Shown here: positions 1 to 64,000 of the stretch, one piece after another | How the letters are laid out: every line of letters begins with the position of its first letter | Position numbering within the stretch: position 1 is the first letter of the stretch | DNA from: Pseudomonadota bacterium | GTDB taxonomy: Bacteria; Myxococcota_A; Polyangia; Fen-1088 | NCBI GenBank assembly: GCA_017881245.1 | Contig: JADGRC010000193.1 | Location: forward strand, 21,747-85,746 | Reading direction: 5' to 3' | Length of the DNA: 64,000 bases | The notes under the pieces: model-generated | Told to the model about the DNA's origin: nothing | Database searches by the model: none | What the model saw: the letters and a program-made list of their open reading frames with translations, nothing else | Made by a program: the position numbers and the translations under genes

Positions 1-1084
1 CGTCGGCGGTCAGGTTCGCGGCCAGGGTCTCGCGGATGGCGAAGGCCGCGCGGCGGGCCGGCGCCGCCATGCTCACCATCTGATCCCCCTTGGCGTAGCC
101 AAAGATCACTGCCCGATTCGGATTGCCCGGCAGACTCGCCCCTTTGATCGCCGCAGCCGCGGGGACTCCCCACCCGAAATCTCCGGCGACGCTGGAAATG
201 GTGACGGTTCCGGTCAGTGTCCCCACGAGAGGATTGCCGGCGGTCGTGATTTGTACCTGGGTCTGGGCCGCCACCATGCCGTAATCGGTGTTCAGCGTAG
301 CGGGCGTCATTCCCATCAGGGCGTATTCCCCGTTCTCGATACACAGGACGGGAATCGCGACGTCGCGCACCTTCGCGGCCAAGGGCCCCGATTCCGCGCT
401 GCTGGAGATCACGACCAGGTCCATCCCGGCCACGGCCGCCGCCGTGACGGCCGCATCGGTCATGGTCGTGGTCTGAATTCCTCGTGCCGTCATTCGACCC
501 AGCATGACGTTGTCTCCGGCGGTTGGCTTGCCGGCGCCGGTGATGATCATGATGGCTTTTAATGGGTGAGTTGCGCCACCGGCCGCGTCGGAGCCGCCGT
601 CGCGCGGTGCCCCGCCAGCGGCACCGCCGCCTCCGCCGAGACCCACGGCGCCGCCACCTCCGCCCGTCGCGGATAGGTCGGTGGCTGCGTCATCTGACAC
701 GGCCGCGTCGCTGTTCGGGCCCGTCCCGGCAGTTCCCCCGGTTCCGCCTCCGGCGTTGGCGCCCGTGCCTCCAGAAGAGGATCCTCCGGTGTTGGCGAGC
801 GACCCACCCGTCGCGGGTGGCGTGCCCCCGGTCGCGACCATGGTCGCGCCGCCGCTGCCCGGCGTTGTGCTGCTTCCACCGGTTCCCAGCGTGGTTGCGC
901 CGCCACTTCCGGGACCTGCCGCGCCACCGCTTGACGTCTTGGCCGGCATCGCCGCGCTGCCACCACAGCTTGCCACCGCGACCGCCAGCAGCGCAGCGGC
1001 CAGCGCGAGCGCGGGTCGCCGGCCGGACGACCCGGGCCCGTGGTTTGAATACGAGTGATGGAGTCGGTCACAAAGAGAGCGCAT
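1..1084 (-). CDS. Lipoprotein with Gly/Ser/Thr-rich linker and a C-terminal globular domain of unknown function; the 3' end runs off the left window edge
   Basis: Absent from the ORF track because there is no stop inside the window. Manual minus-strand translation from the ATG at 1084-1082 gives MRSLCDRLHHSYSNHGPGSSGRRPALALAAALLAVAVASCGG (lipobox-like VASC). A G/S/T-rich spacer of about 130 aa follows, then HPLKAIMIITGAGKPTAGDNVMLGRMTARGIQ...VLCIENGEYALMGM, open down to position 1. Confidence 0.6.
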   Translation of the reverse strand, partial: MRSLCDRLHHSYSNHGPGSSGRRPALALAAALLAVAVASCGGSAAMPAKTSSGGAAGPGSGGATTLGTGGSSTTPGSGGATMVATGGTPPATGGSLANTGGSSSGGTGANAGGGTGGTAGTGPNSDAAVSDDAATDLSATGGGGGAVGLGGGGGAAGGAPRDGGSDAAGGATHPLKAIMIITGAGKPTAGDNVMLGRMTARGIQTTTMTDAAVTAAAVAGMDLVVISSSAESGPLAAKVRDVAIPVLCIENGEYALMGMTPATLNTDYGMVAAQTQVQITTAGNPLVGTLTGTVTISSVAGDFGWGVPAAAAIKGASLPGNPNRAVIFGYAKGDQMVSMAAPARRAAFAIRETLAANLTAD

Positions 1085-1129
1085 GGGCTTGGGCGACCTT
1101 TCAGAAGGAGAAGAACCGAAACCACAGTG

Positions 1130-1594
1130 TCAGGCGGGATCGGCCGACAGGGCCCAATATCGCACGCTTTTGCGGTCCGTGGCCGCGAACTCGTCGAGGA
1201 GCGCGCCTTTCCAGATGCTCTTGAGATTGGGACTGAGCTGCAGCTTGTGTACGTCACCGGTCTTGAAGCTGCGCACTTTCCCCGCCACGTTCGCCTTCAT
1301 CGCGTCGCTGATCTTCGCGCGCGGCTGTCGTGGCTTGTAGTGCGCCACCAGGATCGACTGTCCATCCATGGGACCCCCGATGACCTGATAGCGCATGACG
1401 TACGCATAGTCGTAAAGATCGTCGGGCGGGAACTTCGTTGGGATCTCGACCAGTTTCGCGGTCACCGCGAGGGCAGGGGGCGCCGCCCCGGACTCGGCAC
1501 GAACGTCTGCCGCGGCGAGCATGGACAAAACGGCCGCGACGACGACTAAACGGACACTGATCGAATTGACCGGGGACGATAGGGCGGGCTTCAT
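1130..1594 (-). CDS. Secreted protein of unknown function (154 aa)
   Basis: N-terminal signal peptide (VVVAAVLSMLAAADVRA). ATGA overlap with the upstream gene at 1591-1594. Same strand and tight spacing with the operon. No recognisable domain. Confidence 0.65.
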   Translation of the reverse strand: MKPALSSPVNSISVRLVVVAAVLSMLAAADVRAESGAAPPALAVTAKLVEIPTKFPPDDLYDYAYVMRYQVIGGPMDGQSILVAHYKPRQPRAKISDAMKANVAGKVRSFKTGDVHKLQLSPNLKSIWKGALLDEFAATDRKSVRYWALSADPA

Positions 1595-2511
1595 GGCGAT
1601 GACCTCGGCGGGATTCCCCCGCGATTTTCTTGTTCGCTGATTGTGGAACGCCGGACGGATGGCTGCCGGGCGTTCCGCTCGGTTTCCAGAACGGAAAGAT
1701 TGTGGGCCAACCCAGGTAAATCGGGTCGCGCCCGAGCCGCCGCGCGGTAGGACGAGGCCGCGGCCTGCAAATCACCGGACAGCTGACTGATGATGCCGAC
1801 GCTGGCGGATGCCTCGGCGAATGACGGAAAGTCCCGCGCCGCGCGTGCGTAGGCGTCGCTTGCTCCCGCGAGATCCCCCGCGGCGTGGCGTTGGTTTCCG
1901 ACGTTGAACCAATGAACGGCGATCACCTCGGGTATCGCAAGCGGACGCATGTAAGCGGACGCCGTTTCGGTCCACGGTCCGTACTTGCTGCGATACCAGT
2001 CGTCGGGCATCGCCTCGCCCCGACGCAAGAGCTCGACATTCCGCGCGCGCGGCCCGAGCACCCGAACGAAGAAGTGACCCGGAACCAGGATGCCGCGGAT
2101 CGGCAGACCCAGACGCTCGCCTAGCGCCAGATACAGCGCGCCGAGTCCCAGACAGCCTCCCCGGCGTCCGGTGACGACCGACGGGAGAAGCAGGAATCGC
2201 GAATCGGTCGCGCTGATTTCGCGGGCATAGCCGAGCTCCTCGAAGACGACGGCGTTGATCACATCAATCGCGTCCTGCCCCGGGCGCGGCCGCCGGACGG
2301 ACACGCGCTTACCGATCTCGTCCACCAGTCTCCAGGCCTTGGCAACATCTTCGGGTGGCGTGCCTTGTTCCGCAGCGAACGCAAGCAGGGCGCTCGCCAT
2401 GGGCCCCGGAACCTGAGGAACACCATCCCAGGCCCGTCGGCACGTCGCCCCCGAAACGACGAGCAGCGCCGCGGAGCCAAGCCCGCCGATGAACCTGGCG
2501 CGGGAAATCAT
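1591..2511 (-). CDS. Transglutaminase-core-like (SirB1-type) protein with C-terminal TPR-like repeats
   Basis: RRGGCLGLGALYLALGERLGLPIRGILVPGHFFVRV matches the transglutaminase-like Cys/His core pattern. The C-terminal half is Ala-rich helical repeats (NVGNQRHAAGDLAGASDAYARAARDFPSFAEA...). ATGA overlaps at both ends. Confidence 0.75.
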   Translation of the reverse strand: MISRARFIGGLGSAALLVVSGATCRRAWDGVPQVPGPMASALLAFAAEQGTPPEDVAKAWRLVDEIGKRVSVRRPRPGQDAIDVINAVVFEELGYAREISATDSRFLLLPSVVTGRRGGCLGLGALYLALGERLGLPIRGILVPGHFFVRVLGPRARNVELLRRGEAMPDDWYRSKYGPWTETASAYMRPLAIPEVIAVHWFNVGNQRHAAGDLAGASDAYARAARDFPSFAEASASVGIISQLSGDLQAAASSYRAAARARPDLPGLAHNLSVLETERNARQPSVRRSTISEQENRGGIPPRSSP

Positions 2512-4631
2512 TTCGCGGACACCGGTTGCCAGCCCTCCCAGAAATCGTAGAGGTCACGCGCCGTCATCATCCAGACGACCAGTTTTTTCGCTTCCAGGGC
2601 TTTCAAACCTCGTCGCAGCAGCTTCTGTCGGACATTCGGCCCGCCCCCGTAGCTCATGACGAGGTCGACGGGATAGCCGATCTCTTTCGCAAGGTGCGCG
2701 GACACGCCTGCGTGCTCACAGTCCATCAGTTCGAAGACGCCGGTGAAGCTGTCCCCGAGCACGACGATGGGGCTGTCGGCATCGTCCTCATACAGCGTTC
2801 CGTCGGAATTCAGGACCTGATCTCCGACCAGGTTCTCAGGTTGGTACCGGCCCTTGTCAGCCTCCGGGAGGCGGGAATGCAAGTCGCCGTGGCGGCTGAA
2901 CGTCGACTCCTTGGTCTTGTAGATCCTGCGATGCGCTGCGATCTCCTTGTACCAGGGATACGTCTTGATTCGCTCGGCCACGGCGCGCGCGGCCAGCTCC
3001 AGGCCGCGGTTCGTCCAGTGGGTGTCCTGGGCCTGATAAAGCGATGCCTTCTCGTGTCGGGCCGTCGAGTGCCCCTTCGATTCTTCGTCCGCGCGTACGC
3101 CCAGAAACAACGGCAACAGGTCCACCACCTCGACGCCTTTTTCGCCCAGGTCCAACAAGAACTTGCGTTCGAAGGGATTGACCACCTTACCCACGAGATG
3201 TGCGCCGGTCGCGCGTTCAACGGGCGTAATTCCGATCTTGTCGGGGAAGATCTCCTCCTTTGTCGGCACCGGCACGAACAGCAGATCGACGCCTCGCTCG
3301 GCCAGTAGTTTCTTGAACTGGAGAATGACGGGAACCGGGTTGCGCCCGCGTTTTTGCTTCTCGAGATCGCCCCCGGTGGCGTACGCCATGGATTGCCCGA
3401 AGAACAAGAATCCATCGTCGCCTGCCACCGCCTTGGCGCCCGCCGGAATCGCCTTGAGCTTGGTCCGCATCAGGTCGTTAAGGGGCGCCACGGCGGCCGC
3501 CCAGCGATTCCACGATCCACCGTTTGCGTTCAGTTCGGTCTTGACGGCGGCGATCACCGCGTTTGGCTGGGGGGACGGCGTCGTGCGCGGCAACGACAGC
3601 TTGGGAGTTGCCTTCGCGACGCCGCTACCGCTCGCGGCGCCTTCGGCGGCGGCGGCGCCGGCTCCGGTGACCAGGAACACGTTGTACACCGGCTTGCCCT
3701 GGGGCTTACCGCGCATCACGACTGCCGGCGAGGCGAAATGTTGCCCACCCAATTCCGCGATGATCTCCGGTTCGGTTTCGGCGTCCGGCCAGGATTCACC
3801 GGGGGTAACCAGATCGGTGTTGTAGGACGGGTACCAGTATGAGGCCAATTGGTGCGCCCATTTTTTGACTTCGGCGGGCGATAACACCCGGCCGGCGTAG
3901 TCGTCGCGAATGAAGGCCAAGAGAGCGGAGATCTTGTCGCCGAGCGCCTGGGCGGGGACGCGGCCATAGAGCTCGCCGAATCCGTCGCCGTCGGCGTCCG
4001 GGATGCCCACGAATTCCTTGAACCAGGGAGCGAACTCAATTTTGACCCAGAGCTCGGTCGCCTTGCCGGTACCCGCGTCGTGCAAATAAGCAGCGACCGC
4101 CGCTTGGCGAACCAACTGGGGGCCCCCTCCCAGGCCCCAGTCCTCCGCGCGCACTTTCGCGGCGGTGTCCTCGATCGTGTCGCCCCCCGGAATGTGTTTG
4201 GAGGTCAGCAGTTCCACGAGAGGCGCGAGCGCCAGGGGGTGTTGCCGTTCTTCTGGCGTAAGCGGCAAGGATCCGAGCGTACCCGTCAACAACTCCAGCG
4301 CGCCACCGAACGGGTGACTGGTGTCGGGACGTTTGCCCGTGGTGGCGCGCATCGCACCTTCGGGGTCCGGATCGGCGTTCATGAAATTCGCGTCGTAGGC
4401 CGCGTAGTCAAGGTTGGCGCGCGTGGGGCGGGCGATCTCGCGCACCAATACTTGTGAGGTGCCGCGACGGTAGTTCTTGTTGACGGTCAGGACATCGGCG
4501 CTGCCAGATGAGATCATCTTTCCGGTCGCGGGCCACGGGAAGGCGACGCCCGAATGGCCACAGGTCCCGACGAGCAGCAAGGTGACCGCGAGGAACGGCA
4601 CCAGGCGCGTTGGGGTGTCAGACATAGGCAC
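2508..4631 (-). CDS. Large periplasmic protein: unassigned N-terminal half (about 400 aa) plus a C-terminal AlgX/AlgJ-type SGNH-like O-acetyltransferase domain
   Basis: Signal or lipoprotein-like N-terminus (FLAVTLLLVGTCGH). Carries the AlgJ/AlgX signature QDTHWTNRG and the downstream VVLGDSFTGVF (D-H-S triad pattern). Start is the GTG at 4631 or the ATG at 4625; either overlaps the stop of the GT2 gene. Confidence 0.8.
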   Translation of the reverse strand: MPMSDTPTRLVPFLAVTLLLVGTCGHSGVAFPWPATGKMISSGSADVLTVNKNYRRGTSQVLVREIARPTRANLDYAAYDANFMNADPDPEGAMRATTGKRPDTSHPFGGALELLTGTLGSLPLTPEERQHPLALAPLVELLTSKHIPGGDTIEDTAAKVRAEDWGLGGGPQLVRQAAVAAYLHDAGTGKATELWVKIEFAPWFKEFVGIPDADGDGFGELYGRVPAQALGDKISALLAFIRDDYAGRVLSPAEVKKWAHQLASYWYPSYNTDLVTPGESWPDAETEPEIIAELGGQHFASPAVVMRGKPQGKPVYNVFLVTGAGAAAAEGAASGSGVAKATPKLSLPRTTPSPQPNAVIAAVKTELNANGGSWNRWAAAVAPLNDLMRTKLKAIPAGAKAVAGDDGFLFFGQSMAYATGGDLEKQKRGRNPVPVILQFKKLLAERGVDLLFVPVPTKEEIFPDKIGITPVERATGAHLVGKVVNPFERKFLLDLGEKGVEVVDLLPLFLGVRADEESKGHSTARHEKASLYQAQDTHWTNRGLELAARAVAERIKTYPWYKEIAAHRRIYKTKESTFSRHGDLHSRLPEADKGRYQPENLVGDQVLNSDGTLYEDDADSPIVVLGDSFTGVFELMDCEHAGVSAHLAKEIGYPVDLVMSYGGGPNVRQKLLRRGLKALEAKKLVVWMMTARDLYDFWEGWQPVSAK

Positions 4632-5409
4632 CTCGCTTGAACCGCCACATCACTCGCAACACGCGCATGCCGTAGGTGAGCGGATTCAGGTGGGAGATCT
4701 CGTCGGCGTACCGGGTGGGGATCGGCGCCTCGCCGACGGCCAAGCCGCGTGCCCGCGCGCTCGCGATCACCTCCATGTCGAAATCAAAACTATCGCTCAG
4801 GCGGTCGAAGGGCACTTCGGCCAGGGCGCGCGCGCCGTATACCAGATACCCGCTGTGAAAGTCGGTCATGGGCAGGGTGAAAACGCGGCGTTCCATCTGG
4901 TTCAGCAACCAGTTTCCCGCGTATTTGTAGAAGGGCATCCCACCAGACAATGCTTCGCCACCCGCGATCCGCGAACCTTGCACCAGATCGAGATTTCGAT
5001 GGTCCAAAGTTGCCAGCAAGCCGGTCAGCGCCTCCGGGCTATATTGGCCGTCGGCATGTACGGACGCGGCCACGGTGGCGCCGGCCTCACGAGCTGCCCG
5101 AAGGCCTGTCTTCATGGCGGCGCCGTAACCGCCGTTTCGGTCGCGGATGATCAGAGTCACCCGTGGATTCAACCGCGGCAAGTGAGGCGCGCTTTCCCGT
5201 GTTCCTGGCCGCGTTCCTGCGAGGGATCTCGCCGAGTGGCTATTTTCCGTGGTCAAAGCGCGTGCCACGGCGGCGGTATTGTCGCGGCTTCCATCGTCGA
5301 CGATCACGACACCTTCCAGTCCGGGCGGATTTGCGACGCGCAGACGGCGAATCACGCCCGTCAAGTGGCGTGCCGCATTGAAGGCCGGCACGACGACCCA
5401 AAGGCTCAT
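4618..5409 (-). CDS. Family 2 glycosyltransferase, soluble polyprenyl-phosphate-sugar synthase type (DPM1/ArnC-like, no C-terminal TM helices)
   Basis: VVVPAFNAARHL...VIVDDGSRDNT...RNGGYGAAMKTG...VHADGQYSP are typical GT2 DXD-region motifs. ATGA overlap with the upstream gene at 5406-5409. Confidence 0.85.
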   Translation of the reverse strand: MSLWVVVPAFNAARHLTGVIRRLRVANPPGLEGVVIVDDGSRDNTAAVARALTTENSHSARSLAGTRPGTRESAPHLPRLNPRVTLIIRDRNGGYGAAMKTGLRAAREAGATVAASVHADGQYSPEALTGLLATLDHRNLDLVQGSRIAGGEALSGGMPFYKYAGNWLLNQMERRVFTLPMTDFHSGYLVYGARALAEVPFDRLSDSFDFDMEVIASARARGLAVGEAPIPTRYADEISHLNPLTYGMRVLRVMWRFKRGAYV

Positions 5410-6605
5410 CGAGATCCTCCCGAAGCGACTGTTTTCAACTGGGCGCGCTCGGCCAGAAGCGGCTCGTAGCGCGCAATGTAATCGTCCACGATGCTCGGCA
5501 ACATGGTGCGAAGGGGCATGCGAGGATGCCAGTCGAGCAGGCGCTCGGCCTTGGCGATTGACGGAATCCGCACGACCGAGTCGTCATAACCGTCGCCGTA
5601 GTACTTCCGCGCGGTGATCGGGCGCAGCCGGGGTACGGGAGCGTTCGGGCGTCGCGCACGAAAGGCTCCGGCGACCGCCCGCGCGAGCGCCCGGATGGTG
5701 ACGTCGTTGAGTGGATTGCCCAGGTTCAGGATCTCGCCCCGACACTCCCGGGGGCGGTCGATGATCCGGAGCAGAGCGTCTACGAATTCGTCGACGTGGA
5801 CGAACGACCGGCGCTGCTTTCCACCGTCCACCAAAAGCAGATCCTCTCCCATCAACAGCGCGTGCATGAACGAGGCGAGCACGCGCGGAATTCCTTCGCC
5901 GTCGATGCCCGGGATGAAGTCCATGCGCGGACCGATGACGTTGAATGGGCGTACCAGGGTGAAATTCAGTCCGGCGTGCTTGCCGTGTGCCCAGATGACA
6001 CGTTCAAGGAGCTGCTTGGCGGCCGCATAGGACCAACGTTCCCTGTGCACTGGTCCGAGGCACAGCGATGTTTCGTCCTCGAGCATTTCGGTCGTGGCCC
6101 GCCCCTCGTCGTCGAGCGCCCTGCGACCGTAGACTTCGCAGGTCGACAGGTGGATCAGCCGCTTGCCTCGACTCGCGCACAGTTTCACGAGCGGCACGAG
6201 ATCGGTGTAGTTGGCGTCGATCACCTCGAGCGGCTGGGTGTTGTAGAGCGCGGGGTTGCACAGGGCGGTCAGGGAAACAAAGACATCGCAACGCCCCATC
6301 AGATCGTCGAGGAGGCCCGGCGTATCCAAGCGCGCCTCGATTCGTCGCATTCGCGGCGAGCGAGCCCCCAGTTTGTCGAGACACCTGTCGACGGCGTCGA
6401 TGCGGAGATTCCCCCGTCGGGCCAGAAGCGCGGGGATCAAGTGCGAACCGATGAAGCCTCCGGCGCCCAGAACGGCGATCCGGGGGAGCGGCGCGGGCGC
6501 CAAGCTGGCGATCGGGAAGGCCGCCCGGGCACGCGCCTCACGGGATTGCGCCCGCGGGGAACGGCTTGATGTCGGGCGGGACGGAGGGGCTTTCAGGATG
6601 CTCAC
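5406..6605 (-). CDS. NAD-dependent UDP-glucuronate decarboxylase resembling the ArnA C-terminal domain
   Basis: Rossmann motif IAVLGAGGFIGSHL. RWSYAAAKQLLERVIWAHGKHAGLNFTLVRPFN...DGGKQRRSF parallels E. coli ArnA RWIYSVSKQLLDRVIWAYG...DGGKQKRCF. GTG start in a GTGA overlap at 6602-6605. The N-terminal 40 aa are low-complexity, so the true start may lie further in. Confidence 0.85.
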   Translation of the reverse strand: MSILKAPPSRPTSSRSPRAQSREARARAAFPIASLAPAPLPRIAVLGAGGFIGSHLIPALLARRGNLRIDAVDRCLDKLGARSPRMRRIEARLDTPGLLDDLMGRCDVFVSLTALCNPALYNTQPLEVIDANYTDLVPLVKLCASRGKRLIHLSTCEVYGRRALDDEGRATTEMLEDETSLCLGPVHRERWSYAAAKQLLERVIWAHGKHAGLNFTLVRPFNVIGPRMDFIPGIDGEGIPRVLASFMHALLMGEDLLLVDGGKQRRSFVHVDEFVDALLRIIDRPRECRGEILNLGNPLNDVTIRALARAVAGAFRARRPNAPVPRLRPITARKYYGDGYDDSVVRIPSIAKAERLLDWHPRMPLRTMLPSIVDDYIARYEPLLAERAQLKTVASGGSR

Positions 6606-7939
6606 CGCTTGGCTTTCTTCTTCTTTTTTGACTTGGCGCTGCCACCCGATTGTTTGGCAGACTTTTCGTCCGCATCGTCGTCGTTCGAGGGCGAGGCGCT
6701 CTCGGTGGTCGACGATTTGGACTTCGATGCGCCGTCGTCGGCTTTGTCCGTGCCGCCTCCGGCTTTCTTGTCCTCGCCACTCGCGTCTTCGTCGTGCTTG
6801 CTGGATTTGGCGACGGCCTTGTTGTCACGCTTACCGCTCGCACCTGCGCTTGGGCCGCCCGATCCAGGGATGAAGATGTCGGGCCACCGATCGTTGCCCG
6901 AGTGGTAGGTCAATCGCGTCGCCGTCTCCGGCGGCGCGCCCACTTTCCACAGATAGATCTCATAGTCCGCGATGTCGTGGTCGTGGCCGCGCTGGGTCGC
7001 GGCCCAAACCAACCAGCGCCCATCCGCCGACAGCTGCGGAAAGTATTCGTGTGAACGGCGCCCCGGAATGTCGATCAGAGTGATGGAATCGGCGTCGGCG
7101 TCGGTCTTCGTCGGCTTGCCGTCCTCGATCGCCATGTGCAGGACGCGGCTGCCACCGTTGCCGGTTGGGTGCATCCAGTAGATCTCATCTCCCGACGGAG
7201 TCCAGTTGATTTGGCAGCCTTCACCCGTGCGGTTCCATTTCTTCCCTGCGATATCCCAAATGCCGGTTTCACGCTTCGACCCACGGAGGGTGATGGCGAT
7301 GTATTTCCCGTCCTTGGACATCTCGGGCTGCTGCATCAGGGCCGCGTCCAGCTCCGGCACCTTGGCGCTGTCGACCAGTAGCGTTTCGTCGCCGCCCGAG
7401 AGTTTACGGCGATAGATGCGCGTCGTCCGCGCGTAGACTATCTCGTCGTTCGAGACCCAGTTGCCCCAGCTTGCGTTGTCCACGACCTTGGTCTCGTCAC
7501 TTCCATCGGGCGCGACCGTGAAAATGTCCCACTTGCCATCCGTGTTGGCGTCGCGTTCGAACACCCAGCCCTTCTTACTGCGCGTGAACAGGATGCGCGC
7601 TCCGTCTGGCGAAAACCGGGGAAACCAGTCGACGGCCTCGCCTTTCGTAATCTGGCGGACGTGGGAGCCGTCCGTATTCATCATGAACAAATCGTGATTT
7701 CCCACCCTCGAGCTCGACCACACGATTTGGCCCTTGACCTGCTCCCCCATGGCCGCCATGGCTTTCTCTTCGGCCTCGTCGGGCTTTTCCTCGCTGCCGC
7801 TCGGTGGACCCGCGCCCACCGTGGCGCACCCCGGCGTCCAACCCAGGCACAGGGTACCCGTGATGATGGCGAAGGCGGAGCGCCGCCAGATTCGAGACAA
7901 TTGGCGCGGGCGGGGGTCGTTGTTTTGGTCCTGGATCAT
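6602..7939 (-). CDS. TolB-like WD40/PD40 beta-propeller lipoprotein with a disordered, polybasic C-terminal tail
   Basis: PD40-type repeats (DLFMMNTDGSHVRQITKGEAVDWFPRFSPDGARILFTR; DIFTVAPDGSDETKV; YFPQLSADGRWLVWA). Start chosen at the ATG at 7939 (MIQDQNN...AFAIITGTLCLGWTPGCA) because it makes an ATGA overlap with the upstream stop. The tail ends in KSKKKKKAKR. Confidence 0.75.
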   Translation of the reverse strand: MIQDQNNDPRPRQLSRIWRRSAFAIITGTLCLGWTPGCATVGAGPPSGSEEKPDEAEEKAMAAMGEQVKGQIVWSSSRVGNHDLFMMNTDGSHVRQITKGEAVDWFPRFSPDGARILFTRSKKGWVFERDANTDGKWDIFTVAPDGSDETKVVDNASWGNWVSNDEIVYARTTRIYRRKLSGGDETLLVDSAKVPELDAALMQQPEMSKDGKYIAITLRGSKRETGIWDIAGKKWNRTGEGCQINWTPSGDEIYWMHPTGNGGSRVLHMAIEDGKPTKTDADADSITLIDIPGRRSHEYFPQLSADGRWLVWAATQRGHDHDIADYEIYLWKVGAPPETATRLTYHSGNDRWPDIFIPGSGGPSAGASGKRDNKAVAKSSKHDEDASGEDKKAGGGTDKADDGASKSKSSTTESASPSNDDDADEKSAKQSGGSAKSKKKKKAKR

Positions 7940-8889
7940 GATGTTCTCCTGGGTTCGGCCATCGCTCGCGGCCGCGCTGTTTCCGCGGTCGAAAAACAAC
8001 GAGCGAGTCCTTCTCTGACGCCGACTGGTTGGTAACCAAGATCATTCGCGGCGCTGGCACAGTCTAGATCCGCGTGATTGGTGAATCCCATCACGCCGTA
8101 CTGAGTGATGGGCGGCCGTCTCATGGTCAAGCCGAGCAAACCCGCGATCCCGCGACAAAGCCAAACGGGCACGTGGACGAAAGGCTTGCTGCGACCCTGC
8201 AGAAGGAGCACGAGTCGCCCCATCTCCTCCAGGGTGATGGATTCGCCGCCGCTGAGATTGTAGGTCTTGCCGAACGCAATTGGGTTTCCGAGCACACGCG
8301 CCAGGCCATCGACCACATCCTCCGCGCGTACGGGGCTTTTGCGTGCCAGTCCGGGACCGATGAACGGTACAACCGGATAACGTTGTAGCAACTTCAAGAA
8401 CATTTGGAACTCTTCACCGCCCGATCGGTCGTAGACCAGCGTGGGGCGCACGATCGTGTACGCGAAGCGCGTCTCCGCCCGCACGAAGGCTTCAGCGAGC
8501 AGCTTGGAGCGCCCATAAGGCGTCAAGCGCGGATACGTCACCGAGGCCGACGAGACGTACACGAAGTGTCGAACCTGGGCCGCCGCGGCCGCCGCCACCA
8601 TGTTGGCCGTGCCCTGTCGATTCACGGCGTCCAGAATTCTCTTGTCGCGCGCGAGGATCACCGCCGCCGCGTGGACGACGGCGTCCGCGCCATCGACTGC
8701 CGCAGTAAGAGAGCCCGGATCGCGTACATCCCCCTCGACGATCTCACAACCTGAGGCGGTCAGCCTTTCGCGCAGGGGATCGCCCGGCAAGACCAGACCA
8801 CGTACGCGCCAGTCTTCCTTGAGCAACCGATGGACCAGGCGCGATCCCATCTCGCCAGCCGCGCCGGTGACCAAGACCAATCGATTCAC
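7936..8889 (-). CDS. NAD-dependent epimerase/dehydratase (SDR) family protein
   Basis: VNRLVLVTGAAGEMGSRLVHRLL Rossmann motif right at the proposed GTG start (8889), which forms a GTGA overlap with the upstream stop. YGRSKLLAE carries YxxxK. The track ORF extension up to 9204 is Arg-rich junk that overlaps the upstream gene. Confidence 0.8.
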   Translation of the reverse strand: MNRLVLVTGAAGEMGSRLVHRLLKEDWRVRGLVLPGDPLRERLTASGCEIVEGDVRDPGSLTAAVDGADAVVHAAAVILARDKRILDAVNRQGTANMVAAAAAAQVRHFVYVSSASVTYPRLTPYGRSKLLAEAFVRAETRFAYTIVRPTLVYDRSGGEEFQMFLKLLQRYPVVPFIGPGLARKSPVRAEDVVDGLARVLGNPIAFGKTYNLSGGESITLEEMGRLVLLLQGRSKPFVHVPVWLCRGIAGLLGLTMRRPPITQYGVMGFTNHADLDCASAANDLGYQPVGVREGLARCFSTAETARPRAMAEPRRTS

Positions 8890-10301
8890 GGCGCCGACCT
8901 CGGTTTGGGTGTGACGTTGTCCGTCGGCCCCGACGGCCCCGCTCCATTCCCGTCGCGTCGCGCGGAGGGACGGGGCCAATGGAGCGGCTTCCAGTTTCCA
9001 ACGGCGAGCTCGCGCGAGGCGAATTCCCAAATCACGACCTTCTTGCCAGCCAGCCGATCCGGTTGTCCGGCCTCCGGACTCGCGAGCTCGTTCGAGAGCA
9101 GCTTTCGCGTCGCGAACGCGCCGGAATCGTTCTGTGCGATGACGTCGACGTCGCGTTGAAGAGCGCGTGCGAGCTGCGGCGCCAGACCGGCAGCCTCGCC
9201 CCAACCCATCTGTTCCAACGTGAACACGTTTGTAAAGCTGTCACCAAGCAGCAGGACCTCAGCCGCCGGTTTTGGTTCAAAGAGCGCGCCCGCGCCATCC
9301 TGCACCTCGTGAACCGTAACGGTCTGGGGCGCAAAGAGCGTCTGTCCTGCCGGCAGTCCTATCATGTCCACGACGTCCCCGACTCGCGAAACGGTCTTCG
9401 AGACCGTCGTCCACGGCCGGCTCGGCGCGTTCGGATTCAACGCCACCCGCTGGCGAATGAAAGCCCCGAGCGCACGCGCGATATCTTCCATCCACGCGGG
9501 CGTCCAGTGCGTATCCTGTTGGAGAAATAGCGGTTGTCCCGGGTCGAGGCGCGCCGGCGTCGGATCGAACACCAATACGCCCGCGGACTCCAACTCGGCG
9601 ACTAGCCGGTCCTGATCGGGATTTCGTCCCGGCGACAAACCGCGTCCGCCTCCGACGCGCCCGTGCAGTTGCGCGGGCTGGAGGCCGGCCTTGTCTGGTA
9701 CCGGAAACAGGATGAGGCGGATGCCGCGGCTTGCCAGGAAGGCGTGAAAATCGAGTATCGCCGGTCGTGGATCCGGATACACGGCCTCGCCACCCGCATC
9801 CAGCGCCGCCTTCGCGCGGCTCCGCAGAATCGGCGGGTCAAGCAGTCCTGGCCCGCCGACCGCGACTAGTCCAGGCTGATAGAACAGCCATCCGTTCTTG
9901 CCGACCACGGCCTTCGAGTTTCCGAAGCCACCGATGGCCGTCAACGCGAGTTGCAGGCGCGGACGGATCGCCTCGCGGGGGTAGGACGCCTTTTCCAGAT
10001 CCTCCTCGAATTGTTTGATGCTGTCCTGGGTCGGCCAGCGGGAAAACAGGTCCGGCAACACGGACTCGTCACCTTTGACGCGTTCCATGATCGTCTGGGC
10101 GATCGACACGGCGCCGATGATCAACAGGAACAGCCCCGTCAGGAACGCGGCCGTGGGGCGCCCGATCCGCGTGTGCAAAATCCCGCGGCGCAGCTCATCG
10201 TCATGCGACGGGTCCGTGGGGCCACCGCGGGTGGGGTGACCGGCAGGCAACGGGCGCAGCTCGCGGGCGGCGCGTGGATTTGTGGGTCGATTCGAGCTCA
10301 T
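8886..10301 (-). CDS. Membrane-anchored AlgJ/AlgX-type O-acetyltransferase-like protein
   Basis: N-terminal TM anchor (AAFLTGLFLLIIGAVSIAQTI). FLQQDTHWTPAW (D-x-H-W) and LLLGDSFTNVF match the same triad pattern as alginate AlgJ/AlgX. Confidence 0.8.
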   Translation of the reverse strand: MSSNRPTNPRAARELRPLPAGHPTRGGPTDPSHDDELRRGILHTRIGRPTAAFLTGLFLLIIGAVSIAQTIMERVKGDESVLPDLFSRWPTQDSIKQFEEDLEKASYPREAIRPRLQLALTAIGGFGNSKAVVGKNGWLFYQPGLVAVGGPGLLDPPILRSRAKAALDAGGEAVYPDPRPAILDFHAFLASRGIRLILFPVPDKAGLQPAQLHGRVGGGRGLSPGRNPDQDRLVAELESAGVLVFDPTPARLDPGQPLFLQQDTHWTPAWMEDIARALGAFIRQRVALNPNAPSRPWTTVSKTVSRVGDVVDMIGLPAGQTLFAPQTVTVHEVQDGAGALFEPKPAAEVLLLGDSFTNVFTLEQMGWGEAAGLAPQLARALQRDVDVIAQNDSGAFATRKLLSNELASPEAGQPDRLAGKKVVIWEFASRELAVGNWKPLHWPRPSARRDGNGAGPSGPTDNVTPKPRSAP

Positions 10302-10325
10302 TTCGAGATCACGGCGTCGGGATTG

Positions 10326-11810
10326 TCAGAATTGAAAGTAAAGGAACGGGTTGGTGCTCTGCGTCCACATGACCAGGATGGACAACATCAAGAGCCCCAT
10401 CGCGAAGACCGCTCGCGGAGGAGAAAGACGAGTCGTGAACGCCCACGTATTCGGGGCGGCCCAGACCAGAATGCCGGCGAGAATGAAGATGCTGACGTGA
10501 TAGCGCGTGTACAGCGCTCCGGCGAGCGCATCCGCGCCGGCGGTTATCCGTGCCCTCGAAATTCCAAATAGCGATTCGCAGTACGTTACCGCCTGGGTGA
10601 GCGTCTTGGCCCGAAAGAAGACCCAGCCGAGACAAACGATCAAGAAGGTGAGGGCGATACGGACAGGACGCGGGAGGCGGCGCCTGTTGTCACGGCTCCG
10701 CAGCGCCTTTCTTTTTGCCTCCTGTGCTCGCTCAAAGGCCAGCATCCCCCCATGCAAGGCCCCCCAAAGGACGAAATTCCAGCTGGCCCCGTGCCACAGG
10801 CCTCCGAGCAGCATCACGACCGTCAGATTGATGTACGTGCGGCGCTCGCCTCGGCGATTTCCGCCGAGCGGGATGTAAAGATAGTCGCGCAGCCAGGTCG
10901 ACAAGCTGATGTGCCAGCGTCGCCAAAAGTCCGTGATTCCCTCGGCCTGATAGGGCGAGTTGAAGTTTTGGATCAACACGAAGCCCATCATCAACGCCAG
11001 ACCGCACGCCATGTCGGAGTAGCCCGAGAAATCGAAGTAAATTTGAAACGCATATCCGAACAGACCGAACCAAGCGTCATGCGGCGGCAGCGCTCCTGCG
11101 GCGAATGCCGTATCGGCGATGTGCCCCATGGGATTGGCGATGAGGATCTTCTTTGCCATGCCGAGGGCGAAGAAACTGACGCCGCGCGCGAACTTGTCGA
11201 GGGTGTGCTGACGCACGCGCATCTGCTCCTCGATGGCGGCGTACCGGATAATGGGTCCGGCGACCAGATCGGGAAAAAACGCCTCGAAGCACAGATAGTC
11301 GACGAACCGGCGCATGGGACGCGCGTCGCCACGATAGACATCCACCGCGTAGCTCATGGCCTTGAACGTGTAGAACGAGATCCCCACCGGCAGAACCAGG
11401 TGAAACACCGGCAGCGCTCCCGCACCGAGCCCCAGTGCCTGCGCCAAGGCGTTAACGTTCTCGGCCACGAAGCCCGTGTATTTGAAGGCCGCCAACAAGC
11501 CCAAGTTCGTGATGATCGAGATCGCGAGAACAATCTTCATGGCCCGGGTCCGCGGAACCTTGCGATCGATCACCGGCGGCAGCCCGTCCAGGTCAGGAAG
11601 GCCGGATAACCTCACCAGGGCCAGCCCGCAGAAGTAATCCACGCTGGAGCCAAAGAACATGATCACGGCCCAGATCGGATTCGCCCAACCATAGAAAACA
11701 TAACTGGAACATGCGATGAGCGCGGTGCGCGCCCGAAACGGCAGTGCGTAGTAGACCGCCAGCACCAACGGCAGGAAGTAGAAGAGAAAGACGTGGCTGG
11801 TGAAGACCAT
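10326..11810 (-). CDS. MBOAT-family membrane O-acyltransferase (AlgI/PatA/DltB-like)
   Basis: MVFTSHVFLFYFLPLVLAVYYALP is a typical AlgI N-terminus. Multi-pass membrane protein. Conserved RRWHISLSTWLRDYLYIPLGG and LGGLWHGASWNFVLWG (catalytic His region). Confidence 0.9.
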   Translation of the reverse strand: MVFTSHVFLFYFLPLVLAVYYALPFRARTALIACSSYVFYGWANPIWAVIMFFGSSVDYFCGLALVRLSGLPDLDGLPPVIDRKVPRTRAMKIVLAISIITNLGLLAAFKYTGFVAENVNALAQALGLGAGALPVFHLVLPVGISFYTFKAMSYAVDVYRGDARPMRRFVDYLCFEAFFPDLVAGPIIRYAAIEEQMRVRQHTLDKFARGVSFFALGMAKKILIANPMGHIADTAFAAGALPPHDAWFGLFGYAFQIYFDFSGYSDMACGLALMMGFVLIQNFNSPYQAEGITDFWRRWHISLSTWLRDYLYIPLGGNRRGERRTYINLTVVMLLGGLWHGASWNFVLWGALHGGMLAFERAQEAKRKALRSRDNRRRLPRPVRIALTFLIVCLGWVFFRAKTLTQAVTYCESLFGISRARITAGADALAGALYTRYHVSIFILAGILVWAAPNTWAFTTRLSPPRAVFAMGLLMLSILVMWTQSTNPFLYFQF

Positions 11811-11954
11811 GCAGTCTGTAGTGTCGGTCCACCCGGTCGAACGGTTCGTCAGGGGGGACGACGACGGTGGCGGGGGTGACGGGACAAGGACATTGGCACA
11901 TTGGCGTTGGATTCGCGACTGATCGGAGCACCATGTTTGGCTAAAACAGGCGGG

Positions 11955-11980
11955 AATCGGCAGTGATCGGCAGAAATCGG
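11955..11980 (+). repeat. Three helically phased direct repeats (ATCGG at exactly 10-bp spacing; the first two copies are ATCGGCAG)
   Basis: gAATCGGCAGtgATCGGCAGaaATCGGatt, with ATCGG at 11956-60, 11966-70 and 11976-80. It lies 13 bp upstream of the ATG at 11993 in the divergent promoter region. Confidence 0.5.
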
Positions 11981-11992
11981 ATTGTCAAAGTG

Positions 11993-13990
11993 ATGAAAAA
12001 CCCCCAGGCGCTACCCCTCACCGGCGTGCGTGAGCGCTGGCATCGGAGACTGGTGTTGCCGGCACTTTTTGCCGGCGCCTTCGTTATCGCCCTTTCGCCC
12101 GTTTCGGATGGCGACATCTTTTGGCACCTCGCGGCGGGGCGCGAGATGGTCCGTCGCCATGACTGGCTCAGAACCGATCCGTTTACCTTGAGCGCGGCAG
12201 GACGGCCCTGGCTGGACATTCACTGGCTTTTTCAACTAGCCGTTTTTGCCATCTATCGCGTCGTGGGACTTACCGGTCTAGTCGTTGCGAAGGGCATCAC
12301 GGTTGCATGCGGTGCCGTCATCCTGGCGCGCACGGTTGAAAAATCGGAACGTCGAGACTCCCGCCTCAACCTGAGCTTGTGCGCGGTCGCTCTGCTCGCG
12401 GCGCTCTTCCTGGCGCGCCATTTGTTGCTCGCGCGGCCCGTCATCTTGACGCTGCTGATGCTGGCGCTGTTTGTCGCGGTACTCGAGGGTTGTCGAAACG
12501 GGTCCACGCGCCGGCTCATTTGGCTGCCGGTTCTCCAGATCGTGTGGTCCAACTGTCAGGGTCTGGCCGTGCTGGGGCCGATCCTGATCGCGATCTATCT
12601 TGTGGCGGCGCTGCTCTCGCCGCTGGCCAGCGGCGAGAGCTGGCCCTTCGAGGATGAGCATTCCTTACCGCGGAGGGCACTGGGAATCACGCTGGCCTTT
12701 TGTTGCTTGGGTCTGCTGGCGACGCCATTTGGTTGGAAAGCCATCGCTCTTCCGGGGGGGCTTCTTCTGCGCCTCGTCCCAGGGCAAGGGAATGTCTTCT
12801 CCACGCAGATCGCGGAAAATATTCCGCCGTGGCTTTTGGAACGTACGGCCCCGGCCGAGACGGCACATCTTGGGTGGGTGCTCGGGGCGCTCGCTCTGTG
12901 CATCGCCCTGTCGCGCGAGCGGCTGGCCTTGTCGCGGCTACTAGTTTTGATTGGGTTCGCGTCCCTGGCGCTGATGGCCAATCGCAATGTTCTGTTGTTC
13001 TATTGGCTGGCATCCCCGATCGCTGCGATGGCCATGGCTTCCCGCCTGCGCGAAGTGGTGGCGCGTCTTGCGACCATTGGGGTCCCCGAAAGGTGGTGGC
13101 GTTGGCTTGCCCCAGGCTTGGCGGCCCTGGTGATGTTTGGCCAGATCGCCCTAGCCATCGTCGCGCAAAGAGGCGAGGGCGAAATCGGCGTTCCCGCGGC
13201 ATTTCATTTTCCCGTCGAATCAGCTCGCTATCTGCGTGGGATCGCGGCGTCGGGGCCCATCTTCGCTCCCGACCACCACGGCGGTTATTTGGAGCTGACG
13301 GTCCCGGAATTGAGGCCGTTCATCGACACAAGATTGGTGTTGCACACGGCCGAAGAGTATGAAGCCTATTTAGACGTCGTGGCGAATCCGGAAAAGTTCG
13401 ACGTGCTGGCGGAGACGCAGAAATTCCGGTACGTCGTCCTGACCACGGCATACCCCGATCGCTACATCGGATTGGCGCAACATCTCGCCACCAACGGCGC
13501 ATGGCATCTGGTTTTCACGGATGGTTCGGAAGTTGTATTTGCGCGCGAAGGGGCCTCCATGGGGTTGGGGGACAGGGCGACCACCGACGCGATTCTTGCA
13601 ACCCTCGCGACGCGATTCTCAAATTCGGAGAAGCTGCTTGACACGTCGCTGCTGAATTTCGCCAGGCTTCTGATCGTTCTCGGCGAAACCCGCGAGGCTC
13701 AAATCGTGCTGTCCGCGTCGGCCTCGCGCGCGGCGGCGCAGATGCGGGCACGCGCCTGGTTCGTGGCCGGAGAACGTCGCGCCGCCGAGAGTCTGGCTCG
13801 CACCCTGCTGGATTCGGACGGTGACGACGTGCGGAGTCTGGCGCTACTCGCCCAAATCGCCATAGCGGAAGGTCACGGGGGCGCCGGCGCAGAGTGGCTT
13901 TCACGCGCGTTACGCATCGATCCGTACGATCCCGAGGCGCGGGCGGTCCTCGCGCGCCTGGAGAATCAGGACGGATTCATCATCCCTTGA
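11993..13990 (+). CDS. Polytopic membrane protein with GT-C-like features and a C-terminal TPR domain (putative lipid-linked-sugar glycosyltransferase)
   Basis: About 12 predicted TM segments. An acidic DGD motif follows TM1 (LSPVSDGDIFWHLAAGREM), as in the first periplasmic loop of ArnT/PMT-type enzymes. The soluble C-terminal third has TPR-like repeats (RAWFVAGERRAAESLARTLL...WLSRALRIDPYDPEARAVLARL). The fold assignment is inference. Confidence 0.6.
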   Translation: MKNPQALPLTGVRERWHRRLVLPALFAGAFVIALSPVSDGDIFWHLAAGREMVRRHDWLRTDPFTLSAAGRPWLDIHWLFQLAVFAIYRVVGLTGLVVAKGITVACGAVILARTVEKSERRDSRLNLSLCAVALLAALFLARHLLLARPVILTLLMLALFVAVLEGCRNGSTRRLIWLPVLQIVWSNCQGLAVLGPILIAIYLVAALLSPLASGESWPFEDEHSLPRRALGITLAFCCLGLLATPFGWKAIALPGGLLLRLVPGQGNVFSTQIAENIPPWLLERTAPAETAHLGWVLGALALCIALSRERLALSRLLVLIGFASLALMANRNVLLFYWLASPIAAMAMASRLREVVARLATIGVPERWWRWLAPGLAALVMFGQIALAIVAQRGEGEIGVPAAFHFPVESARYLRGIAASGPIFAPDHHGGYLELTVPELRPFIDTRLVLHTAEEYEAYLDVVANPEKFDVLAETQKFRYVVLTTAYPDRYIGLAQHLATNGAWHLVFTDGSEVVFAREGASMGLGDRATTDAILATLATRFSNSEKLLDTSLLNFARLLIVLGETREAQIVLSASASRAAAQMRARAWFVAGERRAAESLARTLLDSDGDDVRSLALLAQIAIAEGHGGAGAEWLSRALRIDPYDPEARAVLARLENQDGFIIP

Positions 13991-14068
13991 TGGTCAATCC
14001 CCAAAGGAAGACGGACGCGTCCGAGCGACCGGGGACGCTCCTCTTTGTCTCCGAAGCCCGTCGAACGA

Positions 14069-15067
14069 TCAGTGTGACGGGTGCGTCGCCAGCGTCTGTC
14101 GAGCCAACGAGCGGAACGGGCCGGCGGGATATATTTGAAGGTATCGCTCCGCGAACGCGCCCGCATCGGAGTCTCGGTTCGCGACCGCCGCCTCAATCGA
14201 TAGGGCCAGCGCCTCCTCCGCAAGGGCGCCGTTGGGATGCTGGGCCAAGTAGTCTCGCAACAAAGCCCGGGCGGAAACGGGATCCTTGCTCCGGCGTAGG
14301 GCCCGCATCGCCGCCAACACCGGCAGGTCGTCCTCGCTGATCGGCATCCGCGTCAGCTGTTGTGGCGGCACCCGCGTCGCCGAGGCGGGATCGCGCAGGT
14401 CTCGACGCTGCGCGATCTTCTTATTGAGATCGCCCCCTGCTCGTATTCTTGGAGCCGTCACCAGCGTCGGCTCGGGCGCTGGTGTGTCGAAGGCGTCGGG
14501 AGCGTCCGAGGGCGTCGCGACGTTCTGGTCCGTTGCGTCTATCGCGACTTGGCTCCCAACCGGGGACAGCCGGGCTTTCCGATGGCCTCGGCCGAGCGTC
14601 GTGAATTGTCCATCCGCGGACGACGCAGTCGGCGCAGACGGCGACGACCATGGGGCCAAACGCTCGTAAACGCGGACCGCCCACGCTGGCCAGTGACCCA
14701 GGGCGGCGCTCGCGATGGCCGTCCCGCCGACAACACACAGCAGAACCCCCAGTGCCATCGCGGCTCGCCAAACACGCGGCGCGGAGCGTCCCGTCCGGCG
14801 GGAAACGGATACCCAGACTCGCTGCCTTCGCAAGGGATTACCCTGATATCGTTCGGCGGTCTCCAACACCCGGAGTGCCCAAGCCTCGGCGGAGTCGGAA
14901 TTCCCTTGTGAATCCTCGGCAACCCCACTTCGGGCCTGGGCGTCGAGCAGGCGCGTCGGATCGACGTATCCGGCGCCAAGCGACCGCACGCCCAAAACGT
15001 TGACGACGTTCACCGAGCGCCCCCGTTGCGTTCCCACATCATCGTCTCCATCTCCCCTTGTCATCAC
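14069..15067 (-). CDS. Putative single-pass anti-sigma factor with a C-terminal TPR-like periplasmic domain
   Basis: Overlaps the stop of the upstream ECF sigma gene (GTGA/ATG at 15062-15067). Central TM helix (AAMALGVLLCVVGGTAIASAAL). C-terminal helical repeat (LLRDYLAQHPNGALAEEALALSIEAA...). No canonical zinc-finger anti-sigma motif was seen. Confidence 0.55.
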   Translation of the reverse strand: MMTRGDGDDDVGTQRGRSVNVVNVLGVRSLGAGYVDPTRLLDAQARSGVAEDSQGNSDSAEAWALRVLETAERYQGNPLRRQRVWVSVSRRTGRSAPRVWRAAMALGVLLCVVGGTAIASAALGHWPAWAVRVYERLAPWSSPSAPTASSADGQFTTLGRGHRKARLSPVGSQVAIDATDQNVATPSDAPDAFDTPAPEPTLVTAPRIRAGGDLNKKIAQRRDLRDPASATRVPPQQLTRMPISEDDLPVLAAMRALRRSKDPVSARALLRDYLAQHPNGALAEEALALSIEAAVANRDSDAGAFAERYLQIYPAGPFRSLARQTLATHPSH

Positions 15068-15789
15068 AGACTAGCCCTTCCTCGAGTCAGCTCTCGCTCG
15101 TAACCTTTTTGATACTTGGCCGCGAGCGCGAAGAATTCCTTTCGCGCGTGGTGCAACCGGGTCCAGACAGTGTTCAGCGGCACGTTTTGAATACGCGCGA
15201 TCTCCTCACCCGATAGCCCTTCGACCTCGAACAACACGAATGCGCTGCGGCGGTCCTCGTTCATCTTTTGCAACAGCATGTGCAATATTCGCCGCCGCTC
15301 TTTGTGTTCAAGCGCCGCCGCCGGGCCGCCGTCCCCATGCGGAAGGATGTCGGGCTCATCCGACCGCCGCTTCGTGAAGATATGCTTTACCCAGGTTCGG
15401 CGTCTGAAATCGCGGACCTGACGACGCGTAATTCGATAAAGCCAGCCGGCCGGGTTCGTTCCATCGAAGGAGCCCAGCCTGCGCCGAACCACCAGGAAGA
15501 CCTCCTGCACGATGTCGTCCCGGTCGGCTTCGAGCCCACCGAGCGCGCGGATCCATTTTTCGACGTCCTCGAACCACCTGTCGTAAAGGGCGCGGAAGCC
15601 ACCCGGATCGTCGGCAAGATTGCCGGTCGTTTCGACAACAACCACGATGGGAACGTGCCCCGTGTCCGTCCCCGTCGATTCTTCGGGAGAACAGGCTTGG
15701 CCCATGGGTTGGCGAGGGCGAGTTGAGGCATTAACCTTCATGAAAACGACCCTGTTACTAATCATACCGGATGGGTCAACTGGGCGCAC
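15064..15789 (-). CDS. ECF-type RNA polymerase sigma-70 family factor
   Basis: Region 2 (DRDDIVQEVFLVVRRRLGSFDG...GWLYRITRRQVRDFRRR) and region 4 HTH (LSGEEIARIQNVPLNTVWTRLHHARKEF). The true start is probably internal, for example the ATG at 15741. Confidence 0.85.
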   Translation of the reverse strand: MRPVDPSGMISNRVVFMKVNASTRPRQPMGQACSPEESTGTDTGHVPIVVVVETTGNLADDPGGFRALYDRWFEDVEKWIRALGGLEADRDDIVQEVFLVVRRRLGSFDGTNPAGWLYRITRRQVRDFRRRTWVKHIFTKRRSDEPDILPHGDGGPAAALEHKERRRILHMLLQKMNEDRRSAFVLFEVEGLSGEEIARIQNVPLNTVWTRLHHARKEFFALAAKYQKGYERELTRGRASL

Positions 15790-15834
15790 TTACACGACTC
15801 GCGCAGTCGCCAGGCATTCGGTTATCGTGATGCC

Positions 15835-16875
15835 GTGCGCGAGCGGGTCACGAGGACAGGTGCTAAGGCCGCGGCCTTGGTTTCGGCCCTGTTGACCGTA
15901 TCGACCGCGCGCGGCGCCGGCTCGGTTGAACCCGGTCCACCGGCAGGACGACAACCTGCCGACGCGACGCGCGTCCCCGATGCCGCCGAGCCTAGCGCCC
16001 CAACAGCCGCGGCGCCCAGTGAACCGTCGAAGGTGATTGGCGGCTCAAGCATGTGCCCACGACCCCAGGACGTTTGGGCGGAACTGGGCACGCTGGTTCC
16101 AAGCGAACGTCTGGCCCAGCGATTGGCCGAGGCCGCGGGGCCTTCATCGCCCGTGGAGATTTTTGATTTGGGCGTTCCCTATCGCGTGATCGCCGGGGGC
16201 CGGGTACGCGAATACCGCGACGAAACCCGCGACTGTGCGCATCGTGCACGCGTCGCCGCGGTATTTGTCGCGTTGGCGCTGGATCCTCCCGTCGCTTCAT
16301 CCGAGCCGCCCGCGACGATCCCAGCACCCGCCGCGAGCGAGGTTGCTCCCCCCGCCGCGCCCATTCGCCACTTGGCTCATCTGGAAGTCGGCGGGAGCGG
16401 GGACGCGGGCCTCGGTTCGGATGGGCACGTGGTTCAGGCGGGCGCGGTGCTTCGCTTGACGCTCGGCCGCGGAACCTGGGCCTTCCTGCTCGGGATCGCG
16501 GGATCGCTCCCGACGAACACGTCCGTCGGGGGACTGCGCGTGCGCCAACTGCGTCTGCCCGTCGACATCGGCGTGCGTGCCCGACTTTTCGGAGACGCGA
16601 CAACCCTTTACGGCGAAGCGGGTTTGGCCGCAGCGTGGCTCTCGGATCAGGCTCTTGACTTGTACACCAACCAGAGCCAAGTCGGCGTCGAAGTCGGGGC
16701 CTTCGCGGGCGTGGGTCTGTGTCTCAGACCGTCGGCCAGGTTCGGTCCATTTTTCGGCTTGCGGTCCGAACTCGTCCCGAGTCCCCCGGGTATTCTGGCG
16801 CTACCACGTGGGGTGGTCGGACATACGCCCATTCTGTGGTTCGGCGCGCTCGCGGGCGCCTCGATCGATTTCTGA
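15835..16875 (+). CDS. Putative outer-membrane beta-barrel protein, divergent from the ECF sigma gene
   Basis: Signal peptide (AAALVSALLTVSTARGAG). Pro/Ala-rich linkers. The C-terminal half has alternating hydrophobic strands and a terminal Phe (...GALAGASIDF), as in OMP beta-signals. Confidence 0.55.
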   Translation: MRERVTRTGAKAAALVSALLTVSTARGAGSVEPGPPAGRQPADATRVPDAAEPSAPTAAAPSEPSKVIGGSSMCPRPQDVWAELGTLVPSERLAQRLAEAAGPSSPVEIFDLGVPYRVIAGGRVREYRDETRDCAHRARVAAVFVALALDPPVASSEPPATIPAPAASEVAPPAAPIRHLAHLEVGGSGDAGLGSDGHVVQAGAVLRLTLGRGTWAFLLGIAGSLPTNTSVGGLRVRQLRLPVDIGVRARLFGDATTLYGEAGLAAAWLSDQALDLYTNQSQVGVEVGAFAGVGLCLRPSARFGPFFGLRSELVPSPPGILALPRGVVGHTPILWFGALAGASIDF

Positions 16876-16978
16876 AAACGCGACGCTTTCCATGGAGCAG
16901 CGAGGCGGCTCGCCGTGCGACGATTCTCGAAGGTAGTAGAACAGGGTGTGCCCGAAACCGTCGCGGTGGTGGCCGGGG

Positions 16979-17719
16979 TCAGATTGTCCCGCGTAGCAAG
17001 GACCATAACATTCCGATGTACTCGTGCTCGGCTGCATCGGTTGTGGCTAGCTGCCCGCTCGACGGGAGCACGGCGTATCGATTCGGCCAGTACCCCGCGG
17101 GCGCGGGTACCGGCTTCATGCCTTGTTTTTGAAAAAGGCGCATCGATCGACGCATGTGCAGGACTGACGTGACCAGAACGAAAGGCTCGTCACGAACGAT
17201 GGCGTGGACGAGCACGGCCTCGTCCTGCGTGTCGTCGGAGGCCGCCTCAAGAACCATGTCTGAACGCGGAACACCCAGTACCTCGGCGGCTTGCGCGAGA
17301 ACCTGCGCCTGCGAGACGTTGCCCCAGGCCGTTCCACCCGAAAGCACCAACTTCGCCCCTGGTCTAGTCCGGTAGAGTCTGATGGCCTCGACCAATCGCT
17401 CCAGGCCAGTCGCGTCGACGCGAAAGGTGGGCGGGACCTGCGGCACATCGGAATATCCGGAACCGAGTACGACAATCCATTTTGTCCCCGGCGCGTCGGT
17501 TAGGCTTTGCAGGGGCTTGAACTCCGCACGAAGTCCCCTAATCCACCCCGCGCAGATGCTGGTGGACGCGAGCAGCAGCACGCCCAGCGCCGTTGTCACC
17601 AGGACCTTCCCAGTTCGTTGTTTGGTGGTGAACCACAGAAGCGCGAGCCCGCCGACGAGAAGAGCCACCGCCACCGGGAGCGGCAACAGCATGTAAGACA
17701 CGAGCTTCTTCAGGAACAT
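16979..17719 (-). CDS. DUF218 (YdcF/ElyC/SanA-like) envelope protein
   Basis: N-terminal TM segments. WIVVLGSGY...LVLSGGTAWGNVSQAQVLAQAAEVLGVP...EAASDDTQDEA...FVLVTSVLHMRRS matches the DUF218 pattern. Confidence 0.8.
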   Translation of the reverse strand: MFLKKLVSYMLLPLPVAVALLVGGLALLWFTTKQRTGKVLVTTALGVLLLASTSICAGWIRGLRAEFKPLQSLTDAPGTKWIVVLGSGYSDVPQVPPTFRVDATGLERLVEAIRLYRTRPGAKLVLSGGTAWGNVSQAQVLAQAAEVLGVPRSDMVLEAASDDTQDEAVLVHAIVRDEPFVLVTSVLHMRRSMRLFQKQGMKPVPAPAGYWPNRYAVLPSSGQLATTDAAEHEYIGMLWSLLRGTI

Positions 17720-17746
17720 GGTCGGCCGCGCGCAGATCGGGTGTGT

Positions 17747-19441
17747 CTACTGCGCGTTCCGTCGTGTGAAATGCGGCTCCGCGGCCAACTGCGTGAAGGC
17801 CTCGGCGATTCCGATCGTGCCCGATTGCAGATCCGGGACCTTGCTCGGGCCCAGACACGCCTCGTCGGTGCCGAAGGCGTAAGTCGCCAAATTGGCGGAC
17901 AGACACTCATGAACGACCGGTTGATTCGCGAGGCCCGTCACCAGTTCCTCCTCGCTCTTGAACGAGAACAGGATCGTCCCGTCGGCCGTGGATACGGCTC
18001 CGGAGGAGTCGATGGGGAGACCTGATTCGTTTTCGCGATAGCGCCCCCCTTCGTCGAAGTGCTCAAAGCCAAATCCGATTGGGTCGAACCTCTGGTGGCA
18101 GCCGGCGCACGCCGATCCCATTTTCGCGTGAACGTCCTCGTAGCGCTGCCGCGTGGTTTTCTGGCCCGGCGCGGGCGAGCCAATCTGGGGGACGTTCGGC
18201 GGTGGGCTCGATTTCTTTTCGCAGAGCAGTTGCAGGTAGGGGAACAGGCCCCGTCTCGTGGGCGACGACGAATCGGGGGAGGCATGCGTGGTCAGGAACG
18301 CTCCCTGCGCGAGGAGCCCGAGGCCGCGACCCGCCGGACGGGTGATCGTCGCGAGGTTTGCGGCGGGCGTGGGAAACCCGTAGTACGCGGCCAACGCCGT
18401 AGTCAGGTTGGTGGTGGGCGCCGTCAGGAGCTGCTTCATTCCGCCGCCATGTTGCAGAACCACGTCGTCTATGAAGGCGCGTGTCTCGTTGACCATGTCC
18501 GCGCCCACGCTGGTGAAGCTCGGGATGTTCGTGCGCGTCACCGATGAGACGCCCGTGTAGCCGAGATATCCCTCGAAGAAATGCTGAACGGTCTGTTTGC
18601 CAGCGGGGGTCGCCAGCATCGCCTTGGCTGTCGCCACCACGTCACCCAGGTTGCCCGCGTCGGCCTGGGCCAAGAGCGCCTCGCTGGGCGTCGAGCCGGT
18701 GTACGTGTACGACAGCGCCGTCGCGATCTCATACGGCGACAACGCGCGGGTACCGTCGCCCTTGTCGGCGCCCATCTCACTGCGATAGATGGCGTTCGGC
18801 GACTGGATGAGCCCGACCGCCAGCCATTTGAGCGCTGTCTTGAAATCGGACTTGGCCTTCGAGGCGTCGAAGAACGCGAGATAACGATCGTGTTCACCCT
18901 GGGTGAGGGGGCGGCGAAACAAACGCCGCCCGTACTTGGTCAGGAACTGGTCCGCGCAGGCGCGATCCGCCGTACTGGTCGAACAGGGCAGGAGTCCCGA
19001 AAACGAGGCGCCCGTCAGCGCGGTTGCGACCGATAGGGCGGTGTCCACCAGAGCCCCCGCCAGCTGCTTGCCGACTGTCGCCGAGGCGTCATTGTCGAAG
19101 CCGTACGAAGACAAAGTGTTCGACGGCAGCGTTCCGGTCCATTGCTGCTTTAGATCCGGAAAGACGTCCGACAGGGAATTCTCCATTTCGTTTCTGGTGA
19201 GCAACCTCAAGGTGGGGCTGCCGAGCGACGGTTTCACGCAAGCGAGCGTGAAGCCGGTGCTACCTCCGCTTGTTGCGGAGCCGCCGCCGCCCAACCCGCC
19301 GCTTCCCGTGACGCCGACGCCGACATCGTTGCCACCGTCGTGAGCGCCCCCCTGTCCGTTGGAATTTCCCGCGCCCATAACGCCGCCATGGCAAGCTCCG
19401 AGGCCGAGCAACGGCGCGAGAACCCACGACCAGGCGCGCAT
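17747..19441 (-). CDS. PSD/PSCyt multidomain lipoprotein (DUF1595/1587/1592/1588/1585-type) with one CXXCH haem motif
   Basis: Start set at the ATG at 19441 (MRAWSWVLAPLLGLGACHGG, lipobox), which forms an ATGA overlap with the upstream stop. A Gly-rich linker follows. The C-terminal region SACAGCHQRFDPIGFGFEHFDEGGRYRE is typical of the PSCyt3/PSD2 region. Confidence 0.8.
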   Translation of the reverse strand: MRAWSWVLAPLLGLGACHGGVMGAGNSNGQGGAHDGGNDVGVGVTGSGGLGGGGSATSGGSTGFTLACVKPSLGSPTLRLLTRNEMENSLSDVFPDLKQQWTGTLPSNTLSSYGFDNDASATVGKQLAGALVDTALSVATALTGASFSGLLPCSTSTADRACADQFLTKYGRRLFRRPLTQGEHDRYLAFFDASKAKSDFKTALKWLAVGLIQSPNAIYRSEMGADKGDGTRALSPYEIATALSYTYTGSTPSEALLAQADAGNLGDVVATAKAMLATPAGKQTVQHFFEGYLGYTGVSSVTRTNIPSFTSVGADMVNETRAFIDDVVLQHGGGMKQLLTAPTTNLTTALAAYYGFPTPAANLATITRPAGRGLGLLAQGAFLTTHASPDSSSPTRRGLFPYLQLLCEKKSSPPPNVPQIGSPAPGQKTTRQRYEDVHAKMGSACAGCHQRFDPIGFGFEHFDEGGRYRENESGLPIDSSGAVSTADGTILFSFKSEEELVTGLANQPVVHECLSANLATYAFGTDEACLGPSKVPDLQSGTIGIAEAFTQLAAEPHFTRRNAQ

Positions 19442-20937
19442 CACGACAAGGCCTCCGTGACCACGCTCGTGGCATTCGGGAAGGTGACGGTGCCCGCCCC
19501 CATGGCCCTGGCCATCGTCAGGTACAGGTCGGACGCGGGGCGATTGACCCTCGGCGCGTTCGCCAGCGAGTCGATCGGGAACGCAATCACCTGGCCACTC
19601 TTGATGGCCCCCCCACATTTGCCAATCGTGACCAGCGGCAGATGCGCCGGCACCTCTGGGAACTCCAGCCCGCTGACACGCGTGTGGCCTTGACCGTCGC
19701 CAATCTCGCTCATCCAGTAGATGAGGGTGTTGTCGAGAACCTTCGTTCCAGGCGCCGCCGGATCGTCGGTGCTGGCCAACACACTGACGATGTTCTTCAC
19801 CAGTTGTTGGCTGAACCAGAGTTGGGCCTTGGCGAACGACGCTCGCGTTTCGGGCCTGTAGTTGTCGGTCGTGATGGGTGAATTGTATTGGGCACCGTCC
19901 GCCCACCCGGGAGCCGTGTGTGACAACGTATTGTGATGCGAGCCGGGCGAGCCGGCGAACCCAAAATCAAAGTCGCATGTTGCATACATCGGCATCAAGC
20001 CGATGACCTGCGCCGCGTTGCAAATAATCGCCTGCGTCACAACCTCCATCTGGGCCTGGAGAATCAGCGGAAAATTCTTCTCCTGGTAGAAATAGTCATT
20101 GCCGCCACTCGGATCGATGATTTGGCCGGCGCTGGCCGCCCGCACCATCTCGACGGTGGGCAGCGTTGGTTTCGCCGAGCAGATGGACTGACCCGCGCCC
20201 AGGTCCGCATCCGACTGCAGGGCGGAAATCGCCTGCAGGTGGGTCTGCAACTTTGTTTGTTCCCTGGTCAGGCCAGACAACGTCTTCTGCAGTTCCGATA
20301 TGTCCGTCGCCGTCAGGGCCAACAAGTCCTTGCGCAGTTGCACGTCGGCATTGACCGGCGGAGCCGTGGCACTCGAACCGCCGAATAGAGTGTCCGCGGC
20401 CTTGACCGGGCTCTTTTCGGGGTCGACCGCGGTGCCATCCCAGAACAGCATTCCGTTCGAGTCCAGGCCAAACGGTTGGTGAGAGCACGCTCCGAGGATC
20501 AACGGCTTGACCCCGATGGCCTTCGCGATGACGTGCTCGACGGATACGCGGCTGGTGGTTGTGTCCTTGACCATGTCGCCCACCAGACAGTTCACGATTC
20601 CCGTGTGCGTGTCCGCCGGGCCGACGTACTGGAATCCCTGGTACACGTTCACGTAGGGCTTGTACGGCTGCAGAGGTCCCAGGATGCTGACGTTGGTCTG
20701 ATCGAGCGCGAAGTTCGTGGGATCGCCGGCGACGACTCGCGGGTTGTAGTGTTCGGGCGCAATCCCGTGCGGCATGAAGAAGACGAAGAAACGCTTCGGC
20801 GGTGGCGTGGTGGCCGCCGTGGCCATCCGTCCGAGGCGAGCGGCGACCGGCGCGGCAAGGCCAGCCCCGATGGCCGCGAGAAACATTCGGCGTTCGATGC
20901 CTCTGATTGCACGGAGCAGGCGGGGATTGGTGGGCAT
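19441..20937 (-). CDS. DUF1552 (HXXSHH-family) Tat-exported protein
   Basis: Twin-arginine signal (GIERRMFLAAIGAGLAAPVAA). GSPGSHHNTLSHT motif. GGAGA Shine-Dalgarno sequence 8 nt upstream of the ATG. Confidence 0.8.
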   Translation of the reverse strand: MPTNPRLLRAIRGIERRMFLAAIGAGLAAPVAARLGRMATAATTPPPKRFFVFFMPHGIAPEHYNPRVVAGDPTNFALDQTNVSILGPLQPYKPYVNVYQGFQYVGPADTHTGIVNCLVGDMVKDTTTSRVSVEHVIAKAIGVKPLILGACSHQPFGLDSNGMLFWDGTAVDPEKSPVKAADTLFGGSSATAPPVNADVQLRKDLLALTATDISELQKTLSGLTREQTKLQTHLQAISALQSDADLGAGQSICSAKPTLPTVEMVRAASAGQIIDPSGGNDYFYQEKNFPLILQAQMEVVTQAIICNAAQVIGLMPMYATCDFDFGFAGSPGSHHNTLSHTAPGWADGAQYNSPITTDNYRPETRASFAKAQLWFSQQLVKNIVSVLASTDDPAAPGTKVLDNTLIYWMSEIGDGQGHTRVSGLEFPEVPAHLPLVTIGKCGGAIKSGQVIAFPIDSLANAPRVNRPASDLYLTMARAMGAGTVTFPNATSVVTEALS

Positions 20938-21143
20938 GGGGACCGTCTCCTTGGTACCAAGACAGCGGGGCCGCCGAGATGCGGAAGTTTCTGGGGACTA
21001 AGGCTGGAATTCCCTGATCGAGCGTCGAGGTTAGCAAGAAGAGCGGGGCAAGCGCGCGGATTTGGGAAGTTGGCCCGGGCCGGGTGTCCGATGGTTGTCA
21101 TGAGTTCTTGGAGAGATTGGCTGGGGGGTTGTCCGCGATTGCG

Positions 21144-23801
21144 TCATTGTGCGACCTCGAATGCCCGCACCAGTGCGTGACCGGCCGTGGCGCCAGGCGG
21201 CGACGGCTGTGGGATCCCCCAGGTCGGAATGCCTGTCGCCCAGGTTCCGGTCACGAAATCGCTGCTCACCAACGCACCCAGGGCGAACAGGACCGTCGCG
21301 GGAAGGTCGGCCGGAGCTCCGGGCTGTCCCGACACCACGCCGGCGCGCACGTTTGGCCCCAAGATTACGAATGGCACGTGGCGCGACGTCCCGGAGCCAT
21401 AAAAATCTGCGCGTGGGTCATCGATTGTCGTCGCGCCCCGACTGGTGAGCACGACCAGGGCATCCCCGGCCCCGGCGACAACGTCTCCGACCGCCGCGGC
21501 GATCGCGCCCAGTTCGGCCGCCGCCGGAGCGGCATGCCGATCGCCGGTGCGCTCCTGACCCAGCGCGACGACAATCAAAGCTCGCGGGTGGGTTGCCAAA
21601 AGATCGGCGACGATCTCCGCGCATCCCGCCATGTCCGAGGGGATGTTCATATCCACCTCGGCAGGGTCGACGTGGATGGCATGGAAGTCCGGCTGTCCGA
21701 CGATGGCGGTCGTCATTCCCATCGATCGGGCCGCGTCGAAAAGTGTCGGTGTCGCGAACGGATGTTCCGGATTTCGCCACGCTTCGTACCCGGCACGATT
21801 GGCCACGAAACCGGCTACAGGCGGCATCTTCAGCAGGCCCGCCCCGGGCGCCACGCTCTGCGCTGGATCGTCCTCCGCGCCGGTGACGCCCATATCCGCT
21901 GTCGGCAGACCTCCGGCCAGCAAGGCATACTCCGTGACGGGCCAGTCGCGGCTCTGCGTCCAGAAATCTTGGAAGCGCACGCCTCGGCCAGCAAGGTCCC
22001 GGAGGGGCTGCGAGACAACAGCCAACGCGGGGTCCACGAACACCTCGTCGTCGTACAGCCCGGCGACGTCGATGACGACCGCGGACCGAGCGGGCGAGCC
22101 CGCCAGTGCGGGCGTACCCGCGTAGCCACTCATCGTCAAGATGGCATCACGCGTGAGCGTCGCCGGATCCGGCAGTGGCAAGGTCTCGCCCGGATCGCCG
22201 AGCAGCGCGGTCGTGATCGGTCCACGCGCCGCCGTGGTCAGACGCGTCTCGTCAAGCGCCCACATCGCCGTGCTCGCCACCTGCGGATGTTCCACGGGAT
22301 GGGGAATCACGACGCCCCGCTTGAACGAAGGTCCGGCCAGGATCAGGGGCACGTAAAGTTCGTCGACGGAAAATCCGCCGTGTCGACCATAGGGAAACTG
22401 CGTGTGTTCCTGGAATGGACCAGGGTCGGTGTTCATGCTGTCGACCCGATTCAACGTCCAGTCGGGCAGCGGAAAAACGATGATGTCCGCCTGATTGGGG
22501 CCCGAGGCACGGAAATCCTGAAAACGCCGGGTCCCGAGCGCGCCGTCCGCGGTCATCGTCCGGGAGGTATCGAGCCCGACTATCTCACCCGATTGGAGGA
22601 GGGACAGAAGAGCGTGCGTGACTTCCTTCTGCCTGCTCGCGCCCGCGGGCGTACCGGCGCTTGGAATCCGCGCATAGATCAACGCGTCGCCGTCTTCATT
22701 CAGCATCGCATAGTCCGCCGGCGTTATGCCGAGCGCCGCGCCGCGAGTCGCGACGAGCGATCCAAGTTGTCCGTCACCAGGAAGCGACGCGTCCCCTCCG
22801 CGGGTGCCGAGCGCGACCTGACTGTGTGTGTCGACTTTCCCGTGATCCAGCGTGAAGAGGATGTCGGTGTCATCGATCAAGCGTTTTTCCGCCAGCGCGG
22901 ATAGTAGTTCCCCCAACCCCTCGTCGTAGTCCTCGATGGCGGCTATCAGACCTGGACCGTCGGCGCCGGACACCCCCGTGGGATCGTCGCTAAGCGCCAG
23001 GAAGTCCCAGATGAACATGAAACGAGGCACTGGGCTGGCCGGCGACGACGCTCGTATCCGCAGAGCCGCATCGCGCATCGTGAAGCGCGTATACGATTCC
23101 CCGGCGGCGGCCGGACCGTCGAAATGATATCGGTTGACAACGTCCTTCGGATATCCAAGCGACGTGGTCAACAGCAGCGCGGCGACGCTGGGCGTGACCG
23201 TGATTGACCCGATTGTCGCGCCGTTGATCGTCAGATGAACGTCGTCCGCGCCCGCTTCGAAGGGGGGGAGCTGTCCGAAATAAGCGCTTTGCATGGTCTT
23301 GCCGGCGGCGGCGCCTGCCCGTCCCACTGCCCGATACACGCTGTCGCCTCGAACCAGGAGGGGGTTGTTTCCGTAGACGGCGTAGTCACCGACATCAATG
23401 CCGGGCAGGTTGACAGGGGGCGCGAAATCCAAGGCCCGTGCAAGCCAGGAGTTCGATGGGACGCTGTTTCCATCTGGGTACTGTCCCGTCAATAAAGCCA
23501 TGTTGTTCTGGTTGCTGTGCGTCGGCACGATGACCCGCGAATAAGCCAAAGTTCCCCGAGCAATCAGGCCCTTCACATTTGGCGCATGGGCCATCCACAA
23601 ACCAGACAGGCCGTGGTCGTCGATATCGATTTCGATGACGTGGCGCTGGTGGTCCGGTAGTGATGGCTCGGACCCGCCGCACCCTGAGCCGAAATTCGCC
23701 TCCCAGGCTACTAGGAATATGAATGTTGAAAGCCGATGTAAGGGCCGTTGCGTCTCGGGAAAAGGGTTTGTCGCCAGTTTTGCGTTCAGCATTCGCGACA
23801 T
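21144..23801 (-). CDS. Lipoprotein with two tandem alkaline-phosphatase-superfamily (nucleotide pyrophosphatase/phosphodiesterase-like) modules
   Basis: Lipobox-like FGSGCGG. Module 1: VIEIDIDDHG...VPTHSNQNNMALLTGQYP...ILFTLDHGK. Module 2: VVIDVAGLYDD...TQSRDWPVTEYALLAGGLP...VVLTSRG. Confidence 0.8.
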   Translation of the reverse strand: MSRMLNAKLATNPFPETQRPLHRLSTFIFLVAWEANFGSGCGGSEPSLPDHQRHVIEIDIDDHGLSGLWMAHAPNVKGLIARGTLAYSRVIVPTHSNQNNMALLTGQYPDGNSVPSNSWLARALDFAPPVNLPGIDVGDYAVYGNNPLLVRGDSVYRAVGRAGAAAGKTMQSAYFGQLPPFEAGADDVHLTINGATIGSITVTPSVAALLLTTSLGYPKDVVNRYHFDGPAAAGESYTRFTMRDAALRIRASSPASPVPRFMFIWDFLALSDDPTGVSGADGPGLIAAIEDYDEGLGELLSALAEKRLIDDTDILFTLDHGKVDTHSQVALGTRGGDASLPGDGQLGSLVATRGAALGITPADYAMLNEDGDALIYARIPSAGTPAGASRQKEVTHALLSLLQSGEIVGLDTSRTMTADGALGTRRFQDFRASGPNQADIIVFPLPDWTLNRVDSMNTDPGPFQEHTQFPYGRHGGFSVDELYVPLILAGPSFKRGVVIPHPVEHPQVASTAMWALDETRLTTAARGPITTALLGDPGETLPLPDPATLTRDAILTMSGYAGTPALAGSPARSAVVIDVAGLYDDEVFVDPALAVVSQPLRDLAGRGVRFQDFWTQSRDWPVTEYALLAGGLPTADMGVTGAEDDPAQSVAPGAGLLKMPPVAGFVANRAGYEAWRNPEHPFATPTLFDAARSMGMTTAIVGQPDFHAIHVDPAEVDMNIPSDMAGCAEIVADLLATHPRALIVVALGQERTGDRHAAPAAAELGAIAAAVGDVVAGAGDALVVLTSRGATTIDDPRADFYGSGTSRHVPFVILGPNVRAGVVSGQPGAPADLPATVLFALGALVSSDFVTGTWATGIPTWGIPQPSPPGATAGHALVRAFEVAQ

Positions 23802-23940
23802 GGTACCGCGTCGCAGCGGTGCCCGGCGTCAGAGCACATCGCCCCTCCGCGCCCCTGGCAGGTTGTAGATCTTCTCGTCGACGCGACGAGCTAGGCGGCT
23901 CGATCTGCCGTCCCGCGCGACCGCCCAATAAAAAACATCA

Positions 23941-24032
23941 ATTTTCTTTGAAAATCCGCTCAGTCGAAACCTCGCAGAAACATCTTTTGGTTTACACTCA
24001 GTGGGTCACGAAACTAATTACCTAAACGGAGG
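23941..24032 (+). promoter_or_regulatory. AT-rich putative promoter/operator region with a strong Shine-Dalgarno sequence
   Basis: Inverted repeat ATTTTC-TTT-GAAAAT (23941-23955). -35-like TTTACA (23991-23996). Weak -10-like ACTAAT (24013-24018). GGAGG (24028-24032) sits 10 nt before the ATG at 24043. Local G+C is visibly far below the surrounding sequence. Confidence 0.35.
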
Positions 24033-24042
24033 ATTGGCACAC

Positions 24043-24366
24043 ATGGACGCGACCGAGGGACGTCGGGATGGGGGACAGTTTGATTATGGGGTTTACGGCC
24101 ACGAAGGCGGTGAGTCAGTGGGTCGGAAGAGCGACCCGCAAGACCATCTGGTTAGTCTGTTGGCCTTGGCACGAAAGGATTCAGGGACGTGGGAGGACAG
24201 GGGAGGGGATGAGTTCGATGGGATTCGTTCGGAGGTGGACTTTCGTCGCGCCATGGCGATCGAGGAAGAGCGACTGCGCGGCACCTGGACGCAGCGAATC
24301 GTCCGCGCCTTGAATGCGGTAAGCGCCATATTCTGGAATTCACGGGCATTGCGCCTCCTGCGCTGA
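24043..24366 (+). CDS. Orphan small acidic/basic protein (107 aa), no recognisable family
   Basis: Preceded by GGAGG. Open frame MDATEGRRDGGQFDYGVYGHEGGESVGRKSDPQDH...IFWNSRALRLLR. Third-position G+C is lower than in neighbouring genes, so coding status is uncertain. Confidence 0.4.
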   Translation: MDATEGRRDGGQFDYGVYGHEGGESVGRKSDPQDHLVSLLALARKDSGTWEDRGGDEFDGIRSEVDFRRAMAIEEERLRGTWTQRIVRALNAVSAIFWNSRALRLLR

Positions 24367-24505
24367 CGTCGCCCGGCGCCAAGACTGCCCGGGTTCAAGC
24401 GGCGTGTCGTGCAGGGCAGTCCTAATCGACGTTGCCCTTTCGTGACTCCCCGTGATAGGGGTGTGCGGACGCGTTTCGTCGTCAGCGACGATGTCGTTCG
24501 CATTT

Positions 24506-25000
24506 ATGAGGCATGTTCATCGCCACGTGTTTCTAGTTTTCGCGGCGGTGGCCATGTTGTTCGTGGACTGTCGCTGGATTCGGGGCCGGACGCACGCGGG
24601 CACGGAGGGTGGAAGTTTGGGCGCGGCCGGGCAGGCCACGCCGCCGCCCGTCGGGTTCGGGCTGGCGCGGCCAATCTTGCAGCGTGCCTGCGCCGCGACC
24701 TGCCACGATGGGCGCGCGAGCGCCGCGGATGATTTCTTGTTTAAGGACGATGGTGATCTTTACGGGCGCTTGCTTGATGCGGCTCCGCGCACGGTGCCGC
24801 CCGCTTGCCAGAATCGGCCGCTGGTTGTGCCGGGGTACCCAGACCGCAGTCTGCTTTTCGCCATGATCGGGGAGCCCGAGGGCCCGCGCGCCGGCTGCGC
24901 CGAGCGGATGCCGCACAGCTGTCCGGACAAGCGCCCCTGTTTGAGTGCCGCCGAGATCGAATCCATCCGGGCTTGGATCGAAGCGGGCGCGCCGCCGTGA
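24506..25000 (+). CDS. Small exported PSCyt1-like (planctomycete-type cytochrome c domain-like) protein
   Basis: Start at MRHVHRHVFLVFAAVAMLFVDC (lipobox-like). ILQRACAATCHDG...VVPGYPDRSLLFAMI...RMP...LSAAEIESIRAWIEAGAP follows the PSCyt1 layout, but the Cys pair is CX3CH rather than CXXCH. Confidence 0.6.
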   Translation: MRHVHRHVFLVFAAVAMLFVDCRWIRGRTHAGTEGGSLGAAGQATPPPVGFGLARPILQRACAATCHDGRASAADDFLFKDDGDLYGRLLDAAPRTVPPACQNRPLVVPGYPDRSLLFAMIGEPEGPRAGCAERMPHSCPDKRPCLSAAEIESIRAWIEAGAPP

Positions 25001-25030
25001 TTCGCGCGGACATTTCTCTCGCGGATCGCT

Positions 25031-25948
25031 TCAGCGCATGGGGCGGGAGGCCTTACCGCGGCCGGAACCAGGACGCCGGCGCGAGGGATCGCGCAGCGGC
25101 TTTGCACTCTTTTCCAGAGCCTGGCGCAAACGTTGGGCGACAGCAGATCCGTGTCCCAGAGCGGTTGACCGGAGCCGAAGGATGGCGTCGGAGAGAGCTT
25201 TCCTGACGTCGGTGTGGTGGGACGACGTGCATATGGCTTCGAACCACGCCGGACCCCGATCGTCGGACACCATCGTGGCCACAACAGTCGCGAGGGTGGG
25301 TGGCAGGGACATCAGCAGGCGGCGACGCCCGTCCAGACGTTCCGCGGAGCGGGGGGCGTCCGCGATCTCCTGGATGACCCGCGATAGATAGACGAGCAGG
25401 CTCGATCCCGCGGCCAACGTGCTCACGGCGCGGCGATCGCCCAACGCCTCGACCACCAGGGCCGTCGCCGAGAGCCGTTTTTCAAGGTCGTCCGCCCGTA
25501 GCCAGTCCATGGCGCTGTCGACCAGGATCTGCGCTCCGCCGGCGCGCAACGCCAGGGCCGAAAGGGCGTCGAGCGTCCCCGCGCGCACGGGGCGCCGTTC
25601 GTCGGCCGCTAGATCGGCAAGGGCGGACCAGGCTTCGGGATCGTGCTGATTCTGCCGCACGAGCGCGACCCATGCGTGAGCGGCAGCGATGGGCAGGAAC
25701 ACGCGGGCGTCATCCGGCGCCGCGTCCTCGGAGCCCAGCTTCGCGAGCAGGCGTCGAGGCGCGGTCGAGAGGGCGGCGATTTCCACGCCAAGCGCGGCGG
25801 CCAAACGCAGGTTGGGTCGCGGATCCGTGCCCCCCCCGTGGCGGCAAAGAAGATCCTCCAGCACTCGCGTGTTCCCTGTGACGGCCGACGCCAGTGCGGC
25901 GCGCAAGGTCTCGCTTTTCAGTCCTTCGTCCGCCCGTCGCATCGCCAA
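25031..25948 (-). CDS. All-helical HEAT/ARM-like repeat protein, function unknown
   Basis: 305-aa ORF with strong G+C third-position bias and Leu/Ala-rich repeated helices. No catalytic motif recognised. Confidence 0.55.
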   Translation of the reverse strand: MAMRRADEGLKSETLRAALASAVTGNTRVLEDLLCRHGGGTDPRPNLRLAAALGVEIAALSTAPRRLLAKLGSEDAAPDDARVFLPIAAAHAWVALVRQNQHDPEAWSALADLAADERRPVRAGTLDALSALALRAGGAQILVDSAMDWLRADDLEKRLSATALVVEALGDRRAVSTLAAGSSLLVYLSRVIQEIADAPRSAERLDGRRRLLMSLPPTLATVVATMVSDDRGPAWFEAICTSSHHTDVRKALSDAILRLRSTALGHGSAVAQRLRQALEKSAKPLRDPSRRRPGSGRGKASRPMR

Positions 25949-26043
25949 GGACGTTACAGGGTCGCGGGCAACCCCGCAGCTGGAATGCGGCCGCTCCCAG
26001 ATTCTCGCGGCCGGCGGACCAGAGCCGCATTAGCATGTAGCCA

Positions 26044-26892
26044 ATGAGCCTAGGTCGTCGAAAAGTTGGACTAGACGAGGCTTCGCGCTGGGTTTTCAAC
26101 CGCATGGCCCATCTATACGACGCTCGTCCGCCGTATCCGTCGGCCCTACTTGATGCTCTCGCGGACATCGCGCATCGCGCACAGGGAACGGCCGGCGCCC
26201 ACATTTGCGACCTCGGCGCCGGAACGGGCCATCTGGCCTTGCCGCTCGCGGAGCGCGGATTCGACGTTTCGGCGATCGAACCCGCCCGGCTGATGCTCGA
26301 CCGGTTGCGGGACAACGCCGCGGCTCGCGGCGTCGCGCTTCGTTCGGTGCACGCCCAGGCCGAGGCCCTGCCGGTGGAAGATGCGTCGGTCGATCTTGCC
26401 GTCATCGCTGACGCCCTTCACTTCTTGGACGCGCAGTTGGCCGCGCACGAGATCGCGCGTGTCTTGACGCCGCGGGGCGCCCTGGCGGTGGTCACCTGCG
26501 AGTTCGGCGACACGCCATTCATGCGAGAGGTCCTGCGCGTGATCGAAGACGCGGTGCCACGCCGGCCACGTGAGCTGGCCCGACAGCTGGTGCACGTTTC
26601 ATCAATCACGCGGGTGCCATTGACGCGCGAGGTGCGGTTCCACGATGAGACCCCCGTCGATCACCCGACGCTGGAACGGATCCTGCGCTCGATCTCCTTC
26701 ATTGGTCCGGCGATGAATCCCGGGCGTTTCGCGGATTTTCGGGCGCGGGTGCGCGCGCTCGGCGATTCGCCGTTCTGGGCGCGCACGTTCGTGCTCAGAT
26801 TCGGGTGGCGCCAACAAAAGGCGGCGCGCGGCTCGGCGTCGACGAACCTCAGCGCTGGTAGGCACGTGCTGTCCCTATGCAAGGAGAGATGA
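26044..26892 (+). CDS. Class I SAM-dependent methyltransferase
   Basis: Motif I ICDLGAGTGHLALPLAERGFDVSAIEP, and post-I/II VDLAVIADALHFLD. Confidence 0.85.
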   Translation: MSLGRRKVGLDEASRWVFNRMAHLYDARPPYPSALLDALADIAHRAQGTAGAHICDLGAGTGHLALPLAERGFDVSAIEPARLMLDRLRDNAAARGVALRSVHAQAEALPVEDASVDLAVIADALHFLDAQLAAHEIARVLTPRGALAVVTCEFGDTPFMREVLRVIEDAVPRRPRELARQLVHVSSITRVPLTREVRFHDETPVDHPTLERILRSISFIGPAMNPGRFADFRARVRALGDSPFWARTFVLRFGWRQQKAARGSASTNLSAGRHVLSLCKER

Positions 26893-26895
26893 TTC

Positions 26896-27324
26896 ATGGA
26901 CCATCAGAATCCGCCAGCCGACGACTTGAAAAAATTGTTGACCGAAGCGCGCACGATCGCGATCGTGGGGGCGTCATCCAGTCCCGACCGGCCGTCGCAC
27001 GGCATTATGCGGAAGCTCCTTGCCGCGGGGTATCGCGTCGTTCCCGTCAATCCACGAGAGACGACCGTCCTGGGCGAAACGGCATACCCCTCACTGGCGG
27101 ACGTGCCGGGCGAAATCGATATCGTCGATGTCTTCAGACGCGTTGAGGAAACCCCAACTATCGCCGACGAGGCCGTGGCGGTCGGAGCCAAAACGCTGTG
27201 GTTGCAGTCGGGCATCGCCAGCGAAGACGCCGCCGCGCGAGCTGCGGCGGGTGGACTGACCGTCGTCATGAACGCGTGCATCGGCGTGGTGCATTCGATG
27301 CTGCGAATCCCTCGGCGCGAATGA
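26896..27324 (+). CDS. CoA-binding domain protein (YccU/YneT-like)
   Basis: TIAIVGASSSPDRPSHGIMRKLLAAGYRVVPVNP...IDIVDVFRR...GAKTLWLQSG is the classic CoA_binding_2 pattern. Confidence 0.9.
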   Translation: MDHQNPPADDLKKLLTEARTIAIVGASSSPDRPSHGIMRKLLAAGYRVVPVNPRETTVLGETAYPSLADVPGEIDIVDVFRRVEETPTIADEAVAVGAKTLWLQSGIASEDAAARAAAGGLTVVMNACIGVVHSMLRIPRRE

Positions 27325-27368
27325 CTGTCTGGTGAGGCCGCCGACCGAATGAGTCGGCGTCCAACCAC

Positions 27369-28127
27369 GTGACGAGGCCTGTCTCCAAACGGTCGATGAA
27401 AATCCTGGCCAACGACTCGATCCGTTGGCGGGGTTCGTGCCATCATGCGGGCGCTGTGAAGCTGCAAGTTAATCACCCCGTCATTGAAAGCGTGGAAGGC
27501 GACATCTTCACGTTCACGTTTGCGCCGAACTGCATGACGCACCGATGCCGCTGCGTCACCGAGGACGATCGAGCTCGAAACGACGCCTGTTGCCAGCATG
27601 GCGCCGACGTCTTGGTCCCAGAAAAAATGGCGATCCTGCGGCGTGCGTCGGAGGTAGCGTCGGTCATGCGAGAAGGCCGAGGGACGGCGACGGGCTGGTT
27701 CGACGAACGCGATCCCGAACGAGATCCCGATGCACCGGAAGGCATAATCCTGCGAACGGCCACGTCCGACCTCGAGGATGACACTTCGGGTTGCGTCTTT
27801 CTCGAGCACACCGGCGAACGCGGGTGCGGTCTGCACCGCGCCGCGCTCGTCCATGGGTTCAATCCCGCCGAAATCAAACCACGCGTTTGTCGCCTGTATC
27901 CCCTGTCATGGGACAAAAATGCGTTGGGCCTCAGCCCAGATTTCGATCGGTACTCCTGTGCGAACGACGCGGGACCATCCCTTTACCGTTTGATGCGCCC
28001 CGCGATTATCGAGGTTTTTGACGTCGATTTGGTTCGGGAGCTCGATCGTCTGGAGGCGCGGGTCCTGCGCCAGCGGTTACCCGTCTTGTCGCCGCGGCCG
28101 GCAGGGCCCGAATCGGCTGCGGAGTAG
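27369..28127 (+). CDS. Cys-rich putative Fe-S/zinc-binding protein (YkgJ CxxCxxCC-like / DUF3109-like)
   Basis: CRCVTEDDRARNDACCQHGADV, then GCVFLEHTGERGCGLHRAAL...KPRVCRLYPLSW, which resembles the C...C..Y..RP..CR.YP tail of the YkgJ family. Start may be the GTG at 27369 or the ATG at 27396. Confidence 0.65.
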   Translation: MTRPVSKRSMKILANDSIRWRGSCHHAGAVKLQVNHPVIESVEGDIFTFTFAPNCMTHRCRCVTEDDRARNDACCQHGADVLVPEKMAILRRASEVASVMREGRGTATGWFDERDPERDPDAPEGIILRTATSDLEDDTSGCVFLEHTGERGCGLHRAALVHGFNPAEIKPRVCRLYPLSWDKNALGLSPDFDRYSCANDAGPSLYRLMRPAIIEVFDVDLVRELDRLEARVLRQRLPVLSPRPAGPESAAE

Positions 28128-28149
28128 CCAGCGTCGACAACGACCGCTT

Positions 28150-28575
28150 CTACCGCTTCCCGAGGACCTTTCGTTCGTGCAGATTCGATAGGGCTTCGAG
28201 CATAAGGTCCTCGAGGATCTCGGCGTTATCGCCTGTGACCTCGTCGAACTGCACCGCGAGCAGCGGCGTCATCGAACTGGCCCTGTTCCACAACACGGCC
28301 TTGCCGTCGACCCGCAGCGGTACCATGCCCCCCCGGCAGCGGATCTCCAGCGAAAGGCGCTCCCCAACTTGAATCGCGGAATCGGGCGTCGCTCCGCCGA
28401 AGTCGAGCAGAGCGCCTCCCATGCTCAGGTTGATGATACGCGTCACGTACTGACGAGCCCCGGCCACCAACAGCCCTGAAAAGCTGGTAAGGGCTCGTGG
28501 GTGGCGTCGTCGCTCCAGTGGGGATCGCGGGGAGGTCATGTGTGCCTTCAAATCGATCATCGGCGATTTGCGCAC
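28150..28575 (-). CDS. Single-domain PilZ (c-di-GMP receptor) protein
   Basis: RRRHPR (RxxxR) followed by INLSMGGALLDFGG (D/NxSxxG) at the canonical spacing. Confidence 0.8.
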   Translation of the reverse strand: MRKSPMIDLKAHMTSPRSPLERRRHPRALTSFSGLLVAGARQYVTRIINLSMGGALLDFGGATPDSAIQVGERLSLEIRCRGGMVPLRVDGKAVLWNRASSMTPLLAVQFDEVTGDNAEILEDLMLEALSNLHERKVLGKR

Positions 28576-28641
28576 TCGGGTTTAGTGCGGGGGCTGCGGC
28601 TTTCCCTTTCCGAGCGACATCGTTCCAGATAGCGTCCGGCC

Positions 28642-29061
28642 ATGGCGCGGTCGCGTTTCGCCAGAAGGACTCCCGGATTGGCCTTGGCGTCGCTTTTGGT
28701 CATAGGGACCTGCACGGACGGGCCTTCGCAAGCGTGTGCCGCCGATCGCGATCCCTGGTTCGGCCGCGACAAGCCATTACATTTCTCGTTCACCGCCGCG
28801 ATTGCCCTGCAAGGTTACGCTGTGTCCTCGGTGCTCACCGACGACTGGCGCTGGCGGTGGCTGACGGGCGGCGCCGCAGGCTTGGCCGCGGGCGCGGGGA
28901 AAGAGGCACTGGATGCGATCGGATCCGGCGATGCGTCCTGGAAGGATTTCACCTGGGACGTGATCGGAACCGCGGCAGGATTGGGCTTGGCGTTCCTGAT
29001 TGATTGGCTCGCGTCCCCCACACCCAAACAGGCCTTACCCGCCCTGGAAATGAACCCATGA
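28642..29061 (+). CDS. Small lipoprotein, possibly YfiM/DUF2279-like
   Basis: Lipobox LLVIGTC. GRDKPLHFSFTAAIA plus two further hydrophobic segments. ATGA overlap with the downstream Omp85 gene at 29058-29061. Confidence 0.6.
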   Translation: MARSRFARRTPGLALASLLVIGTCTDGPSQACAADRDPWFGRDKPLHFSFTAAIALQGYAVSSVLTDDWRWRWLTGGAAGLAAGAGKEALDAIGSGDASWKDFTWDVIGTAAGLGLAFLIDWLASPTPKQALPALEMNP

Positions 29062-31016
29062 GGCCCAATTCCCGGAAGGCGAGTGAGGTGCGTCTTCAAG
29101 CATTGGATGGCGCGACACCGAAGGACCGTGCGTGGCCACGTCGCTTCGGCACCGCCGGCTCGGTTTCCGTCCTTGGCACCGCCTGTGTTTCGGCATCCGT
29201 GCTGCTCTCCTTCGTCTTGGTGATCTGGGCATCGCCAATCGCGTGGGCCGACCCGCCGCCACGGGCCGAGGAGCATCCGGATTCTCCGGGGGACATGCCC
29301 CGCCCCCTCGGGAGGTTGGAGCAGGAATCCGTCGACCAAGAGCTGCAGGCGTTGGGTCTGATCATTGACCCCAAACCCGCCGGTAAGGTCGTTCGAAATG
29401 TCTACGTCGTCAATCAGGAAGTTTTCTCGCGGCGCGATTGGTGGTTCCAGTTTTTCAATATGTTCCACCGGACGACGCGGCCGGGCATCTTGCGACGCGA
29501 ACTCCTGCTCCGTTCGGGCCAACCCTACGACGACGCCCTGGTCGAGGAGAGTCTTAGGAACCTCCAATCGCCGCCCACCCTGGTGTTGGCCAATGGAACC
29601 AAGTTCGTGCCTCCGGATCTGTCCAGCGTGGTGGTCCTGGTTCCGGTTGTATCGCCGCAGACCGGCACGGTCGATCTCCTGGCCGTCACGCGCGACATCT
29701 GGAGCCTGCGTTTCAACACGAACTTCGAATTCCAGGAAAAGACCCTATCCCTTCTGGAAACGTCGCTGTCCGAGAACAACCTTTTCGGCTGGCGGAAGTA
29801 CTTGTCGGTGGGCTTCGAAATGGACCAAGGCCGGGCGGGAATCGGACCCGCCTACTTCGACCCGAACGTCGCGGGGACGCGGCTGACTCTGGTGGCTTCC
29901 GCAACCGCATGGTACGCGCGGGACACGCGTCGATACGAGGGCGATAGCGAGGACCTTTCGCTGCGCTATCCGTTGTATGCGCTGGCCAGGCGTTGGGGCG
30001 GTGGCGTCGACTTCACACACCAGGACGCCGTGATTCGCAGCTTTCGCGGCGACAGTTTGCGCTCGGAGGATCTGAAGGCAACGCCCGGCGTGACCGAACA
30101 GCTGCCGTACATCTTCAGGCGTACGATCGCGATCGTCGATGCCAGCGCCGTTCGTTCGTTCGGCGAGACGGTCATCCAGCGCCTCACGCTCGGACACCGA
30201 TTCGACCGGCGTCGCTCGCAGGTGATGCCCGATTTTCCGACGGATCCCACCAACCCGGAGCTGGCGCAGGAATTCTTGACCGAGTTCGCGCCTCTGTCGG
30301 AAACGCGTTCGGAGTCCTACCTCCGCTACGAGATGTTCACGGCCCGATACGCCATCATCCGCAATTTGGACACATTCGATCTGCGTGAAAATCGTCGCTT
30401 GGGTCCATGGCTGTCGCTGGAGATCGCCGCCGGACTGCCGGAGTTGGGCGCGGATTTTCGAGCCTTTCCGATCAGCGGACAGGCTGGGTGGGCGTTCGGC
30501 CCGGGTGGGGGTTACGCGTACGCGCAACTCCTGGGATCGGCGCGGCTTCGCGCGGACCACGCCATCGATCAAAGGATGAACGCGGAGATCTACATCGCAT
30601 CCCCGGTTCTTGGTCGGGCCTTGCGACTGGTCGCGCGGGGCGACGCGGATGCCGTTCGCGCCGACACCCACCGAGGTCTGTTCTTCCTGGGCGGCAACAC
30701 GGGCCTGCGTGGGTACGTTATTGGTGACTTCGAGGGATCCAGCCAGTTGGTAGGACATGTCGAGGTCCGGTCGTTGCCACTGGAGGTGTTTTCGCAACGC
30801 TTCGGCGGTCTCATCTTCTATGACGTCGGGCACGCGGCGCCGTCGTTCCGCGAAATCGTTCCCCATCATGATTTTGGTATAGGCCTGAGGTGGCTGATTC
30901 CTCAGCTGAATTCTTCGGTCATGCGCGTGGATTGGGCCGTGGCCACCCAAGGCACCACACTCACGCGCGCGGGTCTTCCCGGGCGTTTCAGCGGCGGATT
31001 CTTACAAGCGTTCTAG
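29058..31016 (+). CDS. Omp85/BamA-family outer-membrane protein (POTRA plus surface-antigen barrel)
   Basis: Start at the ATG at 29058 (MRPNSRK...). POTRA-like GKVVRNVYVVNQEVFS...ILRRELLLRSGQPYDDALVEESLRNLQ. Barrel tail FFLGGNTGLRGYVIGDFEGSSQLVGHVEVR...GGLIFYDVGHA...GLRWLIPQLNSSVMRVDWA...GGFLQAF. Confidence 0.8.
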   Translation: MRPNSRKASEVRLQALDGATPKDRAWPRRFGTAGSVSVLGTACVSASVLLSFVLVIWASPIAWADPPPRAEEHPDSPGDMPRPLGRLEQESVDQELQALGLIIDPKPAGKVVRNVYVVNQEVFSRRDWWFQFFNMFHRTTRPGILRRELLLRSGQPYDDALVEESLRNLQSPPTLVLANGTKFVPPDLSSVVVLVPVVSPQTGTVDLLAVTRDIWSLRFNTNFEFQEKTLSLLETSLSENNLFGWRKYLSVGFEMDQGRAGIGPAYFDPNVAGTRLTLVASATAWYARDTRRYEGDSEDLSLRYPLYALARRWGGGVDFTHQDAVIRSFRGDSLRSEDLKATPGVTEQLPYIFRRTIAIVDASAVRSFGETVIQRLTLGHRFDRRRSQVMPDFPTDPTNPELAQEFLTEFAPLSETRSESYLRYEMFTARYAIIRNLDTFDLRENRRLGPWLSLEIAAGLPELGADFRAFPISGQAGWAFGPGGGYAYAQLLGSARLRADHAIDQRMNAEIYIASPVLGRALRLVARGDADAVRADTHRGLFFLGGNTGLRGYVIGDFEGSSQLVGHVEVRSLPLEVFSQRFGGLIFYDVGHAAPSFREIVPHHDFGIGLRWLIPQLNSSVMRVDWAVATQGTTLTRAGLPGRFSGGFLQAF

Positions 31017-31135
31017 ACCTCCTCCCGACGGGGCAGAGATGACAGCACGACCAGGACGGCGTCCGCTCGCGAACCGCAGCCCCGCGGACGCGCGATCAGA
31101 GCGTTGTTTTTTGCCCCGGGCTTGGCCCGGCCTGG

Positions 31136-31561
31136 TCAACGTCGCGTCTTGCGGCGGCCCGCGGCGCTGCCCCGAGCCCGTAAAGTCCTGCGCCGGGGAC
31201 CGGGACGACCGTCACGCTTGAGTCTGTGTTTCGTGACGAGACGTTCGACGGCCTTTCGATGAATTCCGAGTATCCGAGATGCCGCGGTGATATTGCCCTG
31301 TGCTGCTGTCATCGCGGAAGAGAGCAACGCAACTTCGATGGCCTCCATGGGCTTTGGGAGCTTCATCCCGAGGAGACGAGCCGCGACGTCACCGAGCGAG
31401 CCTCTGCTTATGGAGGCGGCAGGGCGGCGACCGCTTGGCTTGGTTGCCTGCTGCGCCGTTCGCACCAGCCCCCTCGGCAGTGCTCGTTTCAGTCGTTCGG
31501 CCAGATCCCGCGCGAAATCATTCAGCGGACTGTGGCGGCGCGCTTGCGCCCGGCCTTTCAT
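31136..31561 (-). CDS. Small Fis-type (HTH_8) DNA-binding protein with an Arg-rich tail
   Basis: EAIEVALLSSAMTAAQGNITAASRILGIHRKAVERLVTKHRL matches the Fis/NtrC C-terminal HTH. GAGGGGGA Shine-Dalgarno-like sequence upstream of the ATG. Confidence 0.7.
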   Translation of the reverse strand: MKGRAQARRHSPLNDFARDLAERLKRALPRGLVRTAQQATKPSGRRPAASISRGSLGDVAARLLGMKLPKPMEAIEVALLSSAMTAAQGNITAASRILGIHRKAVERLVTKHRLKRDGRPGPRRRTLRARGSAAGRRKTRR

Positions 31562-31898
31562 CGGCGTTCCCCCTCGATGCCCAAGGTCATTGGGATCGTC
31601 GAGCGGCCGTTCCGTTCGAGCGGCTCGGCCGATGGAAGTCTTCTGGAGGCTCTCGGCGCGTTCACATGGACTCCTTCACCGCGTCAGCGTACCAGATAAT
31701 ACAACGCCAAAAAAAGGCGCGTGCATCAATCGCCATGCAGGGCGACGGCGACCGCGTCGAACTCGCATGGGCAACGCTTGATGGACGCGGGATCTAATAT
31801 ATTGCTCCTAACAGAATGTGGCATCTTCGGATATCGATCGGACGCGGTCAAGGCCCAATGCCCGTGGTTCATGCCGGCGGTCTACGGACGCCGCGGCC

Positions 31899-33140
31899 TC
31901 AGCGAAATGCGTACAAGGACATGATCTCCGCGCCGGTCAGAGCCCGCTTATAGACACGGAAATCGTCCATGAGTCCGTTGTAGTACGGGTTGCCCGCGAA
32001 CTGAGAACGCCCGAGGCGATTGTCGATTGTTGCGCCCAGATCGGCCGCATGCAGGGTCATGGCTCCCTTTGTGGCGGCCACGGCTCCGTCGACGTAAAGA
32101 ATGCCGGTGTATGGCATACCCCCGGGCAGAACCACGGCAATGTGGTGCCAGACGTTGGGCGTGAGGAGAGAGGGGCCGTCCAGCCGCTGCTCCTGCGTGA
32201 CCATGTGCCCGGTCGTGGTGATCGCGAACCGCACGGGGTAGGGGGGGGTATCTCCAGCACGAGCCGTGAGGTACATGCCGATGGTCGTGTTGAATCCAAA
32301 ATCGAAGATACGCTCCCAGTTTTGGGTAGCGGTGTTCGCCGCCAGGTTGACCCAGATGGCCAATGTGATCGCGCCGGGCGCTAGGTTTTGCAGACCCGGC
32401 AGCGTCACGTAACCACCGTTCGCGTTGGGTGCCGTGGCGGGCGGCGCCAGGGCGAGCGCGTGCGAACCGACCTGGCTCATCGTGGAAAAATTCGCGGTGC
32501 CGCCCATCCCAGCGGTTCCCAGACTCGCGTTCCGCGCCATGCCCCCGAACATGGCAGAGTCGACGGCGGACATCCCGTTGCTCTCGTCGAACTTGTACCA
32601 GAGCACGAGATCCAGATTCACGCCGTCGCCTGCGGCACCGCCCGCGCTACCGCTCGCGCCGCCGATACCGCCTGTACCGCCGCCGTTCCCGCCACCAGTT
32701 CCGATGCCTCCGGTCGCACTTCCTCCGGTGCCGTTCCCGGCCGTTCCCCGGCCGCCAGTGCCCGTGCCTGTGCCGTCGGAGCCACCCATGCCACCCCCGG
32801 CAAGCGTGCCGCCCGCGCCACCGCCCGTGCCACCGCCAGCAAGCGTGCTGCCCGCTGCGCCAGCGCTTCCACCACTTCCCGCGCCTTCGCTGCTGCCCCC
32901 ATTGCCGGCCGAACCAGCGTTTCCAGCAGCCCCGGAGCCACCGGTCGCGATCACGGGCGAATCAAGGGTGGCGTCGCTCGTGTAAATCGCCCCCGCGTCC
33001 GCCAACCTCTCCAAGCAGCCGTGACAGTGTTCGGGCGCAGAAATGCATGCGGAAAGGACCACACAGGTTCCGGCAACCCACGATAAGCCAATCGGACTGG
33101 CCATGTTCATTTGAGTGCCGGGGACGGAGCGGCGGTTCAA
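31899..33140 (-). CDS. Secreted LamG/concanavalin-A-like lectin-fold protein with a long Gly-rich linker
   Basis: Signal/lipobox (CVVLSAC). About 110 aa of G/S/T/A linker. LVLWYKFDESNG...WHHIAVVL...LYVDGAVAA...IDNRLGRSQFAGNPYYNGLMDDFRVYKRALTGAEI is the Laminin_G_3 pattern. Confidence 0.8.
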   Translation of the reverse strand: MNRRSVPGTQMNMASPIGLSWVAGTCVVLSACISAPEHCHGCLERLADAGAIYTSDATLDSPVIATGGSGAAGNAGSAGNGGSSEGAGSGGSAGAAGSTLAGGGTGGGAGGTLAGGGMGGSDGTGTGTGGRGTAGNGTGGSATGGIGTGGGNGGGTGGIGGASGSAGGAAGDGVNLDLVLWYKFDESNGMSAVDSAMFGGMARNASLGTAGMGGTANFSTMSQVGSHALALAPPATAPNANGGYVTLPGLQNLAPGAITLAIWVNLAANTATQNWERIFDFGFNTTIGMYLTARAGDTPPYPVRFAITTTGHMVTQEQRLDGPSLLTPNVWHHIAVVLPGGMPYTGILYVDGAVAATKGAMTLHAADLGATIDNRLGRSQFAGNPYYNGLMDDFRVYKRALTGAEIMSLYAFR

Positions 33141-33166
33141 AAAAAAGGCGCTCGGCCGCCACCGGG

Positions 33167-34753
33167 TTATTGGTGGCCGTGTTTGTTTCCGATCCGATAT
33201 CGCCCATCGCCGTCGGCATCAAGAAATACGGGATTCGTCAGGGCGAACGGGTACGCCGTGAAGGTCTTGCGATCGCCGACCACCGGGGCCAGCGGTTTTG
33301 AACCGTCGACCCTCACGACCACGTAACCGTCGGTCGGTGTGGCAAGACTGAATGTCTCTTTGAAGCGGATGACCGTTTCGCTCGGCGGGACCTCCCATCG
33401 TTTCTTTTCGTGTCCGTTCAGGTAGAGCGTAACGCGATCGACCGATACCCAAGGTGCCGCCTGGACCGTGATTTGAGCCTCGGCCTTGCCAGCGGGGGCG
33501 GGAACCACGTCGCCGATGGTTCCGCCGTTCACCACCAGAGTGACGAACGGTCCAGTCGTGAAAAACGCGTGGTGAAATCGGACTGCCTTGGCGACCGCCT
33601 TGGCGTCGACCCATTGTGGGCGATCGTCTTTGACGCGGACGTAGTTTCGCGGGTACCCGCCTATGTTGAAGGTCAGGTGATGCGTGTCGGAGTTCCCGGT
33701 CGCCGTCACCAAGTGGTCATGATTCAGAAGCGAGAACCAGTCTTCCACCATCCGGTCGACGCTGCGCCTGACGGGATCCTGATATCCGTTCATGACCTCG
33801 ACCGCGTCGAAGTCCCACGAAAAACCGGCGCGTTCCGCGCGATCCCCGGCCGCATCGAAATGCCCGAGCTCGAAGTACCCGATCTCCGCGTCGAGCCGCG
33901 GGTGGTGAACGTCGATGATGGCGTCCGGGGCGTGATCCCGGACGTCCTTGAAGAAATCATCAGGACGCCGTCCGTGGACCAGGACCGCACCCTGACCGGG
34001 CCTTTCGAGATCGGGCGGCAACGGGAAAGCACCGAAGTGTCCCCAACTCCCGGTCGTCAGCTCGTCTCCGACAGCGCTGGTGATGTACTTTCCCGCGCTG
34101 AGCCCACGGATGAAGGGCTCGTAGTCCGAGACGACATTGTGATCCGTGGAGACGATCATCTCGACGCCATCGGCTACGAATTCGTAGATCCGATCCTCCA
34201 TGGGAACGTGAGAGTCAGGCGAGCGCGCCGCATGCACGTGAAAATCAGCGGAGAGCCATTCGCCCGTGTCAACGACATGGGCGAGGCGCGCGCGCAGTCC
34301 GATCGCATGACCCGCGGTCACCCGGATCTTGCGCTCGGTATGAATGTCCCATTCGGGTCCTCGGCTGATGGTCACGTCATACGTGCCCACGGGAACATGC
34401 GCCCCTCCGATTCCCGAAAGGGACATGATGCGGTTGTATGCTGTGATGGCGTCGCCTTCTTGTCGCCCAATGTCGTTGCGCGTGAATTCGGGATCCGGAC
34501 TACCTGCAACCCCAACGAACGTCAGTTTGCACGGAATGGATTCGCCGTTCGCGGCGTCGCGCACGTCGAAGGTCAGGATTCCTTCCGGCTTTATGTCGTG
34601 AGGCGAGGGCGCCGCCGAGGCGAAAACAGGCGCGGCGAACGCGGACCGGCTTCGGAAGACCGGGGCGCGGTCCAGATTCACCGCCGCGACGGCGAAACAG
34701 GCGACCGCCACGACGGCGGAACGGCAAAGGACGGGAAGGTGTCGATTCATCAT
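33167..34753 (-). CDS. Exported PHP-family (CehA/McbA-like) metallohydrolase
   Basis: Start at MMNRHLPVLCRSAVVAVACFAVAA. LSADFHVHAARSPDSHV...GVEMIVSTDHN...GNSDTHH are PHP metal-ligand motifs. Confidence 0.8.
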   Translation of the reverse strand: MMNRHLPVLCRSAVVAVACFAVAAVNLDRAPVFRSRSAFAAPVFASAAPSPHDIKPEGILTFDVRDAANGESIPCKLTFVGVAGSPDPEFTRNDIGRQEGDAITAYNRIMSLSGIGGAHVPVGTYDVTISRGPEWDIHTERKIRVTAGHAIGLRARLAHVVDTGEWLSADFHVHAARSPDSHVPMEDRIYEFVADGVEMIVSTDHNVVSDYEPFIRGLSAGKYITSAVGDELTTGSWGHFGAFPLPPDLERPGQGAVLVHGRRPDDFFKDVRDHAPDAIIDVHHPRLDAEIGYFELGHFDAAGDRAERAGFSWDFDAVEVMNGYQDPVRRSVDRMVEDWFSLLNHDHLVTATGNSDTHHLTFNIGGYPRNYVRVKDDRPQWVDAKAVAKAVRFHHAFFTTGPFVTLVVNGGTIGDVVPAPAGKAEAQITVQAAPWVSVDRVTLYLNGHEKKRWEVPPSETVIRFKETFSLATPTDGYVVVRVDGSKPLAPVVGDRKTFTAYPFALTNPVFLDADGDGRYRIGNKHGHQ

Positions 34754-34999
34754 GGCGCGAGAGTATCGCAGAGCGAACCCGCGACCATCCTGCCCTTGGG
34801 ATCGGAGTTGGGGCGCCGACCCTAGGGATCTTTCCAGGGACCGGGAGTGCAGCTCAGGGCCTGGCGCTTCACCCCGGGGGGCGACGCCCATGCGATGCAG
34901 GCAATGTAGTCCAACTTTGTTGGACCGGCCTCGCCGTCGAGGAACTCCGGGTCCCGCAGGGGCCTTCCCAGGCCCTTGCGGCAGCGAAGCCGCACTAGC

Positions 35000-35299
35000 T
35001 CATTGAAAACCGCGAGCCAAGCGGGCGTCGAGATCCGCTTGGGCCAGAATTTCCTCGGCGAGCCGAGACACACTCGGGTGGTAGGTGCCGGAACGGACCT
35101 GCTGAGTCAGAGATTCGATACGCAAAGCACGCTCCGCGGCGGCCATGTTGATGCCGTTGCTCGTCGAATCCTTTAGCTGGCTCGCCTCTGCGGTTGTCAC
35201 CCGGTCGGGCGCTGCAATGTCGCGCACGGCGACATCCGACTCGGGAGCAACTCCCGGGGACTGCCCAGGCGGCGTGGCTTTGGTTTCGCTGACTTTCAT
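35000..35299 (-). CDS. FlgM-family anti-sigma factor-like protein (99 aa)
   Basis: C-terminus RIESLTQQVRSGTYHPSVSRLAEEILAQ matches the FlgM signature (..G.Y.vd...iA..ll). Start taken at the internal ATG at 35299 (MKVSETK...). The longer track ORF (to 35527) adds non-coding-looking sequence. Confidence 0.55.
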   Translation of the reverse strand: MKVSETKATPPGQSPGVAPESDVAVRDIAAPDRVTTAEASQLKDSTSNGINMAAAERALRIESLTQQVRSGTYHPSVSRLAEEILAQADLDARLARGFQ

Positions 35300-35516
35300 G
35301 AGCGTGCCCGATCTTGTCCGATGCGTTGGGTCTCGACCTTTTGAATCCGAATGGTCTTCGGCACGGCCCAATCCCCTGATAAGGACGACGGTCAAGTTCT
35401 CGAAATATTCGGCGGACAGAGGGTCCGAACCGGAATTGGCACAGGTACATGGCGCGCCATTCAACAGCGTCGGTCGGGGCCGCGACCGATTGTTCGGATG
35501 TAACTGTCCCTCGTAC

Positions 35517-35546
35517 TTGACGTTCAACCTTGGGTGAGACTATATG
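35517..35546 (+). promoter_or_regulatory. Sigma-70-like promoter candidate for the act-cox operon
   Basis: TTGACG (35517-35522), a 17-18 nt spacer, then cTATAT/TATATG (35540-35546). It lies inside the 5' end of the track ORF, which supports the ATG at 35561 as the actA start. Confidence 0.35.
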
Positions 35547-35560
35547 CACCGCCAATTCGG

Positions 35561-36214
35561 ATGAGTCCTCTCATCTTTCGTCCAAAGCACAACACACTAG
35601 CCCGGCTGACGCTGGTTATTCTCGCTGCCGGTGGGGCTGGAACAGTCGGCGGGTTGTTTCTGTGGGTCCGCATGCCTTATGCGCGGAACATGCAGGCGCC
35701 CATCGAGCAGCCGTTGCAGTTCGACCACCGCCATCACACGCGGGACGAGGGGATCGACTGTCGTTACTGCCACAACACCGTGGACAAGAGCGCCTTCGCC
35801 GGCATTCCCCCGACCCAGTTGTGCATGAACTGCCATTCGCAAATCTGGAACAAGAGTCCAATACTCGATCCGGTTCGCCGGAGCTTCATCGACGACAAGC
35901 CCATGGTCTGGAATCGCGTCTACAAGGTTCCCGAGTTCGTTTATTTCAATCATTCCATCCACGTCAACAAAGGCGTCGGCTGCGTGACCTGTCACGGTCG
36001 CGTCGATACGATGGCCGCCGTCGAGAAGGCAACGACCCTGATGATGAGCTGGTGTCTCGACTGCCATCGGAATCCAGAAATGAACCTGCGGCCGGTCGAA
36101 GAGATCACCAACATGACCTGGCAGCCGGACGGCGACCCCGTCGAAGTCGCGCGGGTCCTCGCCGTGAAGAACAATGTCCACACACGCGTTAGCTGCACCA
36201 CGTGCCACCGATGA
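35561..36214 (+). CDS. actA: Alternative complex III subunit ActA (pentahaem cytochrome c)
   Basis: N-terminal TM anchor and five CXXCH motifs: CRYCH, CMNCH, CVTCH, CLDCH, CTTCH. Confidence 0.9.
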   Translation: MSPLIFRPKHNTLARLTLVILAAGGAGTVGGLFLWVRMPYARNMQAPIEQPLQFDHRHHTRDEGIDCRYCHNTVDKSAFAGIPPTQLCMNCHSQIWNKSPILDPVRRSFIDDKPMVWNRVYKVPEFVYFNHSIHVNKGVGCVTCHGRVDTMAAVEKATTLMMSWCLDCHRNPEMNLRPVEEITNMTWQPDGDPVEVARVLAVKNNVHTRVSCTTCHR

Positions 36215-39200
36215 AAAATGCCGAGGACAACAGCCCAGGCACGGAGGCCCACGGGAATTCGAACGAGGCGACCGAGCGGACCCTCGGTGGGCGTCCACGC
36301 GTGTCGCTTCCCATCGTCGAAGAGGCGCGCGCGGAGACGGAGACCCAGAGCCGCGAGCTACGGAAGTACTGGCGCAGCATCGCGGACAAGCAGGGCTCGC
36401 GCTCTATCGCGACCGCCGCCGCGCGGGAGTTTCCGCCAGGCGCCGGCGAGTTGTCCGACCCGAACCGTCGAACGTTCATGCAGCTCCTCGGTTCCAGCGC
36501 CGCGCTGGCCGGTGTCGCGGCCTGCCATCAGCCGCAGGAGCAGACCGTTCCCTTCGTGCGTCGGCCCGAAGAGGTGACGCCGGGTCTGCCTTTGCATTTC
36601 GCAACGGGCTACAGCCTCGAGGGATTCTCCAACGGCCTGCTGGCGGAAAGCCATGAAGGTCGTCCGACCAAGATTGAGGGCAACCCCGATCACCACGATA
36701 GTCTGGGAGCCGCGCGCGCGTTCGAGCAGGCGTTGTTGCTGGGACTTTACGACGACGACCGCGCGAAACAGATTCGACGGAAGGACGAGCCGATCGCTTG
36801 GCGGCAGTTCTTGGCCGATGTTGCCTTGTTGTCAGGCCGGCACGTCGCTGATGGCGGCGCCCGCCTGCGATTCTTGACCGACCCCACGGCTTCGCCCTTG
36901 TTGGGCGAGCTGCGCCAGCGTTTGCTGCTGAAGTTCCCGAACGCCAAGTTCACCAGCTACAGCCCTGTCGCGGGCGACGGTGCCGTGGACGGATTGGCTG
37001 CGGCCTATGGTCGCCCGGTCGAGGCGCGGCACGATCTGACGCGCGCGTCGGTGATCCTGGCGCTCGATTCGGACTTCCTGGGGGATGGCCCGGAGCAGCT
37101 TCGGCTCACGCGTCAGTTCTCTGCCCACCGGGTTCCGGGTCCCGGAATGAATCGTCTCTACGTCGTCGAGCCAGGTTTGTCGGTTACGGGGATGTCTGCG
37201 GATCACCGCTTGCGGTCACGTGCCGGCGATGTTTCCACTTTCGCGCAGGCCGTGGCGGCTGATCTCGCGGGCCGCCCGGGATTTTCGCAGTTGGCGGGTC
37301 TCGCGGGCAACGTGGCGGGGCACCCGGCCGGCACGCTGGACGCCAAGTGGGTGCGAGCGATCGCCTCGGATCTCGCCCGCAGTCGCGGCCGTTCGCTAGT
37401 CATCGCGGGACGGCGTCAACCCGCGGCAGTTCATGCGCTGGCCGCCGCTTTGAATGCGGCGCTCGACAATGTCGGTGTTACCGTCAGTTACGCGGAGCCG
37501 TTGCTGGCGGATGGGCGCGCGGGCTCAGCGCCCATCGCCGCGCTGGCGCAGGAGATGGCGGCTGGCCGGGTGGACACCCTGGTGATCACCGCCCGCAACC
37601 CGGGCTACTCCGCGCCGGCGGATCTGAAGTTCGACAGATTGCTCAGCCGGGTGCCGAACACCGTGTATCACTCTCTTTACGAAGACGAGACCGCCCAGTC
37701 CTGCACGTTCTTCGTCCCGGCAGCGCATCCCCTCGAATCTTGGGGAGATGGTCGCGCCACCGACGGTACCATCACAATCACCCAACCCTTAATCGCTCCA
37801 TTGTGGGGCGGCATTAGCGATATTGAGGTTCTGGGCGCGTTTCTCGGACAAGGGGATCGGGGGGCTCACAACGTCTTGCGCCAGTCGTGGCAGGACAAGT
37901 TGAGCTCAATTCCAGGCGCCACGGGCGGTGACTTCGATCAAATCTGGGAGAAGTGGCTCGCCGACGGCTTCATCGTGGGTACGGAGACTTCACCCTTGGG
38001 CGATCTAACCCTCGACTTCGCCGCGGTGGCGCGCGAAATTCAGACGGCGAACAAGGCAGCGCCAAGTGGGGCCGGGATCGAGATTGCCTTTGCCCCCGAC
38101 TACAAGGTTTTCGACGGCCGCTTCGCCAACGCCTCCTGGCTGCAGGAGTTGCCGGACCCCGTCACCAAACTGACTTGGGACAACGCCGCCCTCCTTTCGC
38201 CGACGACCGCGAAGGCCTTGGGCGTGGAGGTCGAACGAGACAGCGACCGGTTCTCGATTCTGGCTATCGAATATCGGGATCGGCACATCCGGGCCCCGGC
38301 GTTGATTGTCCCTGGACACGCCGATGACTGCATTACCCTGCCACTCGGGTACGGACGTGAGGGCTCGGAGAAGGTGGGACGCGGAGTTGGCTTCAACGCG
38401 GGTGCTTTGCGTACCAGCGAAGCGCCTTGGTTTGACCGCGGCGCTCAGGTCATGCGCGCGACCGGAATGCACCAGTTCGGGATCACGCAGAACCACTGGT
38501 CCGACGAGGGCCGTGAACCCGCCATGGAAGTGGCGTTGGAAGACTACAAAAACGAGCATTCGCCATTTCACGAGCGCGTCGAGGAGCGTCGAGGCGTTCC
38601 GACGACCATTCACACCCCCGTTGACTACAGCAAGCAGCAGTACAAGTGGGCGATGGCCGTGGATCTGAGCAAGTGCACGGGGTGCAGCGCGTGCGTCGTC
38701 GCCTGTCAGGCCGAAAACAATATTCCGGTGGTGGGTCAGGAACAGGTGGTCAAGGGCCGCGAGATGCAGTGGTTGCGGATCGATCGCTACTTTTCGGGCG
38801 AGATCGAGGACCCCGAAGTCGTTGTCCAGCCCGTCGCGTGTGTCCACTGCGAAACCGCCCCGTGCGAGTACGTGTGCCCCACCAACGCGACCGTGCATAG
38901 CGACGAAGGGCTGAACGAGATGGTCTACAACCGCTTCATAGGTACTCGTTACTGCAGCAACAACTGTCCCTACAAAGTGCAGCGCTTCAATTTTCTCGAT
39001 TACACGAGCGAGACCCCGGCCGTCCGGCGGATGGGGATGAATCCCGAAGTGACGGTGCGAAGCCGCGGAATCATGGAGAAGTGCACCTATTGCGTGCAGC
39101 GCATCGAGAAGAAGCGAATTGAAACCCGTATTGAAGGGCGGTCCATCGCGGATGGAGAGCTCCAGACGGCCTGCCAGCAGGGTTGCCCGTCGGACGCGAT

Positions 39201-39354
39201 CGTCTTCGGCAACCTGAATGATCCTCAGTCGCGGGTCGCCAAGCTGCACGCGGATCCGCGGCGATACGATCTTCTGCACGAGCTTGGCACCCGACCGCGT
39301 ACCGCCTACCTGGCGCGCGTGAGGAACCCCAACCCCGAGCTTGCCAAGGGCTAA
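36211..39354 (+). CDS. actB: Alternative complex III subunit ActB (molybdopterin-oxidoreductase-like B1 fused to Fe-S B2)
   Basis: ATGA overlap with actA. YWRSIADK...RRTFMQLLGSSAALAGVAA Tat motif. The C-terminal ferredoxin-type clusters are CTGCSACVVACQAENN, CVHCETAPCEYVCP, CSNNCPYKV and CTYCVQRIE. Confidence 0.9.
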   Translation: MKNAEDNSPGTEAHGNSNEATERTLGGRPRVSLPIVEEARAETETQSRELRKYWRSIADKQGSRSIATAAAREFPPGAGELSDPNRRTFMQLLGSSAALAGVAACHQPQEQTVPFVRRPEEVTPGLPLHFATGYSLEGFSNGLLAESHEGRPTKIEGNPDHHDSLGAARAFEQALLLGLYDDDRAKQIRRKDEPIAWRQFLADVALLSGRHVADGGARLRFLTDPTASPLLGELRQRLLLKFPNAKFTSYSPVAGDGAVDGLAAAYGRPVEARHDLTRASVILALDSDFLGDGPEQLRLTRQFSAHRVPGPGMNRLYVVEPGLSVTGMSADHRLRSRAGDVSTFAQAVAADLAGRPGFSQLAGLAGNVAGHPAGTLDAKWVRAIASDLARSRGRSLVIAGRRQPAAVHALAAALNAALDNVGVTVSYAEPLLADGRAGSAPIAALAQEMAAGRVDTLVITARNPGYSAPADLKFDRLLSRVPNTVYHSLYEDETAQSCTFFVPAAHPLESWGDGRATDGTITITQPLIAPLWGGISDIEVLGAFLGQGDRGAHNVLRQSWQDKLSSIPGATGGDFDQIWEKWLADGFIVGTETSPLGDLTLDFAAVAREIQTANKAAPSGAGIEIAFAPDYKVFDGRFANASWLQELPDPVTKLTWDNAALLSPTTAKALGVEVERDSDRFSILAIEYRDRHIRAPALIVPGHADDCITLPLGYGREGSEKVGRGVGFNAGALRTSEAPWFDRGAQVMRATGMHQFGITQNHWSDEGREPAMEVALEDYKNEHSPFHERVEERRGVPTTIHTPVDYSKQQYKWAMAVDLSKCTGCSACVVACQAENNIPVVGQEQVVKGREMQWLRIDRYFSGEIEDPEVVVQPVACVHCETAPCEYVCPTNATVHSDEGLNEMVYNRFIGTRYCSNNCPYKVQRFNFLDYTSETPAVRRMGMNPEVTVRSRGIMEKCTYCVQRIEKKRIETRIEGRSIADGELQTACQQGCPSDAIVFGNLNDPQSRVAKLHADPRRYDLLHELGTRPRTAYLARVRNPNPELAKG

Positions 39355-39360
39355 TCGAAC

Positions 39361-40782
39361 ATGGCCAGCACTTCCACCGCCGCCGTTCCCTCGAAAGATC
39401 CGTTAGAGCCCGCTCTTCTCATCGAGGGGGTGCAGACCGACGCGTCGCTCAACGACTCTCTGTTTGGCCACGTCTGGGCGTTGCCTGGCAAAGGCTGGTG
39501 GGGCCTGTTCGGCATCGCCTTGATGGGGCTGACCCTCCTGATCGTCGCTCTGACATACACTCTGGCCAAAGGCATCGGTGCTTGGGGAAACAATATTCCG
39601 GTCGGCTGGGCCTTCGATATCATCAACTTCGTTTGGTGGATCGGCATTGGTCACGCCGGTACGTTGATCTCGGCAATCCTGCTGCTGTTGCAGCAAAAAT
39701 GGCGCACGTCGATCAACCGATTCGCCGAGGCGATGACGCTCTTCGCTGTCATCTGTGCGCTCCTTTTCCCGTTGTTTCACACCGGACGGCCGTGGTTCGC
39801 GGCGTATTGGCTTCTGCCGTATCCGAGCGTCAACGGAATTTGGCCGCAGTTCAAGAGCCCTCTCGTGTGGGACGTCTTCGCGGTGTCGACCTACTTCACC
39901 GTCTCGTTGCTGTTTTGGTTTCTGGGGCTGATCCCCGACCTTGCCTCGCTACGCGATTCTTCCAAGAGCCCCACGAAGCGCTTCATCTACGGGATCTTCG
40001 CCATGGGTTGGCGGGGATCGGGACGCCATTGGGCCGAATACAAGTGGTCTTATCTCTTGCTTGCAGGGCTGTCGACACCGCTGGTTTTGTCCGTTCATAC
40101 GATCGTGTCCTTCGATTTCGCCACCTCGGTCTTGCCAGGCTGGCACACGACGGTGTTCCCGCCGTATTTCGTGGCCGGCGCGGTCTTCTCGGGCTTCGCG
40201 ATGGTGCTGACTTGGATGGTGCCCGCCCGCCATTTCTTGGGGCTCAAGCACGTCATCACGATGAAGCACCTCGAGAACATGAACAAAGTCATCCTGGCCA
40301 CCGGGTTGATGGTGTCCTACGGCTACGTCATGGAGCATTTCATCGCGTGGTACAGCGGAAACCCCTATGAGATGGCGATGTTCTTCAATGTCCGGCAGCG
40401 TGGACCGTTCGCCCCCGTGTACTGGTTGATGATCTTCTGCAACGTTGTCGTCCCCCAGATCTTCTGGTTCAAGAAGGCGCGTACCAGCCTTCCGATCATG
40501 TGGCTAGCCGCAATTCTCGTGAATGTGGGAATGTGGTGCGAACGGTTCAACATCATCGTCACTTCGTTGCATCGCGACTTCCTGCCGTCCAAGTGGGAGC
40601 TCTACGCGCCCACCTGGGTGGATTGGAGCATTTATCTTGGAACCATCGGGTTGTTCTCGACGCTCTTCCTCTTGTTCCTGAAGTTCGTCCCCGCCGTGGC
40701 GGCGACCGAGGTCAAGGAACTGCGGCATGAGATGGCACATCAAGCTCACGGCGTGTCGGTGGCCGGGGAGGCGCACCGATGA
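39361..40782 (+). CDS. actC: Alternative complex III subunit ActC (NrfD/PsrC-like quinol-interacting membrane subunit)
   Basis: Polytopic membrane protein with the NrfD-like pattern ([28 protein letters not shown]). Position follows actB. Confidence 0.9.
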
Positions 40783-41333
40783 GTCACAACGGCGGCTTTC
40801 GTCCGCGCCGTTTCGTGCTCGGTCAGTTCGCTGACTCCGATACGCTTTTGTCAGCGACGCGGCTGATGCGCGAAAAAGGGCATCGGAACCTGGACACACA
40901 CACGCCCTATCCGGTGCACGGCATAGAGGCGGCGCTGGGTCTCGGGCGCGCCAAGATCCCGACCTTGGTGCTCCTGGGTGCAATCGCGGGCGCATGCGTC
41001 GCGTACGGGATGATTTACTACATGAACGCGTTCGATTTTCCGATCAACGTGGCGAACCGCCCCCCCCACAGCCCGCCAACCCAAATTCCCATAACGTTCG
41101 AATTAGCCGTCCTGCTAGGCAGCTCGGCCGCGTTTTTCGGGCTCTTCGGACTGCTGAAACTGCCCGAGCCCTATCACCCGGTTTTCGAAGCCGAGTCTTT
41201 CCGCCGCGCGAGCATCGACGCGTTCTTCGTTTCTGTCGAGGTGCCCGAGGGTACGAACCCCGCGGACGTCGCGGTGGACCTGCGTGGGTTCGGTAGCACC
41301 GACGTTCAGATCATCGAGGAATCGGAACGATGA
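40779..41333 (+). CDS. actD: Alternative complex III subunit ActD (DUF3341)
   Basis: [42 protein letters not shown], two TM helices, and overlaps with both neighbours. Confidence 0.8.
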
Positions 41334-41959
41334 TCCGGCGACTGGTGCTGTGGATTTCGCTCGTCGCGCCGTTGTGCGTGGCCGCTTGCAGCGAGCAATT
41401 GTTGAACCCAATGGCGGATCATCGCCAACCGCGCGAGCGCGCCTACCGCCCCAGCGACTTCTATGCCGATGGGCTTGCCATGCGCGCGCCGCCCGCCGGG
41501 ACCGTCCCGCACGAACGTCGGACCATGGCACCGATCTTGACGACGGGCATCGCGAGCTACACGGGCCAGATCGCCCCCAACGGCGAGCGCATCGCCCGTT
41601 ACGCCAGCAAGATTCCCATGCCGGTCACGCCTGAGTTGCTGTCTGTGGGGCGTAAGCGGTACGACATCACGTGCGGGACCTGCCACGGGCCACTCGGCGA
41701 CGGGAACAGCATCGTCGCAAGGCAGATGTCGCTTCGGCCGCCGCCGTCGCTGCATCTGTACGCCTCCCGAGCGCCCGGGTACATCTTTCAGGTGATAAAC
41801 CACGGGTTCGGGCTGATGGCCTCTTACGCGGCCGAGTTGTCCGTCGAGGAGCGGTGGGCCGTCGTGGCCTACGTTCGAGCGCTGCAGGTCAGTCAAAACG
41901 TTCCGGTCGGCGCGCTTCCGCCCGACGCGCGGCGCCAGCTCGAACAGGAGAAGCCGTGA
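41330..41959 (+). CDS. actE: Alternative complex III subunit ActE (monohaem cytochrome c lipoprotein)
   Basis: Lipobox LCVAAC and a single CGTCHG. MASYA provides a candidate Met ligand. Confidence 0.85.
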   Translation: MIRRLVLWISLVAPLCVAACSEQLLNPMADHRQPRERAYRPSDFYADGLAMRAPPAGTVPHERRTMAPILTTGIASYTGQIAPNGERIARYASKIPMPVTPELLSVGRKRYDITCGTCHGPLGDGNSIVARQMSLRPPPSLHLYASRAPGYIFQVINHGFGLMASYAAELSVEERWAVVAYVRALQVSQNVPVGALPPDARRQLEQEKP

Positions 41960-43143
41960 AAGTGGACCTGCAGAAGTTCGACGGAGCCCGCTCGCTGATG
42001 ACCGGCGCTGGGGCGGTTGGCGTCCTGGGCATCGCCGCCACATTGGCTGGCGTCGCCTCGGATCCGCGGCCTGCGCTGTTCTCTTACCTGTGGGCCTTCG
42101 CGTATTGGGGCGGCATCGCCCTGGCTTCGGTCGTTCTGTTGCAGATCTTCCACGCCGTCCGCGCCAAGTGGATGGTGGTGTTGCGCCGTGCCCTCGAGAT
42201 CATGGCGGTCACGGTCATCCTGTTTCTGATTCTTTTCATCCCGATCGCAACTGGGATGAAGCATCTGTATTCCTGGGTCGAGCCGCGCGCCGACTTGTCG
42301 CGGGAGGCGTTGGCCCTTCTGCGTCACAAGGAGCCCTATCTGAACACGACCTTCTTCATCGTCCGGAGCGTCTTTTATGTTCTTCTAGCGGGTGTCGTTT
42401 CGCAGCGCTTGTTCGGCTGGTCGATCAAGCAGGATACCACCGGCGACGTGCAGCTCACCGCCCGCCAACGGCGCTTCGGGACGGGTGCACTGCCATTTAT
42501 TGCGCTCTCGTTCAGTTTCGCGGCCTTCGATTGGTTGATGAGCCTCGAGCCGCTTTGGTTTTCAACGATCTATGGAATCTACTTTTTCGCGGGTAGCTTT
42601 CTGAGCACGATCTCGTTTCTGGTCATCCTGACGGATCGCGCCCGGGGGAAGAATCTCTACGGCGATCTGGTCACGGACGAACACGTCCACAACCTCGGCA
42701 AGCTGATGCTGGCCTTCACGGCGTTCTGGGGATACATCGGGTTCTCGCAGTTCATGTTGATCTGGATCGCGGGCCTCCCGGAAGAAGTCCCGTTTTACAT
42801 CGTTCGCCTGAAGGGGGATTGGGCCGCCATCGGCGTCTTCCTGATACTGGGAAACTTTTTCATTCCGTTCGGGGCGCTCTTGTCCCGATCGCTGAAACGA
42901 AATCGATCCCGATTGGCCCTGGTGGCCTTCTGGATCCTGCTGGTCCACGCGGTGGATCTTTACTGGTTGATCATGCCCACGCTCAGCCCCGATGGTCTGA
43001 CGTTTCACTGGACGATGGTCACCGCGTTTTTCGGCATCGGGGGGCTGACGATCGCGTTCGGGCTGTGGCGAATCCGTGGTCAGTTCACGGTCCCCGTGCG
43101 CGATCCTTATCTGGCCGATTCCCTAGCCTACAGGCAGCCCTAG
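41956..43143 (+). CDS. actF: Alternative complex III subunit ActF (second NrfD-like membrane subunit)
   Basis: GTG start at 41956 in a GTGA overlap with the actE stop. The upstream part of the track ORF (41671-) overlaps actE out of frame. Polytopic membrane protein. Confidence 0.85.
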   Translation: MKVDLQKFDGARSLMTGAGAVGVLGIAATLAGVASDPRPALFSYLWAFAYWGGIALASVVLLQIFHAVRAKWMVVLRRALEIMAVTVILFLILFIPIATGMKHLYSWVEPRADLSREALALLRHKEPYLNTTFFIVRSVFYVLLAGVVSQRLFGWSIKQDTTGDVQLTARQRRFGTGALPFIALSFSFAAFDWLMSLEPLWFSTIYGIYFFAGSFLSTISFLVILTDRARGKNLYGDLVTDEHVHNLGKLMLAFTAFWGYIGFSQFMLIWIAGLPEEVPFYIVRLKGDWAAIGVFLILGNFFIPFGALLSRSLKRNRSRLALVAFWILLVHAVDLYWLIMPTLSPDGLTFHWTMVTAFFGIGGLTIAFGLWRIRGQFTVPVRDPYLADSLAYRQP

Positions 43144-43146
43144 ATC

Positions 43147-43635
43147 ATGAGCGACGCGCATTCTCACGGCAGTTCGCACGGACCGCACCAGGGCGGCCAC
43201 GCGTCTGGTAACGACGACATGAATCTGGGTAAGATCGTGATTATCGGGGTGGTGTCACTCACGATCTTCGCGGCCGGGATCGTCTGGTCGTATCGGCTGA
43301 TGGTGGGGCGCCAAGCCGAGATCAACGCCCATGGAATGGCCCGGGTCCCATCGGAGATCGGCAAGCCCGAGATCGGAATCGTCGATCAGGTGCCGTTTTC
43401 GATCGACCACCGTCTGGAGATATGGAAGGCGGAGTCCGCGAAGCGTTTGTCCACCTACGGCTGGATCGATCGCGCCAAGGGCGTGGCGCGCATTCCGATC
43501 GAAAAGGCCATGGAACAGGTCGTCGCCTCGCCGCCAGATATTCCAGGTGAGGGTGTTCCACCGGCCGGGCAAATGCGCGTCGTTCCCGTGGCGCCGCCGT
43601 CCGCCGGTGTGTCCGATCCAGGTAGGTCGCCATGA
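43147..43635 (+). CDS. Single-pass membrane protein with a His-rich N-terminal tail, in the ActG-like position
   Basis: MSDAHSHGSSHGPHQGGHASGNDD, then TM IVIIGVVSLTIFAAGIVWSY, then a periplasmic domain of about 110 aa. Starts 3 nt after actF. ATGA overlap with the SCO gene. Confidence 0.6.
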   Translation: MSDAHSHGSSHGPHQGGHASGNDDMNLGKIVIIGVVSLTIFAAGIVWSYRLMVGRQAEINAHGMARVPSEIGKPEIGIVDQVPFSIDHRLEIWKAESAKRLSTYGWIDRAKGVARIPIEKAMEQVVASPPDIPGEGVPPAGQMRVVPVAPPSAGVSDPGRSP

Positions 43636-44549
43636 GTCGAATCAAGCTCGGGCAAGCCGGCGCCGGCCGGGCCGTCCTGTGGATGGGACGCACCTCTTCC
43701 TGGATGGTGGCGTCGCATTTCGCGGTGCTGGTCATCCTGTCGGTGCATCCGGTCGATGCCCAAGCCTCGGATCGTCGTTTGCCGCCGGCGTTTCCCCAGG
43801 GCGGCGAGCAGCCGCTGGCCGCCCTTCAGGATGTCGACGTCATCGAGCACTTGGGCGACCGGATCCCCGCCGGTTTGATGTTTCGAGACCCCGATGGTCG
43901 CAAGGTCGAGCTCGACGCCTTGCTGGGCGGGCGACCCTTGCTGGTTACGCTTGGGTACTACCGTTGCCCCATGTTGTGCAATCTTGTCCTGGACGGCCTC
44001 GCCAAGGCGATGAAGGGCTCGGGCCTTGTGCCAGGCAAGGACTTTCAGGCGGTCTCGATCAGTATTGACCCCAACGAGGACGCCAAGCTGGCGCGCGAGA
44101 CAGGCGACCGAATGTTGCGCGTGATCGGCGGTGAACCGGATCCCGGGCGTTGGCCGTTCTTGCTCGGGGACGCCGTTGGCAGTCGTGCCCTGGCCGACGC
44201 TGTCGGCTTCAAGTACGCCTACGACTCGCTCAGTCAGCAGTTCGCCCATGCCGCGGTCGCGTTCGTGTTGACGCCCGATGGACGCGTGTCCAGGTACCTC
44301 TACGGCGTAGAGGTTTTGGCGAGGGACTTTCGCTTGGCCCTGGTCGAGGCGGGTGGGGGACGGGTGGGCACATCCTTCGATCGCGTCTTGCTTTCCTGTT
44401 TCAAGTACGACCCCATCAACCGCAGATACGCACCATACGTCATGGGCTTCATGCGCATTGGCGCCGGGCTGGTCTTTGTCGCTTTGGCGACGCTGATGAC
44501 CGTGCTCTGGCGAAAGGAGCTGGTCATGAGGAGAAGGAGGGTCGCATGA
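43632..44549 (+). CDS. SCO1/SenC-family copper chaperone (thioredoxin fold) with a C-terminal TM helix
   Basis: LLVTLGYYRCPMLCNLV (CxxxC) and the conserved His in QFAHAAVAFVLTPDG. Confidence 0.85.
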   Translation: MSRIKLGQAGAGRAVLWMGRTSSWMVASHFAVLVILSVHPVDAQASDRRLPPAFPQGGEQPLAALQDVDVIEHLGDRIPAGLMFRDPDGRKVELDALLGGRPLLVTLGYYRCPMLCNLVLDGLAKAMKGSGLVPGKDFQAVSISIDPNEDAKLARETGDRMLRVIGGEPDPGRWPFLLGDAVGSRALADAVGFKYAYDSLSQQFAHAAVAFVLTPDGRVSRYLYGVEVLARDFRLALVEAGGGRVGTSFDRVLLSCFKYDPINRRYAPYVMGFMRIGAGLVFVALATLMTVLWRKELVMRRRRVA

Positions 44550-45589
44550 ACGAGATCATGCGGACCATTCTTTGGCTGCCGGAGCAGGCATCCACGTTCG
44601 CCAAGCAGGTGGACGAATTGCACTATTTCGTCATCACCGTGACGATGGTCAGTTCGGTCGCCGTCGGACTGTTGGCGTTCGGCTTCTTCTTCAAGTATCG
44701 GCAGCTTCGTCCCCGCCAGTCGACCCCCGCCGTGATTCCCAGCGTCAGGTTCGAATTGGCGGTGGTCGTCGTACCGCTGGTGTTCTTTCTCGCCTGGTTC
44801 GTGCAGGGTTACCGAGACTACGTTTGGTACACCACGCCGCCCAAGGACACGATGGATGTCTACGTGATGGCGAAAAAATGGATGTGGAAGTTCGCCTATC
44901 CGGATGGGCCGAACGCCGTCGGCACCCTGCATGTTCCAGCGAATCGTCCCGTTCGCCTGCTGCTCACGAGCCGGGACGTCATTCATTCCTTCTTCGTACC
45001 CGACTTTCGTATCAAGATGGACGCCCTTCCGGGTCGCTACACCGAGACCTGGTTCGAGGCGACAAAGCCGGGCCGATACCAGGTTCTGTGCGCCGAGTAT
45101 TGCGGGACGTGGCATTCGCAAATGTGGGGCGAGATTGTGGTCATGCCACCCGCTGAGTACGACGCCTGGATGTTGCACCAGCGGGCGGGCTTGGTGGAAC
45201 GCGTGGACACCGGCGGCGACGATGGTCCTGGTTTTCACGGTACCCTGGTCGAATACGGCAAGAAGGTCGCGATGGCCCAAGGGTGTCTGAAGTGCCATTC
45301 GTTGGACGGCGATCCGCACATCGGTCCAACCTGGCTCGATCTCTATCGTCGGCTCGAAACCCTGGAGACCGGCGAGACCGTCATCGCCGACGAGGCCTAC
45401 CTGACGGATTCGATGATTGATCCACGGGCCAAGATCGTGAAGGGGTATAAGCCGGTGATGCCGACGTACAGAGGAAAGTTGGCGGCTCCGGACGCGGCGG
45501 CCCTGGTGGAGTTCATCAAGTCATTGCGCAGCCAGAACCTGGACAACGTACCGTCCAAGGAAGCGATCTATGAGCCAGTACACCGATAG
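44546..45589 (+). CDS. coxB: Cytochrome c oxidase subunit II with a fused C-terminal cytochrome c domain (caa3-type)
   Basis: Start at the ATG at 44546 (ATGA overlap with the SCO stop). CuA ligands VIHSFFVP and CAEYCGTWHSQM. C-terminal CLKCH. Confidence 0.9.
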   Translation: MNEIMRTILWLPEQASTFAKQVDELHYFVITVTMVSSVAVGLLAFGFFFKYRQLRPRQSTPAVIPSVRFELAVVVVPLVFFLAWFVQGYRDYVWYTTPPKDTMDVYVMAKKWMWKFAYPDGPNAVGTLHVPANRPVRLLLTSRDVIHSFFVPDFRIKMDALPGRYTETWFEATKPGRYQVLCAEYCGTWHSQMWGEIVVMPPAEYDAWMLHQRAGLVERVDTGGDDGPGFHGTLVEYGKKVAMAQGCLKCHSLDGDPHIGPTWLDLYRRLETLETGETVIADEAYLTDSMIDPRAKIVKGYKPVMPTYRGKLAAPDAAALVEFIKSLRSQNLDNVPSKEAIYEPVHR

Positions 45590-47228
45590 TTCTGCCTTGG
45601 CCCCCGAGGAGCCACGGGTCTATCAGGAGATCAACTACCTGAACGTCGACCGAGGCGTGATGTCTTGGCTAAAGACGCTCGATCACAAACGCATCGGGAT
45701 CATGTACTTCGGATCGGTGCTTTTGGCGTTCCTGCTCGGCGGCATCTTCGCGATGCTGGTGCGGATGGAGCTGACCACGCCCGAACCGACTTTCATGAGC
45801 GCCAACACGTACAACCGGATGTTCACGCTGCACGGGATGGTCATGATCTTCTTGTTCATGATTCCCGCTATTCCAGGCGTGTTCGGGAACTTCTGCCTGC
45901 CGCTCATGTTGGGGGCCAAGGACGTGGCCTTCCCCCGTCTGAACCTGCTGTCCCTGTACGTGTACTGGACGGGATCCGCATTGGTGTTGTGGGGCGTGAT
46001 CACGGGCGGGGCGGACACCGGCTGGACGTTCTACGCGCCCTACAGCACCACCACGCCCATGACGTTGTTTCCGGTGTTGTTGGGCGTCTTCATCATCGGG
46101 TTCTCTTCGATCCTGACCGGTCTGAACTTCATCGTCACGATCCACACGCTCCGGGCGCCCGGGATCGGTTGGATGAAGATGCCGCTGTTCGTTTGGGCGA
46201 TATACGCCACCAGCATCATCCAGGTGTTGGCGACGCCGGTCATCGGGCTCACCACCCTGCTGGTCGGCATCGAGAAGGTCGGTGGCTTTGGGCTGTTCGA
46301 TCCGGGCCGCGGTGGCGATCCCGTTCTAATGCAGCACCTGTTCTGGTTCTATTCGCATCCCGCCGTCTACATCATGGTGCTGCCGGCCATGGGCGTGATG
46401 AGCGAGGTCATCGCCGCCTACGCTCGCAAGAACATCTTCGGCTACAAAATGATCGCTTACTCGTCGCTGGGAATTGCCTTCGTCGGATTCTTCGCCTGGG
46501 GCCACCACATGTTCGTCTCTGGACAGTCGCCGTTCGACGATGGGGCGTTCGCCGTCATCTCGATGTTGGTGGGTGTCTTCACGGCGATCAAGGTCTTCAA
46601 CTGGGTCGGCACGCTGTACCGCGGCGCGATCTACGTTTCGGGTCCGTTCATCTATGCCTGCGGTTTCCTGTTCTTCATCGTGTTCGGGGGCATGACCGGC
46701 ATCGCGGTCGCGACAGTTTCGCTCGACGTTCACTGGCATGACACGTACTTCGTCGTGGCCCACTTTCATTTCATCATGGTCGGCGCGGTCATCATGGCCT
46801 TCCTGGCGGCGATTCATTACTGGTTCCCGAAGATGTTCGGCCGAACGTACAACGAGGGTTGGAGCATGGTCGCCGCCGTGTTCATCGTTTTGGGATTCAA
46901 CGCGACTTTCATTCCCCAGTTCCTCTTGGGCAACGCCGGCATGCCGCGTCGTTACTATATGTATCCAGAACGCTTCACGGCCTTGAACGTCGCCTCGACG
47001 GCGGGCTCCACGTTGCTGGCGTTCGGTTTCATCATCATCGCCGTCTATCTCATCTGGGCGCTGAAGCACGGCGACATCGCAGGGCCCAACCCTTGGAACT
47101 CGAAGGGGTACGAGTGGTTGACAAGCTCGCCGCCGATCAAGGAGAACTTCGAGCACACTCTCGATTATCCTGAGGAGCCCCACACCTATCACGAGCCGGG
47201 CGAGGAGGTGGAGCATGTCGTCATCTAA
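45570..47228 (+). CDS. coxA: Cytochrome c oxidase subunit I
   Basis: Canonical haem-copper oxidase sequence ([40 protein letters not shown]). Confidence 0.95.
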
Positions 47229-47898
47229 CGCTCTGCCTCACGGAGGGGATCCGCATTCCGACCCGCACGCCAATCCCCACCTGGCCCATCACTTTGACAG
47301 CATGGAGACGCAGAACCATGCGTCCCGGCTGGGTATGTGGTTGTTCCTCGGTACCGAGGTCTTGCTCTTCGCGGGGTTGTTTCTGGGGTACTCCGTCTAT
47401 CGACACTTCTATCCGCATACATTCAAAGAGGCATCGCACCACCTGAACCTGGTGATGGGGACCATCAATACGGTGGTCCTGATCAGCAGCAGCTTCACCG
47501 TCGCGATGGCCTACTACTCGGTCAAGAAGGGCCGCAACAAGGCGGCAGCCGGCCTGCTGATCTTCACCATCCTGTGCGCGTTGACGTTCTTGTGCATCAA
47601 GGCTTTCGAGTATCACCACAAGTTCGAGGAAGGCGCCTTACCCGGCAAATGGTTCCACTTCGAAGAAATGAAGGACATGCCGGGCGCCAACATGTTCTTC
47701 ACGGTCTATTTCCTTTCGACGGGCCTGCACGCTTTCCACGTCATCGTCGGAATGGCGATATTGATCTGGGTCTTGCGCCGTTTGATTCGTGGCGACTTCG
47801 ATCAGAGCTACTACATACCCGTTGAGCTTGGCGGCCTCTACTGGCACCTGGTCGACCTCGTGTGGATATTCTTGTTCCCCTTGTTGTACTTGATTTGA
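47215..47898 (+). CDS. coxC: Cytochrome c oxidase subunit III
   Basis: HLAHHFDS...[18 protein letters not shown]...[18 protein letters not shown]. Confidence 0.9.
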
Positions 47899-47924
47899 TG
47901 ACTTAGCGACCCCGGAGATTTCGC

Positions 47925-48323
47925 GTGGCTCACGACAACAATCCCAAACACGAAAAAGAGCAGGCTCACGAGCACGGCCCTGGCCGCTACGTCGTGATTT
48001 GGCTGCTGTTGCTGGTGTTCACCGTTACGACCGTCGTGACCGGCCGCATGGATCTGCACGGGGCCAATCTGCCTGTGGCACTGGTGATCGCGACCATCAA
48101 GGCGACGTTGGTCGTCCTGTTCTTCATGCACCTGTGGGACTCGGAGGGCATCAACCGACTGGTGTTCAGCGTTTCGCTGCTCTTCGTGATCGTCCTGTTG
48201 CTGGGCGTTTTCGGTGATCTGCTGACCCGAAGTCCGACGGCGCTTCCAGTGGGTGCGCCCGAGCCCACGCTGGAGCCAGGCCCAGGAACGCCGCCCGAGC
48301 GCGCTCCGACACAGGCTCCATAG
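47925..48323 (+). CDS. coxD: Cytochrome c oxidase subunit IV (prokaryotic caa3-type small subunit)
   Basis: YVVIWLLLLVFTVTTVV...ATIKATLVVLFFMHL is typical of the bacterial subunit IV family. Confidence 0.8.
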   Translation: MAHDNNPKHEKEQAHEHGPGRYVVIWLLLLVFTVTTVVTGRMDLHGANLPVALVIATIKATLVVLFFMHLWDSEGINRLVFSVSLLFVIVLLLGVFGDLLTRSPTALPVGAPEPTLEPGPGTPPERAPTQAP

Positions 48324-48374
48324 CGCCCCTCCAAAGGCGCGAGCGCGACCCCGGAGGGCGTCGATCGGACTTTT
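48324..48374. terminator. Weak candidate stem-loop between convergent genes
   Basis: CGCCCCTCC (48324-32) pairs imperfectly with GGAGGGCG (48353-60). A short TTTT lies 10 nt downstream. Confidence 0.25.
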
Positions 48375-48382
48375 GTAGGAGA

Positions 48383-49264
48383 CTATTCGTTACACGTCAG
48401 TCGCAGCGTCAGTTTCGTGCAACTCTGGGCGTTCGAAAACACGACGGTTCCGTTGGCGAAGTTCGTGGCGGTGAGCGGCGGAAAAACCTCGCAGATTCCA
48501 TCGCTGGTCATGCCGTCCTGATCGGCGACCAAAATGGACCAAAACCCCGCTTGGCTCATCACCCAGTTGGGGGTGAATTTGACGTTCGGGGGCGTTATGT
48601 CCTCGTTCCATGCCGGGCTAAACGTGTCGTTGAGCGGCGCGGTGTCCCGTTGACCGATCTCGTGAATCTGGAACTCACAGAACGGATCGGGGGCCCCCCC
48701 GCCATTCGGAACGTTTCCGGGATCCCACGCGGCGCCGTCCAGGTTCGTGGCCGCGATCGATGCGGATACACAGCTTATCTTCCATGTGGAAGTCGGATCG
48801 AGGTCACAGATGCCCGCCTTACCGCACTTGAAACACGGTGCGCACGACGCGCACGCATTCTCGCCGCCGGTTCCCGCATGGTTTCCGTTGTCACCACCGC
48901 TTCCGAGCACACCGCCGCTGCCGGGGGTGTCGCCGCCGGTTCCTGAGCTCCCGCCACCCGAGCTCCCCACAGAACCATCGCCTCCAGCAGCGAGCTCGCC
49001 CCCGCTGCCCAAAATCCCGCCACTTCCGACAACACTGCCGCTTCCACTTGCTCCACCAGTGGGATCCGCCCCACCTGAACCTGTCCCGCCACCACTGGCA
49101 TTGCCCGCGTCGAACGCAGTGGTTCCGCCGCTGCCGGAAGGGCCTGCTCCAGGCACGTGCAGGCCCCTGTTATCAAGGGCGCAGGCCGTGAAAAGAACCA
49201 GCGTTCCTATCCATATTCTTGCCCCAATTCCCCAAATTCTTCGAACCCATGCTCCGAACTTCAT
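48383..49264 (-). CDS. Secreted lipoprotein with a Gly-rich linker, a Cys-rich knot and a C-terminal C2-like domain
   Basis: Lipobox LFTAC. G/S/T linker. CASCAPCFKCGKAGIC. Then SIAATNLDGAAWDPG...GAPDPFCEFQI...DTAPLNDTFSPAWNEDI...WSILVADQDGMTSDGICEV, which parallels the C2 pattern L..A.NL...D..G.SDPYV.V.....T....TLNPVWNE.F....V.D.D....D.IGE. Confidence 0.7.
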   Translation of the reverse strand: MKFGAWVRRIWGIGARIWIGTLVLFTACALDNRGLHVPGAGPSGSGGTTAFDAGNASGGGTGSGGADPTGGASGSGSVVGSGGILGSGGELAAGGDGSVGSSGGGSSGTGGDTPGSGGVLGSGGDNGNHAGTGGENACASCAPCFKCGKAGICDLDPTSTWKISCVSASIAATNLDGAAWDPGNVPNGGGAPDPFCEFQIHEIGQRDTAPLNDTFSPAWNEDITPPNVKFTPNWVMSQAGFWSILVADQDGMTSDGICEVFPPLTATNFANGTVVFSNAQSCTKLTLRLTCNE

Positions 49265-49519
49265 AAGTTTTCCCCCCGACGATACCCGGAACCGTGTTTT
49301 GTCCAGTCAAAGTAGGCGTATTGGACTCAGAGGATGAGATTGTACAGCAATAGTCCCCGAACGGCTCTGGCCCGAAATAGTCCGCCTGGCACCTGCTTCC
49401 TGGATCGCTGACGACTTGGAAAACAGCCTTTGGCTCCCTTCAAATCGGCGGTCTTTCCCGCTACAGTCTGGCGCCCGCGCTGGCGACATGGTTCGGGCTC
49501 GACGAGACCCCAGAAGAGC

Positions 49520-50302
49520 ATGCCCAAGTTCAACGCCAACCTCACCATGATGTTCAACGAAGTGGATTTCCTCGCCCGCTTCGCGGCAGCGGCCAGGGCG
49601 GGGTTCCATGGGGTCGAGTTCCTTTTTCCGTATGCCCACGACAAGGAACAGGTGGCCGAGATCGCGGCTCGGAACAAGCTGCAGGTCATCCTGTTCAACC
49701 TGCCTCCTGGCGACTGGAACGCGGGCGACCGGGGGATGGCCTGCGATCCGTCTCGGACGCTCGAGTTTCAAGACAGCGTCGGGAAGGCCATCGACTACGC
49801 GCGGGCGCTCGGGTGCGACCGTCTTCACTGCATGGCTGGGTTGATGCCCCGCGGCGTGAACGCGGAGATGATGCGAGAGACATATCTCGAGAATCTGCGC
49901 TTCGCCGGGCAGGAACTCGCCAAGCACGACTTGACGTTGTTGATCGAGGGCATCAACACGCGCGACATTCCCGGTTATTACTTGAATACGTCGCGTCAGG
50001 CGTTCGATCTGATGCACTACGCGTCGGTCCCGAATCTCGCTTATCTCTATGACTGCTACCATATGCAGATTATGGAGGGCGATCTGGCGCCCACGATCGA
50101 GAAGAACCTGCCGCGCATCGCGCACATGCAGGTGGCCGATACCCCCGGCCGCCACGAGCCGGGCACGGGCGAGATCAACTATGCATTCTTGTTTCAACAC
50201 CTCGACCGAATCGGATATCAAGGCTGGGTTGGTTGCGAGTACCGGCCGACAGCCACGACAGAGGCAGGGCTTGGATGGCTCAAGCCATACTTGAAATTCT
50301 AG
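49520..50302 (+). CDS. hyi: Hydroxypyruvate isomerase
   Basis: MPKFNANLTMMFNEVDFLARFAAAARAGFHGVEFLFPY...HCMAG...IAHMQVADTPGRHEPGTGEINY...GYQGWVGCEYRP is the classic Hyi/TIM-barrel sequence. Confidence 0.9.
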   Translation: MPKFNANLTMMFNEVDFLARFAAAARAGFHGVEFLFPYAHDKEQVAEIAARNKLQVILFNLPPGDWNAGDRGMACDPSRTLEFQDSVGKAIDYARALGCDRLHCMAGLMPRGVNAEMMRETYLENLRFAGQELAKHDLTLLIEGINTRDIPGYYLNTSRQAFDLMHYASVPNLAYLYDCYHMQIMEGDLAPTIEKNLPRIAHMQVADTPGRHEPGTGEINYAFLFQHLDRIGYQGWVGCEYRPTATTEAGLGWLKPYLKF

Positions 50303-50312
50303 ATCACAACCC

Positions 50313-51215
50313 ATGAAAATAGATACGCAATTGCAGTCATTGGGATTCGTTGGCCTGGGCATCATGGGTCGCCCCATGGCCGCCAATCTGATCAAGGGCG
50401 GCCGCACGCTGCACCTGCACAGCAGAAGCGGCGTGACGGCGGAGTTGACCTCCGCGGGCGGCATCGCCTGTGGCACCCCGGCCGAAGTCGCGCGGAAGGC
50501 CGACGCGATCGTCATCATGGTTCCTGACACGCCGGACGTGGATAAGGTCCTGTTCGGGCCGGACGGAATCGCCGCTGGTTTGGCGGCCGGGAAGATCGTC
50601 ATCGACATGAGCTCAATCTCGCCGGTGGCGACGAAGGATTTCGCCAAGCGCGTCAATGCCCTTGGTTGCGAATACGTCGATGCGCCGGTTTCGGGAGGCG
50701 AGATCGGCGCCAAGAACGCGGCGCTGACGATCATGGTCGGCGCAAGCGAGAAGACGTTCGAGAGAGTGAAGCCCCTCTTCGAGTTGATGGGCAAGAACAT
50801 CACCTTGGTTGGGGAAAACGGCGCCGGCCAGATATGCAAGGTCGCCAATCAGATTGTCGTCGCGTTGAACATCGAGGCCGTTGCGGAGGCGCTGGTGTTT
50901 GCTGCCAAGGCCGGAGCCGATCCCGCCAGGGTGCGCCAGGCCTTGCTCGGGGGCTTCGCCTCGTCGCGCGTCCTGGAGGTTCACGGCGAGCGCATGATCA
51001 AGAGAACCTTCGAGCCGGGTTTTCGAATCGAGCTGCACCAGAAAGACTTGAACATCGCACTTGGTACCGCGCGTCAACTGGGGGTCAGTCTGCCAAACAC
51101 CGCGACCGTGCAGGAGCTGCTCAATGCCTGCCAGGCTCAGGGTGGCGCCAAGTGGGATCACTCCGCCATGGTTCGCGCGCTGGAAGTCCTGGCCAACCAC
51201 CAGGTGGGCACGTAG
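50313..51215 (+). CDS. glxR: 2-hydroxy-3-oxopropionate (tartronate semialdehyde) reductase
   Basis: LGFVGLGIMGRPMAANL...MSSISP...VDAPVSGGEIGA...GAGQICKVANQ is the beta-hydroxyacid dehydrogenase signature. Confidence 0.85.
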   Translation: MKIDTQLQSLGFVGLGIMGRPMAANLIKGGRTLHLHSRSGVTAELTSAGGIACGTPAEVARKADAIVIMVPDTPDVDKVLFGPDGIAAGLAAGKIVIDMSSISPVATKDFAKRVNALGCEYVDAPVSGGEIGAKNAALTIMVGASEKTFERVKPLFELMGKNITLVGENGAGQICKVANQIVVALNIEAVAEALVFAAKAGADPARVRQALLGGFASSRVLEVHGERMIKRTFEPGFRIELHQKDLNIALGTARQLGVSLPNTATVQELLNACQAQGGAKWDHSAMVRALEVLANHQVGT

Positions 51216-51264
51216 CTCGTCCGGGGCTTCCCCCCCCGGGGCCCCGTGCTGCGGACATGTCGCG

Positions 51265-52542
51265 ATGACTGACCCCGCCCCGCTGCTGCGCCGGATGTTC
51301 GACGCGGCCGTCGCGCGGGCCATGCCCGAGCGATGCTTACCGAGATTTCTGCCGTCCCCGCCCAAGGGGAGAACCGTCGTCGTCGGTGCGGGAAAGGCCG
51401 CCGCCGCCATGGCACAAGCCGTCGAGGCTCATTGGCCACATGAGAGTCGACTCGAGGGACTTGTCGTCACGCGCTATGGGCATCGGCTGCCAACGAATCG
51501 GATCGAAGTGGTCGAGGCGGCGCATCCCGTCCCGGACGCCGCGGGGCAGGCGGCGGCCGCGCGAATTCTTCAGACGGTGGCTGGCCTGACCGGTGATGAT
51601 CTCGTGCTTTGCTTGATATCGGGTGGGGGATCGGCGCTGCTCAGCCTACCGGCGCCAAGTCTCGCGCTGGAGGACAAGCAGGAGGTCAATCGCGCGTTGC
51701 TAAAATGCGGTGCCACCATCGCTGAAATCAACTGCGTTCGGAAACACCTGTCGGCCATCAAGGGCGGACGCCTGGCCGCCGCCTGCTATCCCGCCAGGGT
51801 CGTCACGTTGGCGATCTCCGATGTCCCGGGTGACGATCCTTCTGTGATCGCGTCCGGGCCCACAGTCCCGGATCCGACGACGTTCGCGGACGCGCTCGGT
51901 ACCTTGGCCCGGTATCGCATCGCGGCGCCGAGCGCGGTCATGGAACATCTGCGCGCCGGCCGGCAGGAAACCGAGACCCCGAAGACCGATGATCCGCGCC
52001 TGCGGGGAATAGAGACGTACGTGGTGGCGGCAGCTCAGGAATCGCTGGAGGCGGCGGCGGAGATCGCGCGCGAGGCCGGCATCACGCCCCTGATCCTCGG
52101 CGACAGCTTGGAGGGCGAGGCGCGCGACGTCGCGTTGGTACACGCGGGCATCGCGAGGCAGGTGCTGCGCCACCGCCAGCCGGTTGCCCCGCCGTGCGTG
52201 CTGTTGTCTGGGGGCGAGACCACGGTGACCGTGGTGGGAAACGGAAGGGGAGGGCGCAACGTCGAATTCCTGTTGGCCTTCGCGCTCGGCATGCAAGGGG
52301 CCCCTTTTGTCCATGCCATCGCGGGCGACACCGACGGGATCGATGGGACCGAGGACAACGCGGGCGCCATCGTCTCGCCCGAGACCTTGGGGCGAGCGTC
52401 CTGCCTCGGCATTGATGCCCGCGCTTTCCTGGCCAATAACGACGGCTACGGGATCTTCTCGCGATTGGGCGATCTCGTGATCACGGGTCCGACGCATACG
52501 AACGTCAACGATTTTCGCGCGGTGTTGATTCAAGCGTCGTGA
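51265..52542 (+). CDS. Glycerate 2-kinase / hydroxypyruvate reductase-like protein (MOFRL family, TtuD-type)
   Basis: Start at MTDPAPLLRRMFDAAV. VVGAGKAAAAMAQAVE...LISGGGSALL...INCVRKHLSAIKGGRLA...LLSGGETTVTV.G.GRGGRNVEF...DTDGIDG. Confidence 0.85.
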   Translation: MTDPAPLLRRMFDAAVARAMPERCLPRFLPSPPKGRTVVVGAGKAAAAMAQAVEAHWPHESRLEGLVVTRYGHRLPTNRIEVVEAAHPVPDAAGQAAAARILQTVAGLTGDDLVLCLISGGGSALLSLPAPSLALEDKQEVNRALLKCGATIAEINCVRKHLSAIKGGRLAAACYPARVVTLAISDVPGDDPSVIASGPTVPDPTTFADALGTLARYRIAAPSAVMEHLRAGRQETETPKTDDPRLRGIETYVVAAAQESLEAAAEIAREAGITPLILGDSLEGEARDVALVHAGIARQVLRHRQPVAPPCVLLSGGETTVTVVGNGRGGRNVEFLLAFALGMQGAPFVHAIAGDTDGIDGTEDNAGAIVSPETLGRASCLGIDARAFLANNDGYGIFSRLGDLVITGPTHTNVNDFRAVLIQAS

Positions 52543-52627
52543 CCGATCGCCATGGCGTGATCGATCGTCGCCCAGGGTAACTTTCGACTTGCATACGACA
52601 GCTTCTCCTGCGACAAGCAGGGGCTCC

Positions 52628-53293
52628 ATGTCCGATTCGTCACGCCCGCAATACGCCTTGCACCCGATCGATTCGGTGGTCTTCGACCTCGACGGTACGC
52701 TCTGGGATACGTGCGAACCCTGCGCCCAGGGTTGGAACAACGTGATTGCGAAACATCAAATTGACTTCCGAAAGATCACGGCCGACGACGTGCGCGGGGT
52801 CGCGGGCAAGCCCCACGAGCTGTGCGTGCGCGAGGTCTGCGTGGGACTGCCCGAGCATCAAATCAAGCTCCTGTCCGACGAGTCGGAAAAGGAGGACAAC
52901 CGCTTGATCGCCGAGCGAGGCGGCGTGCTTTATCCAGGTGTCCCCGAAGGGTTGGCGGCGCTGGCGACGCGGTATCCCCTCTTCATCGTCAGCAACTGTC
53001 AGGCGGGATACATCGAAATTTTCATGGCCTCGACCGGTTTCGCTCCGTTGTTTCGTGATCACGAATGTTGGGGCAATACCGGTCGATCCAAGGCGGAGAA
53101 TCTGCGCGCGGTCATCGACCGAAACGATTTGCGAGCGCCCGTGTTCGTGGGCGACACGCCCGGTGATCAAGCGGCGGCGCTGGCCAACGATGTCCCTTTT
53201 GTCTTTGCCCGCTATGGTTTCGGAAGGTGTCAGGAACCCCGCGCCACAGTCGATTCGTTTCAACAATTGCGCGACCTATTGTTGGTCCGATGA
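52628..53293 (+). CDS. HAD-superfamily hydrolase (phosphoglycolate phosphatase-like)
   Basis: VVFDLDGTLWDT (motif I), IVSN (motif II region) and VFVGDTPGD (motif IV). Start may be 52589 or 52628. Confidence 0.8.
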   Translation: MSDSSRPQYALHPIDSVVFDLDGTLWDTCEPCAQGWNNVIAKHQIDFRKITADDVRGVAGKPHELCVREVCVGLPEHQIKLLSDESEKEDNRLIAERGGVLYPGVPEGLAALATRYPLFIVSNCQAGYIEIFMASTGFAPLFRDHECWGNTGRSKAENLRAVIDRNDLRAPVFVGDTPGDQAAALANDVPFVFARYGFGRCQEPRATVDSFQQLRDLLLVR

Positions 53294-54255
53294 TGGCCTG
53301 GAACGACGCCGAGGGCGGTCCCTCCTTCTCGGGGCCTCGAAGACTGCTCCTCAACGACGAGGGCAACTCCGCGTTGCACTACCTCGACCTGGATGCTCCC
53401 GAACGGAACTGGAGGTATGACGGCGCGGGCCGTGATCTCCAGCTGATTGGTAAAGAACGTGTCTTGCGGAGCACCCCGTCTGGTTACGTCGAGCTGGATC
53501 TATCGGCCCGCGGCGCCGTAGTGCGGCAGATCAGCATCGTCGGCCTTCCAGGGGGCATCGAGTCCGCGCGCCGATTGTCGAACGGGCACACGGTGGTGGC
53601 GGGGAATGGCGGCGGAGGGATCTTCGTCTGGGAGGTGGATTCCGCAGCCACCCCGGTATCCGGACGCACCCAGTTCTTCGGCGGCATCGACAAGGTTCGC
53701 CTGATTCGTCTCACCGGGGAGGGGACGTTCCTGTTTTGCTCAGAGACGAATGACCGCAGTGTCATTCACGAACTCGCCTGGAACGGGGGCATGAGAACCT
53801 TGTTCGAGGTGCCCGACGACATGCCGACGGACAGCATGGTCAAGGCCGTGCGGATCGCGCCGCACGTCGTTACGGTTTCAACCGGGTACGCCGCCAGCCT
53901 GCTCGTGATCGACACCGAGGGGCGACGCGCATTGCGAACCGTTGGTGGCAAGGGGCACCCCGAGCCGAGAGGCGCGGACCGACCACTCTCGATGTTCTTC
54001 TTTTCCGGTTACCAGATGCTGCCAAACGGCGATTTTCTGATCAGCAACTGGCAGGGTCACAGCGCCGAGCGAAACGGGCAGGGCTACCAACTGCTGAGGT
54101 TCAACCCCGCGGGGCAACTGATCGCGCGATTCGACCAAACCCTGTTCCCGACAATCGCGTCCCTGAACAACGTGATCGCACTTGACGGCCTGGACACAAC
54201 CAAGCTGCACGATGAGCCCAACGGTGTTCTCGTACCGCTCCTACCCATGCCGTGA
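53290..54255 (+). CDS. Beta-propeller-like protein of unknown family (cytoplasmic form, no signal peptide)
   Basis: ATGA overlap with the HAD stop. Full-length similarity by eye to the C-terminal domain of the 58770-60134 product (FFSGYQMLPNGDFLISNWQGH versus FFSGFVRLQNGNYVVANWLGH; ND...Y....P..NW near the N-termini). Confidence 0.65.
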   Translation: MMAWNDAEGGPSFSGPRRLLLNDEGNSALHYLDLDAPERNWRYDGAGRDLQLIGKERVLRSTPSGYVELDLSARGAVVRQISIVGLPGGIESARRLSNGHTVVAGNGGGGIFVWEVDSAATPVSGRTQFFGGIDKVRLIRLTGEGTFLFCSETNDRSVIHELAWNGGMRTLFEVPDDMPTDSMVKAVRIAPHVVTVSTGYAASLLVIDTEGRRALRTVGGKGHPEPRGADRPLSMFFFSGYQMLPNGDFLISNWQGHSAERNGQGYQLLRFNPAGQLIARFDQTLFPTIASLNNVIALDGLDTTKLHDEPNGVLVPLLPMP

Positions 54256-54270
54256 GCGGTGCGGTCAAGA

Positions 54271-56715
54271 CTAGGACGACTGGTCCCGGCGATCCCGCTG
54301 CCTTCCGCGCCGCCGCATCACGCCCAACGCCACCGCGCCCAACGACAACAATGCGAGCCAAAGGCCCGTCTTGCGTAGTCCCTGCGAGGCTGGCCCGACG
54401 GAACAGAATCCATGCGTATTGGAGGCTGGTTTGGGATTGGACATCGGCATGGCGGTCGAAGTCGTTTGTGGCTCTGGCTCGTCGTCCAGCTCCATCAGGT
54501 ATTCGACCAATTGTCCAAGCTCCGCTTGGCTCAAGGTGCTGGTGACCCCCATTTGGTCTTTGCTGTTGTACGTCGTGAAGAGCTCCGTCAGGGTCGCGGC
54601 CCGGCCGTCGTGATAGTAGGGGGCGCTCTGCCAGATGCCCTTCAGCGATGGGGTGTCGATTCCGGTCAGCTTTCCGAACAGGCGCGAGCCGGAGGCGGGC
54701 AAGATGGATTGAATGTCATGCACGACGCCCAAGGCGCTGTCGGTGAAATCAGGTCCCGAATGGCAAGGAATGCAGCCAGCGCGCTCGAATATCTTCTTTC
54801 CCTCCAGGGCGGCCGCCGTGAAGGTGCCATCGGGGTTGCGATACGGGCTGCGGGGCACCTTGTCCAAGGACGTGATGTACGCGGCTAGCGCGTCCAATTC
54901 CACGCTGACACCGGCCGACGCCTTCATGAACGGATCGTAACGGCGCTCCGTCGTCGGGGCGCTGCCGGTGGTGGGCGCAGCACCACCGTTCGGGTAGACG
55001 ACGGGGACCGTCACGCAGCGGGAATCGAATTCGGCGTCCGACATGAATCCAGAACCACCGAAGTCGTGGCGGATGTCGCGTTCGAAATCCTGAATCTCGT
55101 CGAAATTGGCGCTCCAGTGAACGCGCCCTTCAGCTATTCCCCGAACGCCCAGGAGCGATTTCGTGTTGCGTAGGCCTTCGCCGCGGTCGGTAAAATCCCA
55201 CACACGCCCGTCGCTGAATCCGCCGAAATGGCACGATACGCAGCTCATGTAGCCCGCGTGCCCCATGCGGGTGTCGGCGGCATTGAAGAAAATTTTCTTG
55301 CCCATCAGCAGCTGGGGGGACAGTGGCTCGACGTCGACGGTCGGGATTCGGGTCGTCGGTGCGGGGGCCGTGTGATCCGCCGAGGACAGCGACGATGTCA
55401 CGTCGTAGACGATCACCTCCCGTGACAGGAAGGCGTTGACGAACAACTTTCCGTCGGGCGTCATCACCAGACCGTCCGGCGCGTTCCCAACGTCCCTGAT
55501 GCCGCTGACCTCCTGGGCTGCGTAGGCGTCCATGATCCCGATCCAATTGCTCGGCTGAATCAGAACGAACGCGTAGTCGCCATGTGGCGCGAACGCCACC
55601 GACACGGGCGTGGATCGATTGTCGACGTCCTGCCGTTTTTCGATCATCTCTTTTTCGGTCTTGAGGTCGATCGCGCAAACGACCGGACGAACGAAGTTGT
55701 CCGCTGTCAAGGACTGTCCGTCGCGTTGAATCCCGCGCGCGGTGTCGTCCTTTTTTGCCGTCACCCAGGCCTGGGTTCCGTCGGGGGAAATCAGGAAAGA
55801 CGACACGTAATTCGGAACGCCGCGCCCCGATGACTGGGTGTCGGGTCCCTTGTCGAACGCCAACTGGATCGTGTTTTTCAACGTGAAGGTGTCGGGCGAC
55901 ACCACCCAGACCTCTCCATGGTCGACCGGTGAAATGAACCGGGTGACGAAAATACGCCCGTCCTCCGCGACCGACACGCCGGCGGGGGTTGGCCCCAACA
56001 TCAAGTTGCGCTTGATTTGGCGGGACGCGGGATCGATCTCGACCAGCTTGCCAGTCGCGTACAGTGACACGTAAGCCATGCCGCTCGGACCAAACACGAC
56101 GGAGCGCGGCTGCGACGCGTAGGGCAGGGCGATACGCGTCTTGATAGCGCCCGAATCGCCGTCCAGGACGACGATTTCATCGGACATTCGGTTGGCGACC
56201 CAGATCGTTCCGTCGGGAGCCTGGGCCAGGAAATGCGGATCCTTGCCGACCTGAATCTCGGCCTTCCGTTTCAACTGAACGGTGTCGATGATGCTGACGC
56301 TGTTGCTGTCGGGGTTGACGTTCCACACCTGATGGCGCGCGGCATCCAAAATGATGCTGGACGAATTGCTGGGCGGCTTGGCGGTTGCCGGGGTGTACAC
56401 GGTCTGAATCGCCGTGTCGCTGGTGTTGGCCGCGTCGTCGCTGGCCGACACGATCACCGTGTAATGACCAACGGCCGTGTAGCTGTGCGCGGACTGCATG
56501 TCGGGTGCGAACGGCGCGCTGCTTCCATCGCCGAAGTTCCAGCGGAAAGTCACGGCGCCGACCGCATCGGTGACGCTGGCTACCCGGAAGGTTTGGGCTT
56601 GTCCAACCACCACCGGGTCAGTCGGTCCCAGGGTGATTGTGAGAGCTGCGGCCGAGCGTGAACCGAGCAGAGCAGCCAGCGCGGTCCCCACCGCGAGGAT
56701 GGGGAACCTCTTCAT
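54271..56715 (-). CDS. Surface protein: PKD domain, YVTN-type beta-propeller, di-haem cytochrome c peroxidase (CCP/MauG family), and a MYXO-CTERM-like tail
   Basis: Signal peptide. PKD (FRWNFGDGS...HSYTAVGHYTVIVSASD). Propeller repeats (VWVANRMSDEIVVLD, AYVSLYATGKLVEID). CVSCHFGGFSDGRVWDF and CIPCHSGPDFTDS. Tail GFCSVGPAS...LWLALLSLGAVALGVMRRRGR. Confidence 0.85.
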   Translation of the reverse strand: MKRFPILAVGTALAALLGSRSAAALTITLGPTDPVVVGQAQTFRVASVTDAVGAVTFRWNFGDGSSAPFAPDMQSAHSYTAVGHYTVIVSASDDAANTSDTAIQTVYTPATAKPPSNSSSIILDAARHQVWNVNPDSNSVSIIDTVQLKRKAEIQVGKDPHFLAQAPDGTIWVANRMSDEIVVLDGDSGAIKTRIALPYASQPRSVVFGPSGMAYVSLYATGKLVEIDPASRQIKRNLMLGPTPAGVSVAEDGRIFVTRFISPVDHGEVWVVSPDTFTLKNTIQLAFDKGPDTQSSGRGVPNYVSSFLISPDGTQAWVTAKKDDTARGIQRDGQSLTADNFVRPVVCAIDLKTEKEMIEKRQDVDNRSTPVSVAFAPHGDYAFVLIQPSNWIGIMDAYAAQEVSGIRDVGNAPDGLVMTPDGKLFVNAFLSREVIVYDVTSSLSSADHTAPAPTTRIPTVDVEPLSPQLLMGKKIFFNAADTRMGHAGYMSCVSCHFGGFSDGRVWDFTDRGEGLRNTKSLLGVRGIAEGRVHWSANFDEIQDFERDIRHDFGGSGFMSDAEFDSRCVTVPVVYPNGGAAPTTGSAPTTERRYDPFMKASAGVSVELDALAAYITSLDKVPRSPYRNPDGTFTAAALEGKKIFERAGCIPCHSGPDFTDSALGVVHDIQSILPASGSRLFGKLTGIDTPSLKGIWQSAPYYHDGRAATLTELFTTYNSKDQMGVTSTLSQAELGQLVEYLMELDDEPEPQTTSTAMPMSNPKPASNTHGFCSVGPASQGLRKTGLWLALLSLGAVALGVMRRRGRQRDRRDQSS

Positions 56716-58703
56716 TGCGTGACCGACTTGCTACGCCGCGTGCGAGTTCTACGCGCGCCCAACGCAAGCGCGACGGCGATGAGCGACAGCACGCCCGTCG
56801 AGCCAGTACCTCCGGGTACGTTGCAGGCGCAACCAGCGCTTCCACCGGCGGCCATGGGGGCCGAGCCCCCGTTGCTGGAAACGGAGGCGCCACCCGTGCC
56901 TGTCACCGGACTGGAACCGCCGGAGGCGGAGGCGACGCCTCCGCTCGTACCACCCGTGCTGATGACGGCGGCGCCGCCGGTGCTGCTTCCAACCGTTCCA
57001 CCGGTCGCCGCGCTGCCGCCAGATGCGGTGCCACCTGTCGAACCCATCATGCCCCCGGTCGGGGTACCCCCACCCGAGCCGGTCGCGGACACTCCACCCG
57101 CGCCCCGACCGCCCGCGCCGACGCCAGCTCCGCCCGAGCCGACGACGGTGTTACCGCCGGCCCCCCCACCCGCGGTGACGGTCGCGCCGGTGGAAAAACG
57201 CGCCATGGCCGCCGTCGTGATGGTGTTGCCCACGAGATCCTTCAAACCACCGGCCGGAATCACGACCTCGTAGGTCGCGTTCGCTTCCAGGGCTGCCTTG
57301 GGGCCGAACGAGATTGCGTTGAAGGATGACTTGCTGAAAGAGCCGTCCAATGCCGTTCCGCCCATCTTACGGACAAAGATGTTCGTGCTGTTGACGGTCC
57401 CGAGATCGATGTCCTCCGAGAAGAAGACGGTAACCCGGCTGGTGGTCGGCTGTTTCGTGTCGCCGTCGTTCGGAAACACCTTGACGACCTCGGGGGCCGT
57501 CGTGTCGGGCGCCATCGTGTGCGGGATCAGCGCGGCGCCGGTTCCGTGATCGTTACCAAGGTAGACCAGGTTTCCGATGATGGTCGCGAAATCGAAGTCG
57601 CCGCCCACGCCCTGGGGATCCGTCCCGTGGCCCACCTGCGTGATGGCCGCCATGTTGTGGAGATCCCATTTCTTATAGCCCTCGCTCGACTGTCCACAGA
57701 TCGCGAACTGGCTTTGATACGTGCAGTAGCCTCCGCGATCACTGCCGGACTTCGTCTGAGCCATCATGGTGACCGCGGTTGGACTCCACTTCATGAATGC
57801 GTAGTCACCATTGGTGCCCGGGCCGTAAATCATGTCGCCGATGACGACCGATGAATACAGGCTGACGGAGGTTTTGCCGGTGGCCAACAAGAAGGGTTTG
57901 GCCGGATTTCCAACGTCCAGAACGGATATGCTCGAGGTGGCCTGGTCCATTTGGGCCACGACCAGGTAGTTGCCGGCGCCGTAGGTCGGTCCGATACGAA
58001 AATTGCCGAGTGATCCGGTGGCTACCTTCGTGACCAACGTCGCGTGCGCGGGATCGGTCGCATCGACGATGTAGACACCGTTGCCCGTCCCGCCCGCGTA
58101 AAGGTAAGGATAGACCCAGGACAACATCCAGGCGGCGTTGTCGTAGTCACCACCGTTTACTCCGGCCAGCGTCAGCGTGCCCACCGCCATGGGATTCATC
58201 GGGTCCGTGAAATCCCAGAACATGACCCCGGTCTGGGTGGGGAATGCGACGTAATCCTTGCCGTTGACCATCGCGACGGGGATCGCGTGCAATTCACGGC
58301 CGCTGGCCAATTCAGGCCCCGTTGTCATCGACTTCAACAACTTCGGATTCCGCGGATCCTTTACGTCGAAGATATTGAAAGAAAGCGGTGGCTTTCCACT
58401 GTCGTTGGAACCCGGGACGAGCAGCACGTCCCGCAGCATGAGAACCGTGTTGCTGCCCGGAGGGCCGGCAGGAAATTTCCCGGTGCCGGTGGCTCCGAAA
58501 TTGGCGATCGGCTTTTCCAATTCCGCCGCCGTGTACGTGAGGTTCCCTAGGCCCGTGGCCCCGGCGAGCGATGGGACGAGGACGAGGAGCAAGCCCATCA
58601 TCGCGCGAGCGACACCCATGTGACGTCTTATGGGGATCCCCGCGAAACAGCGTTTCCGTGCTTGCCCTGTCCCCCGGCCGTTACTCGACTCTATCGCGTT
58701 CAT
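56712..58703 (-). CDS. LVIVD-repeat beta-propeller surface protein with an SbsA/Big_5-like Ig domain, a Gly-rich stalk and a MYXO-CTERM-like tail
   Basis: LVIVD-type repeats (NGVYIVDATDPAHATLV; ISVLDVGNPAKPFLL). APEVVKVFPNDGDTKQPTTSRVTVFFSEDIDLGTV. Tail GGSAGCACNVPGG...LSLIAVALALGARRTRTRR. ATGA overlap with the downstream gene. The likely true start is the ATG at 58619 (MGVARAMMGLLLVLVPSLAGA). Confidence 0.8.
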   Translation of the reverse strand: MNAIESSNGRGTGQARKRCFAGIPIRRHMGVARAMMGLLLVLVPSLAGATGLGNLTYTAAELEKPIANFGATGTGKFPAGPPGSNTVLMLRDVLLVPGSNDSGKPPLSFNIFDVKDPRNPKLLKSMTTGPELASGRELHAIPVAMVNGKDYVAFPTQTGVMFWDFTDPMNPMAVGTLTLAGVNGGDYDNAAWMLSWVYPYLYAGGTGNGVYIVDATDPAHATLVTKVATGSLGNFRIGPTYGAGNYLVVAQMDQATSSISVLDVGNPAKPFLLATGKTSVSLYSSVVIGDMIYGPGTNGDYAFMKWSPTAVTMMAQTKSGSDRGGYCTYQSQFAICGQSSEGYKKWDLHNMAAITQVGHGTDPQGVGGDFDFATIIGNLVYLGNDHGTGAALIPHTMAPDTTAPEVVKVFPNDGDTKQPTTSRVTVFFSEDIDLGTVNSTNIFVRKMGGTALDGSFSKSSFNAISFGPKAALEANATYEVVIPAGGLKDLVGNTITTAAMARFSTGATVTAGGGAGGNTVVGSGGAGVGAGGRGAGGVSATGSGGGTPTGGMMGSTGGTASGGSAATGGTVGSSTGGAAVISTGGTSGGVASASGGSSPVTGTGGASVSSNGGSAPMAAGGSAGCACNVPGGTGSTGVLSLIAVALALGARRTRTRRSKSVTQ

Positions 58704-58769
58704 GGGATGCCTCGTTTTTTTTGGTTTCAGGATCGCGGGATTCGGCTGTGTTGTTGAGCGAAAGTGCGC

Positions 58770-60134
58770 TTACTGGACGATGAAGACATTGGTGATCTGG
58801 CGGGCCAGGGTTTGATTGCCCCACCGCCAGACCGGCGTACTGTCTGGGGCGAATTCGACGATGTGCGGCGTGGAGGCCGCGGGCGCTGAAAGGTGACCCA
58901 GCCAGTTCGCCACGACGTAGTTGCCATTTTGCAACCGCACGAACCCGGAGAAGAAGTCGAGGCCGATGGATGCCAACTTGGGCATCGTCTTGCCGCCCAC
59001 CGTGCTGATAATACTCTTGTCAGCCCCCAGTTCCACGACGGTTGATGGATCGCCCGTGGTCGCGTAGGCCCCGCCAGCGTCGCGCCACCAAACGGCATAC
59101 CCCTTGGTTCCGGCACCCATGTCGGCCATCCAGACCACGGCGCCGGTATCGGTGACCTCGTAGACGATCTGTGTCTTCGAAAACCAGTAGTGCCCGGTCA
59201 CCGGATTGCGGTTGATCGCCCGTAGATTGTCACCCACGGGGATGGCGAAACGCCGGATCTCGGTTCCGGTCGAATTCACGATGAGGATAGTGTTGTCGTT
59301 CCCCAGGGCCGTTGTGCCGTCAGGCAACCGGCACGCGCCGCTGATGCTGGACTTGTTCGAAACCTTGACCAGGGATGTCCCGTCCGTGACGTCAAATTCG
59401 CCAAATCCCTTTTCAAGACTGACCAAGATCGCCTTGCCGGTCTTGGCCATCGGGTTGTCGACGATTTCGATTGTCCTCGGAGAATTGGCGCCCGTGTCGC
59501 CGACCGCCTTCGTCCAGTTCTTGCTGGGGTCGAATTCGTTGACGTAGGTGATCTGGTTCCGTGCGTTGTCGTTGGCGAAGAATTCGTGGCAGGTGGTATT
59601 GGGAGGTGTCGGCTTGCAGGCAGGCTGGGCGCCTCCCCCCATTCCGGTCGCCCCTCCCATGGGTGCGCCACCCGAACCGACGCGGCCGCCGGACGCTGGT
59701 CCCACGGTCCCGCCTGTGCTGCCGATTCTTCCTCCGTTCGCGCCCCCGGTACCCCCGCCCACCATGCCGCCCGTGGCAGGGGCACCGCCACCCGTTCCGG
59801 GCGTACCGGTGTTTCCGCCCGACCCAGGCCCCTCGGCGCCACCGCTCCCGATCACAACTGTGTTGCCGCCCGATCCGGAACCAACAAGTCCACCAGATCC
59901 GGGACCTACCGTCCCGCCCGTGGAAGTGGAGCCTCCGCCGGTACCAATCCCTGGCGCGGACGAGCCGCCAGATCCGAACTGGCTTCCCGCACTGCTACAG
60001 GAGGAACCAAGCACGATCAGAGTCATCGCACCGAGGGTCCGGAAGAGCGATTGCGGGGGGACGACCGACGGCTTGGATTGGTCGGGAATGCCGCCGCCGC
60101 CGGGGGAGAAACGTGGGGAGATTCTCTCGCTCAT
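58770..60134 (-). CDS. Lipoprotein with a Gly-rich linker and a beta-propeller-like domain paralogous to the 53290-54255 product
   Basis: Lipobox LGSSC. About 130 aa of G/S/T linker. The C-terminal domain aligns by eye with the 53290 product over its whole length. Confidence 0.7.
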   Translation of the reverse strand: MSERISPRFSPGGGGIPDQSKPSVVPPQSLFRTLGAMTLIVLGSSCSSAGSQFGSGGSSAPGIGTGGGSTSTGGTVGPGSGGLVGSGSGGNTVVIGSGGAEGPGSGGNTGTPGTGGGAPATGGMVGGGTGGANGGRIGSTGGTVGPASGGRVGSGGAPMGGATGMGGGAQPACKPTPPNTTCHEFFANDNARNQITYVNEFDPSKNWTKAVGDTGANSPRTIEIVDNPMAKTGKAILVSLEKGFGEFDVTDGTSLVKVSNKSSISGACRLPDGTTALGNDNTILIVNSTGTEIRRFAIPVGDNLRAINRNPVTGHYWFSKTQIVYEVTDTGAVVWMADMGAGTKGYAVWWRDAGGAYATTGDPSTVVELGADKSIISTVGGKTMPKLASIGLDFFSGFVRLQNGNYVVANWLGHLSAPAASTPHIVEFAPDSTPVWRWGNQTLARQITNVFIVQ

Positions 60135-60603
60135 GACATCCGCCTTTCGGAATTCGATTCAAGGGCCAACCGGAAAATAGATCGTACAACATGTGCCCAG
60201 CGTGCGACTCCATTTATGAAGAATCCTGCCGGGATGCGCCTGACCCCGTGAGCGCATATCCCCGTCAGAGCCCACGACGGGTGATCTCCCCACATTCGCC
60301 AGTAGCCCGAATCAAACACACGAGGTCATCAATTCAGAATTTCTATTCCGAAATCAGGTCTATGTCAATCCGAATCCCGAGGGGAAGCCGAGGGAAATAA
60401 GGGCTGTCGTCGACCCGTCCAGGCGCGTCCCCGGCCAGCAGGCCGACTATTTTGCGATTGGGATCGATTGGGATTTGGAATGGGACGCCGCGCATTGCCC
60501 CCTTGGATCTGGTGTGCTCAAATGCGCCGCCGTCGTCCGCCGGGGATTCACGAATGATCGCCAGGCCCCGACGGATGACGGCTGGTGACGCCACGAGGAC
60601 GGG

Positions 60604-61332
60604 ATGAAACGATTCACAGGCATGTCGACGTTGGTCACTGGGGGGACATCGGGCATCGGCTGGGCTATCGCCGAGGCGTTCGCCGCCGAAGGGGCGGATG
60701 TGCGCGTGACGGGGTTAACACTGGCGGAGGCCGAAAACGCCACCGCGAGGGCGGTCGGCCGATCCATTGAGGCGGCGGCCCTTGACGTCACCGATTCGGC
60801 GGCGGTTGGGAACTACGTGCGGGGCCTGCCGCGTCTGGATGCGTTGGTGAATTGCGCGGGAACCATCCGCCGCCGGGATGAATATGACCTCGCCGTCTTC
60901 GAGCAGGTCGTCGGCGTGAATCTGATCGGCACCATGCGGATGTGCGAGGCGGCGCGCGGTTATCTGGCCAAGACCGGTGGGGCCATCGTGAACCTCGGCT
61001 CGATGTACAGCTTCTTCGGAGCGGCCCATGCGCCGGCTTACGCCGCCTCGAAGGGGGCCGTGGTGCAGTTGACGAAGTCGCTGGCGCGCGAGTACGCGTC
61101 GCAAAACATCCGCGTCAATGCGGTCACGCCTGGCTGGATCAGGACGCGGATCACCGAGCCCGTGTACTCCGATCCCGTGAGGAGCGCGCCCATCGTCGAT
61201 CGCACACCGCTTGGTCGTTGGGGCGAGCCCCAAGACGTCGCCGGCCCGGTGCTATTTCTCTGCTCGTCGGCCGCGGCCTTCGTCACCGGTGTCGCGTTGC
61301 CGGTCGACGGCGGCTATCTCCTGACCGGCTGA
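60604..61332 (+). CDS. Short-chain dehydrogenase/reductase (FabG-like)
   Basis: LVTGGTSGIGWAIA (TGxxxGxG), NCAG, and YAASKGAVVQLTKSLA (YxxxK). Confidence 0.9.
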   Translation: MKRFTGMSTLVTGGTSGIGWAIAEAFAAEGADVRVTGLTLAEAENATARAVGRSIEAAALDVTDSAAVGNYVRGLPRLDALVNCAGTIRRRDEYDLAVFEQVVGVNLIGTMRMCEAARGYLAKTGGAIVNLGSMYSFFGAAHAPAYAASKGAVVQLTKSLAREYASQNIRVNAVTPGWIRTRITEPVYSDPVRSAPIVDRTPLGRWGEPQDVAGPVLFLCSSAAAFVTGVALPVDGGYLLTG

Positions 61333-61430
61333 CTGACCGGTTGACGCAATGACGACCGTCATCGCCTGACGGGTCGACGCAGTGACGGCCGGCGAGAAGA
61401 AGGTCCACCGTCGCACCCTAACCGCGTGTG

Positions 61431-61490
61431 CGAACATATATTCCACTTGACCACCGGGATGGAACATATGTTCTAATGCGAAACATATGG
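61431..61490 (+). promoter_or_regulatory. Tandem GAAC-N4-GTTC-type palindromic operator candidates overlapping a promoter-like TTGACC element
   Basis: CGAACATATATTCC (61431-44), TTGACC (61447-52), the perfect 12-bp palindrome GAACATATGTTC (61462-73), and a third half-site GAAACATATGG (61480-90). Confidence 0.4.
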
Positions 61491-61558
61491 CGTCGCTCGT
61501 TCCGCTGGGATGCTTCCTGCAACGCGTGTTTGCGTTCACGAAGGGGCGACGCGAGCGC

Positions 61559-64000
61559 ATGCGAATCGGCGGCACGATCGCCGTTCTTCTGGCGCTGCTG
61601 GGCGCTTCATCATGCGGCTCGGGCGGATCTGTCGGTCCTCCCGTGCTCGACGGAATGGACGCACCTCAAGTCGAGGGGATGAAAGACAGCGCGTCCTTCG
61701 ATGCGGGCGGCATCGATTCGCAGGCCGGTGACGACAGCTCTGTCAGCTCCAGGGCGGATTCGACAACGACTGATTCGCCGCTGGAACATTCGGCTTCCGG
61801 AGACGCGGCGGGGACGGATTCTCCCATGGCGGATATCGCCCCTGTCGATTCGCCACTGATCGACGCCGTCAGGAATGATGCGGCCGGTCCCGACTCTGCG
61901 TCACCGGTCGACGCGACGACCGACGTGACAGCCGGGGACAACCCGCCGGACGATCTGCGCGTCGGTGACCGGACCCGACCTCTCAACGTTGAGGGGACCC
62001 CCTTGTTCTCTTGGTACCCGCACGCGTCCGGCGGGAATCAAGTGCAGACCGCTTACCAGATATTAGTGCGGCTCGAGAGCTCGGGCGCCATGATTTGGGA
62101 CAGCGGCAAGGTGGCATCGTCGGAGCAAGCCTATGTCGCGTATGGCGGACCAGCCCTGATGGCCGGGGAGAGCTACACGTGGACTGTCCGGACCTGGGAT
62201 CGCGGCGACGTCGCGTCGGGCTGGTCCGCGAGCGCGGGATTCGACGTCGCTTTGTCGAACAACGCGCAAGGATGGGGAGCGAGTTGGATCCGGCGAACAA
62301 CCACGGGCACGGACGCGGTGGATGACTACACCCTGGCCCGGGTAGAGAAAACGCTCGGCGCCAAGCCGATTCGTCGGGCACGGGCCTATGTATCGGCGAA
62401 TCACCAATTCGAGCTGCACGTCAACGGCGCGATCGTCGACCGCGGGCCCGCGTTCTCGTATCCAGGTGAGGGGTACTATCAGACGACCGATTTGACGGGA
62501 ATGATTCAGCCCGGCAGTCCCGTCGCGGTGGGGGTGCTCTATCACTGGTATGGGGCGGGCCAGGGGCGGCCAGCGGGGGAGCCCGGACTGCTGGTCCGCA
62601 TCGTCGTCGATCACGACGACGGTACCCGCGAACTGATCGTGAGCGATGGAACCTGGCGCGTGAGCCGAGCATCCGAATGGCAGACGGGGGCGCCGCAACG
62701 GAACAGCGATTCGTGTGACTACGTCGAATGGATCGACATGCGCCAGCATCCCGACGGCTGGGACACGCCGGGGTTCGCCGCTTCCGGTTGGGTGGCGCCC
62801 CAGGTGATCGGCCCGCATCCGAGCGGCGTATTTAAATCGCTGACGGGACAAGAGCCGCGCCTACGGACGACGGTCGTCACGCCTGTCGTGGTGAAGACGC
62901 TGACCGATGGCACGGTGGTCGCCGATTTCGGAAATGTCATACCCGCCCGGCCGACGGTTCGTTTCGCGTCCGGAGTTGCCGGGCGGACGTTGAATATCGT
63001 AGCGGGCTTCCATCTGACGGCTGATGGACATGTGTCGGCCGTGCCCATCACGGCCACGACGCCCGTCTCGACCAGCCAGGCTACGGACCTGTCGTTCAAG
63101 TTCATCGAGCGGGCGGGGGCGCAGGAGTTTCGTCCCATGACCTTCCTCGGCTGGCGCTATCTGCAAATTTCGGCTCCGGGCGAGGTGCTGGCACCCGCGG
63201 CGATCTCGGCGATCGTGGAGCATACGGATGTCGCCGCTGATCGCGCGGCTACCTTCGAGGGCTCGGACGCGACGTTGAACGCGGTCTTTGCCTTGGTTTC
63301 GCGCTCGGCGCTCTATGCGGCTCAGCAACAGTTCCTCGACACGCCGACGCGGGAAAAGGGCCAGTTTCTGATCGACGCCGTCAACGAGTCATTCGCGACC
63401 ATGATGGCTTGGCAGGAGCGCGACCTCACGCAAAAGGCGATCTCCGAGTTCCTGGCTTCGCAAGCGCGCCATTGGTCAGCGGAGGGACGATTGAACGCGG
63501 TCTATCCGAACGGCGACCTGGTGCTGAAGCGCGACATTCCTGATTTCACCGAGACGTTTGCCACCTGGGTCTGGCGTTACTACACGCAGACGGGTGACAA
63601 GACGCTCCTCGGTCGCGCCTACCCGGCCATGCAAAAGATCGGCGACTACATCTGGTCGTATCGGGACGCCACGACGGGCTTGATCACGAACTTGGCTGGA
63701 GGCAGCGACAAGTATCTGTACGGCATCATCGATTGGCCCGAGGTGGAGCGACGTGGGTACGACATGGCCACGACGGCACACACCACCATCAACATGCTGG
63801 CCGTGGAGGCCATTCGGGCGACGGCCGCGGCCGCGGGCGCGCTGTCTCGGCCCGCCGCCGAGATCGCCGCGCAGACGGCGCGTGGGGATCAATTGACGAC
63901 GTCGATTAACGCGTTGTTGCGGCGTACGGATGGCATCTACATCGACGGTTCGACCGGTAGCACCTTGAGCACGCACGCCTCTCAGCTCGCGAACTCGTAT
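61559..64000 (+). CDS. Alpha-L-rhamnosidase (GH78) lipoprotein; the 3' end runs off the right window edge
   Basis: Absent from the track (no stop in the window). Manual translation gives MRIGGTIAVLLALLGASSCGSGG (lipobox), an acidic linker, then PLFSWYPHASGGNQVQTAYQILV...IWDSGKVASSEQAYVAYGGPAL.AGESYTWTVRTWD, RAYVSANHQFELHVNG, GWRYLQISAPG, FEGSDATLNAVF, DTPTREKGQFLID and IIDWPE. All are typical GH78 motifs. An in-frame ATG at 61487 is an alternative start. Confidence 0.85.
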   Translation, partial: MRIGGTIAVLLALLGASSCGSGGSVGPPVLDGMDAPQVEGMKDSASFDAGGIDSQAGDDSSVSSRADSTTTDSPLEHSASGDAAGTDSPMADIAPVDSPLIDAVRNDAAGPDSASPVDATTDVTAGDNPPDDLRVGDRTRPLNVEGTPLFSWYPHASGGNQVQTAYQILVRLESSGAMIWDSGKVASSEQAYVAYGGPALMAGESYTWTVRTWDRGDVASGWSASAGFDVALSNNAQGWGASWIRRTTTGTDAVDDYTLARVEKTLGAKPIRRARAYVSANHQFELHVNGAIVDRGPAFSYPGEGYYQTTDLTGMIQPGSPVAVGVLYHWYGAGQGRPAGEPGLLVRIVVDHDDGTRELIVSDGTWRVSRASEWQTGAPQRNSDSCDYVEWIDMRQHPDGWDTPGFAASGWVAPQVIGPHPSGVFKSLTGQEPRLRTTVVTPVVVKTLTDGTVVADFGNVIPARPTVRFASGVAGRTLNIVAGFHLTADGHVSAVPITATTPVSTSQATDLSFKFIERAGAQEFRPMTFLGWRYLQISAPGEVLAPAAISAIVEHTDVAADRAATFEGSDATLNAVFALVSRSALYAAQQQFLDTPTREKGQFLIDAVNESFATMMAWQERDLTQKAISEFLASQARHWSAEGRLNAVYPNGDLVLKRDIPDFTETFATWVWRYYTQTGDKTLLGRAYPAMQKIGDYIWSYRDATTGLITNLAGGSDKYLYGIIDWPEVERRGYDMATTAHTTINMLAVEAIRATAAAAGALSRPAAEIAAQTARGDQLTTSINALLRRTDGIYIDGSTGSTLSTHASQLANSY

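Follow-up and report, generated by a model that had tools for sequence, protein, structure and literature searches.

A conserved bacterial locus with a predicted apiose-type pentose pathway and a linked acylation module

Introduction

What is made by a chain of overlapping envelope genes in which a nucleotide-sugar enzyme, a small GT2 and a GT-C-fold protein are joined to an MBOAT acyltransferase and two AlgJ/AlgX-type proteins? The locus lies at one end of the window (the whole stretch of 64,000 nucleotides analysed). A sequence-only reading had likened part of it to the Arn pathway and had known of no characterised pathway with this gene set; on the latter point it agrees with the literature searched, where no published description of the system was found. 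The interpretation preferred here, and held to be somewhat better than even, is a conserved, self-contained system that decorates an envelope target outside the cytoplasm with an apiose-type pentose, with coupled acylation.

Gene organization

The features are given by position in the window. ORF positions are those of the sequence-only reading.

1..1087, minus strand: lipoprotein-like gene with a G/S/T-rich linker, running off position 1; outside the conserved system
1130..1594, minus strand: small secreted protein, 154 aa; no known family; most conserved of the set
1591..2511, minus strand: transglutaminase-like (Transglut_core2) and TPR protein, 306 aa; Pfam Transglut_core2, 54 bits
2508..4631, minus strand: secreted two-domain protein, 705-707 aa; conserved N-terminal domain (~320 aa) of unknown fold and C-terminal AlgX/AlgJ-type SGNH domain
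4618..5409, minus strand: small soluble GT2 of the polyprenyl-phosphate-sugar synthase type, 263 aa; Pfam Glycos_transf_2 and family profile
5406..6605, minus strand: SDR, predicted plant-type UDP-apiose/UDP-xylose synthase, 399 aa; match to AtUAXS 6h0n and Cys/motif signature
6602..7939, minus strand: PD40/TolB-like beta-propeller, secreted or lipoprotein, 445 aa; Pfam PD40
7936..8889, minus strand: cytoplasmic extended SDR, 317 aa; Pfam NAD_binding_10 and Epimerase
8886..10301, minus strand: AlgJ-like SGNH acyltransferase with an N-terminal membrane anchor, 471 aa; Pfam ALGX, 102 bits
10326..11810, minus strand: MBOAT membrane acyltransferase, AlgI/DltB-like, 494 aa; Pfam MBOAT, 110 bits
11811..11962, no strand: divergent intergenic region of 152 nt, from MBOAT start to GT-C start; presumed shared promoters
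11963..13990, plus strand: GT-C-fold glycosyltransferase with C-terminal alpha/beta and TPR domains, 675 aa; AF2 model and Foldseek

Nine translationally coupled minus-strand genes (1130-11810) face the divergent plus-strand gene of the 675-aa membrane/TPR protein (11963-13990). The six 4-nt start/stop overlaps reported earlier (1591-94, 2508-11, 5406-09, 6602-05, 7936-39 and 8886-89) read as ATGA or GTGA on the minus strand. The genes of the GT2 and the 707-aa protein overlap by 8-14 nt at 4618, and a 24-nt gap separates those of the 471-aa protein and the MBOAT. The ORF layout and overlaps bear out the single coupled operon with a divergent GT-C gene that had been proposed. Neither a sigma-70 consensus nor an Rfam match was found in the intergenic region 11811-11962. 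Pfam matches above the gathering score were obtained for Transglut_core2 (with TPR), ALGX (two), Glycos_transf_2, Epimerase (two), PD40, MBOAT and TPR_19. The lipoprotein-like gene at the edge has no Pfam match and no homologue in the related loci (0/101); the conserved unit in the window therefore comprises ten genes, not the eleven first counted.

Conservation

About 30 loci with this gene set were found in MAGs of Polyangia-like or "Deltaproteobacteria" type and in soil/peat metagenomes; all related genomes are MAGs. It is complete in ~12 window-type loci and in one variant arrangement (L036), and Fibrobacterota (L008, L011) carry the same set in a different order. The synteny check proposed with the sequence-only reading was thus strongly positive for conservation. 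Synthase and GT2 genes are adjacent in 27/30 loci, and the GT-C gene is linked to synthase/GT2 loci in many contigs. In L081 and L084, synthase, GT2, SDR, Transglut_core2 and GT-C genes are contiguous on one strand.

In several genomes (L002, L004/L020), over 10 kb separates the synthase core from the MBOAT/small ALGX pair and the GT-C gene. Reduced Fibrobacterota loci have no ALGX genes, and some hold only synthase and GT2, with or without Transglut_core2. The two modules, acylation and glycosylation, can therefore occur apart. The earlier statement that export genes are missing holds for this window; most relatives, however, have a SASA esterase gene and an outer-membrane beta-barrel-like gene beside the GT-C gene.

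Nucleotide-sugar synthase

The best solved match of the 399-aa enzyme is AtUAXS 6h0n (E 7e-82, 279 bits, 43% identity); ArnA reaches 209 bits in the same PDB search. The enzyme carries the motifs ALCNPALYNT (Cys100), STCEVYG (Cys140/Glu141), YAAAK and PRMDFIPGIDG, and both cysteines are retained in 119/120 homologues. At these two diagnostic positions Cys and Cys are found in the window enzyme and in plant UAXS, and Ala and Ser in ArnA and RsU4kpxs. With this higher score and the plant-type cysteines, "ArnA-like decarboxylase", the earlier description, is not the best one. UDP-apiose/xylose synthase is also the JGI family name; the score is under the NCBIfam equivalog cutoff. Biochemically validated bacterial UDP-apiose synthases (UAS) show identities to the Arabidopsis enzyme in the same range (PMC5607165).

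The product is likely apiose, a rare sugar associated with plants, and/or xylose, as judged from sequence, and the earlier expectation of a neutral pentose rather than Ara4N is upheld. Xylose may be the sugar that is transferred, because every characterised UAS also releases UDP-xylose (PMC5607165).

Predicted lipid-carrier glycosyltransferase, second SDR and GT-C protein

The start of the GT2 gene overlaps the synthase stop by 4 nt (ATGA). Its best NCBIfam matches are PpgS, AglJ and Dol-P-hexose transferase, every one below cutoff. No solved structure was found by Phmmer with the single sequence. The five best distinct PDB matches of the family profile, including DPMS 5mlz (E 1e-20), GtrB and ArnC, are all polyprenyl-phosphate glycosyltransferases, which backs the type assigned earlier. 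No TM segment was found in the GT2. A 25-aa insertion is found in this window only.

The 317-aa SDR carries GxxGxxG and YxxxK. Its best NCBIfam match is HpnA-like (101 bits, under cutoff), and no close solved relative was found. It is conserved across loci and directly follows the GT2 in Fibrobacterota and L081/L084. It may serve as an auxiliary epimerase or reductase and so determine which pentose is used.

In Pfam, the 675-aa protein matches TPR_19 only. Its AF2 model is confident (pLDDT 86, pTM 0.87), and the top 12 Foldseek matches, which are the significant ones, are all GT-C enzymes: STT3 8age_A (E 3e-6, TMq 0.50), AglB, PglB and DPY19; ArnT is absent from them. The GT-C fold suggested from sequence is supported by this model. 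D49-G50-D51 and W54-H55 in loop 1 are invariant in 41 homologues. The protein is predicted to act in the periplasm as a transferase, with a polyprenyl-phosphate-pentose as its donor.

MBOAT and AlgJ/AlgX-type proteins

The MBOAT carries an RWHISL histidine motif. DltB is its best match both in NCBIfam (179 bits, under cutoff) and in the PDB (6bug, E 3e-29), DltB and AlgI types being not separable by the models used. Its gene is adjacent to that of the 471-aa ALGX protein in 23/29 loci. The only solved sequence match of the latter is AlgJ; in the alignment to P. putida AlgJ 4o8v, DTHW is matched and GDSF falls on GTSY. Its hydrophobic segment spans residues 46-75.

The 707-aa protein has 502 homologues; Pfam ALGX spans residues 402-689, and many W, Y, D and R residues of its N-terminal domain are invariant. 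In its AF2 model (pLDDT 83), the C-terminal domain alone was matched by Foldseek, to AlgJ (TMt 0.74) and AlgX. QDTHW and LGDSF are present in both ALGX proteins (94 and 102 bits). An MBOAT with two AlgJ/AlgX-type proteins, as first read, is therefore retained, with Pfam matches above the gathering score and intact D-x-H and GDS motifs.

In sister loci L020, L023, L028, L036, L039, L040 and L046, genes for an AMP-binding enzyme, a PP-binding carrier and a 344-aa unknown protein precede an MBOAT gene whose product is 48% identical to that of the window. Since this MBOAT is fed by an adenylating enzyme and a carrier protein, acetyl as the transferred group is questioned. No AMP-binding or carrier-protein homologue was found in the 64-kb window.

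Accessory periplasmic proteins

The PD40 protein has a C-terminal K/D/S-rich tail; it is 69-82% identical in the closest loci (L001-L005) and 63-80% in metagenome loci, and its gene adjoins the synthase gene in 13/20. The Transglut_core2 protein conserves its Cys (RRGGC), His (PGHFF) and N-x-E motifs across phyla; its gene tracks the synthase-GT2 pair in reduced Fibrobacterota loci and L081/L084, even without MBOAT. The 154-aa protein has a signal-like N-terminus and no Pfam or NCBIfam match, and shows 73-89% identity in Polyangia-like loci and 38-45% in Fibrobacterota L008 and L011 and in L079. These three proteins, which had been placed in a module of their own, are integral conserved members of the set. 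They are conserved periplasmic partners that could act as scaffold, processing enzyme or acceptor.

Comparison with known systems

Three-component systems include GtrA/GtrB/GtrC, GacI/J/L, CsbB/GtcA/YfhO and the pentofuranose system of Citrobacter youngae with a GT136 GT-C (PMC11127046, PMC8035078); pentofuranose systems with an auxiliary SDR epimerase have been described (PMC11127046). As proposed for the window, the polyprenyl-phosphate monosaccharide is the product of a cytoplasmic enzyme, and its sugar is attached by a GT-C enzyme to a glycoconjugate outside the cytoplasm. In C. youngae O2 the choice of pentofuranose is made by an auxiliary cytoplasmic SDR epimerase, a parallel to the 317-aa SDR. 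The donor in the window would be derived from UDP-apiose/xylose via a GT2, and not from PRPP via a UbiA-type synthase. Unlike these systems, the locus has no flippase gene, is not inside an O-antigen or cell-wall polysaccharide cluster, has a GT-C enzyme in no Pfam family with a C-terminal TPR domain, and is coupled to the MBOAT/AlgJ/AlgX-type module and three conserved periplasmic proteins.

Arn (ArnA C-terminal domain, ArnC, ArnT) shares with the window a same-clade SDR UDP-GlcA decarboxylase, an ArnC-related GT2 and a GT-C transferase. The window lacks ArnB, the ArnA formyltransferase domain, ArnD and ArnE/F; its decarboxylase has UAXS residues, its GT2 lacks the TM helices of ArnC and its GT-C model has no significant ArnT match. 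No ArnB, formyltransferase, ArnD or ArnE/F-like domain, as stated earlier, and no polymerase, Wzx or Wza was found among Pfam/NCBIfam matches in 1-20 kb; no flippase candidate (GtrA, ArnE/F or MATE type) was found in the window.

The apiose operon of X. pisi encodes a UAS, the GT90 ApiT and the GT2 XylT (PMC5607165, PMC6193724). Its SDR, like other bacterial UAS and that of the window, is ~43-49% identical to Arabidopsis UAXS, and there too the synthase stop and a glycosyltransferase gene share 4 nt. The window has no GT90, and pfam13704 is not the family of its GT2, which belongs to the PpgS/DPMS type. Position 140 is Ser in GrUAS and XpUAS, whereas the window enzyme keeps both plant cysteines. 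About eight bacterial UAS were reported in 2017, with no conserved neighbourhood (PMC5607165); the window-type neighbourhood, in contrast, is conserved across phyla.

The alginate proteins AlgI/AlgJ/AlgF/AlgX (also WssH/WssI for cellulose and PatA/PatB for peptidoglycan) parallel the MBOAT, the membrane-anchored AlgJ-like SGNH protein and the second, secreted AlgX-like SGNH protein with an extra domain; Asp-His-Ser motifs are conserved. The window has no Alg8/44/K/E/G/L, AlgF match or polymer synthase. The extra domain sits at the N-terminus and has an unknown fold, whereas AlgX has a C-terminal CBM, and in sister loci, unlike alginate loci, the MBOAT is supplied by a carrier protein.

In mycobacterial PpgS (Rv3631)/Rv3779, a small soluble GT2 (PpgS being the best NCBIfam match) feeds a GT-C enzyme; in decaprenyl-phospho-arabinose/Emb-Aft, a lipid-linked pentofuranose donor feeds GT-C enzymes that decorate or polymerise wall glycan. 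Pilin arabinosylation by P. aeruginosa TfpW also involves a lipid-linked pentofuranose donor and a GT-C enzyme. The sugars of these systems are GalNAc and D-Araf, their GT-C families differ from that of the window, and the window-type organisms are Gram-negative Polyangia-like bacteria and Fibrobacterota.

Alternative interpretations

In an Arn-like view, which follows the sequence-only reading, the 399-aa enzyme could act as the ArnA C-terminal domain or RsU4kpxs and give UDP-4-keto-pentose, which the second SDR would reduce to UDP-xylose or UDP-L-arabinose. Lipid A, LPS core or another glycan would then receive this ordinary pentose from Und-P through the GT-C enzyme. ArnA structures match the enzyme (E 1e-60), a second SDR with intact YxxxK is conserved in the locus and ArnC is among the GT2 profile matches. 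This is nevertheless unlikely: AtUAXS scores 70 bits above ArnA, both NCBIfam scores are under cutoffs (294 and 777), the Cys/Cys state replaces Ala/Ser, and the GT-C model matches STT3 and DPY19 rather than ArnT. The MBOAT/AlgX-like module might work as a Dlt-like relay between a carrier protein and the envelope target, with an acyl or aminoacyl group other than acetyl as cargo, rather than perform O-acetylation; the DltB matches and the seven sister loci favour this. It is considered quite unlikely, as the window has neither AMP-binding nor carrier-protein homologue and the partners belong to the ALGX family, with AlgJ as the solved match.

A Leloir-type GT2 making a cytoplasmic or lipid-linked apioside/xyloside directly, as XpApiT/XpXylT of Xanthomonas pisi, would leave no lipid-carrier pentose pathway and a GT-C/TPR enzyme with a different donor. 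Scores far under all equivalog cutoffs, the Phmmer result, the absent flippase gene and the soluble GTs that adjoin UAS in X. pisi (PMC6193724) are compatible with it; it is improbable in view of the profile matches, the repeated linkage of GT-C genes to UAS-GT2 (L081, L084) and a conserved set that holds no other donor-forming GT. Two or three unrelated envelope modules might lie side by side with no common pathway, as their separation in L002 and L004/L020 and the minimal Fibrobacterota loci could indicate. With the full set in ~12 window-type loci and reshuffled in Fibrobacterota and L036, and ATGA/GTGA coupling across all three modules first delimited, such chance is hardly credible.

Proposed pathway

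In the preferred pentose-decoration pathway, whose steps draw on sequence, fold and synteny, the plant-type synthase would convert UDP-glucuronate to UDP-apiose (and UDP-xylose), and the coupled GT2 would transfer the pentose at once to polyprenyl phosphate. UDP-apiose is unstable, so this immediate transfer would matter. The second cytoplasmic SDR might re-tailor the sugar by epimerisation or reduction. After flipping, a periplasmic acceptor would receive the carrier-bound pentose through the action of the GT-C/TPR enzyme. In a parallel branch, the MBOAT would move an acyl group, probably acetyl, across the membrane to the membrane-anchored AlgJ-like protein; the secreted AlgX-like protein would then place it on the same glycoconjugate, its novel N-terminal domain binding the substrate. 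Sugar identity (apiose as against xylose or an epimer), flippase, acyl group and acceptor are what we infer; the specificities of GT2, 317-aa SDR, MBOAT and synthase, which all score under NCBIfam equivalog cutoffs, are extrapolated.

The locus would be a variant of three-component periplasmic glycosylation, joined to AlgI/J/X-like acylation, and looks like a system that is apparently undescribed before yet widely conserved in bacteria.

Organization of the locus

The best-supported reading of the locus is a conserved system that attaches a pentose of the apiose type (or xylose type) to an acceptor in the envelope, by way of a lipid carrier and a GT-C enzyme of a new family, and that is coupled to an AlgI/J/X-like acylation relay. 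From the sequence-only reading, the lipid-carrier logic, the gene families and the GT-C fold are kept; the ArnA-like sugar enzyme and the eleventh gene are not.

Genes of the conserved locus. All are open reading frames (ORFs); positions are those of the window; domains are Pfam matches.
1130-1594, minus strand: 154-aa small secreted protein
1591-2511, minus strand: TGcore2, 306 aa, Transglut_core2 and TPR
2508-4631, minus strand: ALGX707, AlgJ/AlgX-like protein, ALGX
4618-5409, minus strand: GT2, 263 aa, Glycos_transf_2
5406-6605, minus strand: synthase, 399-aa SDR, Epimerase
6602-7939, minus strand: PD40 protein, 445-aa propeller protein, PD40
7936-8889, minus strand: SDR317, second SDR, 317 aa, Epimerase
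8886-10301, minus strand: ALGX471, AlgJ/AlgX-like protein, ALGX
10326-11810, minus strand: MBOAT, 494-aa membrane acyltransferase, MBOAT
11963-13990, plus strand: GT-C, 675-aa membrane protein, TPR at the C-terminus

The nine minus-strand ORFs and the plus-strand ORF lie where the sequence-only reading had put them, and all families named beforehand were confirmed by Pfam profiles. ATGA or GTGA (minus-strand reading) is found at junctions 1591, 2508, 5406, 6602, 7936 and 8886. The GT2 and ALGX707 genes overlap by 8-14 nt, the ALGX471 gene is preceded by a 24-nt gap, and the MBOAT gene and the plus-strand GT-C gene are divergent, 152 nt apart. No Rfam family and no sigma-70-like promoter was found in the region, and its terminator-like matches are uninformative.

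The unit had been counted as eleven genes, including a leftmost lipoprotein-like gene (1-1087, minus strand; start near 1087; long G/S/T-rich linker) that runs off the window. This gene has no Pfam match, and none of the related loci contains a homologue. What is conserved in the window therefore amounts to ten genes; the lipoprotein, never conserved in the relatives, was rejected as a member of the system and is probably the product of an unrelated downstream gene.

The remaining genes of the window (ECF sigma pair, DUF1552/DUF1592-type proteins, alternative-complex-III-like genes, cytochrome oxidase) have unrelated functions; the locus is thus an island. The sigma pair (14069-15789, minus strand) directly adjoins the GT-C gene. 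Its first member is an ECF sigma factor (Sigma70_r2/r4_2); the downstream gene, which overlaps it by 4 nt, encodes a possible anti-sigma partner of 332 aa with a weak TPR match. An ECF sigma gene is also found near the module of one related locus, L020. The stretches 17747-20937 and 36202-47228 encode proteins of a kind typical for Planctomycetes and Myxococcota, namely DUF1592/DUF1588 (PSD/PSCyt) and DUF1552 proteins, as well as an alternative-complex-III-like Fer4/NrfD pair with cytochrome oxidase subunit I after it. All of this is housekeeping context, unrelated to the locus.

Conservation in related loci

A set of 101 loci (designated L001, L002, etc.) was assembled from the contexts of synthase homologues, a genome scan and a scan of metagenomes with the GT-C family as anchor, and mapped by tblastn. 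The genome scan, which used strict peptide patterns, gave only 15 loci, all in MAGs (Deltaproteobacteria, Fibrobacterota and one Gaiellaceae MAG). Close homologues with a named source are from Polyangia MAGs; the related loci come largely from soil, peat and rhizosphere metagenomes.

The order of the window (MBOAT, small ALGX at the ALGX471 position, SDR317, PD40, synthase, GT2, ALGX707, TGcore2, 154-aa protein; GT-C divergent) is found in L001, L003, L005, L024, L049, L051, L053, L054, L059, L068, L072 and L076. The PD40-synthase-GT2-ALGX707-TGcore2 core occurs alone in L002, L004, L006 and L007. The Fibrobacterota loci L008 and L011 have the larger part of the set in another order (synthase, GT2, SDR317, 154-aa protein, MBOAT, small ALGX, ALGX707), with PD40 in L008; TGcore2 and GT-C were not detected in either by tblastn. 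In the distant L081 and L084, synthase, GT2, SDR317, TGcore2 and GT-C are contiguous on a single strand. The synthase adjoins GT2 in 27 of 30 occurrences and MBOAT adjoins the small ALGX in 23 of 29. The gene set is conserved, most of it also in Fibrobacterota with a different order, and a set that is rearranged yet conserved across phyla argues for one pathway.

Relatives carry additional genes. In most relatives a SASA-family carbohydrate esterase flanks the GT-C gene (e.g. L003:2758-5082; L001:2267-4610; L020:5611-8102). Beside the esterase lies an outer-membrane beta-barrel-like protein of some 370 aa, which has a signal peptide and ends in ...PF. Both are absent from the window (1-64000). 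One metagenome locus, L025 (2589-7034), has a second, divergent GT-C paralogue (36% identity) upstream of its canonical barrel-SASA-GT-C trio; this paralogue has beta-barrel-like and PD40-like neighbours of its own. In L002, on an 889-kb contig, the core module is preceded, some 1.3 kb upstream, by a gene (5542-7518) for a 658-aa protein with an ArabFuran-catal arabinofuranosidase domain, possibly a pentofuranosidase connected with product turnover.

The sugar-forming enzyme

The synthase had been taken for an ArnA-like decarboxylase. Its best PDB match is the Arabidopsis UDP-apiose/UDP-xylose synthase AtUAXS (6h0n; E 7e-82, 279 bits), vs about 209 bits for ArnA decarboxylase domains and about 68 bits for UDP-xylose synthases (UXS). 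By bit scores, its closest characterised relative is therefore an enzyme of the UAS family rather than ArnA or UXS, and both of its NCBIfam scores are below their cutoffs of 294 and 777, that against the ArnA equivalog being 233 bits vs 777. It is 43% identical to AtUAXS over 338 aligned residues; bacterial enzymes biochemically shown to make UDP-apiose lie in the 43-49% identity range (PMC5607165).

The extended-SDR set is present (GAGGFIGSH, S-T-C-E, YAAAK; aligned to AtUAXS T139, Y185 and K189), as is the plant-type PRMDFIPGIDG. The Cys100 motif is LTALCNPALYNT (ALCNPALYNT), and the Cys140-Glu141 motif is STCEVYG. Both diagnostic positions are thus Cys as in plant UAS, and both cysteines are retained in 119 of the 120 best homologues. 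In the S1 Fig alignment of PMC5607165, UAS have Cys in LAAIC(T/N)PA.YNT where ArnA and RsU4kpxs have Ala, and STCEVYG is found in plant UAS and CeUAS, STSE in ArnA, UXS, GrUAS and XpUAS. Cys140 is not strictly required, because the active GrUAS and XpUAS carry Ser there. The structure 6H0P is the C100A variant of AtUAXS (PMC7984243). The JGI pipeline labels the homologues UDP-apiose/xylose synthase. Given the best match, the identity, the UAS motifs and this label, the gene is read as encoding a putative UDP-apiose/UDP-xylose synthase, the product being predicted from sequence.

Proposed transfer through a lipid carrier

GT2 lacks a hydrophobic segment. In NCBIfam it comes nearest to PpgS (mycobacterial polyprenyl-phospho-GalNAc synthase), AglJ and dolichyl-phosphate hexose transferase, but every score falls far short of its cutoff (top score 74-75 bits vs cutoffs of 325-529), and equivalog level is reached with no named member. 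A single GT2 sequence gave nothing against PDB with phmmer; the PDB matches come from a family profile built from 16 orthologues. They are headed by the Pyrococcus Dol-P-Man synthase (5mlz; E 1e-20), GtrB (5ekp) and ArnC (9hwj/9bhc/8vxh), and polymerising or Leloir GT2s rank behind polyprenyl-phosphate glycosyltransferases. The profile agrees with the earlier assignment to the polyprenyl-phosphate-sugar synthase type: GT2 appears to have a GT-A domain most like the DPMS/GtrB/ArnC/PpgS group, with a predicted lipid-phosphate acceptor. The window GT2 carries a 25-residue insertion (SHSARSLAGTRPGTRESAPHLPRLN...) at 5140-5275 (residues ~45-88), absent from all 15 aligned orthologues.

The membrane part of GT-C has no Pfam or NCBIfam match, and these libraries place the protein in none of the named families covered (STT3/GT66, ArnT/GT83, PMT/GT39, DPY19/GT98 and others except GT136). 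The suggested GT-C character was upheld by an AlphaFold model from a 41-sequence alignment (pLDDT 86, pTM 0.87): all 12 Foldseek matches with E below 1e-3 are GT-C enzymes, among them yeast and human STT3, archaeal AglB, PglB and the C-mannosyltransferase DPY19 (identity 10-12%). The first loop contains D49-G50-D51/W54-H55, invariant in the 41 sequences; in the model this conserved acidic stretch lies in the first loop outside the cytoplasm. The locus lacks a flippase gene. From the relatives of the GT2 profile and the GT-C fold, the route proposed from the sequence holds: nucleotide sugar, polyprenyl-phosphate sugar, GT-C.

The predicted acylation module

The pairing of an MBOAT with two AlgJ/AlgX-type proteins was also confirmed by Pfam. 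The nearest solved structure to MBOAT is DltB (E 3e-29). DTHW and GDSF are intact in both ALGX471 and ALGX707, so that the MBOAT is accompanied by ALGX-family SGNH proteins with the Asp-His-Ser triad. ALGX471 has an N-terminal membrane anchor, and its DTHW and GDS motifs align with P. putida AlgJ. In the ALGX707 model (pLDDT 83), the C-terminal half superimposes on AlgJ (TMt 0.74) and AlgX. The N-terminal domain (~320 aa), strongly conserved and confidently modelled, has no significant structural match in PDB; by analogy it would take the substrate-binding role of the carbohydrate-binding module of AlgX. Its motifs include SYWYPSYNTDL and MRGKPQGKPVYNVFLV. As in AlgI/AlgJ/AlgX, acyl groups would pass from MBOAT first to the AlgJ-like protein with its membrane anchor, and from there to its secreted AlgX-like counterpart.

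In L020 (10396-16147), L023, L028, L039, L040 and L046, the place of the window-type MBOAT pair is taken by a sister arrangement, which L025 and L038 also have. It comprises an AMP-binding adenylase, a PP-binding carrier protein and a 344-aa protein directly upstream of an MBOAT (48% identical to that of the window) and ALGX380 (380 aa). The L036 version, in which no AMP-binding gene was detected, continues without a break into the SDR317-to-synthase block. In these Gram-negative MAGs an AlgX-type relay is fed by acyl carriers in a Dlt-like manner, and the group transferred may therefore not be acetate in every case.

Accessory proteins

The Cys and His motifs of TGcore2 are retained across phyla. 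TGcore2 accompanies synthase and GT2 in reduced loci, and is therefore placed on the glycosylation side; its PDB sequence search gave TPR matches only. The 154-aa protein, the N-terminal domain of ALGX707 and the ~370-aa and 344-aa proteins of the relatives have no Pfam, NCBIfam or PDB match, and the 154-aa protein shares no domain with ALGX707. The PD40 protein ends in a low-complexity, K/D/S-rich tail of ~90 residues (6602-6900; …SKSKSSTTESASPSNDDDADEKSAKQSGGSAKSKKKKKAKR). Its homologues have 349-446 aa, and tblastn matches in related loci rarely extend beyond residue ~380 of 445, so the tail looks poorly conserved.

Comparison with known systems

The locus has three enzyme types in common with Arn but lacks four defining features: ArnB, the ArnA N-terminal formyltransferase, ArnD and ArnE/F have no Pfam or NCBIfam match on any gene in 1-20 kb, and a true Arn pathway was rejected on the absence of these four. 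Alginate, cellulose and peptidoglycan acetylation systems share the MBOAT/SGNH relay and nothing else. AlgF, Alg8, Alg44, AlgK, AlgE, AlgG and AlgL are not among the Pfam/NCBIfam matches, and a locus of any of these three kinds was rejected, their synthase and partner genes being absent. DltA adenylase and DltC carrier protein are absent across the whole 64-kb window. The X. pisi apiose operon encodes GT90 and pfam13704 transferases, and bacterial UAS have been described as having no conserved neighbourhood (PMC5607165, PMC6193724); an operon of this type was rejected since no GT90 is found in the locus.

The closest concept is three-component extracytoplasmic glycosylation. Of its examples, the Citrobacter youngae pentofuranose pathway comes nearest: there the choice of pentofuranose depends on an auxiliary SDR epimerase in the cytoplasm (PMC11127046). 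That paper makes no mention of apiose, of xylose derived from UDP-sugars, of GT-Cs with TPR domains or of acylation. A literature search on apiose with Fibrobacter, Myxococcus, gene cluster and undecaprenyl returned no description of such a gene set, in line with the initial view that no characterised pathway has it.

Biological significance

Apiose has long been seen as a plant sugar. Bacterial work on it amounts to a handful of synthases, with no conserved neighbourhood and no known apioside structure (PMC5607165, PMC6193724). The locus gives the plant-type UDP-apiose/xylose synthase a conserved, multi-phylum genetic context. This context predicts that the pentose donor is lipid-linked and new, that the GT-C family is new as well, and that an AlgX-like enzyme carries a substrate-binding domain of a new kind; periplasmic glycosylation would also, unexpectedly, be coupled to acylation that depends on MBOAT. 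The locus also extends a recently recognised principle, the extracytoplasmic addition of pentofuranoses by three-component systems (PMC11127046), and makes bacterial use of apiose directly testable.

The more specific proposal is that environmental Gram-negative bacteria (Polyangia-like Myxococcota and Fibrobacterota) make a lipid-linked apiofuranose donor, polyprenyl-phosphate-apiose, never described so far. A new TPR-bearing GT-C family would draw on this donor in building or decorating either an envelope glycan that is O-acylated or a glycoprotein. STT3 and DPY19, to whose folds that of GT-C is closest, glycosylate proteins, and GT-C is accompanied by the transglutaminase/PNGase-like TGcore2. 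This proposal is tentative and somewhat more apt to fail than to stand. The locus would matter far more once apiose and a lipid-linked apiose donor had been shown. Were the lipid-linked-apiose reading true, apiose would be a widespread bacterial envelope sugar, not a plant curiosity.

What the first reader, a model, noticed from the sequence alone, without database searches (positions are those of the whole stretch)
53290..60134. Cluster of four propeller-type proteins: two paralogues of an unassigned family flanking a PKD-propeller-di-haem peroxidase and an LVIVD protein
The products of 53290-54255 (no signal peptide, coupled to the HAD gene) and 58770-60134 (lipoprotein with a Gly-rich stalk) align by eye over their full length. 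Examples are FFSG(Y/F)..L.NG.(F/Y)(L/V)(I/V).NW.GH and ND....Y.....P..NW. I cannot place either in a named family. Between them lie two ATGA-coupled surface proteins. One is a PKD plus YVTN-like propeller fused to a CCP/MauG-type di-haem peroxidase. The other is an LVIVD-repeat propeller with an Ig-like domain. A peroxidase fused to a propeller and co-transcribed with an LVIVD protein suggests an extracellular oxidative or cross-linking system with an unknown substrate.
Basis: partly seen in the sequence, partly recalled or inferred. Interest (0 to 1): 0.6.

Follow-up and report, generated by a model that had tools for sequence, protein, structure and literature searches.

The report
Split surface di-haem propeller enzyme cluster
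A soil myxobacterium (Polyangia) genome carries a surface-anchored, two-gene copy of a widespread but never studied two-haem enzyme, and beside it sit two copies of an equally unstudied six-bladed propeller protein that elsewhere travels with sugar-degrading genes.

Summary
All four genes are real and sit at the stated coordinates, and the two "unassigned" proteins are true paralogues. They are not one fixed four-gene system.

**Obligate core: P4 then P3.**
- P4 (56712-58703, minus) is an LVIVD-type propeller plus a Big_5 Ig domain.
- P3 (54271-56715, minus) is PKD, a YVTN propeller and a di-haem CCP/MauG-like domain.
- The two genes overlap by ATGA.
- They were adjacent in 9 of 9 other Polyangia genomes that have P4, and they are fused into one protein in many phyla.
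- P3's closest solved relatives are hydrazine synthase gamma and beta, but it fails the tests for being hydrazine synthase.
- In sister proteins the LVIVD head is replaced by a galactose/glyoxal-oxidase-type copper oxidase, and lectin modules are often present.

**Facultative neighbours: P1 and P2.**
- P2 is a lipoprotein and P1 has no signal peptide.
- Both belong to a rare six-bladed propeller family whose only solved member is PDB 3NO2, of unknown function.
- Relatives are fused to GH88, lectin domains or HZS_alpha-type cytochromes.
- They lie beside P4-P3 only in this lineage and in one clear Verrucomicrobiota MAG (a second match is weak).

**Best reading (inferred).** This is a cell-surface, peroxide-linked oxidative enzyme that acts on glycans. 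The propeller paralogues and the neighbouring GH78 and glycerate-pathway genes would handle the sugar products.

The parts
58770..60134 (-). P2: a 454-aa lipoprotein. Residues 1-170 (59625-60134) are the signal/lipobox region and a Gly-rich stalk. Residues 171-454 (58773-59624) are a six-bladed propeller of the 3NO2-like family. It is the first gene of the P2-P4-P3 string.
   Evidence: Translation. PDB 3NO2 at 3.8e-7. Profile hit at 9.5e-71 in the own genome. Orthologue in L001 at 56% identity. The same P2-P4-P3 order is seen in L013, L025 and L038.
56712..58703 (-). P4: a 663-aa protein. It has a signal peptide and an LVIVD-type propeller (about residues 45-400, 57504-58571). A Big_5 Ig-like domain follows (residues 400-505, 57189-57506). 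The rest (56715-57188) is a Gly-rich linker and a MYXO-CTERM-like tail. It has no CxxCH motif.
   Evidence: Pfam Big_5 8e-21 and LVIVD 20.5 bits. AF2 pLDDT 92.1, propeller plus Ig. Foldseek gives only generic propellers, the best being Sb-PTE 5HRM at TM about 0.5. About 110 orthologue clusters, several named MYXO-CTERM protein. The tail scores TIGR03901 18.8 bits against a cut-off of 20.
54271..56715 (-). P3: an 814-aa protein. It has a signal peptide and a PKD domain (residues 27-105, 56401-56637). A YVTN-type propeller follows (about residues 110-460). The di-haem CCP/MauG-like domain spans residues 460-745 (54481-55338). The tail (54274-54408) is MYXO-CTERM-like.
   Evidence: Pfam and NCBIfam. 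PDB: 1L0Q 4e-23, hydrazine synthase gamma 5C2V_C 1.3e-22, CCPs at 1e-11, hydrazine synthase beta 6e-5. The tail scores TIGR03901 18.4 bits.
55228..55242 (-). First haem c binding motif, CVSCH (P3 residues 492-496).
   Evidence: Invariant C..CH in 121 of 121 homologues.
54760..54774 (-). Second haem c binding motif, CIPCH (P3 residues 648-652).
   Evidence: Invariant in 120 of 120 aligned homologues.
56712..56715 (-). ATGA overlap between the P4 stop and the P3 start (translational coupling).
   Evidence: Sequence read directly. Gaps of 2-5 bp between the same two genes in five distant genomes.
53290..54255 (+). P1: a 321-aa six-bladed propeller of the 3NO2-like family with no signal peptide. 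Its start overlaps the HAD stop by ATGA. It converges on P3.
   Evidence: AF2 pLDDT 96.6. Foldseek best hit 3NO2, E 3e-15. Orthologues at 55-81% identity, none with a signal peptide or a Pfam family. Overlap read directly.
49430..53293 (+). Context: the operon upstream of P1.
Evidence: Pfam. The same order is seen in the sister genome L013.
60604..64000 (+). Context: an SDR (60604-61332) and a GH78-type alpha-L-rhamnosidase (61487 to the window end), transcribed divergently from P2.
   Evidence: Pfam. A GH78 gene also sits next to the P1 orthologue in L025.

Best explanation
The region holds two linked modules.

**Module A (P4 then P3, with P2 upstream on the same strand).** This is a split, cell-surface-anchored copy of a widespread, uncharacterised exported enzyme. 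Its plan is: head (propeller plus Ig-like domain), PKD, YVTN-type propeller, di-haem CCP/MauG-type domain.

Shown:
- The domain plan.
- Both haem c sites, and an invariant His-Trp between them.
- The obligate P4-P3 pairing and the frequent fusion into one chain.
- Replacement of the LVIVD head by a galactose/glyoxal-oxidase-type copper oxidase head in sister proteins.
- Frequent lectin or CBM modules in relatives.

Inferred:
- The di-haem domain uses H2O2 as a peroxidase or peroxygenase.
- It either consumes peroxide made at the head or oxidises the head or its bound substrate.
- The P4 propeller supplies the substrate or metal site.
- The substrate is a glycan or glycan-derived alcohol at the cell surface.

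**Module B (P2 lipoprotein, P1 without a signal peptide).** These are two paralogues of the rare 3NO2-like six-bladed propeller family. The family has a conserved polar set: Asp23, Gln51, Arg95, Arg137, Arg140, Glu161, Asn253, His257 and Asp299.

Inferred: they bind or convert uronate-type sugar products, as a lyase or lactonase would, outside and inside the cell. The products would feed the adjacent GH78, SDR and glycerate-pathway genes.

The link between modules A and B is facultative.
For: **P4-P3 pairing.**
- ATGA overlap in the window.
- Adjacent in the same order in 9 of 9 other Polyangia genomes with P4, from three further families, with 2-5 bp gaps.
- The flanks there are unrelated housekeeping genes.
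- Fused single proteins occur: L014 at 1604 aa, P0500-P0513, and 18 of the best 80 loci across phyla.

**Di-haem domain.**
- Both CxxCH motifs, H533-W534 and PYxHDG are invariant or nearly so in 121 homologues.
- PDB hits are hydrazine synthase gamma at 7.7e-25 and CCPs at 4e-11.

**Head swapping and glycan modules.**
- Of 30 loci without an LVIVD head, 19 carry Glyoxal_oxid_N, Kelch and GO-like_E_set.
- All 30 have PKD, and others carry PA14, F5/8 type C, legume lectin or CBM6.
- The L014 fusion carries a GH115_C domain.

**Surface anchoring.** Both tails give MYXO-CTERM as their best NCBIfam hit, and orthologues are annotated that way.

**Paralogue family.**
- AF2 pLDDT is 96.6.
- 3NO2 is the best fold match and the best profile match.
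- Only 332 cluster representatives match in a library of 1.8 billion proteins.
- Fusions include GH88 (P0305), F5/8C plus Big_5, and NPCBM_assoc.
- The GH88 fusion sits in a TonB receptor-KduI-GH88::propeller locus.
- GH78 is adjacent in L025 and near in the window.
- A GH88-like gene lies next to a further paralogue in L001.
- The sugar-acid context (RpiR, aldehyde dehydrogenase, two SDRs, ABC transporter, transaldolase) recurs.

**Link between A and B.**
- The genes lie together in at least three different arrangements in Polyangia contigs.
- A secreted family member lies 11 nt after a fused LVIVD-di-haem gene in an Akkermansiaceae MAG.
- The propeller is fused to HZS_alpha-type di-haem cytochromes in P0317 and P0343.
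Against: - No biochemical data exist for any member, so the substrate and the use of H2O2 are inferred.
- P3 and P4 in this window carry no lectin or CBM module.
- The LVIVD head shows no copper-oxidase signature. Its cysteines are not conserved across phyla, and it has no close solved relative. It may not make H2O2 at all.
- The sixth ligand of haem 2 is unresolved. The Met ligand of CCPs aligns with Tyr716, which is Tyr in only 53% of homologues, while Met722 is present in 78%.
- At genome level the two modules co-occur only in the window's own genome in a 151-genome class sample. The distant P4-P3 carriers lack the paralogue family.
- P1 lacks a signal peptide, whereas most family members are exported.
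Confidence: 0.42

Rival explanations
1. MauG/MbnH-type maturase. The P3 di-haem domain does not act on an external substrate. It oxidises a residue of its partner P4 (or of its own propeller) to build a protein-derived cofactor or cross-link. The mature P4 is then the working enzyme or binding protein.
For: - In the known MauG and MbnH systems, the di-haem enzyme is encoded next to its protein substrate (established knowledge of the MauG-preMADH and MbnH-MbnP pairs).
- P4-P3 is an obligate pair and is often fused.
- The CCP Met ligand position aligns with Tyr716 in P3, which is the MauG-like state.
- H533-W534 between the haems is invariant.
- NCBIfam gives weak MbnH and MauG hits.
- Tyr, His, Asp and Glu residues in the LVIVD head are conserved across phyla.
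Against: - Tyr716 is present in only 53% of 121 homologues, and Met722 in 78%.
- MauG and MbnH score far below hydrazine synthase gamma and the CCPs.
- The same di-haem unit is fused to quite different heads (copper oxidase, PA14/lectin, FG-GAP). That fits a general redox partner better than a specific maturase.
Confidence: 0.2
2. Coincidental neighbours. P4-P3 is a self-contained unit. P2, P1, GH78, the SDR and the glycerate-pathway genes are a separate sugar-catabolic set that happens to lie beside it in this lineage. The four-propeller cluster has no joint function.
For: - The paralogue family is absent from 12 of the 18 genomes that carry a P3- or P4-type gene.
- The two families overlap only in the own genome among 151 class representatives.
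- P2-P1 pairs exist without P4-P3 nearby (L001 and L024).
- Only 2-3 of 80 loci across phyla have a family member within 6 kb.
Against: - The four genes stay together through at least three different rearrangements in Polyangia contigs.
- P2 is on the same strand 66 nt upstream of P4.
- A very rare family (332 representatives) turns up 11 nt after the fused gene in a different phylum.
- That family is also fused to haem proteins with an HZS_alpha domain.
Confidence: 0.25
3. Plain peroxide defence. P3 is a surface-tethered cytochrome c peroxidase that detoxifies external H2O2. The propellers and Ig/PKD domains serve only as spacers or adhesins.
For: - The domain has CCP-type sequence similarity.
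- Both proteins have surface-anchor tails.
- Fusion to H2O2-producing copper oxidase heads in relatives shows that peroxide is relevant.
Against: - Classical bacterial CCPs are small soluble periplasmic proteins fed by cytochrome c. No electron donor is encoded beside the pair in five distant genomes.
- The propeller is always fused to the haem domain and is as conserved as the haem domain.
- The LVIVD head has a polar residue set conserved across phyla, which does not fit a spacer.
Confidence: 0.1
4. Hydrazine-synthase-like nitrogen chemistry. P3 reduces NO to hydroxylamine, or performs related N-oxide chemistry, as the gamma subunit of hydrazine synthase is proposed to do.
For: The best solved sequence relatives are hydrazine synthase gamma and beta. 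The top NCBIfam hits are the hydrazine_gamma and hydrazine_BC models.
Against: - Scores of 87-88 bits fall far below the cut-offs of 625 and 1250.
- P3 has an invariant Trp where the anammox enzyme has gamma-His144, as reported for non-anammox homologues (PMC12758564).
- The partner P4 has no haem motif and no HZS_alpha domain.
- The proteins are surface-anchored in an organism that carries a caa3 oxidase operon.
Confidence: 0.03

Closest known systems
Hydrazine synthase beta and gamma subunits (Kuenenia stuttgartiensis, PDB 5C2V; fused beta-gamma in Scalindua) and their non-anammox homologues described in PMC12758564
   Same: Both have a YVTN-type propeller followed by a di-haem CCP-like domain with two CxxCH motifs. 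This is the best solved sequence match (gamma 7.7e-25, beta 6e-5). Both are encoded next to a propeller-containing partner gene that lies upstream, as in clades I-III of that paper.
   Different: - Scores are far below the NCBIfam cut-offs.
- P3 has Trp instead of gamma-His144.
- The partner is a haem-free LVIVD propeller plus Big_5, not a haem-bearing alpha subunit.
- P3 carries an extra PKD domain and a MYXO-CTERM-like anchor.
- The host carries a caa3 oxidase operon.
- The paper does not mention Myxococcota, LVIVD or PKD.
Bacterial di-haem cytochrome c peroxidases and MauG/MbnH (e.g. PDB 1IQC, 3O5C, 1EB7, 6E1C)
   Same: Both have two c-type haems, a conserved Trp between them, the G-x-RN motif and the PY(x)HDG motif.
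   Different: - Pfam CCP_MauG scores 24.4 bits, just under the 25.6 cut-off.
- The domain is fused to a propeller and a PKD domain.
- The protein is surface-anchored.
- The distal ligand of haem 2 is unclear (Tyr716 or Met722).
- No cytochrome or cupredoxin donor gene lies nearby.
Copper radical oxidase (galactose/glyoxal oxidase, AA5) fused to the same PKD-propeller-di-haem unit in other phyla
   Same: The downstream unit is the same, and the head has the same topology (propeller followed by an Ig-like domain). This head is found in 19 of 30 loci that lack an LVIVD head.
   Different: P4 has no Glyoxal_oxid_N, Kelch or GO-like_E_set match and no conserved Cys-Tyr pair. Its closest fold match is only a generic propeller.
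PDB 3NO2, BACCAC_01654 of Bacteroides caccae (structural-genomics protein of unknown function)
   Same: It is a full-length profile match to the P1/P2 family at 8.8e-31. It is also the best Foldseek match to the P1 model, with E 3e-15 and TM 0.65/0.75. Both are six-bladed propellers of about 280-300 residues.
   Different: Identity is only about 21%. No function is known for 3NO2, and no paper in the library discusses it. P2 adds a lipoprotein signal and a Gly-rich stalk.

Membership tests
Di-haem CCP/MauG superfamily (P3 C-terminal domain) | Two CxxCH haem c binding motifs with proximal His | tested here: met
   CVSCH (492-496) and CIPCH (648-652) are present. They are invariant in 121 and 120 homologues respectively.
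Di-haem CCP/MauG superfamily (P3 C-terminal domain) | Conserved Trp between the two haems (Trp94 in P. aeruginosa CCP, Trp93 in MauG) | tested here: inconclusive
   H533-W534 is invariant in 121 homologues. It lies about 16 residues after the G-L-RNT motif, which is the spacing expected from the CCP RN...FWDGR pattern (my knowledge). HMMER did not align this stretch directly.
Di-haem CCP/MauG superfamily (P3 C-terminal domain) | Distal ligand of the second haem (Met in CCP, Tyr in MauG) | tested here: inconclusive
   The TM of the CCPs aligns with T715-Y716. Tyr716 is present in 64 of 121 homologues. Met722 is present in 94 of 121, and His in 12.
Di-haem CCP/MauG superfamily (P3 C-terminal domain) | Pfam CCP_MauG gathering score | tested here: not met
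   P3 scores 24.4 bits against a cut-off of 25.6. The fused homologue L014 scores 34.4 bits. PDB CCPs match at 4e-11.
Hydrazine synthase beta-gamma | NCBIfam hydrazine_gamma / hydrazine_BC / hydrazine_beta cut-offs | tested here: not met
   Scores are 87.8, 87.0 and 40 bits against cut-offs of 625, 1250 and 560.
Hydrazine synthase beta-gamma | Gamma-His144 in place of the CCP Trp, and gamma-Cys165 as a third covalent haem link | tested here: not met
   P3 has an invariant Trp534, as PMC12758564 reports for non-anammox homologues. The only Cys in the inter-haem stretch, Cys567, lies in a poorly conserved region.
Hydrazine synthase beta-gamma | Haem-bearing alpha subunit (HZS_alpha domain) encoded alongside | tested here: not met
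   P4 has no CxxCH motif and no HZS_alpha hit. 5C2V chain A is not among the top 50 fold matches. The HZS_alpha genes of this genome lie on another contig, C149.
LVIVD-repeat propeller / choice-of-anchor B (P4) | Pfam LVIVD repeat match and propeller fold | tested here: met
   LVIVD scores 20.5 bits against a cut-off of 20.2. Many orthologues carry PF08309. The AF2 model is a propeller. choice_anch_B scores only 17.2 bits against a cut-off of 100.
MYXO-CTERM sorting signal (P3 and P4 tails) | TIGR03901 match: Cys-containing motif, hydrophobic helix, Arg-rich end | tested here: inconclusive
   It is the best NCBIfam hit for both tails, but the scores of 18.4 and 18.8 bits fall below the cut-off of 20. 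The Cys, helix and Arg-rich layout is visible. The orthologue consensus is GCGC...RR.R.
3NO2-like six-bladed propeller family (P1, P2) | Full-length profile and fold match to PDB 3NO2 | tested here: met
   The profile scores 8.8e-31 over 260 positions. Foldseek ranks 3NO2 first at E 3e-15. phmmer gives 4.6e-5 for P1 and 3.8e-7 for P2.
   P1 and P2 have no SGL, GSDH or PQQ hit. Of 91 family members, 16 give weak PQQ_2 hits, and SGL is not among the six families matched at E <= 0.001. One fusion protein carries a separate SGL domain.
Copper radical oxidase AA5 (for P4) | Glyoxal_oxid_N, Kelch and GO-like_E_set domains, and a Tyr-Cys cofactor pair | tested here: not met
   P4 has no such Pfam hits. 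Its cysteines are not conserved across phyla. Galactose oxidase ranks only 26th in Foldseek, at TM 0.46.
Polysaccharide lyase or lactonase activity (for P1/P2) | Catalytic activity on uronate-containing glycans or sugar lactones | not testable with these tools
   The evidence is indirect only: the GH88 fusion and KduI neighbour, GH78 adjacency, and the conserved Arg, His, Asn, Glu and Asp set.

The most novel reading that the evidence does not exclude
The LVIVD-head / PKD / propeller / di-haem unit may be a previously unrecognised class of secreted or surface-anchored haem enzymes that oxidise glycans using H2O2. It would be the bacterial, haem-based counterpart of auxiliary-activity enzymes. 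The 3NO2-like six-bladed propellers (P2 outside the cell, P1 inside) would then be a new enzyme family, lyase- or lactonase-like, that processes the oxidised or uronate products. Together with GH78 and the glycerate pathway, this would form an oxidative polysaccharide-utilisation locus in Polyangia.
Probability: 0.18. Interest if true: 0.8.

Novelty: new variant of a known kind. Interest (0 to 1): 0.55.

Why it matters
**Scale of the gap.** The PKD-propeller-di-haem unit is very common. One scan of species-representative genomes returned at least 545 loci, from Myxococcota, Verrucomicrobiota, Bacteroidota, Proteobacteria, Fibrobacteres, Chloroflexota, Acidobacteriota and Planctomycetota. No member has a known function.

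**Relevance to anammox.** It is also the nearest non-anammox relative of hydrazine synthase beta-gamma. Its chemistry therefore bears on how that enzyme arose (PMC12758564).

**What this window adds.**
- A clean split, surface-anchored version of the unit.
- A recurrent third partner: a rare six-bladed propeller family with a solved but unexplained structure (3NO2).
- A sugar-catabolic neighbourhood.

Together these give concrete, testable hypotheses: peroxide-dependent oxidation of a rhamnose- or uronate-containing glycan.

**Organisms for testing.** Cultivable carriers are available: Polyangium jinanense SDU13, Variovorax sp. CF079 and Aquimarina sp. Aq78.

Tried and rejected
**Tried without result.**
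- The search for related loci with the paralogue alignments A1 and A3 failed because no stretch was conserved enough. I therefore could not get named-genome contexts for the 3NO2-like family. The single genome-contig scan went to the P3 haem domain instead.
- Literature searches for 3NO2 / Bacteroides caccae / propeller, for LVIVD with cytochrome c peroxidase, and for MYXO-CTERM with cytochrome c peroxidase found nothing relevant.
- I looked for a conserved third gene around P4-P3 in five distant Polyangia genomes. The flanks are unrelated: RelA/SpoT, PurL, an NRPS-like gene, a radical SAM gene, TPR and LarA.
- The contexts of the HZS_alpha::propeller fusions lie on short contigs and told me nothing. 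The P0261 context was also uninformative.
- The promoter and terminator scan gave nothing above background.

**Considered and rejected.**
- P4 as a haem-free homologue of hydrazine synthase alpha. It has no HZS_alpha hit and no 5C2V_A fold match.
- The P1/P2 propeller as the alpha-subunit propeller. The family profile does not hit 5C2V_A. In the fusion proteins it is an extra domain at either end.
- P4 as a copper radical oxidase. It has no matching domain hits and no conserved Cys.
- The 49307-50848 minus-strand ORF (513 aa, no Pfam hit) as a real gene. It overlaps the plus-strand hyi and glxR genes and is probably spurious.

Full report
**1. What is in the sequence**

The window comes from a 6.2-Mb, 534-contig genome bin of the class Polyangia (Myxococcota). 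The closest database proteins are labelled Polyangiaceae or Myxococcales.

P2 (58770-60134), P4 (56712-58703) and P3 (54271-56715) lie head to tail on the minus strand.
- P2 and P4 are 66 nt apart, with a GAGG before the P4 ATG.
- P4 and P3 overlap by ATGA.

P1 (53290-54255) is on the plus strand.
- It overlaps the stop of a HAD gene by ATGA.
- It converges on P3 with a 15-nt gap.
- Upstream of it on the same strand are a HIBADH/GlxR-like reductase, a MOFRL glycerate kinase and the HAD gene.

On the far side of P2, transcribed divergently, lie an SDR and a GH78-type rhamnosidase.

**2. The two "unassigned" proteins are paralogues of a rare, unnamed propeller family**

*Paralogy.* BLASTP of P1 against P2 gives E 1e-9 and 23% identity over the whole propeller.

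*No named family.* Neither protein has a significant Pfam or NCBIfam match.

*Solved relative.* Both hit one solved structure, 3NO2, a Bacteroides caccae protein of unknown function.
- A profile of 91 family members matches 3NO2 over its full length at 8.8e-31.
- The AlphaFold model of P1 (pLDDT 96.6) is a propeller of about 24 strands. Its best Foldseek match is 3NO2 (E 3e-15, TM 0.65/0.75). Everything else is a generic propeller.

*Size of the family.* It is small: 332 representatives at 50% identity in a library of 1.8 billion proteins. Among 91 members only weak Mala_s_1-like, PQQ_2 and arylsulfotransferase hits occur.

*Conserved residues.* Nearly invariant polar residues are D23, Q51, R95, R137, R140, E161, N253, H257 and D299. 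They sit at strand ends, roughly one per blade. That is what a site around the central channel would look like. This is an inference, because I could not read the model coordinates.

*Localisation.* Most members have signal or lipoprotein leaders. P1 and its orthologues (55-81% identity) have none.

*Other copies.* The window's genome has a third member, a lipoprotein with a Gly-rich stalk, on contig C135.

**3. What the paralogue family travels with**

In relatives, P2-type and P1-type genes are usually adjacent on one strand:
- L001 has a 422-aa protein that is 56% identical to P2, followed by the P1 orthologue.
- Two JGI contigs show the same pairing.
- L024 has the reverse order.

Recurrent neighbours are an RpiR/SIS regulator, an aldehyde dehydrogenase, two SDRs, an ABC transporter, a transaldolase/FSA and GH78.

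Domain fusions in distant members:
- GH88 (P0305).
- Big_5 plus F5/8 type C (P0290).
- NPCBM_assoc (P0381, P0390).
- An SGL domain (P0341).
- In P0317 and P0343, HZS_alpha-domain proteins with two CxxCH motifs, with the propeller at the N- or the C-terminus.

The GH88 fusion lies in a TonB receptor-KduI-GH88::propeller locus. That is the classical layout for using unsaturated uronates. A further paralogue in L001 lies next to a GH88-like gene.

These observations tie the family to glycans that contain uronate or rhamnose and, separately, to haem proteins. They do not show whether it binds, cleaves or isomerises anything.

**4. P4-P3 is the conserved core**

*P3.* It is PKD plus a YVTN-type propeller plus a di-haem domain.
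- Its best solved relatives are an archaeal S-layer YVTN/PKD protein (1L0Q), hydrazine synthase gamma (1.3e-22 for the whole protein, 7.7e-25 for the haem domain alone), CCPs (about 1e-11) and hydrazine synthase beta (6e-5).
- In 121 homologues both CxxCH motifs, G-E-G-L-R-N-T, H533-W534 and P-Y-x-H-D-G are invariant or nearly so.
- The Met ligand of CCPs aligns with Tyr716, the MauG state. Tyr is there in only 53% of homologues, while Met722 is present in 78%. The sixth ligand is undecided.

*P4.* It is a propeller plus a Big_5 Ig domain. It has no haem motif and no close solved relative.

*Anchoring.* Both proteins end in Cys, a hydrophobic helix and an Arg-rich tail. MYXO-CTERM is the best NCBIfam hit for both tails, just under the cut-off. 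Orthologues are annotated that way.

*Pairing.*
- In a 151-genome sample of the class, P4-like genes occur in 10 genomes.
- In all 9 genomes other than the window's own, a P3-like gene follows directly on the same strand, with gaps of 2-5 bp in the five I inspected.
- The flanks there are unrelated.
- Second copies in two genomes of the window's own genus also have the pair.

*Fusion.*
- One genome has a single 1604-aa protein: LVIVD, Big_5, PKD, propeller, di-haem and GH115_C.
- Many 1300-1360-aa proteins have the same domain order.

**5. The wider family**

A scan of one genome per species with the haem-domain alignment returned at least 545 loci from many phyla. They are 42-66% identical to P3 in that domain.

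In the best 80 loci:
- The propeller plus di-haem core is present wherever the locus reaches far enough upstream; two loci cut at the contig end show only the haem domain.
- An LVIVD head plus Big_5 lies directly upstream in 35. It is in the same ORF in 18 and in a separate ORF in 17.

Of 30 loci without an LVIVD head:
- 19 carry Glyoxal_oxid_N, Kelch and GO-like_E_set. That is a galactose/glyoxal-oxidase-type copper radical oxidase.
- All 30 carry PKD.
- PA14, F5/8 type C, legume lectin, Laminin_G_3 and CBM6 modules also occur.

Earlier notes of this scan had proposed the head swapping and the lectin modules. I reproduced both independently here.

The LVIVD head keeps E137, H139, W163, D164, Y187, Y200, Y202, Y283, Y326, D369, N378 and D385 across phyla, but not its cysteines. 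It therefore looks like a functional site that is not of the copper-oxidase type.

**6. Are the four genes one system?**

Only partly.

*For a link.*
- In Polyangia contigs the four genes stay close in at least three arrangements: the window type (also L013, L021 and L025), an all-on-one-strand type, and a type with two other genes in between.
- At least ten metagenome contigs appear to carry both a P1 orthologue and a P3 or P4 orthologue. I infer this from matching contig lengths.
- A Myxococcales MAG has the P2-P4-P3 order.
- In an Akkermansiaceae MAG, a secreted 284-aa family member starts 11 nt after the fused LVIVD-di-haem gene.
- A weaker case exists in a Chthoniobacteraceae MAG.

*Against a link.*
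- The paralogue family is missing from all the more distant Polyangia genomes that have P4-P3.
- In the 151-genome sample the family is found in 9 genomes and P4 in 10, with only the window's genome in common.
- P2-P1 pairs exist without P4-P3 nearby.

I conclude that P4-P3 is obligate and P2/P1 are facultative companions.

**7. Mechanism**

*Shown.* The domain plan, the haem sites, the pairing and fusion, the head swapping and the glycan-type accessory modules.

*Inferred.*
- In sister proteins the same unit is wired to an H2O2-producing copper oxidase. The most economical reading is therefore that the di-haem domain handles H2O2.
- It would either remove or use the peroxide made at the head, or oxidise the head or its substrate. 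Peroxidases are known to keep galactose oxidase in its active radical state (established practice with that enzyme; my knowledge).
- With an LVIVD head, the chemistry of the head itself is unknown.
- The glycan link rests on lectin, CBM and GH115_C modules in relatives, and on the GH78, GH88, KduI and sugar-acid context of the companion propellers.
- The glycerate-pathway operon that ends in P1 fits the breakdown of aldarate- or uronate-type sugars through tartronate semialdehyde (knowledge of the GarL/GarR/GarK route). No aldolase or dehydratase for that route was seen in the window.

I put about 0.4 on the glycan-directed peroxide-dependent reading. I put 0.2 on a MauG/MbnH-type maturase role towards P4, 0.1 on plain peroxide defence and 0.03 on hydrazine-synthase-like nitrogen chemistry. 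Separately, I put about 0.25 on the neighbours being functionally unrelated to P4-P3.

**8. Comparison with what is known, and novelty**

The only paper I found that touches this family is PMC12758564. It reports many fused beta-gamma-like homologues of hydrazine synthase outside anammox bacteria, with Trp in place of gamma-His144 and no known function. It does not mention Myxococcota, LVIVD or PKD.

P3 fails the membership tests for hydrazine synthase: the score cut-offs, the His/Trp position and the haem-bearing alpha partner. It sits in the CCP/MauG superfamily at the level of motifs.

This copy is a new variant of that kind. It is split, MYXO-CTERM-anchored and LVIVD-headed, and it has a 3NO2-like propeller companion. 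Several other windows of this scan hold members of the same unit, so the unit itself is no longer a surprise within the scan. What is new here is the companion family and its glycan and haem fusions.

Noticed in passing
L014:7945-12759 (G005:C11, same family as the window's genome): A single 1604-aa ORF joins the LVIVD head, Big_5, PKD, the propeller, the di-haem domain and a GH115_C (alpha-glucuronidase C-terminal) domain. It is a natural fusion of P4 and P3 with a carbohydrate-type module.
   Followed up: partly
P0317 and P0343 (metagenome ERZ23498500; L032:4064-7465, L033:307-3729): These are proteins of about 1135 aa in which a 3NO2-like propeller is fused to an HZS_alpha-domain protein with two CxxCH motifs. 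The propeller is N-terminal in one and C-terminal in the other.
   Followed up: partly
Own genome, contig C149:1757-1975 and 6377-6550: Two HZS_alpha-domain genes (open frames of 874 and 1003 aa) lie 4.5 kb apart on another contig. The domain is found in 14 of 21 related genomes and also in Bacteroides thetaiotaomicron (control).
   Followed up: no
Own genome, contig C135:12812-14077 (minus): A third member of the P1/P2 family: a 421-aa lipoprotein with a long Gly-rich stalk. It lies next to a PAS hybrid histidine kinase/response regulator gene.
   Followed up: partly
L034:900-6423 (metagenome ERZ27248732): A TonB-dependent receptor, KduI and a GH88::3NO2-like-propeller fusion lie in a row. 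This is the layout of an unsaturated-uronate utilisation locus.
   Followed up: partly
window 49307-50848 (minus): A 513-aa ORF with no Pfam hit overlaps the plus-strand hyi and glxR genes. It is probably a spurious frame of the kind common in high-G+C DNA, although tblastn finds it conserved in L013. That conservation may simply reflect the genes on the other strand.
   Followed up: no
L017:6283-9069 (G034): Downstream of a P3 homologue that lacks a detectable P4 partner, and overlapping it by 4 nt, lies a 928-aa FG-GAP plus PKD protein. PMC12758564 reports FG-GAP (CRTAC1-like) genes beside hydrazine-synthase-like gene pairs.
   Followed up: no
L021 (G002:C599), same genus: The P1 orthologue follows the glycerate kinase gene directly, with no HAD gene between them. 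The HAD-P1 coupling seen in the window is therefore not fixed even within the genus.
   Followed up: no
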